From the NCBI RefSeq assembly GCF_026571515.1, contig NW_026854772.1:186001-250000 (forward strand): a stretch of DNA of 64,000 nucleotides, read 5' to 3'. This DNA is from Ruditapes philippinarum (lineage: Eukaryota). The translations under genes were made by a program, and so were the position numbers. Position 1 is the first letter of the stretch. Each line of letters opens with the position of its first letter. The notes beneath the pieces were generated by a model. It was not told the DNA's origin. It was given only the letters and a program-made list of their open reading frames with translations, and did not search any database. Below are positions 1 to 64,000 of this stretch, in pieces.

Positions 1-59
1 TAGTTTCTACTAATTTATTTAAGTTCAATTTTGTTAGAAGCTACAGTTGTATAACCGTC

Positions 60-600
60 ATGAAACACTCTTGAATCTGTTCCTGGAACCCACCAGTACT
101 AAGCAATGAGTGTAAAGTTTCTTGTACATAGAAACAACAGCTTGCTACTGATGGGGTTTGAACCCATTCCGCCAGCAATCCTTAAATTACTAGTCCAAAG
201 TGTTCACCACTTAGGCCATCCTTAAAAAAATGTTTGTTTGCAGTAACCTGACCCAGAATTTTCAAGGTGGGTAGGTAGGTCGATTTTTTTATTTTTTTTT
301 ATTGAACTGTACTCCCAAATAAACATGGAATTTCAAAATACTGGACAATATATGCTTTGATAATCTGGTAGCAATTAATAAATTGATAACTGAATTCTAA
401 TTTAAATAAGACCTACATTTTATTTCTTCTATTAAACTTTAACAGAATGAAAACAAAGCACTTGTAAGGCATAATTTTCTGATTCAAAATTTTTTTTTTA
501 TCCAGATTATGAAAAAAAATTTTGAGTAGGGGCAAATTTTGTGAGTCGGTCGGGTTACTGCAAACAAACATTTTTTAAGGATGGCCTTAGCGACACTGCA
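60..600 (-). mobile_element. tRNA-derived SINE interrupted by a MITE
   Basis: B-box-like GGTTCAAACCC on the minus strand. The body CCTGGAACC-ACCAGTACTAAGCAATG recurs at ~32520. The head is split by the 214-586 insertion. Confidence 0.65.
214..586. mobile_element. PIF/Harbinger-type MITE
   Basis: About 40-bp TIRs (GGCCATCCTTAAAAAAATGTTTGTTTGCAGTAACC / GGTTACTGCAAACAAACATTTTTTAAGGATGGCC) flanked by a TTA TSD at 211-213 and 587-589. Confidence 0.85.
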
Positions 601-676
601 ACTCTTTCTCTTGCTCCTTCCTTTATTCTTTTTATCCTTTTATAAAGGTCAAGCATGCAAGAAGTGATGAACTAAC

Positions 677-3600
677 CTGTACAAGGGCTCCCAAAATAAA
701 TGAAATAAGAAACGGATATAGTCCGGAATGTGTCAGAGTAACAGGTAGTCCTGAAAACAAAAAAAAACAATCTCCTTTATAACCTTTTCTGAACAATAAT
801 ATAAGATAATCTGATGTTTAAGTTTCAATGAACAGTTACAACAATTATCTTAATGTTTTGTAAGTTCCCATGTTTCAATGTTTTTACATAAAATATATCT
901 GAATTATATTAAATTTTTTATATGAATTTATCAATTTATTCAGTCGACTCATGGACTTTCTTAAATGGGAGCATATTCTCAGGATTCATCATAATAATCA
1001 CTCAAGTTCAGGTCTTATGTTTTCTCCGGGACCTTAACTAAAAGGCATATTTTAGATCCAAGGTTCTGTACACTGTATTATAACTAAAAGAATGGCATTA
1101 TTTAGGAGCTGACTTTAATCAGAATGAATCACTTTCATTTGAATAAATGGACTACCTTGATAGAATGAAATATTGCATGAAAAATAATTAGTTTGTCATA
1201 TAATTAGAGCTTTGGATCCCATTCCCACTGTGTGGCAGGTGATAAATTCCATTTGGCAGCAGAAAAGCTGTTCACTTCAGTGTTATATTTTTCTGGTCCT
1301 TCAAGATCATTGATTCCAGCACATTAAGTATTAAAAATTGAGTACCACTCAAGTCGCTGCTAGGGGGCGTTAGGAATGTTGCACCTTTTATTATCCCTCA
1401 TGTACAAACTAAATCAAACTGAGTCGGCAATTCTCATGTTATTTTGCTGTGATTAATGCTTCTGAGGCTGTTACAAGGAATAGAGGGGTGCACGGACACC
1501 ACACCCTTTTTAATCTTTACCACGCTCACCCATCAGGGATCACACTATCTAGATTTTTTTCTGGTTCTTTGAGATCATTGATTCCAATACATTACTGGTA
1601 AGTGTAAATGCCTTAATTAATACCTTCTTGTGCTTCAGAATGTGAGAGATGCTGCACTCTCAATTAATCTCTCATGAACAGATTCAATCAAACCAAAAGT
1701 TAGTAAAGGATGGTTAAAAAAAATAAAGGTAGGGCAACAATGGCATGTTCTGTTTTTTTGTCTGATTAGGTTTAACATTACACCAACACAGTATGGGTCA
1801 TATGCCGAGGTTCCAGCTTTACTGGTGGAGGAAGTTACCAAAGACCTCAGGTGCCCTTCTGTGCATTATTTCAGGCATGAACGGAAAGGGCACCCCAAAC
1901 AGAAACACCGACATTCTGTTAGCTTTAACTGGATAGCTTCCTCACATAAAAGAAGCCAAAGTCTTTGTCAGGATTCGAACCCACAGCAGTTCTGGACAAG
2001 TGGTATGAAATCAAAGACCTTAACCACCCAGTAACAGACGCCCCACAATGGCATATTGTAAATAATGGTAAAAACCAAATAACTAAATAGGGACATAGTT
2101 TTTGTTCAATTCATTTATTGTAGATCTATATTTTTAAAAGAAATATCATAAACAAAATTACCTAGGATTCCTGTCCCTAGAATTGTAGCAATCGTGACAA
2201 AATCTGAAGAAGAAAAAAAGAAATAATTTACATTATGACAGCCTACAATGCGGATTGCCTATCAGTAAACCTGAAAATTTAGCTGACAAGCTCTGGAAAA
2301 TTGTAACCTTAAGTTTGTTTATCATATAGCACTGCTTGATCATGAACTAGGAGTAACTGAATCATCTTACCACAAAACACTTGAATTACATAGTATATTG
2401 GTGGAATTCCTCATTTAATTGCTATGCTATGAAAAAAGATCATAATAAATTATAACACTATATAATTTGATCACATCTTGTCACGTTTATCCATTTATTC
2501 TGTATGGAAATGTAAATGTTGTCAGGTCTAGAAAAGTCTCAATTTTATACTAGGATATACATTTGTACCTGCTTCCCAGCCCCACTCACTATCTTCAATA
2601 ATTGAAAAATAATTGCTTGGGACAGGGCTTTTTTCACAGGTTGGGGTAGCAGCCCAGCCCTTAATTTAGGGGAAAAATTACACGGTATATTTGCAAAAGG
2701 TGAAGAAAAAACTTAATGTAAATTCAATTTTTGGGGAAAACTGCATGATTTTAAAGAAATTTTCTTTGGGGAAGCAGCCCTATACCGGCCCCTGTTATAG
2801 AAGGAAAAAAGGCCCTGTAGGAGTACCAAAAATGCACAAGCCTTTGCTGTATTATCACCAAAGCCCAATTAATTACACCAAATACCCATGTACATTTTGT
2901 ACTGTATGATTTGATTTGAAGAATATACTGTTTTCTTTTTGCCAAAATTTTACATCTTTAAACAATTCATGCAAATTTGGTGAAATTGGTCATGAACAAC
3001 ATTTATTTTTGGCGCCTTTCATGCATGGGGCCTTTCATTATTCTCTGGTATGAATAACTATTTATTTGGCTTTGGCTTGACCGGCTATAGACTACACGTG
3101 TATATTTAAAAGAAAATCAAATAAAAAACAATTCAAAAATATATAGAATTCTATACCTATCAATAAAATTTTCAGTGTCAGTTCTAGTCGGACGCCGCCA
3201 TTTACAATGTAACTCAATGATCATAAGGCGGGGTATTCCGATAACGGAACAAATCTCAACTTTTCGGATAAATAATAAACGTCGAGTGTTCCGAGTGAAA
3301 ACGGAAGCGGTGCATGTAATACCGAATGACACCTTTAAAACGGAAAGAATAAAAGGAATTTCTTAACGACGTCCCCGTTCATAGGCTTTGCCTTATTTCA
3401 TATTATCAGGTATGGCAGCATTTATTTGTTGATGTCGTGTTAGAATCAAAATATTATATCCAAATCGGTGATTTTATCGCTTGATAACTGAACGTTTGTT
3501 GTTCGGAATCGGATGCGCATTATTATACGGGGAAGTCAAAGACCGGGCCCGCGAAGCGGGTCCGGGCTTTGGCTTGCCCGGCTATTGACTACACATGTAT

Positions 3601-4118
3601 ATTTTAAAAAAAATCAAATAAAAAAACAATTAAAAAATATATAGAATTCTATACCTATCAATGAAATTTTCAGTGTCAGTTCTAGTCGGACGCCGCCATT
3701 TACAATGTAACTCAAGGATAATAGGCGGGGTATTCCGATAACAGAACAAATCTCAACTTTTCGGATAAATAAGAATCGTCGAGTGTTCCGAGTGAAAACG
3801 GAAGCAGTGCATGTAATACCGAATGACACATTTAAAACGGAAATAATGAAAGGAATTTTTTAACGACTTCCCCGTTCATAGGCTTTGCCTAATTTCATAT
3901 TATATATAATTTGTTGCATCCTTACTCCAAACAGTGGTGTTATTGAGCGGTAAAATCACAGTTTGGGATATATTATATTTCTTAAATATCATCTATCTTT
4001 GAAAAAAAAATTGATATATATAATAAATAATAAATAATCACTGAAATCATGAAAAATACGTACAACATTGTAAATATACAAGTATCATAGATTTATGAAC
4101 TTTCCCACACTCTCTCAT
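677..4118 (-). CDS. Amino-acid permease (AAAP/HAAAP, Trp/Tyr permease-like), 5' partial; continues left of the window
   Basis: Exons 4118-4064, 2203-2162 and 750-677 have GT/AG boundaries and compatible phases (1,1,0). They translate to MRECGKVHKSMILVYLQCYFVTIATILGTGILGLPVTLTHSGLYPFLISFILGALVQ. The motif TILGTGILGLP matches TM1 of amino-acid permeases. An in-frame TGA lies upstream of the ATG. Confidence 0.85.
1760..2045 (-). mobile_element. tRNA-derived SINE (same family as 22987-23240)
   Basis: A-box-like GGTGGTTAAGG and B-box GGTTCGAATCC on the minus strand. Body is shared with the ESD-intron copies. Confidence 0.7.
3068..3905. repeat. Two direct copies (~340 bp, period ~497 bp) of a non-autonomous DNA-element segment
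   Basis: 3068-3406 is nearly identical to 3565-3903. A GC-rich hairpin GACCGGGCCCGCGAAGCGGGTCCGGGC lies between them. Confidence 0.85.
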
Positions 4119-4189
4119 ATCTGTTCTTCACACAGAGCTTTTTGAAAGCTCATTCATATTGACACTAACATAAGAAAATGGTAAATTCA

Positions 4190-4240
4190 TCAGTTTGTTT
4201 ACATTCGTGTCAACTTCATGGGCGCAGCCATCTTGGATTG
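4190..4240 (-). promoter_or_regulatory. Putative TSS region of the permease gene
   Basis: YY1-like CAAGATGGCTGC (minus, ~4224-4235) and FOX-like TGTTTAC lie about 80-120 bp upstream of the ATG. Confidence 0.4.
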
Positions 4241-4763
4241 AACATTTACGTGAAATGGATTAAACCCGAAATGAAAACGCGGAAAGTTACATTGCAATGG
4301 ACAGTACAATGGAAAAGGAGGCTGTTCTATAAAGTTTATATAAACATCTTATGTGTTTAGTTGCATAATCATTTTAGAGTCTTTAAAAGTAGACAAAGGT
4401 TATTGATTGAGAAAAAAATAAGTAAAAATAAGAATGGATGCTTTTAGAGTACTTCCAATAGTACAAGCTTTTACCATTGATAACATTACAGGTTGTAACA
4501 TGTATCATTTATATTTTCTATTTGGATGGCTTACTAGCACACAAACTAAACAAAACCCGCTCAAATGCATTGAGCGCAAGCCAAGATCGTTTAGTATGGC
4601 TGTGATACTATGCTTGGAATATTGACCCACCTCACCACTTTAAATGGACCATCAGAACACTTGCAAGATTTACCAAAACGCAACTCAATCTGTGACCGGA
4701 CCAAGATTTTGTATGCGAGCTCTTTAGACTTTCATTGTTAGTGGTAATGTTTCAGTAGACCGC

Positions 4764-4976
4764 GCCTCCGTGGTCGAGGGGTTAGAGACGGTGACTTCTT
4801 ATCCAGTTACCTCTCTGGCGTGAGTTCGATCCCCGGGAGATGCTTTGGTAGTTTAGCGCGGAGGAAGGGAGTCTAATACTGGTGTAACTCTCCAGGAACG
4901 ATGGTTAGGAAACTACCCGCCTATATGACTGAAATACTGTTGGGAAAAGGCGTAAAATGAAACAAACAAACAAACA
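4764..4976 (+). mobile_element. tRNA-derived SINE with (AAAC)n tail
   Basis: A box GTGGTCGAGGGG, B box AGTTCGATCCC, (AAAC)n tail. A second copy is at 17785-17998. Confidence 0.8.
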
Positions 4977-7112
4977 CGCAAACAACAAAGTTAATGAAGC
5001 CTATACATGATCTGGTAATTCCTTAGATGTGTTTTTTAGTAGAAAGGCCAAGTCTGATGTTTATAAATTTTGCCGATAAAGGAATAGTGTCAAGCATTTG
5101 TCCAAATGTAATTTTACTGAAAGAGAAGCACTATTCATTAAGTCCCAGCTTATTTGCTAAAGTTTATCTGTTTGTTCGATATTTCTGAATTATCACTCAT
5201 ATATGTTTTATATAGAAGTATAAAACAAAAAGTTTTTGATAATGTCTATTCAACAAGTCATCAAATATGATAAATTCTAAAAATTGATATATTTTGCAAG
5301 AATCGGTTTGAAATGTTGTCCTTTGCTTAGATAAGCATATCATATGTAAAAGAGAACATTGAAATTTATTAGTGTACAATTTTGTCAATAAAATATGGGA
5401 GCTGATATATGAGGGCAAGAATATGCATGTAATTATGTCATTTAATAATTTCCGAGATTTTCTTAATGATTGTGGTTAATATATCTTCCAAAATCATTCT
5501 TGCAACTGAATTCCTGCTAACATACATGTAGTAATCAGATTTGGCCCCTATCAATAAGGTACATCAAGGGGTTGCCAGAAGGGCAGCCATCTGTTTAAGG
5601 GTTTTGAAGGTGGGCGGCAGCCCCCCCCCCCCCTCATTGTCAAAAAATTGCAGCACTTTGAAATCAGTTTTTTCTAAATTCAAAATTTCACCATTTTCGT
5701 GTTAAATGTTGAATTCTGCTTAAGCCGGTACCATTGGGCGTGAACGGTAACTTGCACTTTCTAGTATCGTCCATGAACAGGCTCAATCAAACCGAGCCTG
5801 CAACATTTTCAATTTTGTTGTGTTGGACTTTCTTTATGGATTCTGTTTTTCTCTATTTTGATGATCAAAAACAATGCAAAATAGTGATTGTTGGCAATTT
5901 TGAGACGTCCCACTGTTGCCATGGTAACAGGAAATTTAAGATTGAGCATGCTGTTACAGAAGCTATGGTCCATGCAGTTACCATTTTTCACAATATGCTC
6001 ATATATAAGGTAAAGGATTAAACAGTTTGAGATTTTTTACAAAATTATGGCCTCTGTTTTACACATATACATGTAATACATAGAGAAATATACTTCTTGC
6101 AATGCAACTCTTACATTTAAAAATTGATTTCAATCTTAGTTTCACAATACTTTTGTCCCATAAAATATAAAGTGTCCCGATGCATATTATATAAAATTAT
6201 ACGGCAGTAGGTAGCAAATGTATGGCCCTTTGTTGTTTGTCAAGTAATAGATTTTTTTTTTTATAAAGAAGACCCTTCATATTTCGTATGATGATTCAAC
6301 CACATTTCCCAAGAACAATAATGATTGTCACATTAATTAATTGTTGTCTTGTCTCGGGTGTTTGCGATTTATTTGGAAAATTATATTTTTTCATAAGTAC
6401 AGTAAAGTCTGTGAACTTTATGGACATTATGGACGAATTTCACTATCATTATAGATGGAAAGCCTTATTTTGCCCTTGTTAATTGTAATAAAACATAAAA
6501 CCACGTTCCCACATTTTGAACATTTCGCGAAAAGGTCTTACTTTCGCATAACAAAATATATTAATGGACGCGGACGGGTCCATTTTTGACGGACTACTTC
6601 ATATATTTTGTCAACTTTACGTAACAGAATGAAATAAAGCAGAGTATGCTTAATTTTATTTAAAAGTATTATTGACAAAGGCATAGTCTGCATCAGATCA
6701 TTTGTATGGTTGTTAAAAATCAGAGTGATCTAAAGTTTATGTACTATTTTATTGCACATTCATTTCCGGTAGATGTTGTTAGGCACGCCGGGGAGTTTCT
6801 TAAAATATTTTACATTTTTGCAAATATCTGCACCTAAAGGCAAGTGTCATCCAAATTTAACACCAATTTCATATTCTGCAGATTATGTGTTATAAATTGA
6901 AAGTGTTTTTATTGATGTAGCATTGTTTATTTTGTAATGATTCCTAAGTCAAAGTTGAGACCTTGTAACACTCGCAGACACTTGGAGTTTGGAGCTCAAA
7001 ACGCCTTTAAAATCCAAATAAAATGCATATTTGTCAATCCCAGCACATGTACTGATCATATATATCAAAAAAACTTAATATAAGCCGCTTTGAAAAAAAT
7101 TCATATTTCAAC

Positions 7113-8484
7113 ATCTTCTTCTTCTTCTTCTTCTCTTCTTCCAATATAGTACAGACACCTTCCGGCGTATACTCGTACTAGCGCAGCGCGGTGTGAGAAG
7201 TGTCTATGTACAAGAGTGATTTAAAAAAGTACTATGTATAGTGCTGGTAAAAATGTAAAAACACCGGACTGTCTATCGGAGATTGAGTGGGAGTACTTCC
7301 CTCTTGAAGCTGTCTATGGTTGTACAGCTTACAACTGTCTGGGGAAGACTGTTCCAGAGGCGGATGGTGTCTGGGAAGAAGGATCGCTGGTAGCACTGGG
7401 TCTTTGCAAATGGTACCAGGTAGTGAAGTCCATGTCCTCGAACAGAGATGACTGGGGTGAGGTTGGATGTAGGGACTTCTACTAGGCCATTTACTATACG
7501 GTACATCATGGTCACCTTGGCATGGGCTCTGCGTTCTCGGAGGGTAGGCCACTGTAGGTGTTGCAGCATCGATGTCACACTGCTGGTTCTTCTGTAGTCT
7601 GAGAAGACCATTCTTGCTGCTCGGCGCTGCACCATCTCCAGTTTCCAGATATTTGCCTCAGTGAAAGGGTCCCAGATGATAGAGGAGTATTCCACCAGAG
7701 GTCTCACGAGGGTCATATAGCAGAGCTCTTTGGTCCTTCTTGGGCATTGATTGATGTTTCTCTGTAGAAAGGATGTGGCATTGTTGGCTTTCTTTGTAGT
7801 TAGATCAATGTGATGGTTCCAGTTTAGTGACTTTTGGAAGTTGAGGCCTAAATATTTTGCTGTATCTACTTCTTCTAAGATGTGTCCATGGATGTTATAT
7901 GGTTGTCTGATTGGTTTTCTCTTGTTTGTTATGTGGAGTATCTGGCATTTTTGAGGGTGGAATTCCATCAACCAATCCCTTTCCCATCTTTGTAGTCCAT
8001 CTAGGTCTTTTTGTAGGGCTATAGCATCTTGGTCTGAGTGGATAGAGCGGTAAAGGGCACAGTCGTCAGCAAACATTCTAGTGGTGGATTCAGGTGATAC
8101 ATAGTTGGGTAGATCATTAATGAAGATGAGAAATAAGAGAGGTCCTAGAACACTGCCTTGTGGGACACCTGACTGGACAGGTGCTTCACCTGATTTGCTG
8201 CCGTCTAGTAACACTCTCTGGCTCCGATCCCCTAGGAAGCTGTTTATCCACTTTAGTAGGTTGTTTCGTATACCATAGAATTGAAGTTTTGTAAGTAATC
8301 GGTGGTGTGGGACCTTGTCGAAAGCTTTGGAAAAATCTAATAAAATGACATCAGTCTGACCAGCAGAGTCCATATTGCAAGCAAGGTCCTGGACTGTCAG
8401 TAAAAGTTGAGTCTCACAGGATCTGCGTTTACGAAATCCATGCTGGGCATCTGTAAGTATGTTGTAGGTGTCAAGGTGTTTCAT
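7113..8484 (-). mobile_element. 5'-truncated CR1/L2-group LINE with uninterrupted reverse transcriptase frame (7273-8484)
   Basis: RT motifs QHGFR, LLDFSKAFDKV, VPQGSVLGPLLF, FADD, YLG and a C-terminal SFFPDTIRLWNSLP. (GAA)n 3' tail at ~7113-7140. No endonuclease domain. The ATG at 8484 is probably a junction artefact. Confidence 0.92.
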
Positions 8485-8691
8485 CTATAATAATACACAA
8501 GATAAAAATGTTCGCCGGAAAAAATCTGCACCCCTACCGTCATAATCACCATGTATTTAATTCCATTTCCAATATTTTCACATAATCCTTTGGTCCATCG
8601 ACACAGAAGATATAATTCTTCAGGATGATGGTCAATTTTTAACTTCAACGGTAGTATAAACAACGCAACAGCCGAAATAAACATCAATATT

Positions 8692-8907
8692 ATCGCCGTT
8701 TTCCTTCAATGACATTATCTTTCGATAAATTCAAACGTGCCAGTCGGCTATGACCGAAGCCATCCGATAATGTGGCCCCAGCTTTGCCGTGTGCAAAATG
8801 CGCAGCGCTTTTAAGTTTGGGAACCACATAATCGGATGGCTTCGGTCATAGCCGACTGGCACGTTTGAATTTATCGAAAGATAATGTCATTGAAGGAAAA
8901 CGGCGAT
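8692..8907. repeat. Near-perfect inverted repeat, arms ~84 bp, spacer ~48 bp
   Basis: 8692-8775 is the reverse complement of 8824-8907 with one mismatch by eye. Confidence 0.9.
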
Positions 8908-8945
8908 TTTTTTCAAAACGGCTTATATTAAGTTTTTTTGATATA

Positions 8946-9814
8946 CAGTCGACTCTCGTTATTTCGAAGTCATTGGGACCGTCCAAAAAATATCGAGATA
9001 ACGAAATGTCGAGATAAACATTTTAGGGTTAAAACAAGGCGAAACTGATTTTTACAAAAGACAAGTGCATACCTTATGTCAAATAAACTATAGTATCCCT
9101 ATGTCTTGTTTTCATAGGCCTAGTCAATATTTAACAAAGTAACATTAGCAGATGTTTGCCAGCGGAAATACGGGTGTCTGTGATAAAAACACATAGTGAG
9201 GTTTACTCAGTAATATACCAATATAGTGAATCGGATATCGGATATGGTTGATTCGGATATCCTCCCGGGTTATTTATCGAGTCTTTTTCGAGATTGTTCG
9301 ACCGCTGATTGATTTGTTGGTGATGTTGTGAAACAGTATTGCAACGATAGCGTTTCTATACTTTCACTATTTCATTTACATTTAAAGTCATAATGAATTG
9401 ATACAGTGTTCGAATATTTTTAAAAAATGTAAAATTCACTCATTTTGGACATAAGTCAATCAACACGCTAAATAGATTAACTTTTATAAAAACAGCTAAA
9501 CGTGTTACAAACATAATCGTCATTATGACACGCGCTATAAATTGAGCAATTATCGTCTAGATTGTGTTTTTCACACGTCTGAAGGAAACAGACGAAAGAA
9601 AACTATTAGTCGAGATAAACAAAGGATAATCGTGTGAAAATAACTGTTGGGGCTGAAATTTTTCATCGAGATACTGAAAATATCGAAATAGAAATATCGA
9701 GATAAACAAATATTTCCAATATAGATAAAGAAGGAAGAAAATCGGGACTTTCAAAATTTCATCGAGATAACGAAATATCGAGAAAAGCGATGTCGAGATA
9801 ACGATAGTTGACTG
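8946..9814. mobile_element. Tc1/mariner (pogo/Tigger-like) MITE
   Basis: TIRs CAGTCGACTCTCGTTATTTCGA / TCGAGATAACGATAGTTGACTG, TA TSD, and repeated subterminal TCGAGATA motifs. Confidence 0.88.
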
Positions 9815-11048
9815 TATATGATCAGTACATGTGCTGGGATTGACAAATATGCATTTTATTTGGATTTTAAAGGCGTTTTGAGCTCCAAACCCCAAGTGTC
9901 TGTGGTAACACTCTATGGACACTTGGTGGAGGGGGGGGGGGCTTAATTCGTCCTTAAAGTTTTAACAGTTAAACACAGACGGCGCATTCATCTTAATCAT
10001 AATACTTGTATTAAAACCATCCCTGGTCGCTTAAAAATACCAATTACTGTACAGTCTTCTCTTAAGCAAGGTTGTTTACATTGAAATTGTTCTCGGGTAG
10101 GTTGGGGGAGTAGTCTCAATATTTCGACGGCAAGACAGACCGATTTTATAATCTGATATTTCATAGATGTCTGCGAAGGGCGACCATCGTCTATATAAAA
10201 AAGCCCTAAAGCGCACAATTTGTTGGGCTAGTTGGGGGAGCTATACTCCTGGCCTGTCGATATTTTAGATGCGTACATTAAGAAATAGTGACTTATTTTA
10301 AACTTGTGTTGCAAGAGTTGCTCTCCTTTTCTATGGGAATGAAAACAATATAAAATCAATAAATAAAATTCCCCCCTCCTATCGTGTTTTTCCCCCTCCA
10401 AAGGGCAACGACCCCCTTCCCCCAAAAGTGAAAAAAACACTGATTAGCCATTAAAAGATACCGGGGATACTTGTTTACGTTTTTGAATCTTTTTTTCTCA
10501 CTGAGACCAGGACTTTGTACACATGGAAATTGAATTTGAAACCAAGTTTATGACTGAAACAGAATTGTTACACTCTTGTTAAAGTACATTGTATTCACAT
10601 TTGCTGAGAATTTTCAAAGTGGCAAGTAGGGGTAATGGTCTGACTCCGAGCATCTGTGCAATATATAAATGCTAGCTGTAATAACTCGTACTGCTTGCCA
10701 AAGATTCTAGCTGTATGAGAATACAGACAATAGATTCATTCTTGGATTTCTATAATAATGTTTCTGTAATTCTGGTTCATTTTAAAGCTACATGCCTCCA
10801 GGTGATGAAGTATTTAAGAAAAGTAAAAAAAAAATTCAAGGTACAAATACATGTATTAAGTAACATGTTTTCTGCGATTAATGACTGACTTTGCAGTATT
10901 TATCAACATATTTCTACTGCATGACTAAAGCAGTAAGGGCTATTTTGGCATATTTTGACCTCATTAATTTTTGGTAAATTAAGTGGATTGTAAACACTGC
11001 AATTAGAAAATCGCTTTCTTTGTTCATTTAACCATATTTTCCCTTTAA

Positions 11049-11674
11049 CCCATTGCTTCATGAGCATTTTGTGAAAAATGGCTGTTTTCATTGAAAAGTC
11101 TCCCGTTACAAGTTCAAATTGCTATAATACTATAAAAACTGCTTCAACACTAATCAAACTTGGCACAAATGTTGACTGGACCATTGCCCTTGCAACAACA
11201 TGCTCAGGCTTAAATTTTCTGTTACCATGGCAACGAGGGGACATCTCAAAATTGCCAAAAATCACTATTTTGCGTTGATTTTTTCCATCAAAATTGATTT
11301 CAAAGTGCTGCAACTTCTCAATGGATTGAGATAGAGTCAAATGCTTTTCAGCGTTGGTTACACGTTACCTTATGATCAATCTGGGGTCATTTACAGCCTC
11401 TCACAAGTCCAAAATTTTCTTGGCGATGAGGGGGACTCCGCCCCCCCTTCAAACCCCCCAAACAGAAGGGGGCACATCCCCCTTCTGGCAACCCCCTGAT
11501 GTATCTTTTGGTTGGGGGGGCCGCGCCGAAAAAGAGGTCACTTTTTTTAACAACATTTCTCAAACAAAAACAAGTGTTTGGGGCCTAAATAAGGCATTTT
11601 TTCATCATTTGAGGCAACAAAAAGGGGGGGGGGGGTGAAAAAGGCGTTAAAAGGCGTGTATATGAAGTAATGGG
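11049..11674. mobile_element. piggyBac-type MITE, copy 1
   Basis: TTAA-CCCATTGCTTCAT...ATGAAGTAATGGG-TTAA. Confidence 0.88.
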
Positions 11675-11800
11675 TTAACAGAAAATGATGAAAATACTTG
11701 AAATTACCCTTAATCGCGTTTTTTCATGTTTAAACATGGTCTGTCATATAAATTTGAAGAAAAATTGTTGTTTTGTAGATTTTTTTATTTTATTCATTAA

Positions 11801-12424
11801 CCCATTGCTTCATGAGCATTTTGTGAAAAATGGCTGTTTTCATTGAAAAGTCTCCCGTTACAAGTTCAAATTGCTATAATACTATAAAAACTGCTTCAAC
11901 ACTAATCAAACTTGGCACAAATGTTGACTGGACCATTGCCCTTGCAACAACATGCTCAGGCTTAAATTTTCTGTTACCATGGCAACGAGGGGACATCTCA
12001 AAATTGCCAAAAATCACTATTTTGCGTTGATTTTTTCCATCAAAATTGATTTCAAAGTGCTGCAACTTCTCAATGGATTGAGATAGAGTCAAATGCTTTT
12101 CAGCGTTGGTTACACGTTACCTTATGATCAATCTGGGGTCATTTACAGCCTCTCACAAGTCCAAAATTTTCTTGGCGATGAGGGGGACTCCGCCCCCCTT
12201 CAAACCCCCCCAAACAGAAGGGGGCACATCCCCCTTCTGGCAACCCCCTGATGTATCTTTTGGTTGGGGGGCCGCGCCGAAAAAGAGGTCACTTTTTTTA
12301 ACAACATTTCTCAAACAAAAACAAGTGTTTGGGGCCTAAATAAGGCATTTTTTCATCATTTGAGGCAACAAAAAGGGGGGGGGGGGGAAAAAGGCGTTAA
12401 AAGGCGTGTATATGAAGTAATGGG
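11801..12424. mobile_element. piggyBac-type MITE, copy 2
   Basis: Same TIRs and TTAA TSD. Differs from copy 1 mainly in homopolymer lengths. Confidence 0.88.
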
Positions 12425-13531
12425 TTAAATACATTTTCATAATTTTTATGAAAAATTAGTGTGAATCTAAGAGAGGCATGTTACTTTAAGGCATTTTCAT
12501 GATTTACTTACAATCAGTTTTATGTGTAGTTTTTAAGCAAAAAATTAAACCTGAAATAACATATTTCAATTTTTCCAGTATTTATAGACTGTATTCCCAA
12601 TCTAAAAATTGCAATTAATGTGTCCCTAATTTTGTCTGTTCATATTTCACAAAGAAGGAGAAATAGCCATCAGTAATCAAGCAATTAATTATATCTAGAC
12701 ACTCTTCACATGTTGTTTAAAGGCACATTATGCCTCAGAGAGAAAATAAGTTTTTCTTTCTTAAGAAAAGGCAGGCATGTTTGAATATAAATTGTTCTGG
12801 AGCAATTGTTACTTGTTTATCACCTGAAGAAAGAATTGCTAAATATAAAAGTATTTGTCATAAAAGTAACAAAATGTAAACAAAGAAGTATTGTGAATTC
12901 CATACAAAATGCTAAATCATATAAAAATTAATTGCTGTAAAGCCACAGCAGCAAAAAAATGGTTCAGATAATTGACCAATTACATGTAGTAACTTTTTTG
13001 AAAACTGTAACAGGACACCTAAGAAATAAAAAAAAGAATTTCTGAGGCCAGCTAATGGGCCTATAAAGGTTTAATATTACATTTTGCCCTTTTAAATTGA
13101 TAACAAATTATGAAGTACTTTGATGGAGTAGGGTGCGTAAAGATTAGGGATAATATACATGTAAGCTGATAATATTACCACTGTAGAAGATCTGTAGAGG
13201 GTTGTTACAGATAAATGTGACATTCCTCTTAAACTGATAAATGATTTGATTTCTTGAAATGTTAATTTTAAAGTGTGTTTTAATTTATACAGTGGCCAGT
13301 ATAACATAATTACATTTATTGCAATATGGTATACATCTGTTTCAATATTATTTTTAAGCTGCATGCCTCCAGATAAGCCAAAATATTGCAAGAACATCAT
13401 GAAAATTAGCATGAATCTGGATGGTGGCATGCTGCTCTAATTTCTAAATTGCTTGAACTGTTATTGACACTACAACATTACATGCATATAAAAATCCTTA
13501 AGCAGGTATTGAAAATTGAAAGCTTGTTTAA

Positions 13532-14144
13532 CCCATTACCCCATGAGCATTTTGTGAAAAATGGCTGTTTTCATTGAAAAGTCTCCCGTTACAAGTTCAA
13601 GTTGCTATAAAACTATAAAAACTGCTTCAATACTAATCAAACTTGGCACAAATGTTGACTGGACTATTTCCTTTCTAACAACATGCTCACTCTTAAATTT
13701 CCTGTTACCATGGCAACTAGGGGACATCTCAAAATTGCCAAAAATCACTATTTTGCATTGATTTTTTCCATCAAAATTGATTTCAAAGTGCTGCTACTTC
13801 TCAATGGATTGATATAGAGTCAAAGGCTTTCCAGCATTGGTTACACGTTACCTTATGATCGACCTGGGGTCATTTTTAGCCTCTCACAAGTCCAAAATTT
13901 TGTTGGCGATGAGGGGGACTCCGCCCCCCTTCAAACCCCCCAAACACATCCCCCTTCTGGCAACCCCCTGAGGTATCTTTTGGATGGGGACGGCGCCGAA
14001 AAAGTGGTCAATTTTTTAAACAACATTTCTCAAACAAAAACAAGTGTTTGGGGGCCTAAATAAGGCAATATTTCACCATTTGAGAAAGCAAAAAGGGGGG
14101 GGGGGTGAAAAAGGCGTAGAAAGGCGTATATATCAGGTAATGGG
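13532..14144. mobile_element. piggyBac-type MITE, copy 3 (more diverged)
   Basis: TTAA-CCCATTACC...GGTAATGGG-TTAA. A related inverted fragment is at ~5570-5985. Confidence 0.85.
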
Positions 14145-14477
14145 TTAAACCTTTTTGGACATAAGTAACTTAATTTATAACAGACTTACATCAGGAGTAT
14201 TCCTAGATCCACTCACCAGCCTATAGTCCAAGCTGACTACTAAGACCCTTAACTTATGGCAGTTCAAGTTTAGCAAAGTTTTGATATAGAAATACTTTCA
14301 TTTGCTAAAAATACTTTTAATACTTAAAATTAAGTTAAAAGGGAAACTAACATATTTTGCTTAATGTTTTTCTCCTTTTTTTTCTGAAAATTTGTTTGAT
14401 CAGGAAAATTTGTTAAGATGCATCCCACTTTAACCTATATTGTACATGTATATTCAGGTATCTCACTTTATCACAAG

Positions 14478-17400
14478 ATGGCAGCTATTACAGAAGTATC
14501 GTGTAATAAAATGTTTGGTGGATTCCAGAAAGTGTTTAGTCATGAAAGGTAATTGTACATGTATAATATTACTACATACAATGTAGTTCTAAAAATTTGG
14601 GTCATGTTCCCAAATTTTGATGGAGGGGTGGCCTTAAAGGGTTGAGGCATCAGAATTGCAACCTGGTTCAAGCCTTATTGTAAGAGACAACTAATAAATT
14701 TTTTTCTTTGTTTTATTATCTCCAAGGTGAGCTTTAGTGATTGCATAATGTCTTTGGTCCATGCATTAGCAGCATTTGTTTTTAAAAAATCATAAAATGC
14801 TTCGATTTATAATTGAAAGACTATTATCTGTCTTAATTGATTAACTATTTTGCAAAATGGCTATCTATTATCAAATGTACATTTCCCAAGTAATTTTTTA
14901 CCATTCAACCAGACTAATGTTAAATTGCTGTTTAATTTTTGAATAAATGTTTTGCTGTCATAATCCCTATCATTGAATAATTAACAATATACAGTTCTGT
15001 CACAGCTGCAGATTACTGCAAAATCATTATTTATGGGGCACTAATTTCCATTGCTTTATACACAAACTTAAGAACCTATGTTATTTCATTTTGTCTGCTG
15101 TAAGATAATTTTCCATTGCATTATGTACATTTTACCTTTTGGAAAAATAGACAGTTCACGAAAATTAAGAAGTTTCAACACACAAAAAGTTCTTTGTAGC
15201 ACAACCATGAAATTTCATGCCCACGAAATTAAGAGAATTCACAATGAGTCAATTTATGCAACTTTTCACCAGTTACAGCATTTAGATTGGACTTAATAAG
15301 TATTTTTAAATTGGAGTTATCTTCATGATTATTAATTAAGGTAAAATAATATCAAATCATGTTGATGATATTTTACAGCAAAGAATGTAAGTGTACAATG
15401 AAGTTTGGTGTGTATGTGCCTGCTAAAGCCGAGAAGGAGAAAGTTCCTGTGATATACTGGCTTTCAGGTAAGTTACTTGAAGTTATCTTTAATTAATTTT
15501 TCCCTCTACGCAATGTAGCCTAGGTCTGGATTCCATTGTGAACTAGCTACCTTGAAGCAGCATGTCTCATGATTCATTCCAATTTTAATGAAAAATTTTG
15601 AAAAATTTTAAGAAAGTAAAATATTGTTATGTGAACAAAGAAAATAATTTTCGCATTGCAAACAGCACTTGCAGTCCATGTTAATTACCTAAAAGAGGTC
15701 AAAATATGCAAAAATAGCCCTTAATGTGTTAGTAATACAGAAATATGATGAAAAAATACTGTAGAATTGGTTTTAAATCGCAAATAACATGAACAATTAC
15801 TACTTATATCTTAAATCTTTTTACTTGTCTTATAATCGCAGTACTTTTTTCTCAAGTTTGATTCTCTTGAAATATTTTTGGTTCATCTTGAGGCTTGATA
15901 TTTTTGGTTTATCTTGAGGCATGCAGCTTTAAAGTAGGTTGGTTTTTCTGCTCAGGTGCCTTGCACAAAAGGGCAAGCAAGGTCTTTCCCAACCAGTCAG
16001 TTTTGAATTAATTAGTCCCTTCAAAACTGGAGTTACCATATGACCATCAAAGTCTCGGATATGACTTAAAACCAAATAAAACAGACTTGTTTTGATGTAT
16101 GAAGGAGGGAATGGGCCTATGACAAAAGGTCAATAACAGAGATTTTTGAAAATGATATAAACAGTGAGACAATGGTCAAAGAGTTCCATACCTTACAAGG
16201 CTAATTTTTCACAAAGAGGATATTTTTAAATTAAAACATAATTCTTTGCGCAGCCTACACAGAATGCATATAACAATAAAATTTTTATTTTATAGAATGG
16301 ATAGATATTTGTAAACTGCTTTTTCTTTAATTTCTGTTGGCATGTTTGTCTAAAATTTAACAAGTTATTGATTGAATATTTTAGGACTAACATGTACAGA
16401 ACAGAACTTTGTAACGAAGGCAGGTGCTCAGAGGGTGGCTGCAGAGAAAGGTGTGATCATTGTTGCCCCGGATACCAGCCCAAGTAAGTACCTTTGTTTC
16501 AAGAGAGAAAAGGCAGATCTCTGTGACCTAGTTGCTATGGTTGTCAACATTGAATCGCTTGAATCTTTGATGGGAAATATTTAAAGTTTGATATTCTGCA
16601 AGCATCATTTTCCCCGATTTACCAGTATGCAGTCAAGGTTATTAGGTCATTCTCCCATTTGAAAAAAAGATCTGAATTTATGGATACAAAGCATGTGATG
16701 AATCTGTCACTTTCCACAATTTTGAGCTATAATTCTTAGTTCTAATGATAGGGGGTCATGTTCCTAAATTGTGGTGGAGGGGTTGCCTTTACAATTTGAA
16801 GCATCAGAATTGTAGCCACCATTCAACCCTGTGTGATTGTAAGAGGTGACTCAATAAGCTAAAAAAAAACTTGAGTCTATGCATCTCTTAGCTCCAGCAA
16901 GTGAGGTAGTTTTGAATCAGTGTTGCTTTAAGATTGTAACACCTGAGGTTAGCCAAAATCATCTTCCCTGTTTTGGCACCATTTGACCTAAATTGTGCTG
17001 GTGTGCCATAAAACCAAACAAACAAACATTCTCGCTCTAACACTAGTCTGTTTATATGTGTTTTTTCAGGAGGAGTTAACATAGAGGGGGAAGATGAGAG
17101 TTATGATTTTGGCTCTGGTGCAGGTTTCTATGTAGACGCTACAGAAGAGAAATGGAAAAATAACTATAGAATGTATTCTTACATCACATCGGAGGTATTC
17201 ATAAATTCTTATGTGTATACATCATATACATATTTATTCTTATGCTCCTTAGATACTTATCTGTATACATATATAGTAATACTTATTTATTTATATGCTC
17301 CTTAGAATTGTTTCATTGGGTATATTGATGGTGGTTATTCTACCTACCTGTCCTTTACTCACAATTACTAACATACTATGACATAATTATCTACTGTGTC

Positions 17401-20400
17401 TTTTAGCACCTTATTTTATTGACTGATATCAAAGATATTTTGATACCTGTATTTTTGTTTTGGTGGAGCTTCTGTGGCTGAGTGGTTCAGGTCATTGATT
17501 TCAAACCACTTGCCTCTCCCTGCTGTGGGTGGAAATCTTGCTGGGGACTTTGGATTCTTTCATGTGAGGAAGGTACCCAGCTGGCTCATGGAACATCGGT
17601 GGTTTTACTCTGGTGCCAGGGATCACGCTTGCCCTAAATTTTAGGGAGAAGTGACTTCTCCCTCCAAAGAGAATGGGGAGAATTTTTTGGGGACAGTGGG
17701 AGGTGCATACAAATTGCATTTTTTGAAAGTGTTGATGTACCATTTAAGATACTTATTACAAGTTTTAAGACTGACCAAGTAACTGTCTCCGTGGTCAAGG
17801 GCTTAGAGGCGATGACTTCTTATCCATTTATCTCTCTGGTGTGGGTTCGATCCCCGGGAGATGCTTTGGTAGTAAAACGCAGAGGAAGGTAGTCTAGTAC
17901 TGGTGTAATTCTCCAGGAACGATGATTAGGAAACAACCCGCCTATATGACTGAAATACTGTTTGTAAAAGGTGTTAAATGAAACAAACAAACAAACAAAA
18001 GACTGACCAAACATTAGGTGGACTAAAACAATGCATGTACACAACAGTTTATTTAGTAACTTATATCAAATATTTGTAAACAGCAAAATTACAAATGTTG
18101 TGAAATGATGATTTTCAAATGGAAAAACTTCGAAGTTAGATGTATGATGTTCCCATTTTATAAAAGGGTAATGGTTTGTTGAGTAGGATTTCAGCTGTCT
18201 AGTAGTTGTTTTACTATTATACGCCCGTTTGAAAAACGGGACGTATTATGGGAACGCCCCTGGCGGGCGGGCGGGCGGGCGGCGTCCAATTTTGTCCGGA
18301 GCATATCTCCTACATGTATGGAGGGATTTTAATGAAACTTCATATAAATGTTCACCACTATGAGGAGCAGTGTCGCGCACATGAACCAGCTCTCTAGGTC
18401 AAAGGTCAAGGTCACACTTAGAGCTCATTGAAAAATGCTTGTCCGGAGCAAAACTTCATGTATAGAGGGATTTCAATATTACTTGGCACAAATGTTCACC
18501 ATTGTGAGGCGTAGTGTCGCGTGCAAGATTCAGGTCCTTGCGGCCAAGGTCAAGGTCACACATAGAGGTCAAAGTTCAGATCAAAATATGAAGATGTGTA
18601 TATGGACCATTTAGTCATCATTTATTGAGGGATTGTAACACAAATGGTCATTATCAAGACTATGGCTGTGATACATATAATTTAGGTCAATATATACAAG
18701 GTCAAGGTCACTAAAGATGATGAAATATCAAGATTTTGTAAATAGAATTTAATCAAAGGGAGACAACAAAGTTATTACTTTGTTCATAAATGACTTACAC
18801 AATTACTCCCCTTGATCTATTTTCACTTTCAATTCTAAAAATAGAATTTAATCAAAGGGCATGAAATAATCCTCTTTCTTGGACTTGAGTATGTTCTAAA
18901 GAATGTAACATTTATTTACACATGTTTCATTCATTGGTCAAGATTCTTAACTGTGATAACTATGGTGTTCTGTAGACTTGGTATTTGTTCATAAAGATCA
19001 TACAGTAATTACCTTATCAAATGTAAATACTTTCTCATAGAAATTTAATTATATTTTAATTTTCAAGTAAATATCAGTTCAGCTCATTCAAAGATTAAGA
19101 ATTGTAATGAAATGTATTTCCCTATAATAAAATCTTAAATCAGAATTTTTTAGTTATTAAATTACATGTACTTTTTATACGCCCGTTTAAAAAAAGATAA
19201 AAATATGAAGATGTGTATAGGGACGATTTAATCATCATTTATTGAGGGATTGTAACACAAATGGTCATTATAATGACTACGGCTGTGACACATGTACTTT
19301 AGGTCAATATATGCAAGGTCAAGGTCACTAAAGATGGTGAAATATCCAGATTTTGTCTGGAGCATATCTCCTACATGTATGGAAGAATTTTTATAATACT
19401 TTATGGAAATGTTCACCACCATGATATGTATTGCTCCATGCATGATCCAGGTCTCCAGGTCAAAGGTCAAGGTCACACTTGGAGCTCATTGAAAAACGCT
19501 TGTCCGGAGCAAAACTTCTACATTCATAGGGGGTTTTCAATATAACTTGGCACAAATGTTCACCATTGTGAGGCTGAGTGTCGCATGCAAAATTCAGATC
19601 CCTGCGACCAAAAGTCAAGGTTACACATAGAGGTCAAAGTTCAGATAAAAAATTTGAAGATGGTTATAGGGACCATTTAGTCATCATTTATTGATGGATT
19701 GTAGCACAAATGGTAACTATCATGACTACAGGTGTTACACATTTAATTTAGGTTAATATTTGCAAGGTCAAGGTCACTGGAGATGATTAAATATCCAGAT
19801 GTTGTCCGGAGCATATTTTCTACATGCATGGAGGAATTTTAATGTTACTTTTATAGAATTGTTCACCACCATGAGACGTAGTGCCCTGCACATAAACCAA
19901 GTCTATAGGTCAAAGGTGAAGGTCACAGTTAGAGCTCATAGAAAAACACTTGTCTGGAGCAAAACTTCTACATGCATAGAGGGATTTCAATATAATTTGG
20001 CACCAATGTTCATCATTGTGAGGCTGAGTGCCGTGCATAAAATTCAGGTCCCTGCGACCAAGGTCAAGGTCACACATTCTGTGCATATCTTCCCTATTGA
20101 TTTGTTTTAAAGTTCATTTAACAACACAGTGCCAAGAATAAAAACTTGCTTGCTAGATAACACTTATCCATAATGCCCCCATCTCCATCTAAAGCTTTTT
20201 CGTAAACGGGCGTATTTTGTGACTATGGCACCCTTGTTTTTTACAGTGAAATATGTTTTGTTTAATATTTCAGTTACCACAAGTTATTAATAGCAACTTT
20301 AATGCTGACCCTGAGAAAATGTCCATATTTGGACACAGGTAAGTTAAAAACTCATATCAAATATGATACATTTGAAAATATCCAAGAATGTTGAAAAAAA

Positions 20401-23400
20401 ACTTCCATGTTTTATATTTTTCTAGAAGTTTGTTTATTTCTCCATTACTTGTTAATTAATTTTTATAAACCTTTCTAAACATACCATAAAGATACTTTTA
20501 AACTATGAAAGCTTTCTGTAATCTTAACTCATGTATGATAGTTTGGACAAAGAATGAAATTTAAAGTCATATACTGTTGCTTTGACTGACTTTTAAACAG
20601 GTATTTGCAATGAAAGTTTGTAAAGGGTATATATAAAGCTTATGAACATTTACTGCATGCAGTATAAAAAATTATTTTTTGAATTTTGAAGAAATTGAAT
20701 ATCTGTATGAAAAAAAATTGATTGTATACATACAGAAAATGGTTAATGCAAGGAATTATTGCTATTGCTAAACAGTTGAAATTCGACATAAAATAGCAGC
20801 ATTAATATTTTGTTCTGGAATATTTCATTCTGTTTCTGTACAATATCATTGTGTGTTGAATAACACAGACATTCTTTGAAACAGGCTTACATTTTATAGA
20901 ATTTATAAAAAATATTTCATTTGATACAGCTTTATAACCTTGAACATCAGCCAAATTATAAAGATGATTAGAAATAAGAATAAGTTTGAGCAATGTTATT
21001 GTATAGGACCCCTGTGGTTTCACATAAGACTGTTATCCAGCTAGGTAATGAAAGGTGGTGGTTTACTCAGGTGCCTTAAAATATTAAGAGCTTTAGATTT
21101 TATGTTACAACAGCTGTATGATTTTTACAGTATCTGTGTAACTTAAAACTTAACCAAATTTATAATTACAGTATGGGAGGGCATGGAGCATTAATTTGTG
21201 CCTTAAAGAATCCAGGAAAGTACAAGTCAGCAAGTGCATTTGCTCCTATCTCCAATCCCATAAAAGCACCATGGGGTCAAAAGGCGTTTGCAGGGTACCT
21301 AGGAAAAGATCAATCAAAGTGGCAGGTATGTAAAGTCTTGAAACGTACCATGTTTTTAGTTTAATGCTTGACCAGTTGTCTTCACTAGTCAATAATGTGT
21401 TTTGCTGATTTTTGTTTTGTTCTGTGCCTGTTTAGGTACCTGTAATAGTCAAAAAAATTTATATGCCTGAAAAAAAATTGGCGTTTAATGTTATGCACCT
21501 GGTTGTCTGTCTGTTCGTCTGTTCGCAGGTTTTGTGTTCGGTCTCTATCTTTTGAACAGGTAGACAGAAATTGAAACTACCTGGCAGAAATGTTAACCAT
21601 TATGACGTGATATGCTGAACGCAGGTTTGATCTTCCTCAGCTCAGGTCAAGGTCACACTTCATATTGTAACAATTTAAAAAAATTGTGTTTGTTCTGTAT
21701 CTTTTGAACTGATAGAAAGAAATTGAAACTTTTAGGCATAAATATTACTTGTAATGAGATGATCATGAGTGCAGAACACAGATTTGGACTTCCTGAGATC
21801 AAAATTTGCCCTGCCCTGATGATAACTTGATTTATATAGACTTGTATAAGAAAAACACATCTAAGATGAATTATGTGAAACTATGATGTCCAGAGCTTAG
21901 ATATATAACATGTAACATCAATTTGTGGGCCACAAAATAACTGGTATTGATTGTGCCCCTTGGGCCAATATTGATCCCGCCTTGGGGTCACATAGTTAAT
22001 ATACTACAATGCCTAGAGTTTAGAAATTTGACATGTGGCATTGCCTTGTTAGCCTGTACAAAACTGGTAAAAGTCATGCCTCATGGATTAATCCCACCAA
22101 GGCCCCCAATCCAGCCCCGTTCTGTCCTGTTGAAAAGTTAATCTTGATTATTCAAATAAATTATTTATGTTTTGGGCGTATATTGCCCCGCCTTTGCAGG
22201 GCTCTTGTTATTCTTTTCCAATTATATCATGTTCTCTCTGATTGCATTGTTTGAAAGAAGCTGTGTATGTCATATATAAGAACCTTCAGGAGAAGGAAGC
22301 TTACAGGCATCTTTTGTTTTCGTACTCGGCTTATTAAATCAACTACTGCATTGATATTTTTGGTCAGTTTGATTTAAAAACCATGAAAACAAAGAGAAAA
22401 TTTATAAATTAGATGAAATTTTTTTAGGGTTTCCATGACCAAGAAGTAAAGTTTAGACATTGAATTACTTGCCCACTCTGCAGTTGTTTTAATTTCAAGT
22501 CCCAATAAAGGTTTTGAATTCTTTCATGTGAGTTAGGTATACAGTAAGGTCAGAGCAGGTCCATAGTAAGGCAAGTACTTGTGCATGAAAAAAATGTATG
22601 TTGGACCACCTAAAGACTGCCCCCATCAGTAAAACTGGAAAGTGGCCATACAGCCCGGTTATGACATAATTCAAACTAAGGTATCAACTGAGGTAATAAG
22701 TTACATTTGTTTGTGTTTCGTATACAGGAATATGATGCTACAGAACTTGCCAAGAAGTACAGTGGACCAGCGTTAAATCTGTTGATACACCAAGGAAAGT
22801 CAGATGAATTTTACATCAAGGGACAACTTTTACCTGACAATTTTGTTGCTGCTTGTGCTGCTAATAATATACCTGTTGACCTGAAAGTTGAGGAGGTATG
22901 GAAAAGTCAAGTATTTTCATATTTTACCATCCTGATAAATGTCTAAGTTTTTTGTACATGAATTTATAAGCACAACTAGTCAAAAGGGCCGGCCATGGCT
23001 GAGTGGTTAAGGTCATTGCTTTCAAACCACTTGCCCCTCACCTGTATCGAGTCCCAACTGGGACTTTGGATTCTTTCATGTGAGACGCTATCCAGCTAGC
23101 TTACAGAACGTCCGTGCTTCTACTTAGTTGTCTGTTTGTGCCTGAGATATTGCACGGAAGGGCACCTGAGGTCACCCTCCACCAGTAAAGCTGGAAATTC
23201 CCCCATATGACCTATACTGTGTTGTTGCAACAACCAAAACAACCAAGAGAACTACCATGAGCTATTGCAGTACTCCGTCCAATTCCTTTCTGCTTTAAAT
23301 TGTAAATTATTAACATGTGTATATATCTTGAATATAAAAATATGTTTAAACCAAAAAAAAACAAGTCAATTTAAAATTATAACTTCTAGTCCTTCTCACT

Positions 23401-23711
23401 TTATTTGTTAAGTGTTGTTTCTTCTGTTTATTTTCCTGTGATTTATAAATCTGAGCACTAGATTACTTATTGACATTGTTGTGTTTAATAACAGTTCAAC
23501 TTTTTTCCTTTGAGGAAAGAAATATTGATATAAAGAGCTTTCTTTTGAACACAGTCACACCAAGACTAAATATTTGTACACTTCAATATGACAAGGGCAT
23601 TAATATGCTGACACTATTTTTTTATTTCAGGGATATGACCATAGTTATTATTTTATAGCAACATTTGTGGAAGAACATGTTAGTCATCATGCCAAGTTTC
23701 TCTGCCAATGA
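14478..23711 (+). CDS. ESD: S-formylglutathione hydrolase / esterase D (283 aa, 8 coding exons)
   Basis: Exons 14478-14548, 15379-15467, 16385-16483, 17070-17194, 20274-20338, 21172-21325, 22728-22895 and 23631-23711 total 852 nt, all GT-AG and in phase. Motifs: [49 protein letters not shown], the GHSMGGHG nucleophile elbow and GYDHSYYF (catalytic His). Confidence 0.97.
17785..17998 (+). mobile_element. tRNA-derived SINE, second copy of 4764-4976
   Basis: A/B boxes, shared body, (AAAC)n tail. Confidence 0.8.
18217..20240 (+). mobile_element. Helentron-associated non-autonomous element (HINE/DINE, pearl-like) with internal tandem repeats
   Basis: Subterminal inverted repeats ATACGCCCGTTT (18219) / AAACGGGCGTAT (~20205), a (GGGC)n microsatellite, repeated units with AAGGTCAAGGTCAC, and a short 3' stem-loop before a T-run. 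Confidence 0.8.
21458..22210 (+). mobile_element. Degenerate Helentron-associated element
   Basis: TTATATGCCTGAAA start, (GTCT/GTTC) microsatellite, GGTCAAGGTCAC core, and a TTTGGGCGTATA...hairpin...CTTGTT end. Confidence 0.65.
22987..23240 (+). mobile_element. tRNA-derived SINE
   Basis: A box TGGCTGAGTGG and body GGATTCTTTCATGTGAG..CTATCCAGCT. Related fragments at ~15950, 17465, 21000 and 22460. Confidence 0.75.
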
Positions 23712-23845
23712 CTAAATCCTACTGGACAAAACAAACTGTGAAACAGTGAATGTACAAAAGTCATTTTATCTACAGACATATACATGTATACAGTTACTAT
23801 CACAGTAATGTCCCTTTAATAATTATAAATAAATTGTATTATACC

Positions 23846-24411
23846 CTGGCCCTGAGTTCACAAAGAATCAAGTATTTGAAGATCAAGATCAGGATCAAGA
23901 ATTATATTTAAAAATTCAACCTTAGTTTATGCTTAAAGGGACTCAACTGATGTTTTTAAAATGAGGAGTCTGAAAATAATTTTCCGAGATAAATGCACAA
24001 CCATATAGTCTGACCTGACTATACTGTTGCTGGCCCGGTTACATGTAGTGCATTATGATATTGAAGTCCCTTAAACTTTGAATTGACTATCAGGGAAAAT
24101 CTGTTTAATTAATTCAGAAGGTTAAGGTTTAAAAAGCATGTCTTTTAAGAGTTTATCTAGATATTCATTGATCTTTTTTTTTTATCCAAATGTGTTTGAA
24201 GTTTATACTGACTTGTTATTATTATAACTCATAATGAGTTGCCCTTGTAGCAATTTTTTTTCTTTATCATTTATAATTTATATACCAAATGTTGTGTCTA
24301 GTATTTTGTCAGTATTAGCTGCATGTATACATCTATAGAACAGATTCAGATCAAATAAAGCCTGATCCTGGTTCAGATGATTTTATGTTCTTTGTGAACT
24401 CCTCGACCTGG
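23846..24411. mobile_element. Degenerate MITE downstream of the ESD stop codon
   Basis: Inverted GAGTTCACAAAGAA / TTCTTTGTGAACTC near the ends. No clear TSD. Confidence 0.45.
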
Positions 24412-25969
24412 TGCTTTTGTTATTTAAACAGTCATTAGTCCTATACATGGCAGCATTATTCACATACTTTACTTGATTTTTGTAATTAAAGATATACTAT
24501 GCTCAAATTTAATATTAGAAAATATTGATAATTGTTACACAGTCTTTTTGTAAATATAAAATGTTTTGATATAAAACAACACAGATAAGTTATGTGTAAA
24601 ATTCTGTACACAATAGGTGATCACAATTTGAATATATAGTGTCATTAAAAAAATGGTAGTTTTTTTAAAGAAAAAAGACTATCTTTACTTGACCAGTAAT
24701 AAGGAAAACGGCTTCCCATACCTAGTTTATTCATTCTTTTATTCAAACTAGACATATTCAGTAAGAATTTCATAGATTTCAATAAATTTCTGTGATTAAA
24801 ATACTTTAGGTTACTCAAGGATGAGCATAGTATATCTTTAATTAATCATTTTATCCCAGTAAATTATGCTATGTAATTTTCATAATGCAAAAAGTTAAAA
24901 TCGAGTTTATTATAAAATGTTTTATTGTAATCTGAAATCACAGATCTATATATTTAAAAATATCTGTATTTATAAGTCTCTGCAATAATAATAAAAAACC
25001 CTAACAAACCGGATCTTCATGTAAAAAGCAGACAACCCTCACGAAAAGCAGACGATAAGATGCACTACAAATGTGGTAAACAACAATGACACGTTTGGTT
25101 CTTTGATACATGTCAATCAAATTTGCACTGGACTGAACATTTCACAGAAATTGATTTAAACCAAAATTATCAGAAATTGATTTTTACAAAATCATGAACA
25201 TGTACACGTGCTTTTCCGACATGGCATGTGGTTTTGTTGTTGATTTCATTTGATTGAGTTTGATTTATTGTTTATACGTTTCTTATCTTTGTAAAAGATG
25301 AATAAAACAAAAGCATTTTTACAAAGACTGGAGATGTGTGGTTGTCAAGTGCACCTGATTTATGGGTTATGGTTGTATTTTTGATTGAATATTACATTTT
25401 TGATTTTATATGTAGACCATTTGTTATTGAAAAATTTTTACTAATCAAAAATTGTGCATGTATTAATTATGTTACCGATCCGGCTAGTGCACTTGCAATT
25501 AATTTATGAAAAAAAAATGTAGAAAAAATAAATCATTGAAAAATTATAATGTGTTATGTTATTTGTTGCTTATTTCTTCCAAATCGTCTTTAAATTTACT
25601 TAGTCTATAGTTCTGTTTAAAGCCCCCAGAAAATGTGAAGATAATCTTCCATACTGTGCAAAAATGTGACTATCTCAATTCACAGTCTTTGAATGTCACA
25701 ATATTTCTTCATAGACCAAGCTTAAGTGTATAACATCACTTACCTACCTTGGTGTTGCAAGCAATGGAACGGATGAAAAAAACCCTGATTGTACATAACT
25801 TTAAATGAATTACTTCTAAGTTATTCACTTTTGGCGATCACAGGGTTCTACAGAGTGTAAAATGTAGAGTTATTTAGGGGCTAATTTTAATTGTCAGTTT
25901 AAACCTGAAATAACAAATTAACTTACCAAATCATATTCATGTAATCATAATGTTTTATCTTTAAACGTA

Positions 25970-26123
25970 TATTTCCGTATACATATCTATTATATACATA
26001 TGCACCTATGAATTGTCTGATGAAACTAGGGGCATGTGTAGATAAGTATTTCCGTATACATATCTATTATATACATATGCACCTATGAAATGTCTGATGA
26101 AACTAGGGGCATGTGTAGATAAG
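25970..26123. repeat. 77-bp tandem duplication (2 copies)
   Basis: TATTTCCGTATACATATC...GCATGTGTAGATAAG repeated with one mismatch. Confidence 0.9.
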
Positions 26124-27704
26124 TTTATTTATACTGGCTGCAGGAATAAACCATATGCTCCAGATTATCTGCGCACTTGCTTGTCCGTCTGTAGAGCCCA
26201 CAGCGGCGACTTTGACCTGGGTTCATTCGTTGGTGGTGAGCGGAGACGACAATACTTGCAAGGCCTCATCTATCATCTATTATAACAAAAATAGGCCATG
26301 TTAGCGCCACCCTCCCAGGTGAACCAATCGTTCCTGGTACTTTATGTGGCTTGATCTTGACTTGACCTTGACCTGTCGTGTGCCCTCTCCGTGTACGCCT
26401 TGAGAGGGGGGGGGGGGTCCAATATTTCCAACAGAGGAACCAACCCGGATCCCGTATCGCATGAAAAGCATTCAAAATAACTCATGAATTGTGCAAAAGT
26501 AAATGAGCCGATAAATCAGTTCCACAAAGCATGCAGGGGTCCAAAAGGCTACAAACACGGACTTTGAAAATCTAAATCTTACGTACATCAACCTTGGCAC
26601 TTAAAACGGAAATATGTAACAGATAATAAAAAAGATTGACTCAGAATTAAATCGAAGATGTTTTCATTTTTATGTCTTTTTGCACTAAAATGATTATTCT
26701 GTAAAAAAAACGGAGTGAGCGAATGATCTGAAATTTTGCATAAAGACCAACATCAAATCGAGTAAAACTCTAAAAAAACTGTTTTAAGATTAATATTTTA
26801 GGCGCATGGAAATAATGTTAATGGTCATTAGTGATGTCATGACATGATTGATCATCCCGTAACGCAGCAATGTGGAAATGGCGTCTCACGCATAGTGATT
26901 ATCTCCCTTGACTGTACTGATAAGGGGAGATCACTGCTTAGGAGATTACGAAGAATGGGCTAGCGCTAAGGACGCCGCTGTTGAGGTAACAAACAGCGGA
27001 ACAGCATGGGCGCAGAATTCTGGCCAATATAGATACATGTACGTCCCGCTGGTCATCATAGATAACCTCGTCGAAAAAATAAACTGCAATAAATATCGAA
27101 AGTAGCGCCGTATAGCCGAGACGAGCAACACGGTAAGTTAACAGAGCAATGTAGTTTAAAACAAATAAAAAAAATGAATAAATTGACATTAAGTATTTTA
27201 TTAAACTTATTGGACTTAAGGAAAAATAATAACATCGCCCATTTCCCGTATTTCACTATTTAACAGAGGGTATATATAATAAATGGAAAATTGCAATTGT
27301 GTTACCCTGGTGGGGTGCGTATCACTCACGTTCATTGCGAAAAGTTGGATTCAAACTCATGTTGCGCTGTTGCGGGTTCGCGGGCCCAAATACCTCATAC
27401 ATGTATGATTGCATATATTGTCACTCCTATCGCCTACATGTTGAACAATATTCTGAGTAAAAAAAACGAAAAAAACTTATAAATCTTTTTGACATTCTTA
27501 AACGTAACATAATTTGTCATAAACTACAAGAAAACATGAAATGTGTCCAAAGAAAATGAATTACATGTAATTACTAAATTCAGAAATGATCAAAGCATTA
27601 TTTTGCAAATCATTCTATAATACATAAATGTGCATTTGTTTACGTATATTTTCTGCTTTTTTTTAACCAACTAACGTTTGTCCACATCACAATCGTTCAA
27701 TCAT

Positions 27705-27785
27705 CTACAGACGTGCCATGTTACATCATGTAATGTGCGTGAACTCCGTGCATGTCACGTGCTATCGAGTAGTATATATAGTCTG
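27705..27785 (+). promoter_or_regulatory. Promoter of Gly/Tyr-rich gene copy 1 (E-box + TATA)
   Basis: CACGTG at 27756-27761 and TATATATA at 27773-27780. The downstream TCTGCCGAAAA is conserved in copies 2 and 3. Confidence 0.6.
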
Positions 27786-27861
27786 CCGAAAAGAAACGTT
27801 TACATATCTCCATCGTCTTTCAAAGTCGTCTGCTTCTCTAACAGAAGAAAACTTAGCCAAA

Positions 27862-29946
27862 ATGAAATTCTTCGCCATTGCACTTTTATTGGTTGCACTC
27901 TGTGTTGCCAACAGTGAAGGTAAGAGTCTTTTCGAATTACATGTGTATTAAAAAAAATCACTTTTTGACTATATATTTTATAGGGTATAGAGCTGTGTTT
28001 AGGGTGTCTCAAATGTGCCGAATAATTTTTATTGTGATATTAAAATACTGTCCATTACAACTCTAAATATCTTAAATGGACTTGTATATCTTTTAATCTG
28101 GAGAAAACCATGCATTATTTTAGGGAATATTTCAAAACGTTACGGACGGAATAGTAAAAAGTGCAGACCATGATCAGATGTCACAGATATGTCGGTCGAT
28201 CTTGGTCTGCACTGGTTGCAACGGTAGATTCAGATACTACCGATATGACAGGACTCGAAATTGATATACCATTTCATGAAGGTCTGGGTCACTAACTTGT
28301 GTGCAAAATTTTAGATCTTTCGCTTATTCGTTTTTTTTAAAAATTTCAGAATAGTTATTTTTATTATGAAAGATGTTTTCCAAATATGAAAAGCGTATCT
28401 AAACGCTTTAACATAATATTGAGCTTAGATACGAGCAAAAGTATGCTGTTGTTGTTTTTTTTAAATTTTATTCAGGGTATTTTTTTGTTATATTTTTGTA
28501 ATATCTTTTCATTTTAAGTATCCCAGTTCATCATTGTAAGAAGTTCAAATTTTATGTCTTTAGGCTTATTAGTATACCTTTGTGGGGTTATTATAATTTG
28601 TATTTGTTAAAGTTTAATGAAAACTAAACTCACTTAAATTAGCAATGGAATATTTTTGATTTGGAACGTTTTATTCGGTTATTTACAATATTCTGGAAAG
28701 GTAAGGCAACAATACTGAACTTCAAAAGTGTATAAGTTGTACAGCTTTTGACAAAGAATAAATTTTCTTCGATTTTTCTTATTATTATTTGTTGTTGTTG
28801 TTGTTGTTTTATTTGGTAGTTTCAATTATAACTTTTTGTTGTTGTAAGGGTTATACTAAAGTAATTACTGATAATCTTACGCGTATTTTATGAAAAATAA
28901 ACATACTTAAATTTGTACTACATGATCAAATATTAAATTGACACGTAAATATGTTGGCCACTGACCTTTAAACATGTAAAAACTTACCAAAACTATTTAT
29001 GCATGATATTATATTATGTTTATTTAATTAAGTCAGTTGGACATAATATAAATTATATATTTGATAAAAATGTGTAATATCGGTTCACATAATGTTCCAT
29101 GAAACCGATCAAAGTGTTATAACGGCAATTTTATTTAGACTTTATTCAACATGTTCAAGTCCCTTGTAGGCCCCTGGTAGATTTAAAATTAAGATGCCAT
29201 AACATTATTCATACTATACGTAATGAAAATGAAAAAGTGAAAAGCATTGGAACGCTTTTCACTAAAATTGGGCTTTGAAAAGCACAAAATACGATTTTCT
29301 TATATATTTCATATTTCATATCAACTTTTGCATATCTGTCTGTTTTAAGTACCCCAGCTGATCTGTGTAAGAAAGTTGAAATGTAACGTCTTTATACTTT
29401 TGAACCTCAGTTGATTTCCTTTTTTCTTTATATGAAAAGACGATTTATATCAGCTCCTTTAAACACTTGATTATTTCATATTATACTACATTCATAGTGA
29501 TTGACGTGACGTTTGGTTATCACATGACGTAAGTGACGTCCTTACGGTGTACGTCTTAATAACAGAATTCCAGTTTTGTGACACATAAGCCGCGTTTTTC
29601 TCTTTTGCTTGACTTAAAAAACAAATTATGATGAAGTTGTTTCTCTTTCTTTTTGTAAGCGTTCTGGAAAAAGAGATGCAAGCACTGTAAGTGGGGATAC
29701 GGCGGTGGTTACGGCGGCGGATACGGAGGTGGATATGGCGGCGGATACGGCGGTGGTTACGGCGGAGGTTACGGTGGTGGATACGGTGCAGGTTACGGCG
29801 GCGGATACGGGGCTGGATACGGCGGCGGATACGGGGCTGGATACGGCGGCGGATACGGCGGCGGGTATGGCGGCGGTTACGGTGGCGGTTATGGCGGTGG
29901 TTACGGTGGCGGTTACGGCGGTAGACATGGCTGGAAAAAATACTAA
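27862..29946 (+). CDS. Secreted Gly/Tyr-rich protein, copy 1 (114 aa; KRMP/shematrin-like architecture)
   Basis: Exon 27862-27919 encodes MKFFAIALLLVALCVANSE (GTAAGA donor, phase 1). Exon 29660-29946 encodes AFWKKRCKHCKWGY-[G(G/A)GY]x18-GGRHGWKKY*. AATAAA at ~30055. Confidence 0.9.
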
Positions 29947-32437
29947 TCAAAGAAGGACTATTGAATTCCTTGCCTTAAGTCAATATGCTACCGGAATACA
30001 GACACGCTCGCCTCAACATGTTTGATTTGCTGTACACATCTCAAATTTTTTTGTAATAAAAACTTTTTTATTCAAGCATCAAATATGTTTCATTGTCGTT
30101 TTCTGTGGGCTCCATCCATTTTTTTAAAGTCTATTACCTTCTACGTAATCAGTATTCATAAAAACAAGTAGAAATGACCTCGTCATCATCACAATTATTT
30201 CTTATTCATAGAGTCACACATCATTATTTCTTTGTATGACGGGGTTGAAGCGTAGGGGAACACTGGCTTATCAATCTTAACGTCGAATAATTAGTGCAGT
30301 GTATATAAGCATAAATATGTAATATAGTAATAGCATAGCGACAAGACTTTTATTATTAAGAAATATCATAGCTTGGTCCCGAGAACATTTTCTGTAGAGA
30401 AAGCCCAAGTTGGATATACTATAACTGTTTTATCGCATGATAAACAGAATTAAGAATTTTGATTAGACATAAAACTTTGAGTATATTTTTTTCGCATAAC
30501 AGTCTTGTTGCTATACTATGCTATAACAATTACTTTTTGCATCATGATGAGGTGAATATCCGAGTCTATGGACCTAGATAATACTGGAACCACCAAACTA
30601 GAAAACAAGTCAGAGTGCAAGGAACATAACAATAATGTCATTCACGATTGGTTTCTAATAATAGAAGGCTAAATTTAGTGTCACGCTAAATGATGTTGTT
30701 TGTTGATAATAATATTACCCAGAGTCGGGGGAAATATCACTTGCTGTTGTGCGCATCACCCTTTTTTCTTTCTTGAAACAAACAAGATATATATTATCAT
30801 TTATGTTAGCGCTTTCCCCTTTTCAATGCCACTTTTTATATACTCGCAAAGCAATGCCATTTAAAACACTTAAGTGTGTCTTTCCAAATAAACATTAACT
30901 TTCCCAAGTTTCCTACAACAACTTACTGTTGTTTGCCATTGCCAAAGAGGTAAGCAATTATTACGCATTATTTTACTTGGGGATCATTTCATGGAATGCC
31001 ATTGTGTCATATTGAAAGTTCCTTGATAACCGCCGTATAAACACATCTTCGGATGTGTCTAAATTCTAATTTATATCACCATTTTCATGTTTGAAAGTTG
31101 AATTCTGCTATTTAAGTCAGTGTTAAGGGTGCAGACTGTAGTTTGCACTTTCCAGTACCTTTCATGAATAGACACAATCAAACCGAGCCTGAAGCCCTTT
31201 CAATTTTGCCGTTTGGGGCGTTCTTTAGGGACTCATTTTTTATATTTTGTGGGTTCAAAAGTTGCGTTCTTTGAAGAAATTCAAAAATAGGCCTACTCCT
31301 TGTAATTTTCAGTGGGGATCACATATCATTTAGATACACACCATAAAGTCCATTCTTATTGACCCCATAGAAGTAAACATATTTGGGTACATAACTTGTC
31401 AGGGAAGATCATCCTTATCGACATGACTTTGAGTAAATTCCCTTAGAAGCATATACACCATTTTTTATCAAAGGAATTTACTCTTGTCGACAACATTATG
31501 CTTCAAAAATATTACTTACCTTAGAAACACATACGCCATTGATATTTATCAGGGACGATCGATAATTATTATCAACAAAAGGTAAGTTTCCTTATAGATG
31601 CATGCATGCATGCCTTTTGTAATTACCAGGGAGACCATTCTTATCCACTTGACTTTGCTCTTCTCAGGAGCATACACGCCATCTCTAATTTTATCCATTT
31701 TTTAATCCAAAATTAACTTCTTTTAGAATATGCACGCCATTTAAATAATAAAACCGTTTACCTTAGAATTATGCACGTTATTTGCAATTATTAGGGGAGA
31801 CCATCTAACCCTAACCGTATCGAACTAATTTTGCTCTCAAGAGCTACTTTCCTTCGAATTATCAGGAACAATATTGCTTTCAAGAATTACTTATCTTTGA
31901 AGCTGTGACGTCATCCATTCCCTATATTGCATCGGACTCCTGGCAACATCATTTTTATCTTTACTTTAAAAAAATATTTCAACAGACTGTAAGGCATACA
32001 AAAAATATACAACAATAACGAAATTAAGGAGTCCCTCAGGGACATTGCAAACAACGAAAACTACTTAGTTACAAGTTGAGCGATTGCAATCTCATGAACT
32101 ACAAAATAATAACACGAAAAAGAAGAGTAAACGGAATTATTGAATCAAGTATCATACATGAGACTTAGTCTTGTGTTAAAGCAATATATTGCCGATTATT
32201 TCCCGTAATACAGAACAATGCACCATGCGCACTGGCTTATACAAATGTACTTTTTTCAAATACGAGTGTCCTACCAGAAACATCATAAAAATCTAGTTTA
32301 ACATCGAATATTTAATAACCAATTCAACAGTTAATATAACTGATTACATAAAATATAATGTCCGTGAACAATAAACTATCCATTGGTGTAGATTTTAATG
32401 TGCTACACCAATTACTGTTACACTATATAGACGAATT

Positions 32438-32625
32438 TAGTTTTTACACCATGTACACATTTATTTTAGTTCGATTGTGTTGGAAGCTATAAGCTTATTG
32501 AAACACTCTCGAATCCGTTCCTGGAACCAACCAGTACTAAGCAATGGAGGTGAAGTTTCTTACTCAAGAAACAACAGCTTGCCCCTGACAGGGTTTGAAC
32601 CCACGCGGTCAGCAATCCTTAGATT
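32438..32625 (-). mobile_element. SINE insertion specific to unit A
   Basis: Same family as 60-210. Flanked by direct repeat TAGACGAATT (32428-32437, 32626-32635). Absent at ~52480. Confidence 0.75.
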
Positions 32626-34042
32626 TAGACGAATTACAATTTATTTAAAATTGGATTTGACCAAATGACGGTTTGATATGCCAAAACACACCTCCGGATA
32701 AAACCTGGAGCAGACGGATATAAAATTTGCACTAAGTCTTAATTTCCCACAATACGGTGCGTTACACCACACACGGAGCAAATGGTTTGGGTTATGGTCA
32801 TAACTGATACATTGTCCGGCCGGAGGCCGGTCTGTTTTCAGTTTTATTTCCTGTAAAATATACAGGGAAGAACTGAATATAAGAAGAGTTTTCATTGGTC
32901 GTTTTAAAATTACAAAATAAAATCTGGGAATCTCATTGGCCATTCTAAAATTAAACGTAAAGGATAGTTCTTTTCATTCTAAGACAGTTCTAAACTAAAA
33001 TGTAAAGGATATGTCTAAGATAAACTGTACATTTAAGTTCTGTTTAATAATACTTCTTGCATTCAGATCTCATTACATTTTCTACTGAACAGTTTATTTT
33101 ACGTAAGAACTTACAGAGTTTATTTTACACAAGATCTGAGTGTGAAATTTTGTCATTAATAACGAGAATAATCAGAACTTATCAGGTAATGTTCAATAAG
33201 TGTTTAATTTATTATATGATTATTGATGTGTTCAATTGATGTAATGTTTATAAATTTTATATATGTTTGCATAGTAATCAAATATTTATAAAAAAATATT
33301 GCTTTACCGACTGCCTAGATGTTAGTGTTAGATTATGAGTTCACATTTCGAAACACGATATGTTTGTTTAGAAACACATACATCTTAAAGTGTTCCATGT
33401 GTCACGATTAATAACCCTATAAGAAATTATTATGCCATTGTTATGCAAGCTATGCTAACATTTCTATATGACTTTGCATGAAAAACTAAGAACTAGCACA
33501 ATTGTGCAAGTTAACCAGTTTTACTCGGGCCGAGTTTCTTTTTTTTTTTTAAAGATACTTCTTGTTTCTATCAGTGATTCTTTTATAAACCCGGTATTCT
33601 TTAAAACTTGCAAGTATTTAAACACACTGAATAAACAAACATATTAAATTTGAATTAAATTGAAACAATATCAACAAGAAACAGTAGTAAATATCATTGA
33701 AATAAAAGCAGAAACTTTGTCTCTTGGACAGCATTGTTTAATGTTCATGGCTGGGCAAATACAAAATTTATTGCATTGTGCATGAAATGCAAATGTACTG
33801 AACCCTTACCCTGATGGAGCCGGAAGTTACTAGTATTTTCCACAAGTTTAGACCTAGGTCAATCTGCATGCCCGTACAGTCTTATCAGGTTCTATGTTGC
33901 TTCCTGACTAATTATAAGAAATTTTAACAATTTAAAAACAATATTTTTTATTTTAAGAATTATCAGTAGTTGCTCATTATAATAAGTTATGCATATATAA
34001 ACATACGAATTTTTAATCTTTAATCTATAAACTCTTAAGATA

Positions 34043-34093
<51 letters not shown>
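34043..34093. repeat. (TAAA)n microsatellite
   Basis: About 12 perfect units. Confidence 0.95.
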
Positions 34094-34094
<1 letters not shown>

Positions 34095-34504
34095 ACTAAC
34101 TTCCATGATATATGTGATATCTGTACATCCAATTCAAACTGTTTTGAGATTTTTTTAAACAAACACTAAAAATATACTTCAGCAGTTTAGTATTTCCATG
34201 TCTTTCAAATATCCTAAGAAATAACGTATTTGATAATGAAAAGTAATTGTGTCTGTTTTATGAATAGTTTAAAGAAATTGTTTTAAAAAGGCAAACAACA
34301 ACATAAACATTTAACATGAGAACATTAAAGAACACCTGCATTATCTCAATATGCACCAATTAACTTTAAAATATGAATTAAAAATATCTTTTTACTCAAA
34401 ATTCAGATCCATGATCGATCTACAATATTGAATCTTTGTTATATATTTGAAAGAAAATGCCTATAAATCGTACTTCAAACGAAAAACGTACGGCGTTACG
34501 ATAC

Positions 34505-34570
34505 ATTGTGCACGTGAATCAAGTGCGGGTTATGTTCAGTATTGTTTCTTTAACGGTATAAATACTCTGC
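34505..34570 (+). promoter_or_regulatory. Promoter of Gly/Tyr-rich gene copy 2 (paired E-boxes + TATA)
   Basis: CACGTG at 34511-34516, CAAGTG at 34520-34525 and TATAAATA at 34557-34564. Confidence 0.65.
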
Positions 34571-34647
34571 CGAAAAAGAAAATTGTCAGATCACCACCAT
34601 TGTCTTTCGAAGTCGTCAGCTGTTCTGATAGAAAATAGTTCGCCACA

Positions 34648-35002
34648 ATGAAATTCTACGCCATTGCTCTTTTACTGGTTGTACTCTGTGTTGCCAACAG
34701 TGAAGGTAAGTGAAGTTTATTTAAACTAAAAATGAAAAGCTTGTTTTTACTTCATCTTAGATGGCTGATCAGATGACCTTTTATCTTCCTTTTCATTTTT
34801 TTGACAAGAAAATACTCATACATATGTAAACATTTTTTTTGTATTTTAATATTTAATGTATATTTCAAACAGATATTAATTTATCTTATCGTCCTTAAAA
34901 CAGTAACAAAATTATTTCTAATAAATATAAATTATAACTATAATATAGAAAATATTTGTTTGTTTGTGTGTTAGATGAAATTTTATTTCATCGAGTGAGC
35001 TT

Positions 35003-35035
<33 letters not shown>

Positions 35036-36383
35036 AACAGTATTTTCACGGGTGGCGTAGCCACGAGTGAGAATACTGTTTTAAAGTTCACGAGATGAAA
35101 TAAAATTACACATTACACAACAAACAAACAGATTTTCTTTTTATTCTATGCTTAAAACAAGTTTTTAAAAATGAAACTTCCTCAATATTAACTTTAACAT
35201 TAAAATCTGTTTCCCCCACTGGTAGCCTCATTTTAGTCGACTTACATGGAAAATAAGTTCGACAATCAACGTTAAATGTCGATGATATTATTTATTTTAT
35301 TGCCGAAACATGAACGATCCTTTATTTTAAAAATTGAAACAAACAATTTTAGTAGAAGAAAAAGTCACACCTATCGATGTTATTTCCGTTACTTACGGCA
35401 AATTTATATTACTATAGACAAGGCTACGAGTAATATAAGCGACCGCCATTTTTAAAAGTAAGGAAAATAATTGTGTTTGATTCAGAGGGATATCTTTTGG
35501 ATTTGTTAATCATACATCTTTCATAACAAAGGAAACTTATTGGAGGATTGTGTATTTTTCAGACGGTAAAAATGAAACAAAAACTTTAGAGACGATAATT
35601 GGTGATTGGTAATTTGTATGAATTTAAGTTTGAAATTTAGGTAATTCATCTACTACAAATTTGCTTTTCTCTAAACAGCCCTGACAGTGTCAGAAATGTT
35701 GGTAAATAATTGAGGTGCCACATGGGGAAGATCTTAAAAAAGTAATCTCGTCTTTGAAAAGTGTGAAATTATATTTTGATAATTTTCACTGTGAAATTAT
35801 CAAATACAATTTTCACGGATAAATCAGTAATCCACTCAAAGGCATAAAATATATATATATGACTAATAGAATGGTTACCTAGCAAACATATGGATATGCA
35901 TATCTTTTATGTAAATTTACATAATAAAATGTTATTATCGTAGGTTTAGTGTTTAACAAATTATCGAAAATCTGGAGCTTTGATTTATTTTCATGAATTT
36001 GTCATTTGCGATTATTCATTATTTCTCTCTGAACACGATTTTTAATGAATTATTTTTCACTTATAATTTCAGCATTCTGGAAAAAGAAATGCAAAAAATG
36101 TAAGTGGGGATACGGCGGTGGTGGAGGCGGCGGAGGAGGATATGGGGGCGGCGGCGGTGGCGGCTATGGTGGTGGTTACGGCGGCGGCTATGGCGGCGGT
36201 TACGGAGGCGGTGCTGGGGGCGGCTACGGAGGCGGAGCAGGGGGCGGCTACGGCGCAGGATATGGAGGCGGCTATGGTGCCGGTTATGGTGGTGGCTACG
36301 GAGGCGGGGCTGGTGGCGGCTACGGAGGCGGAGCTGGAGGCGGCTACGGAGGTGGTCGTGGGCATGGCTGGAAAAAATACTAA
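34648..36383 (+). CDS. Secreted Gly/Tyr-rich protein, copy 2 (122 aa)
   Basis: Exon 34648-34705 (MKFYAIALLLVVLCVANSE, GTAAGT donor) and exon 36073-36383 (TTTCAG acceptor; AFWKKKCKKCKWGY-Gly/Tyr repeats-GGGRGHGWKKY*). AATAAA at ~36482. Confidence 0.92.
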
Positions 36384-37924
36384 ATTTCCTGATGATTTCA
36401 CTAAAGGAATATATTATTTTTTTCGACGACCTACCGATATAACATGACCGACAGTCAACACTTGTTTATATGTAGCACATTAATAAACACTGTTAGCATT
36501 TAAAATGTTATTTTGTATTTTTGTTTTATTTAATTTTTGTAATTTTGTTGGCCAAACGCTGATAATCGGAACACTTTTGAAAAGCCCAGTGTAGCCAAAG
36601 TATGGTGGAAAATGATAAAAAGTAGCCATTACTCTACATGCATCAAAACATCAAAAACATTTCCCTATGATGTTAATTCTTAATAGTTTGAATTGAAAAA
36701 GGAACAGAAATGAAATCTATAACTGAGCTAACAACCTCTTATTTTAGACTAACGCGTTTACATTAACATACTAGGACAGAGCAATAGGTAAAATTTCGAA
36801 ATAATGCTTCCCTGAAAATAAGTGCACTTGTTTATAAAAAGGATAATAGAAAATCAAAGATCCTATTTTATTGATTGCGGCAGAACGTGTTTTTTGATAA
36901 AACAACGGAAGCATGCCGCGGTCTGTATAAGACCCTCCTCCGCGTATACAGTACATGTATATGCATACTAGACCTGACACCCCCTTTACAGCTCACTCAA
37001 TAAACTCACCTTACTTCAGAAAGAAAGTAAGCGATAGTGAAACATTCGACCGATGCGCAGGAGAGTAACTAAACGTCTTTGGTACATTATTGTAAATTCT
37101 CATGTTTTTTTTATAAAACAAAAGAAGCTAAAAACTATCCTACGAGTCCTTGTTACCGTAAACAAATGCCACGTGACATGTAACTAGATTAAAAAATTAC
37201 AAGTACAACAACCACAATTGCAAACATCAAAACGTAATTATAAGGTTGTTAGAATAAACTATAGAAATGAATGTTTCGAACCTTTTTAAATCTTATTGGC
37301 TAACCTGACAAAGCAAACAAATAGAAAATGTTGAAAAGATTGAAAATTAAAGCATTTCGGCTAGTGAAACATCGCAGAACATAAAAATGTAAGCATCAAT
37401 ACTTTAAGATGGATAATCACATGGCATTTGTTTACTACATGTAATATTACTGGGTTACCACTAATTGCTGCGCGGTATTTGTTTGTTTTATTTATATCAA
37501 TTTCAACATCAATATTTGAATAGCAAACAGGCCCCAATGATACTATTGGTCTTGCATTTTTCCCGGCGTGTTTGCAGAAAATGTGTCATAATATCAACGT
37601 ATATTTTCATCAAAATATTTCCGCATTGAAAAACAATTATGTACCATTGAAATCGACAGATATTTGCCTGTAACATTGAAATTTAAAAGAATATAACGAA
37701 AATTAGCAAATACATTTTAAATCATCGGAGCGGCCATGAGTGGCGGTAAGCAAATGCCACGTGATAAACCAGTCTGGTAAAAACATGTATACATGAACTA
37801 CATCAATATGATTTCATCTTTTGCAAGGTCTTACTCACTGAATACATATTTGCCATAATTTAAAAACCTATAAGAATCCATGATAGCCGTAGACCACTCA
37901 CACTCACCTTAAAATCATCGCTTA

Positions 37925-40323
37925 TGCAGGCGTCACACTGTCCCGAATTTGGCATCAGATGGACACACGAATAAGGAAATGTTCAAATTCGGATCTGATC
38001 GTAATAACATCGTGCCATTCGTGAGGGCATCTTTTGCCATCGTATGATCCCCGGCTGAATATTACAAGCTCCGGCAGCAACTTCGTGAGCGGTTCCAAAA
38101 TCTTTGGCATGCCAAAAAAATCGCCCGAAGACATTGCGGAGGTTCATTTTCGTGTTGAAATCGTATGTCAATTTTGCCCTTCGTAACGCCGTCGTGAAGA
38201 CATCGTGTCAAATCGTGTAGTCTTCGTCTTTTCTTCGTGTGATCATCGGTGCAATCTGGCATTTTTAGCCTCAAGAAGACAATACGAAGGTAACACGAAG
38301 ATTCCCGATTGTCTTTAGAAGGGTACACGACTACGTGAAGCCCCCGCAATACCGTCGTGTCGCCATCGTATTTTGGTACGATGTCATCGAGATGGGACCA
38401 CGATGAGGACGAAGAAGGCAATTTTTAGTGGCTCAAGCGTTGTTTATGTTCATGTTTATCATGGTGGACATATAAACGGCTAGACCATCTTCCTCATCTG
38501 TCACTCTTGCATATTTCTACAGAGACATCAAAAGCTTCCATTATTTGCAATTAATTTACAATCATTTTCAGTTTATTTCCTGCAGAATTACATGCTTTGA
38601 TGATGAGTCAACCGAGAAAAAGAAGGCAGCAGCATTACTACTTTAAAGACACCTTAGAAAACATGATGAGGCCCACAGGCCCACCTTGGGTGGCATGATA
38701 AAGTTTTATCAAATATGATAAACAAGATCAACAAGGAAAGGCAGCGTTCAATGAACGCAATTCCAACACGACCCAGCAACAAGAACCAAGTAACACAAGA
38801 GGACCCCATAAAAATCGGACAGGGCGCAAGGCAGAGCACGGATAGGCTTATCACTTAAATGATACATAAGACGAAATAATGGTAAACGACAAGAAAATCA
38901 AAGAAAACAAATAAATGATTGATTTATTAAATAAATAAAACTAGGGGTAAAAGGGAAAATACTTACCGTTGACGAGAAAACAACAAGGGACACCGACAAA
39001 AGTATCCTCAAAACAGTATGAAATAACAAAGACATACATCTGAGGAACAAAGAAGGGCGCCGCCTTGGACCGGTCAGCAGCATAAGTACTTCTTGGGAGT
39101 TTAAACCGGTTAATGGTGCACCAAGCCTCACGCTTAGCCCGCCATGTTCCTATAAACGAGACGGTGTAAAATAAAATGAATCCCCGCCAAGTAAATTTAT
39201 AACAGTTGTTATGGTTTCAAAAGGTAAAATAAGTAAAACACCGAAATGATCATGAAGATACATATAGAGGAATACCCATATGACCATAACAAAAGTACTC
39301 AATATTTTAAAGGAAGACAGAGTAACAAAAAATCACCTAAAAGGGCCAGACGAAGCAAGACAGAAGATGAACATTAAGGCAATTCAGTCCCGTCAGATGT
39401 AATCAAAAGAGGAAAGGACCATCTGTAAAAGTGTTGAACACTAAGCATGCGGTATATCTAAAAAAGTAGGGTCAAAACCTCTTTTGGTTAAACGTTTAAT
39501 AATTTTAGTAAAGGCAACAGAAAAATTACAATGACCAAAGATCTTGCGAAGTTTGTAAATAACATTTCCATTGAAATCATTTTTGAATTACTACTGAATT
39601 TTGAGATTAAATCAAAGTTACGATTGTAAAATATTTACGGAATTTATAATAGCGGTAGCCCTGTTTGAGAAGCTTGCTAGTAATGAAAATATTTTGCTTG
39701 TTAAAATCCTTCACGTTGCTAAAAGCTCTAGATAATCTAATTTTCTGAGATACATATACCCCGTCAGATGTTGCATGCGGTACGTGTCCATCAGAATGTG
39801 GATAGTTTACTATACCATAATCAAAGTCATCACTTTTATCATAGATTTTTGTTTGAATAGAAGCGTTTTTGATAGTAATATGAAGAGCCAAAATAAAGTT
39901 TAAACGTAGTTTAATTAGTTCCCAATACTATCTGCAACTGAAATTTGCCGTGGTTGGCCGTGGGTTGTATACCACTCGAAGGTGAAGGTCACTTGACGCC
40001 TTCGTAACCACGTACGAAGGCATCGTACTCAAAATACGACGTCGTGTACCTATCCTGTGACCTTCGCGTGTCCTGCTGGTAAACGTCTTGGTACAAAATT
40101 GCATCTTTGAGATGACATCGTGTGTGTATCGGATGCCATCGCGTGACCTTCGGTAGGAATCGTATGTGGCTCGGATGCGATCGCGTGACCTTCTGTAGGA
40201 ATCGTACTTGTTTCGGCTGTTGAGAGACTGTCGACCAATTTCGGGGCTATCTTCGCACGAAATTAAAAATTCCATATTCGTATGACCATCTGGTGTCAAT
40301 TTCGGGACAGTGTGACGCCTGCA
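37925..40323. mobile_element. PIF/Harbinger-type non-autonomous transposon, unit A only
   Basis: About 38-bp TIRs beginning TGCAGGCGTCACACTGTCCCGAA. TTA TSD at 37922-37924 and 40324-40326. The empty site ATCGC-TTA-TCGAAATC is at ~55906-55921. Confidence 0.92.
38655..39900 (-). mobile_element. Degenerate Penelope-like element fragment (RT C-terminus + 3' region) nested in the Harbinger element
   Basis: TKIYDKSDDFDYGIVNYP...GVYVSQ.IR..R...KLLKQGY, then (frameshifted) GNVIYKLRKI...TACLVFN. No GIY-YIG domain follows. Confidence 0.75.
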
Positions 40324-42609
40324 TTATCGAAATCATTATTTTTACATGTTCCTATTGTCATCCTGGACAAAAAATGGATTTAAACACTAAAGGGTACAAA
40401 GTTGAGAGTTTGAAGGCTGAAGCTTAAGATATAAAAGTTGCTCACTGGATCATTTTATAGATTACTCATATTTTGCCTCTTTTCACTTTGGCAATTGGAA
40501 TACATGTAATTGTTATAATTAAGTATTTTATATGGAAGTTGATAAACAATTTGTAAACATTTTCCTACCTTTACAAAATATTAATGCACGTTTATTGCCA
40601 TTATTGAACACATATCTAACTGTTTTTTTAAAGAATAACAAAATCTTGATCTCTGAGGTATTATGTGACACACAATGTGGTCATAGCCAAGCTCTTCATG
40701 TGATCAACGTCTAAAGACTATAGCATAACAATGTATGATACAAATGGAATATGATATTTTGAAGGCGTGGCTATCTTTAGTTGTCGATTGGACAATCACC
40801 GCAATATTTGCTTCATATTGAAAAACATTTCTAATTAAAAACTTAATAAAAAGAAAAAGACAATTTTTTTCTAAGCTTCACGCAAGCCATTATTTGATTT
40901 TGGTGTTGCTAAATAAATAAAGAAATAGTAATTATTTCGGTTTCTGTAATGTTCCAAAAAATTGTTGTTTAAATACCCAAAATAAGCACTAATTTAAGAA
41001 ATTGCTTAATTGATTGCTTCTAAATAAGAACATAAAGTGTCACCATCAAATATATACGCTCTTTATTAATGGTCATGACAATTTTTTTTCTCAATAAAAC
41101 GCTTTAATGAAACAATAAAAAGAAATCTTATTATTCTTCGCGAAATTAAAAGTGTCTCTTTTATTAAAAAAAAAAACAACTTCTTATATCCTTTTCATAA
41201 ACAATTCAAATAAAACATTTTTTAAATAATAAATAAAATACCTTCTATAACAACTGTATACAGTATTTGATGAGAAATACATATGATAATAGATTGCAGA
41301 GAAATAGGAACATAAAAGTCGCAAAAATTGTGGAAACTTTTTTAGTGTCGGTTTGAATAAGCCATTAATTAATAGGAGCGGCGAAATTCTGAATTCATAA
41401 TCAATTTGATAGCTTTTGACTTTTCTATAATAGTAAATTGACACTTGTGGTTCTAGTTCAGGGTGTGTGCGATCAAAAGTTCGATTCTTGGTCAAAGCAA
41501 CACATTTAACATTGGGTTGTTTTAGAAATGACATGTTATTTTCTCAAAGGAATTAGGCAAAGTATTCCACCTTAATGAATAGTTGTGTTTAACAAATATA
41601 GAAATGATATTTTTATAAGCTAGTCAGAAACTCTGGCCCAGCAAAATTCGGCATTAATTTCAGACTGTTATAGTCTCATTCTTGACAGTGAAACTGTTAT
41701 ATATTGCACAACTTGTTTATATATCTTTAAAGATGTTATTTAGGTGCCCTATAAATGGACACCGGTTTTAGGTGCTTGAACGGATGTGTCATTCTTGAAA
41801 CTGTGAAATATTTATCTTAGGCGCATGTGTTAATATGAGATGAAAATGTTTGTTAAAGTAATAAGCACTTTTTATTAAATTTTCAAGTCTCTTTGTGAAT
41901 TTGTTCCAAAATGAAAATTTCATACTATAACAATTTTTTTCTATAAATATACTATTGTGACTGAAATCTTGACAAAAAGCAATGAATATAAAGGATGTGA
42001 CACTAAAAAAAACAGATACAAACTGGGATGGCGAACTTTGCCTTTATTTGCATTATATTTGAAAACAAAAACCTTATATTATGTAAAAAGAATAAAGGTA
42101 TTTAAAAATGACTCCTTTTGGTGCACATAAGGGTTTGTATTCCTTAAATACAAGATAAAGGTCGTGCCCCCAAGCACTAGCTTAAAAAGAAGTCAACACT
42201 TTATAATGATGATGGTGATTACCAGAAATGCTCAATAACAGTCTTGATTTTACATTGTCTTCTCAATAATAATATAGTGTTTTCATTGTTTGCTCAATAA
42301 CAATCTTGTTTTTCAACTTTGATTTACAGAACACTAATGGAATATACGACTTAATATCTGGTGGTGATATATTATATCATTGTCGGTTAAATTGCAATAA
42401 TACTCTTAAATAAAAGAGAAAAAAGTAAAAGCGTTTAAGCGGTAATGAAATGTGTCTCATTAATGAAAAAAAATAAAATGAAAAACATTCAAAATTGGTG
42501 CCAAATGTCCTTGAATTTCTAGAATTTAACAAGCTTTTTATTCCAACCATTTCTTTGTTTCATTGACTTGATTATTGGAGTTGGCCAACCTCATAAGTGA
42601 AACTGTCGT

Positions 42610-42650
42610 TTTATTGGTTTGACGTCATATGCGGTCAGAATATAAAGTTC
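42610..42650 (+). promoter_or_regulatory. GPCR copy A promoter: inverted CCAAT, full CRE and TATA
   Basis: ATTGG at ~42613, TGACGTCA at 42620-42627 and TATAAA at 42641. All are conserved at ~58140-58175. Confidence 0.65.
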
Positions 42651-42730
42651 ACGACTGCCACCATTTTTCTATCACAGCGCTGTGACATTATCAAGCTTAA
42701 CAACTGGTAAAAAAGTTTCGAGGTGTGAAA

Positions 42731-43843
42731 ATGTTCATCAATACAACACCGATAACTAATATTACAACTGAAATAAATCCAGACAACCTGAGGACCTACA
42801 TGAACACAACTGAGGATAATCCATTACAAGGGAACAATAGTAACTTCTATGGTGGAAACGACACGAAAACACCTTGTAAAGTTTTCAACTCAACATCATA
42901 TGGAGACAGCAACGCTGGGACGTTCGAGGCAAAAATAATCGAAATACTCACATACTTTCCTATAACTATTTGGATAGGCTCATTGCCGAATATTCTTATC
43001 ATTTGCATTTTGATGAAAAAAAGAAATCGTAAATTTTCAACAGCGGTTTTCTTGATGTCACTTGCTGCTGCAGATTTGGCAAACGGATGTGCCACATTGA
43101 TGTACTGGCTGCAAGACAATCGCTTCATTGAGGAATCTTACTCTAAATTTGACTGTGTTTTAAGAAACTATATCGGGATAGTTTTTATAATGGTATCGAA
43201 CTGGTTATTGGCTGTTATTTCAGTTGAAAGATGTATCTGTGTGGTATATCCGTTTGATGTGAAGAAAATATGTTCAGTCACTGTATCAAAGATTGCAGTT
43301 ATAATGGTTTGGGCAGCAGCGTTTATCGTTGAGGCTATACTGTTCTGGTCAAATTTCAAAATCGAGTACAACACCGACATACAATACGATTATGAAGACT
43401 GCTTTGCAGAGGAATCTGACGATATGGCTCCCAAAGTGTGCAACGTTGACTTCATCAGTGAATGGCATGATCAATTTTACAGCATTATTCAACCAAGCGT
43501 AAACGTTTTTCTGCCATATTCTATAATAATGATTTTTTCATGTATCATTATCTATAACCTGAAGAAAGAAGAAATACAAAAAAGAAAAACGGCAACAGTT
43601 GTTAACGCGATTCTGACTTTGAATGTCATTTTCTTGGTAACAAACTTGCCAGAGATGGTGGTTGAATTTTTACGGCTTTCGGGTTATGCAGTCAATGAAG
43701 TTGTAGAAACGGTTGCTTTCAGGCTGCGAGAATTAAACTTTATTGCTAATTTCTTTGTTTATTTTCTTAGTGGCTCTAGGTATAAGACTGAAGTAAAAGA
43801 TCTTTTTGCACGGGCATGGGATAAAACCAACAATTTTGACTAG
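42731..43843 (+). CDS. Intronless class A (rhodopsin-like) orphan GPCR, copy A, peptide/FMRFamide-receptor-like
   Basis: Seven hydrophobic segments, N-glycosylation sequons in the N-terminus, LAAAD in TM2, Cys at the top of TM3, SVERC (DRY), LP in TM5 and TM6, and NFFVY (NPxxY variant) followed by SGSRYK. First ATG is at 42731; the ORF track starts at a GTG. Confidence 0.93.
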   Translation: MFINTTPITNITTEINPDNLRTYMNTTEDNPLQGNNSNFYGGNDTKTPCKVFNSTSYGDSNAGTFEAKIIEILTYFPITIWIGSLPNILIICILMKKRNRKFSTAVFLMSLAAADLANGCATLMYWLQDNRFIEESYSKFDCVLRNYIGIVFIMVSNWLLAVISVERCICVVYPFDVKKICSVTVSKIAVIMVWAAAFIVEAILFWSNFKIEYNTDIQYDYEDCFAEESDDMAPKVCNVDFISEWHDQFYSIIQPSVNVFLPYSIIMIFSCIIIYNLKKEEIQKRKTATVVNAILTLNVIFLVTNLPEMVVEFLRLSGYAVNEVVETVAFRLRELNFIANFFVYFLSGSRYKTEVKDLFARAWDKTNNFD

Positions 43844-45070
43844 ATCTACAGATTTATTATATTTTTATTTTCATTTTGTTTCACAAAGGACAACAATTTA
43901 TGGTTTAATTGTTAGTTATTTAAAAATTGTCATTTTGTTTTAACCATGTTTAAGATCTTAATTTTCTCTCTTTCTACAAAAGGCAATTACATCGTAATTT
44001 GACATTAGGCAATTCTAACAAGCAATCAAAATTTATTAAATCAATGTTTTAAACAAAAGCTTTTCGACTTTTGTTATATTTAAGACTTTATTTCATCTTA
44101 AAACTCTTTTTGCAAAAACTATGTTTTGCTGCCTTTTCATTATTGTAAGACATTTGGAAGATATTTGATATGTTTCTGTTCACCTGTGGCCGTGCTTGCG
44201 TTCGTGCTACTGTGTGTTGTGAGTGTGTGTATGTGTGGGCGAGAGATATTGTTGTTGTATTTGTTGTTAGTTTTCTTTTGGCATATATACGTTGTATTGT
44301 TGTGGTTGTTGTTGTTGGCTTGTTGCTTTTGTTTTATATATATGTATATCATAACTACACTGTACAAAGTCTTCTAGAATTAAGATAGTGTGAAGATGAA
44401 CAAAAAGATATCATCAATGTTTAAACATACCGATTATAGAATCAACATGTTTATTTCATGGTACGAAATAAAACGTTTTGTTAAGAAATACATGTATTTC
44501 AATTGTGACCGTGACCCTTTAATATATTTCTCAAAATGTTATTTCGATTATGAATGTATTAAATCCTGAAAAAAAGTTAAATAATGCAAGGAGGATTTTT
44601 CAAACTGCCAAAGTATATAATTTGAACTTTTTAAACATATGACAGCAAGACAAGACAACGTTCACTTAACGCGAATCTTGACATAATCTAGCAACATCGG
44701 CGAGCCATCAACAGGGCATGGAACCAAAATTGGGACAGGGCATAAGGGCGGAGAAAAGACAAGAGGGACATACCAATAACATTTACATTTTTAAATATTT
44801 ACATCATCAGTTTAAAAAACAGACTTATGTATTAACTGCCAATATTGCTTAAACTTAAATTGGTTAATTAGGGTTGTATTTATTTGTGGGTTCTATTTTT
44901 GTGTATTTTAATGTGTGATTTTTAATGTATGTTAGTAGTGAATTTTGTTTGAATACATTTTATGATGTTGTTCTAAGTTTAACGTAATCATATTGTTTAA
45001 ACTAACATCTACACTGACTTTGTAAGCTTACGCATATGAAAGTGTATGTTTTGAGGTTCTGTCTCTAATA

Positions 45071-45680
45071 TTAAAAGGATATATTTTCGTTTGAGTGAAA
45101 TATGGAATATATTTTCACAAAACATGATTAAATGCCACAAATATTTTCACGAGCCCGGACGGCTTGTGAAAATATGTTTCAATTTATCATGTTGAGTGAA
45201 AATATAGACCATATTTCACGAAAACCGAAAAAATAACCTTAAGTTTTTATTTAATTTCATTATCAAAGAAAAATGTTTACGAACCCCCTTGCTTGTTGCA
45301 ATTGTACAGCGCGCAGTAATATATTATTTATAGATGCGTCTTGTTGTGCACGCAATATTTGGCGCTACATTGTGACGTCACGAAAACAACTCTTTAACCT
45401 TCTGTACAGCATTAATAACTGAATTAAAGATATTGGTATTCGGATTTATTTTCTTAGTAAGACCATTTTCTATCATTCTAGATAGTTTTCAAAACAAAAT
45501 TTAACAAAAAGTTGTTTTGTATTTATCAGATTTTTCAAACAAAATGGCGAAAGAAGTACCTTAACATAAATATGAGTTTTGACTCCGCCCACTTTCATAT
45601 TTATATTTCATATTCATTTTTAAAAAATATGAAATATATTTGACTGATATAGCGCCATATTTTATGGATAAAATTAAATA
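45071..45680. mobile_element. Hairpin-bearing non-autonomous element, unit A only
   Basis: Absent at ~60410. Internal palindrome ATATTTTCACGAGCC..GGCTTGTGAAAATAT. A similar element sits in the copy 2 intron (~34950-35850). Confidence 0.55.
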
Positions 45681-47899
45681 ATCTCTCACATTATTTAAGT
45701 ATCAACTGAAGTGTATTTCAAAAGTACTTTTTTTCCTTTACGTTAACAAAATGTTTTATTCTTTATGCGTTTACCATTATAGATGTTGTCCATATTTTTA
45801 TGAATAAATTTGAAAGTAAATAAATTCGTTTCCTTTAATAAATGTTTCTGATAGTTCACATTTCTACGACCATTTAAAGTAAAGGGTATCATTAAATGAA
45901 CTCCTTTGAGGTCCTGAAAGCCTAAAATTAAAAATTTTCCATTTCTTTCATAGATCAGCTGTGGCAATAAAATAGACAAATGTGTTATAGATAATTGAGA
46001 AATATATATGGAATCAAATTGAAACTCGTATTTTAATTGAATTCTTAGTCCGATATGAGTCAAAAGCGTTGCAAGGCTTTTCTATTTCGGGATAATTCTC
46101 ACAAAAATAATCATTCTGGAAGAGCGAAGTGAGCGGATGATCTGAAATTTTGCACACATGTAATTGGTCTTTACCAACATCAAATGAAAGATTTATTTAA
46201 AAAAGTTAATTCCCACCATGTCAAAAACCCTCAGCGGAATTCCTTTAAGTAAACAATTTCACTTTTTTCAATTACTTACTTTAACCACCAAATTACTTAC
46301 AAGTATTTGTCATTAAAATTAATTATCTATAAGTCTATGAATATGGTGTAAAGATTATTAAACGAAATAGACATTTTAAAATCATTTAACATGGAAAGAA
46401 CATAATAAATCTGTCGGACTCTTACCCGTATTAAACACAAATTTGAAAACAAAGTTATTTCGTGTTTAGCTCATTTTGTTACATCTAATATATATAATAG
46501 AGCTATATTTGAACTAAATGTTTATAGAATCTCCATCTTACAAGATATTGGTACTTTCATTTTTTCGTTCAAAATGACTACTTGTGTTTATGTCAAAGAA
46601 CATTATTCTTCCATTTTTGTTTTTGCAAAAGTTTATTAATATTTGGAAAAAAAATATGTTTATACTGAGAATTTGATTTTACTTTTTCTTTTTATAAAAA
46701 ATATCAGTTAAATTCCTTACCAGGATGTGAACGTTTACATGTATGATTGACTTTAGTTCCATTATTCAAAACAGCGTCATCATTTAAATCTTAAATCCGA
46801 TCCATACCAGGATGGGAATGTTTACATTTATCATTGACTTAAGTTCTATTATTTAAAACAGCGTCATAAGTAATATCAGAAACCTGATTCTTAGCACGAT
46901 AGGGTCGAATTATATCTAGTTCCATCATTCAGTAACATATGTTTTATCGCATACTTAATGATAAGATGTAGCTTTCTAATATAGACAAGGTGTACATTTT
47001 AAGAGTGTCCCCACATAGGCAAGATTAAAAGACCACAATGTCTATTTCGCGGTTTGGGACTGAATTTGGAGAATGTCGAACTCCATTGTTGATCATTCTT
47101 TTCATTTTTTTATTTGAACAATTGAGCAACTATAGCGTTCACGTCCAAATACACTTGATTTATTCAAAGTAGAATTTTTAAGCCGTTATCCGTTCGGCCA
47201 CAACCGAATTTTCAAGTACATTTGGGACCGAAGTTGAACACCGACGATCTGTAATCTACATATCTTCCTCATATAAAAGAATCTAAATTCCCTTAAGAGA
47301 TATAAACCATCGGGGGTGAAGGGCAAGTGGTGTGAAATCAAGGACTTTACCATTCGGTTATACTAGAAATAAGAGAAAGAGATGAGAAAAGAAGGTTTAG
47401 GAAAAGAATGATTATAAATAGTAAATCTTGACAAAGAGGGATGAATGATGCTTCAATTTAAAAGCAAAAACGAAGGGGATAGATAGTTGAAAATTAAACA
47501 GCAGAAAGTTATGGAACAGATATTTACGAATGAAGATTTTTTGTTTGCAAAATAGAGTATTATGAAGAAGCGAATGGGGAGTAGACGATAGAAGAATCAA
47601 GAAAGGATTAAAACTAAGGAAAGATTTGTGGAAAACTCGAGTCAGAAATAATAAATCTTCCAACAAGGATAGAGGAAAAGAAAATAGAGATGGCTTATCT
47701 TATTCCCAAGGAAAAACTGAAAAAATGTCAAGTTAAAGATGAAATTAAAGTCTGTCATCCATTACAGAACATCGATAATTGTAAAGACACAATGAAGTTA
47801 TTTTTTTAGAGGAAATCGAACATTTAGTTAGAAAGAAAATAAATAGAAATAAAAAGAAACTGGTGCACATATAAATATACATTGTTCTAGATGGGTTAA

Positions 47900-48600
47900 G
47901 GAAAACAATATTGTAATCGCGTTCATCACTGATCACCAAACAAATTGTATTCCGACTTAGCTGAAGGCCATACATTTCAGGGACTCGGTGTTACATGCTC
48001 CATTGGTAACATCTAATTCTAATATGTGATTCATTTAAAGAAGAAATCGACTTGTTTGAAATCAGACCCCAACACATGCTTCTAGAAATTCTATAATGCC
48101 TTGCTTTATGACACTGTCTACCGGGCCCTGGATAGGAAAACGCCATTTGTACTTTTTGTATTGTGCAAATATGTTTCCAATAAGTCTTTCTGCCCAAATG
48201 GAAGCTATCTGCATCAGACTTCTCTTACTGAAGTTCAAATTGGATGCTTTGAATAGGGAAAACTGGAAGCTACAAAGAATGCCCATTAAAAACGACAAAA
48301 TTGATGCAAGTTCAAGCCTGCATCGAGAACAGTTGAACTACACCATACCATGCCAAGGGATATGCTTCCATAGCAGCTTATTGAATACACAACCGTTACC
48401 TCAAACGTTAGTCGTTCATTCGACCAATGCGCAAGTGAGTGCCCATGGAATAACAGAACGTTTTAACACGACGTTGCTCAAGATGTTTGCGACCAGTGAG
48501 GTAGTCAAATAGCTAAATGGGAAGCTCGTGTACCTACTTTCATGTCTATAGTGACAACCATCACGAAAGTACAGGGCTCCCTCTTTACATACTGATATTC
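47900..48600 (+). mobile_element. Decayed Gypsy-type pol (integrase) relic; second copy ~63400-64000
   Basis: GITERFNTTLLKMF resembles the integrase GxxERxNxTL motif. Many frameshifts. Confidence 0.6.
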
Positions 48601-48829
48601 AACTGATATCCCAAACAATGCAGGCGTCATAAACTCTGATATCCTTTAGAAATTTCACTTCATTTAATTTCAACCGTTGTTCTCTCGTTAGTGGTACATA
48701 CATTCTTTTACGTGAGGGAACATTAGCCGCTTTTATTGAATAACGCTAACATGTCACATAGAATGTTCCATGATAATCGCCATATGAACACAGCAGCGGA
48801 TGCTTCAGAATTCCAAATTTTAATATTTT

Positions 48830-49885
48830 CGTGTTTAAATGTTGGTTTTTACTAAAACAGGCGCTAGGGGGCGTAGACAGGTGTTTGCAGTATTCAGTTA
48901 CGTCCACAAACAGGCCCAATCACACCAAGCCTGTAATATTTTCAATTTTGTCGTTTTTGACGTTTTTAGAGATTCTCTGTTTACCCTATTTTGCCAATGA
49001 CGCTTTCTTACAAATATTTTGCCTGCTAGCAAACATTTCGAGGATATCAAATAGCTTCACAATCGATAACTTGTGTCAACGAATAAATAATGTCGATGAT
49101 ATTATTTATTTTATGAATTGTTCGTGCCAAAAACGATGCGGTCACGAATCAATTCGTCTTCCATGCCGCCGTATCTGCAATCTTTAGCACGGAGCCTGAG
49201 ACGAATTACGAATTTGTCGATCGAGTCCGGTCCTTGTGTTTCATTATTGAAATGGTACCTGGCAAATACAGGATTAAGTGTTGGTTGTACGTGCTCTTTG
49301 AATTCTTCATAATTGATGTTTAATTTTTTTTATCCTCTGCAGATAAGTTCCAAGCTTGTTGGATGTATCTCCCTTTCTCATCTACCCATATTAGGAAGTA
49401 CGCAATTTTTTCTCCTTCTTCTTTTCCTTTTAACGGTCCGTTGAAAATTAATTCTACATGCCTGTGGAATCTTTCCCATGTTTCAGGCAAATAAGAACTA
49501 TCCCAGTCCATTCTGGGCGGTGTAATTCCCGACATGTCCATGTTTATTAATTATCCACTTAAAATGCTAATAATAGTTATGAAATCCACAAAATTTCCGA
49601 CACAATGTTGTATCGTTGTAACTATATAATAAAGTCAAGTATAATAACAAAGTCCGATATACATAGTGTAGTATGTTTACCATACTGTTATCTTGGAACA
49701 GACTATAGCTAGTCTATACATGTAACCTGGCTGGAATTATCCGTCAGTCGTTGACCAGCTACACTTGTAGTAAGATCGCTTGATCATATCATTATATTAT
49801 TAGTCTCGTAAATAAACTGTATATATATGTATATCGGACTTTGTTATTATACTTGACTTTATTATATAGTTACAACGATACAACA
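48830..49885 (-). mobile_element. Gypsy LTR retrotransposon 5' relic: LTR, PBS and frameshifted gag
   Basis: TG...CA LTR at 49606-49885. PBS-like TTGTGTCGGAA resembles the tRNA-Leu TGGTGTCAG type. Gag reads MDWDSSYLPETWERF..VELIFNGPL..LIWV, then NPVFARYHF...ELIRDRIVFG after a frameshift. Confidence 0.8.
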
Positions 49886-52800
49886 ATTGCCAGGCATATT
49901 TTTCAATCATAAATTAACCGAAATTGACTTAATTTAACTTGAATGTAAGAGAAATACATCAGTTACCAATATTAATCTGTTTTTGTTAACATCTGGAGTT
50001 ACGTGATAGAACTGCTTTCAATCGGGATTCCGTATTAACTTTGAGCAGGGTCTTTAAAATCTATTTGAAAGACCCTGCTCCGAGATTATTATAGATAATC
50101 ATCGAGCAGTTCCAATTGGAGACGTAACTATGTTGAATTGCGATCTTCACACATACGACGAATTCGTCATACATGTGAAATATGTATACATGTACGCATT
50201 CCTCACCAATGTGTGAAAATGCATTATGAAATCCATTTGTATTTTGCCCACTAAAATTATCTGATGCTTGTTATCAATTCTTATATCTTTTCCTTATGAA
50301 TAACAATTCTTAAAGATATAATACGCTTAAATTTAATACTTTAAAATACTGATGATTGCTATACTTTACAGTCTCTTTTTAAAGCTGCTTGCTTCCAGAT
50401 CAGCCAAAATATTTACAAAAAAATACAAGAAAAATGTACTAAGACGTCAGAAAAGTAAAAATTTCTAGATTTAAGTATTTATTTACATGGTATGTCCGAT
50501 TTGTAATTGTTTTTTTTACCATTTATAACCATATTTCTACTGCGTTAGTAACGCAGTAAATGCTATTTTGAATATTTTGACAACATATTTTGGTAATTTT
50601 CGTGGGTTTTGAGTGCTGTTTGTATTGTGTTAAATGCTCCCTTTCTGCTCACTTCTCAATATTTTACTTTTAAACGCACTTTCAAAATGTTCATAAAATT
50701 AAGCATTAAGCTTTAAATGTAAAATAAACGTCTTTTTGTACACAGAGACAAGATGCGTTACATTTTAAAGTCTCCTTTTGTTATTTGTCTGCTTTTTTCT
50801 ATAGAAATTGTTTGATATTGATCGAATAAAGCGAGAGAAAAACCATTCTAAGCTTTTATTCGGCTAAGGTCATTCTGCCAAAAAGAAGTAAGATACCATC
50901 AAATTATTTCCTTAATGCCTAATTCAAAAGCATTTGTAATTATAAAGGTTATAAATATGTCAGTGAAAATTGTCTTTTGACGTCTTGAAAGTGATATGTA
51001 GGCTTTATAACCCCAGATCTCCTTGGAAAATACCATGTTATTTAGTTTCGTCCGTTGCTTTCTTGTAAAGGTCACACGCATTATTTTACTTGGGGATAAT
51101 TTCATGGAATGGCACTCATGTGTCATATTGAAAGTTCCTTGATAACCGCCGTATAAACACATATTCGGATGTTTCGTAATTCTAAATTATATCACCATTT
51201 TCATGTTTGAAAGTTGAATTCTGCTATTTAAGCCGGTGCTAAGGGTGCAGACTGTAGTTTGCACTTTCCAGTACCTTTCATGAATAGACACAATCAAACC
51301 GAGCCTCAAGCCCTTTCAATTTTGCCGTTTGGGGCGTTCTTTAGGGACTCATTTTTTATATTTTGTGGGTTCAAGAGTTGAGTTCTTTGAAGACATTTAA
51401 AAAAGGCCTACTCCTTGTAATTATCAGTGGGGATCAATAACATTTAGATACACACCATTAAGTCCATTCTTAATGACCTCATAGAAATATATTTGTACAT
51501 AACTTGTCAGGGAAGATCATCCTTATCGACATGAGTAAATTCTCTTAGAATCATATACACCATTTGTTTTTTCAAGGGAATTACTCTTGTCGACAACATT
51601 ATACATCAAAAATATTACTTCCCTTAGAAACAAATACGCCATTGATATTTATCAGGGACGATAAATAATTATTATCAACAAAAGGTAAGTTTCCTTACAG
51701 AAGCATACATAGGCTACATGCCTTTTGTAATTACCAGGGATACCATTCTTATCTACTTTACTTTGCTCTTAAGACTTTCTTTTCTCAGGATCATACACGC
51801 CATCTCTAATTTTATCCACATATCAACATGTTTTAAACCTTAATTAAATTCTTTAAGAAGTATGCACGCCATTAAAATAATAAAACCGTTTACTTAGAAT
51901 TATGCACGTTATTTGCAATTATTAGGGGAGACCATCTAACCCCAACCGTATCGAACTAATTTTGCTCTCAAGTTCTACTTTCCTTCGAATTATCAGGAAC
52001 AATATTGCTTTCAAGAATTACTAATCTTTGAAGCTGTGACGTCATCCATTCTCCTTTATTGCATCGGACTCCTGGCAAAATTTTATTTTTTATCTTTATT
52101 TAAAAAAAAAATTTTCAAAAAGACTGGGAAGGCAACAAAAAAAACAACTCGGAAAAACGAAATTTTCGGGGGTCCCTCAGGGGCCCTCGGGAAAAAAACG
52201 AAAAATACTTAGCTACAAATTGAGCGACTTCAATATATTGCCGATCATTTCCGGTAATACAGAACAATGCATCATGCGCACTGGCAAATGTACTTTTTTC
52301 AAAAACGAGTGTCCTACCAGCAATATCATAAGAATCTAGTTTTACATCGAATATTTAATAACCAATTCAACAGTTAATTTAACTGATTACATGAAATATA
52401 ATGCTCGGCAACAATCAAGTTTTGATTGGTGTTACACAGATTTTAGCCGTTACACCAACGGCTATTACACAATATATACGGATAAATTACACTTTATTTT
52501 AAATTGGATTTGACCAAATGACGGTTTGATATGCCAAAACACACCTCCCGGTAAAACCTTGAGCAGACTGATATAAAATTTGCACTAAGTCTTAATCTCC
52601 CACAATAAGGTGCGTTACACCACGGTATGGGTTATGGACATAACTTACACATTTACACATTTAAGAAATTGTTTAAAAAAGGCAAACAACAACATAAAAA
52701 TGGCCTCAAAATTTAATTTATCATGAGAACATTTAAGAACACCTGCATTATCTCAATATGCACTAATTAACTTTAAAATATAAATAAAAAAATATCTTTT

Positions 52801-53052
52801 CACTCAAAATTCAGATCTATGATCGATCTACAATATTGAATCTTTGTTAAATATTTGAAAGAAGATGTTAATAAATCGTACTTCAAACGAAAAACATACG
52901 GCGTTGCGATTCATTGTGCAAGTGAATCACGTGTAGGTTATGTTCGGCATTGTTTCTTTAAAGGTATAAATACTCTGCCAAAAAGGAAAATTGTCAGATC
53001 ACCACCATTGTCTTTCGAAGTCGTCTGTTCTGAAAGAAAATAGTTCGCCACA

Positions 53053-54437
53053 ATGAAATTCTACGCCATTGCTCTTGGTTGTACTCTGTGTTGCCAACAG
53101 TGAAGGTAAGTGAAGTTTATTTAGACGCTTGAAATGAAACGCTTGTTTTCACTTCATATTAGATGGCTGATCAGATGTACTTTCCTTTTTCTTTTTTTCA
53201 TGTCACTTTTGACAAGAAAATACTCTTACATATGTAAACATTTTTTTGAATATTCAATGTACATTTAAAACAGTTATTAATTTATCTTATCGTAACAAAA
53301 TTATTTCTAATAAATATAATCTAAACTATAATATAGAAAATATTTGTTTGTTTGTGTGTTAGATGAAATTTTATTACGAATTAGGAAAACATGGAATTGG
53401 TGAAAGGCTGTCTTACGAACGCTGGGTTGTTTACTTTTTCTTCGGGCTGATGACTGTCATCGCTTTTCAAGTTTTGATATTTCATTAGGCCGTTATTACC
53501 CGTAGGATACTTAATTATGCCCAAATGTCATCAAGGGCAGTTTTGCATATGGAAGGAAGTGTATTTTTCAGACTATAAAAATGAAACAAAAAATTTAGAG
53601 ACGATATTTCGTAATATGAATGAATAGTGTTTGAAATTTAATATATTTATCAATTCCAGATTTACTTCTCTTAACAGCCCTGTCAATTTCAGTATTGTCA
53701 GAAAAAATATAATTGAGGTACTACATGGGGAACATCTTAAAAACAGTAGTCTCGTCATTGAAAAGTCTGAAATTATATTTTGATACTTTTCACTGTGAAA
53801 TTATCAAATACAATTTTCACGGATAAATCAATAATCAAAAGCATTAAATAAAGAGGATCTATCACATTTTAATTCCTTGAATTGGATATATATATGTGTG
53901 TGTGAATCAAAGAATGGTTACCTAGCAAAAACATGTTTATGCATATTTGTAATGTAAATTTTAACAAGTAGGGAACAAAAATAAAACGTATAATCGTAGG
54001 TTTAGTTTTTAACCCATTATCGAAAATCTGGAGCTTTAATTTATTTTCACATATTTGTCATTTTCGATAATTCATTATTTCTCTCTGGACACGGGTTTTA
54101 ATGAATTATTTTTCACTTATAATTTCAGCATTCTGAAAAAAGAAATGCAAAAAATGTAAGTGGGGATACGGCGGTGGTGGAGGCGGCGGAGGAGGAGGAG
54201 GAGGATATGGGGACGGCGGCAGTGGCGGATATGGTTGTGGTTACGGCGGCGGCTACGGCGGGGGTTATGGCGGTGGATACGGAGGCAGAGCTGGGGGCGG
54301 CTACGGCGCAGGATATGGAGGCGGCTATGGTGGAGGTTATGGCGGTGGCTACGGAGGCGGGACTGGGGGCGGTTACTGAGGCGGAGCTGGGGGCGGCTAC
54401 GGAGGTGGTCATGGGCATGGCTGTAAGAAATACTTAA
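53053..54437 (+). pseudogene. Gly/Tyr-rich secreted protein copy 3, pseudogene
   Basis: A 5-bp deletion in the signal-peptide exon gives a stop at 53101-53103. Also TGG>TGA at 54134-54136, GGA>TGA at 54377-54379, and a damaged WKKY* end (CKKYL). Confidence 0.92.
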
Positions 54438-55377
54438 TTTCATGATGATTTCTTTAAAAGAATATATTGATTATTTCGACGACCTACCGATATAAAATGT
54501 AGCACATTATATGTAGCACATTAATAAAGACTATTAGAATTTAAAATGTATTTTTGTTTCATTATATTTATGTAACGCTTAAAATCGGAACATTTTTGAA
54601 AGCCCGGTGTACCCGAAGTATGATAGCAAATTAAAAAAATGCCATTATTCTAGATGCTTCAAAACATTAAAAACATTTTCCTATGATGTTGATTATTGAT
54701 AGTTTGATTAAAAAATGAACTGACATCTATAACAGAGCTAACAACCTCTTATTTTAGACTAAAACCTATACATTAACATAGGACAAAGCAATAGGTAACA
54801 TTTCGAAATAATGCTTCCCTGAAAGCAAATTATGCAACTAAGTTAACTTGTTTATAAAAAGGATACATAAGTGTATAGAAAAGAAAATCAAAAATCCTAT
54901 TTTATTTGATTGCGGCAGATTTTTTTGGGAGGTAAAACAAGGGAAGTATTCCGCGGTCGGTTGCAATAAGCCCCTCCTCCGCGTATACAGTATATGCATA
55001 CTAGACGTGAGCGAGTTGAGCGATAGTGAAACATCGATCGATGCGGAGTAGAGTAACTAGACTTCTTTGGTACATTATTGTAAATTCTCATGTTTTGTTA
55101 TAGAAAAAAACAAAACAACAATAACAACATAAAAGCTAAAAACTATCCTTCGAGTACTTAAATTATACATATTCGATAGATTAAAAATTACAAGTACAAC
55201 AACAACAATTGCAAACATCAGAACGTAATTATAAGGTTGTTAGAATAAACTATGGATATGAATGTTTGGAACCTTTTTAAATCTTACCGGCCAACCTAAC
55301 AAAGCAAACAAATAGAAAATGTTGAAAAGATTGAAAATTAAAACAGTTCGTCTAGCGAAACATCGCAGAACATAAAA

Positions 55378-55419
<42 letters not shown>

Positions 55420-58256
55420 AGCAACAATACTTTAAGATGGATATTCATGTGATAATTGTTTACTGTAATATTATTGTGTTACCGCTAATTGCTGCGCGGT
55501 ATTTGTTTGTTTTATTATCAATTTCAACATCAATATTTAAATAACAAACATATACCATGTTTCAGGCGCTAATGATACTATTGATCTTGCATTTTTAACA
55601 GTGTGTTTGCAGAAAATGTGTCATAAAAGCAACGTATATTTTCATCAAAATATTGCCGCATTGAACAATTATGTCCCATTGAAATCGACAGATTTTTGTA
55701 CCTTTTAAATCATCGGAGCGGCCATGAGTGGCGGTAAGCAAATGCCACGTGATAAACTAGTCTGGTAAAAAACATGTATACATGAACTACATCAATATGA
55801 TTTAATCTTTTACAAGGTCTTACTCACTGAATACATATTTGCCATAATTTAAAAACCTATAAAAATCCATGATAGCCATAGACCACTCACACTCACCTTA
55901 AAATCATCGCTTATCGAAATCATTATTTTTACATGTTCCTATTGTCATCCTGGACAAAAAATGGATTTAAACACTTAAGTGTACAAAATTGAGAGTTTGA
56001 ATGCTGAAGCTTAAGATATAAAAGTTGCTCACTGGATCATTTTATAGATTACTCATCTTTTGCCTCTTTTCACTTTGGCAATTGGAATACATTTAATTGT
56101 AATACTTAAGTATTTTATATGGAAGTCGATAAACATTTTGTAAACATTTTTCTACCTTTACAAAATATTAATGCACGTTTATTGCCATTATTGAACACAT
56201 ATCTAACTCTTTTTTTCTAAAGAATAACAAAATCTTGATCTCTAAGGTATTATGTGTTACACAATGTGGTCATATCCAAGCTCTTCAGGTGATCAACGTC
56301 TAAAGACTAAAGCATAACAATGTATGATACAAATGGAATATGATATTTTGAAGGCGTGGCTATCTTTAATTGTCGATTGGACAATCACCACAATATCTAC
56401 TTCATATTGAAAAAACATTCTAATTAAAAACTTAATAATAAGAAAAAGACAATTTTTTTCTTAGCTTCACGCAAGCCATTATTTGATTTTGGTGTTGCTA
56501 AATAAATAAAGAAATAGTAATTATTTCGGTTTCTGTAATGTTCCAAATAATTGTTGATTGAATACGCAAAATAAAAGGCGAATTAAAGAAATTGCTTGAT
56601 TAATTGCTTCTAAATAAGAACATAAAGTGTCACCTTCAAATATATACGCTCCTTATTAATGGTCATGACAGTTTTTGTTTTCTTAATAAAACTCTTTAAT
56701 GAAAGAATAAAAAGAAATATTATTATTCTTTGCGAAAGTTAAAAGTGTCTTATTTAAAAAAAAAAACTTCTTATATCATTTTCACTAACAATTCAAATAA
56801 TTTTAAATAATAAATTTAATACCTTCTATAACAACTGTATACAGTATTTGATGAGAAATACATATGATAATAGATTGCAGAGAAATAGGAACATAAAAGT
56901 CGCAAAAATTGTGGAAACTCTTTTAGTGTCCGTTTGAATAAGCCATTAATTATGAAATTCTGAATTCATAATCAATTTGATAGCTTTTGACTTTTCTATA
57001 AAAGTAAATTGACACTTGTGGTTCTTGTTCCGGGTGTGTGCGATCAAAAGTTCGATTCTTGGTCAAAGCAACACATTTAACATTGGGTTGTTTAAGAAAT
57101 GACATGTTATTTTCTCAAAGGAATTAGGCAAAGTATTCCACCTTAATGAATAGTTGTGTTTAACAAATATAGAAATGATATTTTTATAAGCTAGTCAGAA
57201 ACTCTGGCCCAGCAAAATTCGGCATTAATTTCAGACTGTTATAGTCTTATTCTTGAAAGTGAAACTGTTATGTATTGCACAACTTGTTTATATATCTTTA
57301 AAGATGTTATTTAGGTGCCTTATAAATGGACACCGGTTTTATGTGCTTGAACGGATGTGTCATTCTTGAAACTGTGAAATATTTATCTTAGGCGCATGTG
57401 TTAATATGAGATGAAAATGTTTGTTAAAGTAATAAGCACTTTTTATTAAATTTTCAAGTCACTTTGTGAATTTGTTCCAAAATGAAAATAATCATACTAT
57501 AACAATTTTTCCTATAAATATACTATTGTGATTGATCATGAAATCTTGGCAAAAAGCAATGAATATAAAGGATGTGACACAAAAAAGGGATACAAACTGG
57601 GATGGCAAATTTTGCTGTTATTTATTTGCATAATAAATATTTAAAAACAAAAACCTTATACTATGTAAAAAGATAAAGGTATTTAAAAATGACTCCTTTT
57701 GGTGCACATAAGGGTTTGTAGTCCTAAAATACAAGATACAGTTCGTGCCCCCAAGCAATAGTAATATTGTGTTTTTATTGTTTGCTCAATAACAATCTTG
57801 TTTTTCAACTTTGATTTACAAAAAAAAAAAAAAAAAAAAACTACTGGAAGATAAGACTTAATATCTGGTGGTGATATATAATCATTGTCGGTTATATTGC
57901 AATGATACTCTTAAATAAAATAAAATAAAAGTAAAATTGTTTGAGCGGTAATGAAATGTCCGTCAAGCGTTAATGAAATGTGTCTCACTAATGACAAAAA
58001 TATAAAATAAAAAAAAAAAAATTGGTGCCATATGTCCCTGAATTTCTAGAATTAAACAAGCGGAAAATTACAACTATTTCTATTTTTTATTGACTTGATT
58101 ATTTGAGTTGGCCAACCTCATAAGAGAAACTGTCGTCTTATTGGTTTGACGTCATATGTGGTCAGAATATAAAATTCACGACTGCTACCAATTTTCTATC
58201 ACAGCGCTGTGACATTATCAAGCTTAACAACTGGTGAAAACCTTTGAGGTGTGAAA

Positions 58257-59369
58257 ATGTTCGTCAATTCAACACCAATAACTAATATCACAACTGGAAT
58301 TAATCCAGACAACCTGAGGACCTACATGAACACAACTGAGGATAATCCATTACAAGGGAACAATAGTAACTTTTATGGTGGAAACGACACGAAAACACCT
58401 TGTCAAGTTTTCAACTCAACATCATATGGAGACAGCAACGCTGGGACGTTCGAGGCAAAAATAATCGAAATACTCACATACTTTCCTATAACTATTTGGA
58501 TAGGCTCATTGCCGAATATTCTTATCATTTGCATTTTGATGAAAAAAGGAAATCGTAAATTTTCAACAGCGGTTTTCTTGATGTCACTTGCTGCCGCAGA
58601 TTTGGCAAACGGATGTGCCACCTTGATGTACTGGCTGCAAGACAATCGCTTCATTGAGGAATCTTACTCTAGATTTGACTGTGTTTTTAGAAACTATATC
58701 GGGATAGTTTTTATTATGGTATCGAACTGGTTATTGGCTATTATTTCAGTTGAAAGATGTATCTGTGTGGTATATCCGTTTGATGTGAAGAAAATATGTT
58801 CAGTCTCAGTATCAGTGATTGCAGTTATAATGGTTTGGGTAGCAGCGTTTATCGTTGAGGCTATACTGTTCTGGTCAAATTTCAAAATCGAGTACAACAC
58901 CGACATACAATACGATTATGAAGACTGCTTTGCAGAGGAATCTGACGATATGACTCCCAAAGTGTGCAACGTTGACTTCATCAGTGAATGGCATAATCAA
59001 TTTTACAACATTATTCAACCAAGCATAACCGTTTTTCTGCCATATTTTATAATAATGATTTTTTCATGTATCATTATCTATAGCCTAAAGACAGTAGGAA
59101 TACAAAATAGAAAAACGGCAACAGTTGTTAACGCGATTCTGACTTTGAATGTCATTTTCTTGGTAACAAACTTGCCAGAGATGGTTGCTGAATTTTTACG
59201 GCTTTCGGGTTATACAGTCAATGAAGTTGTAGTAGCGGTTGCTTTCAGGCTGCGAGAAGTAAACTTTATTGCTAATTTCTTTGTTTATTTTCTTAGTGGC
59301 TCTAGGTATAAGACTGAAGTAAAAGATCTTTTTGCACGGGCATGGAATAAAATGAACTATTTCGATTAG
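58257..59369 (+). CDS. Intronless class A orphan GPCR, copy B
   Basis: Intact and the same length as copy A, with about 30 amino-acid differences by hand count (~92% identity). First ATG at 58257. Confidence 0.93.
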   Translation: MFVNSTPITNITTGINPDNLRTYMNTTEDNPLQGNNSNFYGGNDTKTPCQVFNSTSYGDSNAGTFEAKIIEILTYFPITIWIGSLPNILIICILMKKGNRKFSTAVFLMSLAAADLANGCATLMYWLQDNRFIEESYSRFDCVFRNYIGIVFIMVSNWLLAIISVERCICVVYPFDVKKICSVSVSVIAVIMVWVAAFIVEAILFWSNFKIEYNTDIQYDYEDCFAEESDDMTPKVCNVDFISEWHNQFYNIIQPSITVFLPYFIIMIFSCIIIYSLKTVGIQNRKTATVVNAILTLNVIFLVTNLPEMVAEFLRLSGYTVNEVVVAVAFRLREVNFIANFFVYFLSGSRYKTEVKDLFARAWNKMNYFD

Positions 59370-62300
59370 ATCTGTAGATTTATAATCTTTTTAATTTCAT
59401 ATTGTTTTTCAAAAGACAACAATTTATGTATAATTGTTAGTTGTTTAGATATTGTCATTTTGTTTTAACCATGTTTAAGATCGTAATTTTCTCTCTTCCT
59501 ACAAACGGTAATTACAACGTAATGTGACATCAGACAATTCAAATTAGCTAACAAAATTTATTATATCAATGTTTTAAACCAAAGCTTTCCGACGTTATGT
59601 TTAAGACTTTATTTCATCTTAAAATTCTTTTTGCAAAAAACATGTTATGCCGCCTTTTAATTATTGTAAGACATTTGAAAGATATTTGATGTTTTAATGT
59701 TTGCCTGTGGTCGTGCTAGCGTTCGTTCTACTAAATGTTGTTAGTGTGTTTATGTGTGCGCGAGATATTATTGTTGTATTTGTTGTTATTTGTGTTGTTG
59801 TTAACATCTATATGTTGTATTGTAGTGGTTGTTGTTGCTTTTGGTTTGTTGCTGTTGTTTTATAAACATGTATATGATAACTACACTGTACAAAGTATTT
59901 CTAGAATTAAGATAGCGTGAAGAGGAACAAGAAGATATCAATAATTTTTAAACAAATCGAATATAGAATCATCATGTTTATTTCATGGTACGAAATAAAA
60001 CGTTTAGTTAAGAAATACGTGTATTTCAATTGTTATCGTGACCCTTTGATATATTTCTCAAAATGTTATTTCAATTATGAATGTATTAAATCCTGAAAAA
60101 AGTTTAAAAAATGCAATGAGGATTTTTCAAACTTCCAAAGTAAATAATGTGAACTTAGAATAAAATGACAGCAACAGCAAGACAAGATGACGTTCACTAA
60201 ACGCGAATCTTATTGGGGTTGTATTTATTTGTGGGTTCTATTTTTGTGTATTTTTATATATATTTTTCAATGTATATTAGCAGTGATTTTGTTTGAATAA
60301 ATTTTATGATGTTGTTCTAACGTTTACGTAATCATATTGTTTAAACTAACATCCACACTGACTTTGTAAGCTTACGCATGTGAAAGTGTATTTTTTGAGT
60401 TTCTGTCTTATATATTCTCTCACTTTATTTAAGTATTAACTGAAGTGTATTTCAAAAAGTACTTTTTCTTTACGTTTACTTGTGAGGAGAATTTTTTTTA
60501 TTCTTTATGCGTATACCATTACAGATGTTGTCCATATTTAAATGAATAAATTTGAAAGTAAATAAATTTGTTTTCTTTTATAAATGTTTCCGATATTTTA
60601 CATTTATACGACCAGTTGGAGAAAAAGATATTATTAAATGAACTGCATTGAGGTCCTGAAAGCCTAAAAAACCTAAATTGTCAATTTCTTACATAGATCA
60701 GCTGGGGCACTAAAATAGACAAATATGTAATAGAAATAAATTGATGCTCGTATTTTCATGGTATTCTTAGTCCAATATGAGTCAAAAGCGTTGCAACGCT
60801 TTTCTATTTCGGGATATTTCTCACAAAAATAATCATTCTGGAATCGAATGATCTGAAATTTTGCACACATGTAATTGGTCTATACCAACATCAAATGAAA
60901 CATAAATTAATAAAAATTAATTCCCATCATGTCAAAAACCCTCAACTGAGTTCCTTTAAGTTAACAATTTCACTTTTTACAAGTACTAGCTTTTACCACC
61001 AGATTACCTAGAAGTGTTTGTCGTTAGAAAGAATCATTATCTATAAGTCAGCCTCAATTTAGTCTATGAATATGGAGTATAGATTATTAAACGGATATAG
61101 ACATTTTAAAATTATTTAACATGGAAAGAAAATTACATGTGTCGAACTCTTACCCATATTAAACACAAATTTGAAAACAAAGTTATTTCTTGTTTAGCTC
61201 ATTTTGTTAAATCGTTGAATATTTGAAATATTTATTTATAGAATCTCCATCCTTCAAGATAGTGGTACTTTCAAATTTTTCGTTAACAATGACTACATGT
61301 TTTTTTCTGTCAAAGAATATTATTCTTCCATTTTTTTGTTGTTGCAAAAAAATTATCAATATCGGAAAAAAAATGTTTATACTGAGAATTTAATTTTACC
61401 TTTCTTTATAAAAAATATCAGTTAAATTCCTTACCAGGATGTAAACGTTTACATGTATGATTGAATTTAGTTCCATTATTCAAAACAGCGTCATCAGTTA
61501 AATCTTAAATCCGATCCATACCAGGATGGGAACATTTACTTATATCATTGACTTTAGTTCTTTTATTCAGAACAGCATTAGAAGTTTAATCAAAAACGTG
61601 ATTCTTAGCACGATAGGGTCGAATTATATCTAGTTCCATCAATCATTAACGCAAGTTTTTAACGCATACTTATTCTCCGTTAAATCCATTTTAAATGCGA
61701 TCATAAAAATTTAAAGAGAATCAATTAGATAATCAAGTCCTGTACATGCAAATTATGTTAACCTATAAACCATAGCATTGCTGCAATAACAATAAATTTG
61801 CCCTTTCAATTTAATACATACTAATTTTAGAATATGCCATTGTAGTACAGATCTATTGATATGTCAGGTTCATTATTTTAGTATTCTGTAACACTATCAA
61901 ATTGAGAGAAATGGATATAGACAATATCGTTGTCGGCTTCATTCAGCCTATTAACGTAATTAGTTTTCAGACTTTTTTCAACTCTTCTGAAAGTATTGAT
62001 AGAGAAACCTAAAAAGTTATAATATTTGTTTTACATTATTAATAAATGCTGATGGAATGTTACAAGTCAGTGATTCAAGGAAGGAAATACGTACACGATT
62101 GTAAATATTTTTTTCTAATCAAATATGTACATTTCGGATGAAGATAATTTATTCCACATTAAAATGATATCCAAGGAAAGACAAATAAAGTTTCCTTTTA
62201 AAAGGAAAGGCTTGCTCAGTTGTGCCATCATCCCTTCCTTTTACATTTGGCTGCAGGCCAAAAAGAGTTTGAACTATTTCTTTTAAATATCTTTGAAAAT

Positions 62301-64000
62301 ATTTCATAAGAGAGTAGATATATTAAATTTATCGTAAATTGCATAATCATAGATGAACATTTTATTGCTAATTAATTAGACGATAATTTCAACGAGAGTT
62401 CTGTTTTTAATTAATTTATATATTAATGATTAGATGTAGCTTTCCAATATAGACAAGGTGTAAATGTTAAGAGTGACCCCACCTAGGCAATATTGAAAGA
62501 CCGCAATGTCTATTTCGCGGTTTGGGACTGAATTTGGAGAATGTAGAACTCCATTGTTGATCTTTCTTTTCATTTTTCTTATTTGAACAATTGTGCAAAC
62601 TAGCGTTCACGTCAAAATACACTTGATTCATTCAAAGAAGATTTTTTAGCCGTTATCCGTTCGGCAAAAACCGAATATTCAAGTACATTTGGGACCGAAG
62701 TTGAACACCGACGATCTGTAATCTACATAGCTTGCTCATTAAAAGAATCTAAATTCCCTTAAGAGATATAAACCATCGGGGGTGAAGGGCAAGTGGTGTG
62801 AAATCAAGGACTTTACCATTCGGTTATACTATAAATAAGAGAAATAGATGAGAAAAAAGAAGGTTTAGGAAAAGAATGATTATAAATAGTGAATCTTGAC
62901 AAAGAGACACGAATGATTCTTCAATCTAAAAGCAAAAAAGAAAGGGATAGATAGTTGAAAATTAAACAGCAAAAAGTTATGGAACAGATATTTACGAATG
63001 AAGATTTGTTTGTTAGCAAAATAGAGTATTACGAAGAATCGAAGGGGGAGTAGACGATATAAGAGTCTAGAAAGGATAAAAACTTAGGAAAGATTTGTGG
63101 AAAACTCGAGTCAGAAATGAAAAATCTCCGACAAGGATAGAGGAAAAGAAAATAGAGTTGGCTAATCTTATTCCCAAGGAAAAACTGAAAAAAGTATCAA
63201 GTTAAAGATGAAATTAAAGTCTTTCATCCATTACAGAAGATTGATAATTGTAAAGAGACAATGACATTATTTTTAATGATTAAGTTAGACAGGAATTATT
63301 ATTAGAAATAAAAAGAAACTGTCGCACATATGAATACACATTGTACTAGACGGGTTAAGGCAAATAGTTTTGTAATCACGTCCATACCTTATCACCAAAC
63401 AAATTGAATTCCGACTTAGATGAAAAGCCATACTATTTCAGGGACTAAGTGTTTACATGCTCCATTAGAAGCATCTAATTCTAATACGTTATTCATTTAC
63501 AGAAGAAATCAACTTGTTCAAAAATCAGACCCCAACACATCCTTCTAGAAATTATTCAATGCCTTGCTTGAAGACACTGTCTACCGTGCCCTGGATAGGG
63601 AAACGCCATTTGTACTTCTTGTATTGTGCAAATTTGTTTCCAATAAGTCTTCCTGCTCAATGGAAGTTATCTACATCAGACTTGTCTTACTGAAGTTCAA
63701 ATTGGATGCTTTGAACTAGGGAAAACCAAAATCTCAAAAGAATGCCCATAAAAAACAACAAAATTGATGCAAGCTCAAGCCTGTACCAAGAACAGTAGAA
63801 CCACACCAACCATGCCAAGGGGTATGGTTCGTTACCGTTACTTCAAACGTTAGTCGTTCATCCGACAGATGGGCACTTGAGCACCCATTGGATAACAAAA
63901 CGTTTCAACACGACGTTGCTAAAGATGTTTGCGACCATGCCTTTGTCCTTGTCTAAAATGACAACCATCACGAAAGTACAGAGCTCCCTCTTTACATTCT

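What the first reader, a model, noticed from the sequence alone, without database searches (positions are those of the whole stretch)
27862..54437. Tandem family of small secreted CxxC-(GGGY)n-WKKY proteins with a miniature KRMP/shematrin-like design
Seen: three two-exon genes encode a signal peptide, a cationic aromatic head (FWKK[RK]CK[HK]CKW), about 75-85 aa of Gly/Tyr repeats and a basic terminal HGWKKY. The head and tail are nearly invariant between copies 1 and 2, while the introns show no evident alignment and the repeat is remodelled. Known: pearl-oyster KRMPs have a Lys/Trp/Cys domain, a Gly/Tyr domain and a basic ...KY end. Shematrins end in RKKKY-type motifs. Spider ctenidins are GGGY-rich cationic antimicrobial peptides. 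Inference: a possibly undescribed family of tyrosinase/DOPA cross-linked structural proteins (shell, periostracum or ligament) or of Gly-rich antimicrobial peptides, with only two Cys in the head.
Basis: partly seen in the sequence, partly recalled or inferred. Interest (0 to 1): 0.8.

Follow-up and report, generated by a model that had tools for sequence, protein, structure and literature searches.

The report
Clam glycine-tyrosine secreted protein family
The Manila clam carries a small, unannotated and apparently clam-only family of expressed genes for tiny secreted proteins that are about 60% glycine and 15-21% tyrosine with short, positively charged ends. They most likely build shell or shell-skin material, but which tissue makes them is still unknown.

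Summary
The window holds two intact two-exon genes (A 27862-29946, B 34648-36383). The third copy (psiC, 53053-54445) is a pseudogene with a 5-bp deletion in exon 1, two in-frame TGA codons, a Trp-to-Cys change in the tail and a lost stop codon.

Each intact gene encodes a signal peptide, the head FWKK[RK]CK[HK]CKW, 75-83 residues made only of Gly, Tyr and Ala, and the tail HGWKKY. The mature protein is about 8.9 kDa with pI 9.4-9.6 and has no acidic residue.

The genome is Ruditapes philippinarum. It holds six loci in all: A, B and E look intact, psiC and D are broken, and one is a truncated fragment.

An RNA-Seq contig at depth 2571 joins exon 1 to exon 2 of gene B exactly at the predicted GT..AG intron. 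The intact copies carry 0-1 foreign residues in the core despite about 24% DNA divergence, so composition is under purifying selection.

Pfam, two word searches, a profile search of 1.84 billion proteins and a literature motif search found no relative beyond low complexity. A control showed that true members would score 91-104 bits.

The design matches KRMP and shematrin proteins, but family membership fails (2 Cys instead of 6, no detectable homology). Function is unresolved: a cross-linkable structural matrix protein (about 0.5) against a glycine-rich antimicrobial peptide (about 0.22).

The scan had earlier noted a different glycine-rich family, with an 8-Cys tail, on other DNA of this genome.

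The parts
27770..27781 (+). Gene A TATA-like box (tagTATATATAg), about 85 nt upstream of the ATG
   Evidence: Read directly. The promoter and 5'UTR block is conserved among all five copies.
27862..27919 (+). Gene A exon 1 coding part: MKFFAIALLLVALCVANSE plus the first base of an Ala codon (signal peptide); donor G|GTAAGA
27920..29659 (+). Gene A intron (1740 nt, phase 1, GT..AG), not alignable to the introns of B, D or E
29660..29946 (+). Gene A exon 2 coding part: (A)FWKKRCKHCKW + 75-aa (GGGY/GAGY)n core + GGRHGWKKY + TAA
   Evidence: A 12-nt tandem repeat of 18.9 copies lies here.
30055..30060 (+). Gene A candidate polyadenylation signal AATAAA
   Evidence: Read directly. No RNA was laid on gene A.
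34557..34564 (+). Gene B TATA box (TATAAATA)
   Evidence: It is conserved in B, psiC, D and E.
34648..34705 (+). Gene B exon 1 coding part: MKFYAIALLLVVLCVANSE plus 1 base (signal peptide)
   Evidence: RNA contigs cover 34605/34607-34705.
34706..36072 (+). Gene B intron (1367 nt, phase 1, GT..AG), removed in RNA
   Evidence: An X4 RNA-Seq contig of depth 2571 skips 1367 nt with GT..AG ends (cut +2 gives 34705|36073).
36073..36383 (+). Gene B exon 2 coding part: (A)FWKKKCKKCKW + 83-aa Gly/Tyr/Ala core + RGHGWKKY + TAA
   Evidence: RNA contigs cover 36071-36118, 36162-36439 and 36209-36383.
36384..36504 (+). Gene B 3'UTR with AATAAA at 36482-36487; the RNA contig ends at 36504
   Evidence: record 8 (36355-36504, 1 mismatch).
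53053..53105 (+). Pseudogene psiC exon 1 remnant: a 5-bp deletion relative to B gives a frameshift and a TGA after 16 codons
54129..54445 (+). Pseudogene psiC exon 2 remnant: TGG>TGA in the head (54134-54136), a second in-frame TGA in the repeat, Trp>Cys in the tail, stop TAA>TTA, and 7 non-Gly/Tyr/Ala residues in the core
31003..44247 (+). Segmental duplication, copy 1, carrying gene B and GPCR gene 1 (42725-43843)
   Evidence: families D2-D14, 86-98% identity..
51119..59768 (+). Segmental duplication, copy 2, carrying psiC and GPCR gene 2 (58251-59369, intact)

Best explanation
These are real, expressed, lineage-restricted Manila clam genes for roughly 9-kDa secreted proteins.

Most likely they are precursors of an extracellular structural material: shell organic framework, periostracum, ligament or byssus.

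Inferred mechanism:
- The signal peptide, encoded by exon 1, directs secretion.
- The uncharged (GGGY)n core (59-66% Gly, 15-21% Tyr across the mature protein) acts as a flexible low-complexity domain.
- That domain self-associates or binds chitin, and is made insoluble by oxidation of its regularly spaced tyrosines (tyrosinase to DOPA/quinone, or peroxidase to dityrosine).
- The two short cationic aromatic caps (FWKKxCKxCKW and HGWKKY) supply Lys, Cys and Trp/Tyr. These could form quinone-Lys, cysteinyl-DOPA or disulfide cross-links and anchor the protein to acidic matrix or mineral.

Shown: gene structure, splicing, high transcript depth, and purifying selection on the composition and on the caps.
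Inferred: secretion (no SignalP was run), cross-linking chemistry, and the tissue and material.
For: - Gene models and translations.
- A spliced RNA contig of depth 2571 sits exactly on the predicted intron. Further contigs reach the poly(A) region, in runs from three studies.
- 20 runs from 10 studies hold part of exon 2 and the 3'UTR.
- Between old paralogs only the promoter and exons are conserved; the introns are unalignable.
- Intact copies have 0-1 residues other than Gly, Tyr or Ala in a 75-83-codon core at about 24% DNA divergence. A neutral simulation gives about 7 such residues at only 5% divergence, and the pseudogene has 7.
- Composition is 59-66% Gly and 15-21% Tyr, with 8-9 Lys+Arg, no Asp or Glu, and pI 9.4-9.6.
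- Literature analogues: KRMPs are about 10 kDa, with a Lys/Trp lead domain, a Gly/Tyr cross-linking domain and a basic ...KY end, and are very highly expressed. The Gly/Tyr region of KRMP-3 binds chitin (PMC3896809; PMC4498902; PMC3191542).
- Periostracin of Mytilus is basic, with 55% Gly, 10% Tyr and 2.2% DOPA, and its sequence was undetermined as of that 2013 paper (PMC3821031).
- A review of aquatic invertebrate AMPs uses the term 'glycine-rich' only for crustacean peptides (PMC11767717).
Against: - The tissue of expression is unknown. Run identities are coded, and one 2026 RNA run (X23) showed no exon 2 reads.
- No proteomic or DOPA evidence exists.
- There is no detectable homology to KRMP, shematrin or any other protein.
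- The size, charge and Gly/Tyr content fit spider glycine-rich antimicrobial peptides equally well. Acanthoscurrins are about 10 kDa, 73% Gly, and end in GGGKYK (PMC8610171).
- Signal peptide cleavage was judged by eye only.
Confidence: 0.5

Rival explanations
1. The genes encode glycine-rich cationic antimicrobial peptides of the acanthoscurrin/ctenidin type. The secreted 9-kDa Gly/Tyr polypeptide, with Trp/Lys-rich ends, would act on microbial envelopes. It would be made in haemocytes or in mucosal epithelia such as gill and mantle.
For: - The protein is about 8.9 kDa, with net charge +8 to +9, no acidic residues, and Trp/Lys-rich termini.
- Acanthoscurrins are about 10 kDa and 73% Gly, have GGGY runs and a GGGKYK end, and are active against E. 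coli and Candida (PMC8610171).
- Birth-and-death tandem evolution with pseudogenes is common for immune effectors.
- Expression is very high in some RNA runs and absent in others of the same study.
Against: - The one AMP review consulted uses the term 'glycine-rich' only for crustacean peptides (PMC11767717).
- Tyr at 15-21% in a strict 4-residue period is more typical of cross-linked structural low-complexity domains (PMC4498902).
- There is no homology to any known AMP.
- The tissue is unknown.
Confidence: 0.22
2. The genes encode another kind of extracellular Gly/Tyr material not related to the shell. Examples are an egg-envelope or vitelline-coat precursor, or a mucus or adhesive component, hardened by tyrosine oxidation. 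Schistosome eggshell precursors and sandcastle-worm cement proteins are analogues (cited from general knowledge, not tested here).
For: - The composition and secretion signal are as above.
- Presence varies from sample to sample within one study: X4 holds the sequence, while X21 and X22 hold next to none of its words. That would fit sex- or stage-specific expression.
Against: - There is no direct evidence.
- It is equally untested as the shell reading, and bivalve precedents for this composition come from mantle products.
Confidence: 0.15
3. This is not a functional protein family. A transcribed GC-rich microsatellite-like repeat would happen to lie in an open frame.
For: - All three forward frames of the repeat are open.
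- Two to three of the six loci are decayed.
Against: - A conserved TATA box and 5'UTR, a signal-peptide exon, a phase-1 intron, and head, tail and stop codon are kept across paralogs whose introns no longer align.
- The splicing is precise and the transcript depth high.
- Intact copies have 0-1 foreign residues against about 7 expected even at 5% neutral divergence, and the pseudogene shows what decay looks like.
Confidence: 0.03

Closest known systems
KRMP (lysine-rich matrix proteins) of pearl oysters (Pinctada)
   Same: - About 10 kDa and basic (pI 9.5-9.8 against 9.4-9.6 here).
- Signal peptide, then a Lys/Trp/Cys-containing basic lead domain, then a Gly/Tyr low-complexity domain, then a short basic ...KY C-terminus.
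- Multigene family with very high mRNA levels (PMC3896809; PMC4498902).
   Different: - The head is 11 aa with 2 Cys (CxxC), against a 43-aa basic region with six conserved Cys (PMC4498902; PMC3191542).
- The Gly/Tyr domain is 75-83 aa, against 10-40 aa.
- No sequence similarity is detectable by profile or word search.
- The host is a heterodont clam without a calcitic prismatic layer (general knowledge).
Shematrins (Pinctada prismatic-layer framework proteins)
   Same: - Gly/Tyr-rich GnY repeats.
- A basic C-terminal signature ending in KY (RKKKY, RRKKY, RRRKY, PRKKY, against WKKY here; PMC3896809).
   Different: - Shematrins are larger multi-domain Gly-rich proteins, and a hydrophobic residue usually follows the GnY repeat.
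- They have no CxxC/Trp head.
- No homology was detected.
Periostracin (Mytilus edulis periostracum precursor, Waite et al. 1979)
   Same: Basic, with 55% Gly and 10% Tyr, DOPA-containing, and a tyrosinase-tanned precursor (PMC3821031). The clam proteins are 59-66% Gly, 15-21% Tyr and basic.
   Different: - Periostracin is 20 kDa and these proteins are about 9 kDa.
- The periostracin sequence was still undetermined as of that 2013 paper, so homology cannot be tested.
- DOPA and the tissue were not tested here.
Acanthoscurrins and ctenidins (spider haemocyte glycine-rich antimicrobial peptides)
   Same: About 10 kDa, cationic and Gly-dominated, with GGGY runs near the ends and a basic aromatic C-terminus (GGGKYK) (PMC8610171).
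   Different: - The spider peptides are 73% Gly with many Leu and few Tyr, and have no Cys or Trp head.
- They come from an unrelated lineage, and no homology was detected.
8-Cys-tailed glycine-rich family of the same genome (contig C7464; RefSeq XP_060601559.1, annotated 'keratin, type I cytoskeletal 9-like' or 'holotricin-3-like')
   Same: - Best non-self match of the family profile within the genome.
- Same gene plan: a signal-peptide exon, then a phase-1 intron one codon before an N-terminal Phe.
- Similar head (F-x-[RK]-K-C...W..C), 4-residue GGG[YF] periodicity, and a ...KKY/...KYY C-terminus.
   Different: - That family carries a roughly 35-aa cationic 8-Cys C-terminal domain that is absent here.
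- Its head is CxxxxC, not CxxC, and Phe is as common as Tyr.
- BLASTP between the two families is not significant (E 3.4), so common ancestry is only a lead.

Membership tests
KRMP | N-terminal signal peptide | tested here: inconclusive
   Exon 1 encodes MKF[FY]AIALLLV[AV]LCVANSE(A): a Lys n-region, a 14-residue hydrophobic core, and small residues at -3 and -1. No SignalP-type predictor was available.
KRMP | Lys-rich (Lys/Trp) basic region directly after the signal peptide, about 43 aa in KRMP-3 | tested here: inconclusive
   A Lys/Trp/Cys-rich segment follows the signal peptide, but it is only 11 aa, against 43 aa (PMC4498902).
KRMP | Six conserved cysteines in the basic region | tested here: not met
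   The whole mature protein has only two Cys (CxxC). The six-Cys rule is from PMC3191542.
KRMP | Gly/Tyr-rich domain before the C-terminus, 10-40 aa | tested here: inconclusive
   A Gly/Tyr domain is present but is 75-83 aa long. The 10-40 aa range is from PMC3896809.
KRMP | Short basic C-terminal motif ending in Y (RKYKY, RPKKY, RRKY) | tested here: met
   HGWKKY followed by a stop is invariant in A, B, D and E.
KRMP | Detectable sequence homology of the basic region | tested here: not met
   In the profile search of 1.84e9 proteins, no listed best-matching stretch starts before profile position 8, so none covers the head. The best hit scores 56 bits, against 91-104 bits for true members. KRMP sequences themselves could not be fetched for a direct alignment.
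KRMP | Expression in the mantle edge or outer fold and presence in the prismatic insoluble matrix | not testable with these tools
   Run and tissue identities are coded.
Shematrin | C-terminal RKKKY, RRKKY, RRRKY, IRRKK or PRKKY signature | tested here: inconclusive
   The end is WKKY. It shares the KKY ending but is not one of the listed signatures (PMC3896809).
Shematrin | Large Gly-rich framework protein with GnY repeats followed by a hydrophobic residue | tested here: not met
   The mature protein is 94-102 aa. The repeats are GGGY or GAGY, followed by Gly.
Periostracin-type periostracum precursor | Basic protein with about 55% Gly and 10% Tyr | tested here: met
   59-66% Gly, 15-21% Tyr, pI 9.4-9.6. 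The reference composition is from PMC3821031.
Periostracin-type periostracum precursor | 20 kDa, DOPA-containing, extracted from periostracum | not testable with these tools
   The predicted mass is about 8.9 kDa. DOPA and localisation need wet-lab work. No periostracin sequence was known as of that 2013 paper (PMC3821031).
Glycine-rich AMPs (acanthoscurrin/ctenidin type) | About 10 kDa cationic peptide with more than 70% Gly | tested here: inconclusive
   About 8.9 kDa and cationic, with 59-66% Gly and far more Tyr than acanthoscurrin (PMC8610171).
Glycine-rich AMPs (acanthoscurrin/ctenidin type) | Haemocyte expression and measured antimicrobial activity | not testable with these tools
   Needs tissue-resolved RNA and MIC assays.

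The most novel reading that the evidence does not exclude
These genes are the first sequenced representatives of the 'periostracin' class: basic DOPA-tanned precursors with about 60% Gly and abundant Tyr. That class had not been sequenced as of a 2013 paper (PMC3821031), although periostracin was described in 1979. In this reading the CxxC/Lys/Trp cap is a built-in redox and cross-link handle, playing in one chain the role that separate thiol-rich proteins play in mussel adhesion. The family shares an origin with the 8-Cys-tailed glycine-rich family on contig C7464, which would define a clam-specific superfamily of capped (GGG-aromatic)n proteins.
Probability: 0.15. Interest if true: 0.6.

Novelty: new variant of a known kind. 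Interest (0 to 1): 0.38.

Why it matters
Repetitive low-complexity Gly/Tyr proteins are major framework components of bivalve shells. So far they have been characterised almost only in pearl oysters and mussels.

This is an unannotated, highly transcribed family in a commercially important heterodont clam. It has a minimal architecture: an 11-aa CxxC cap, (GGGY)n, and a 6-aa cap. That gives a simple natural model for three questions:
- how terminal Lys/Cys/Trp handles and spaced tyrosines build tanned extracellular materials;
- whether the KRMP/shematrin design arose convergently;
- what periostracin-type precursors look like at the sequence level.

It also shows that standard annotation and trypsin-based shell proteomics can miss such genes, because the 75-83-aa core has no Lys or Arg.

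If the protein is instead antimicrobial, none of the papers consulted here describes a glycine-rich AMP in a bivalve.

Tried and rejected
- **Pfam scan** of both exon 2 products: no family.
- **Word-index protein searches.** The whole exon 2 product of A gave only low-complexity hits such as a moth 'holotricin-3-like' protein. Residues 1-40 of copy E, which are head-weighted, gave nothing.
- **Profile search** of the four exon 2 products against 1.84e9 representatives. It returned 75 low-complexity hits and none covered the head.
- **Local control.** True members would score 91-104 bits in the profile search, and 45-51 bits in the head-region search for the closer copies B, D and E. The blanks are therefore meaningful. 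One caveat is that 50% clustering could hide a member under a Gly/Tyr-rich representative.
- **Full-text search** for FWKKRCK, FWKKKCK and HGWKKY: no paper.
- **Searches for a described Manila clam glycine-rich protein or AMP:** nothing relevant.
- **BLASTP of gene A's product against the 8-Cys-tail family:** not significant. Homology is therefore not claimed.
- **Joined protein.** The spliced exon 1 + exon 2 protein was never submitted to any search. The exons were searched apart. This also means I could not look up whether RefSeq holds the exact full-length protein.
- **Reads.** They could be laid on one stretch only, so gene A's transcription was not tested.
- **Structure prediction** was not attempted, because the core is about 60% Gly low complexity and a model would be meaningless.
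- **Extra 5' letters.** The 68 extra letters at the 5' end of the X4 contig do not match the window and are not preceded by an AG. I treat them as a contig chimera or allele break, unexplained.

Full report
**What is in the sequence**

The window is contig C3259:186001-250000 of a 1.41 Gb assembly. A protein of another glycine-rich family in this assembly is 99% identical to RefSeq XP_060601559.1 of Ruditapes philippinarum. The organism is therefore the Manila clam, and its RefSeq proteins are in the protein collections I searched.

Three loci with the described design lie on the + strand.

- **Gene A.** A TATA-like box lies at about 27770-27781. The ATG is at 27862. Exon 1 ends at 27919 (…AAC AGT GAA G|GTAAGA). 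The intron is 27920-29659 and ends …TTTTTGTAAG|. The exon 2 coding part is 29660-29946.
- **Gene B.** The TATA box is at 34557-34564. The ATG is at 34648. Exon 1 ends at 34705, the intron is 34706-36072, and the exon 2 coding part is 36073-36383. An AATAAA lies at 36482-36487.

In both genes exon 1 encodes only the signal-peptide-like MKF[FY]AIALLLV[AV]LCVANSE, and a phase-1 intron splits the next (Ala) codon. Exon 2 then encodes three parts:
- the head FWKKRCKHCKW (A) or FWKKKCKKCKW (B);
- a core of 75 aa (A) or 83 aa (B) made only of Gly, Tyr and Ala in a 4-residue period;
- the tail GGRHGWKKY (A) or RGHGWKKY (B), followed by TAA.

The exon 2 products are 94 and 102 aa and about 8.9 kDa, with pI 9.4-9.6. 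They are 59-66% Gly and 15-21% Tyr, with 8-9 Lys+Arg and no Asp or Glu.

**The third copy is a pseudogene**

The copy at 53053-54445 is not a gene. Its exon 1 has lost 5 bp, which shifts the frame to a TGA after 16 codons. Its exon 2 has four lesions:
- the head Trp codon is TGA;
- a second in-frame TGA lies in the repeat;
- the tail Trp is changed to Cys;
- the stop codon is TTA.

It also carries 7 residues that are not Gly, Tyr or Ala in the core. It arose with a segmental duplication: about 31.0-44.2 kb is repeated at about 51.1-59.8 kb with 86-98% identity. The duplication also copied an intron-less rhodopsin-type GPCR gene (42725-43843 and 58251-59369). Both GPCR copies are intact.

**Census in the genome**

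The head DNA pattern occurs six times and the reversed control never. Searches with exon 1 DNA, a tail pattern and the family profile agree with this.

| Locus | Place | State |
|---|---|---|
| A | window | intact |
| B | window | intact |
| psiC | window | broken |
| D | C3259:371.8-372.7 kb | exon 2 intact (102 aa), exon 1 carries several 1-bp indels and no longer encodes a signal peptide |
| E | C3259:392.45-394.64 kb | intact |
| fragment | C13324 | truncated, with a third, TGA-interrupted copy of the GPCR 4 kb downstream |

In summary, three loci look functional, two are decayed and one is a fragment.

**Is it a real, expressed, constrained gene?**

*Transcription.* I laid four runs on 34000-36900.
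- In X4, a library recorded as RNA-Seq, one contig of depth 2571 covers 34605-34703 and continues at 36071-36118. It skips 1367 nt with GT..AG ends (cut +2 gives 34705|36073), which is exactly the predicted intron of gene B.
- In X3, one contig ends exactly at 34705 and another covers 36162-36439 with 3 mismatches.
- In X1, contigs cover 36209-36383 and 36355-36504, ending about 17 nt after the AATAAA.
- B and E are only about 80% identical over exon 2 and the 3'UTR, so these near-identical contigs come from B.
- A 2026 raw-read RNA run (X23) had no reads on exon 2, so expression depends on the sample.
- Twenty runs from ten studies hold part of exon 2 and the 3'UTR. Their tissues are hidden by the coding of run ids.

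*Constraint.*
- A aligns to B, D and E only over the proximal promoter with exon 1 (about 156 nt, 81-82%) and over exon 2 (about 265 nt, 76-77%). The introns do not align.
- B and psiC align throughout.
- The head is 9/11 identical, and the tail HGWKKY is invariant in A, B, D and E.
- The cores of A and B have no residue other than Gly, Tyr or Ala, and E has one (Ser). A simulation of neutral substitutions in B's core gives about 7 foreign residues at only 5% divergence and about 32 at 24%. The pseudogene has 7.

Composition, caps, splice phase and stop codon are therefore under purifying selection.

**Relatives**

- Pfam finds nothing.
- The word-index search with A's exon 2 product returned only low-complexity matches. 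A head-weighted search with residues 1-40 of copy E returned nothing relevant.
- A profile of the four exon 2 products against 1.84 billion representatives gave 75 hits, the best at 56 bits. All lie in the Gly/Tyr part, and no listed best stretch starts before profile position 8.
- In a local control, real members score 91-104 bits with that profile. Copies B, D and E score 45-51 bits in the 40-residue search, and the more divergent copy A scores 32 bits. A member would therefore have stood out.
- The family thus seems absent from public protein sets, including the clam's own RefSeq annotation. One caveat is that 50% clustering could hide it under a Gly/Tyr-rich representative. I was also instructed not to search the joined precursor, so I could not look it up by exact sequence.
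- The head and tail strings occur in no paper of the library.

The best non-self match within the genome is the 8-Cys-tailed glycine-rich family on contig C7464, which this scan noted earlier on other DNA. The two families share:
- a signal-peptide exon followed by a phase-1 intron one codon before an N-terminal Phe;
- a head of the form F-x-[RK]-K-C…W…C;
- GGG[YF] periodicity;
- a …KKY or …KYY end.

BLASTP between them is not significant. I record this as a lead, not as homology.

**Comparison with what is known**

- KRMPs are roughly 10-kDa basic proteins. They have a Lys/Trp lead domain right after the signal peptide, a Gly/Tyr cross-linking domain of 10-40 aa, and an RKYKY/RPKKY/RRKY end. 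Shematrins end in RKKKY-type signatures (PMC3896809).
- KRMP-3 is 101 aa, with a 43-aa basic region and a 38-aa Gly/Tyr region. The Gly/Tyr region binds chitin, and the basic region modulates CaCO3 growth (PMC4498902).
- The KRMP basic region has six conserved Cys (PMC3191542).

The clam proteins fail that last feature, with only two Cys as CxxC. Their head is four times shorter, their Gly/Tyr domain is two to eight times longer than the 10-40 aa range, and they show no detectable homology. They work like a KRMP on paper but are not members.

Two other analogues fit by composition.
- Periostracin is basic and 20 kDa, with 55% Gly, 10% Tyr and 2.2% DOPA. Its sequence was undetermined as of a 2013 paper (PMC3821031). 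It is matched in composition but not in size.
- Spider acanthoscurrins are about 10 kDa and 73% Gly, end in GGGKYK, and are active against E. coli and Candida (PMC8610171). They are an equally good analogue for size and charge.
- A review of aquatic invertebrate AMPs uses the term 'glycine-rich' only for crustacean peptides (PMC11767717).

**Most likely function**

I favour a secreted structural precursor, at about 0.5. In that reading the uncharged (GGGY)n core is a self-associating or chitin-binding domain that tyrosine oxidation makes insoluble. The cationic Lys/Cys/Trp caps act as cross-link and anchoring handles.

Four things support this:
- the high and regularly spaced Tyr content;
- the KRMP/shematrin-like end motifs;
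- the very high transcript depth;
- the bivalve precedents.

All the chemistry is inference. The AMP reading (about 0.22) and another hardened extracellular material such as egg envelope or adhesive (about 0.15) remain open, because the expressing tissue could not be determined. A non-functional repeat is very unlikely (about 0.03).

**Limits**

- No SignalP was run.
- Reads were laid on gene B only.
- Run tissues are coded.
- No bivalve genome or TSA search was available.
- The spliced precursor was not joined for any search.

**Verdict**

This is a genuine, expressed, selectively maintained and so far undescribed small gene family. It is a new variant of the known kind 'basic Gly/Tyr low-complexity secreted proteins of bivalves'. 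Interest is moderate, at 0.38. Such fast-evolving repetitive secretome genes are expected in molluscs, but the minimal CxxC-capped architecture, the missing annotation and the possible link to periostracin-type precursors make it worth an expression and proteomics follow-up.

Noticed in passing
window 42725-43843 and 58251-59369 (+); also G000 C13324:20415-21518: An intron-less rhodopsin-family GPCR gene (372 aa, Pfam 7tm_1, weak Srsx/Srx chemoreceptor similarity) was duplicated together with the Gly/Tyr gene. The two window copies are 92% identical and both open. The third copy, on C13324, has one TGA. In the window duplicate the GPCR survived while the Gly/Tyr gene decayed.
   Followed up: partly
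window 31003-44247 vs 51119-59768: A segmental duplication of about 13 kb. The offset shrinks from 20.1 to 15.5 kb, so there are indels between the copies. Identity is 86-98% in the flanks but only 79-87% across the Gly/Tyr gene.
   Followed up: partly
G000 C7464:289-331 kb (loci L012-L017): The 8-Cys-tailed glycine-rich family (RefSeq 'keratin type I cytoskeletal 9-like' or 'holotricin-3-like') shares several features with the family studied here. These are the signal-exon and phase-1 intron plan, an N-terminal F-x-[RK]-K-C head, GGG[YF] periodicity and a ...KKY/...KYY end. It may be a clam-specific superfamily, but this is not statistically supported (BLASTP E 3.4).
   Followed up: partly
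window 34605 (5' end of the X4 RNA contig): The spliced X4 contig carries 68 further 5' letters (…GGAAGAAATTAAATACTTAGTATATGGTGG) that do not match the window. The break is not at an AG acceptor. This could be a contig chimera, an allele or an upstream sequence; it is unexplained. All RNA contigs read T at 34618, where the assembly has A and the paralogs have T.
   Followed up: no
window 34873-35939 (intron of gene B): RNA contigs and raw reads pile up on short pieces of the intron, with loose ends on both sides (for example 35461-35521 and 35746-35851). This is the signature of dispersed repeats transcribed elsewhere, not of intron retention.
   Followed up: no
window 7273-8484 (-): A 403-aa ORF with a reverse transcriptase domain (RVT_1, E 1e-32): a retroelement fragment upstream of the family.
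   Followed up: partly
window 19195-20077: A 449-bp unit in two tandem copies (84% match), of unknown nature.
   Followed up: no
window 29682-29691, 36100-36109, 54156-54165: The codons for Cys-Lys-Trp in the head spell TGTAAGTGGG, which contains a consensus-like splice donor (GTAAGT) inside exon 2. It is conserved in every copy. The RNA contig reads straight through it in gene B, so it is not used there.
   Followed up: partly
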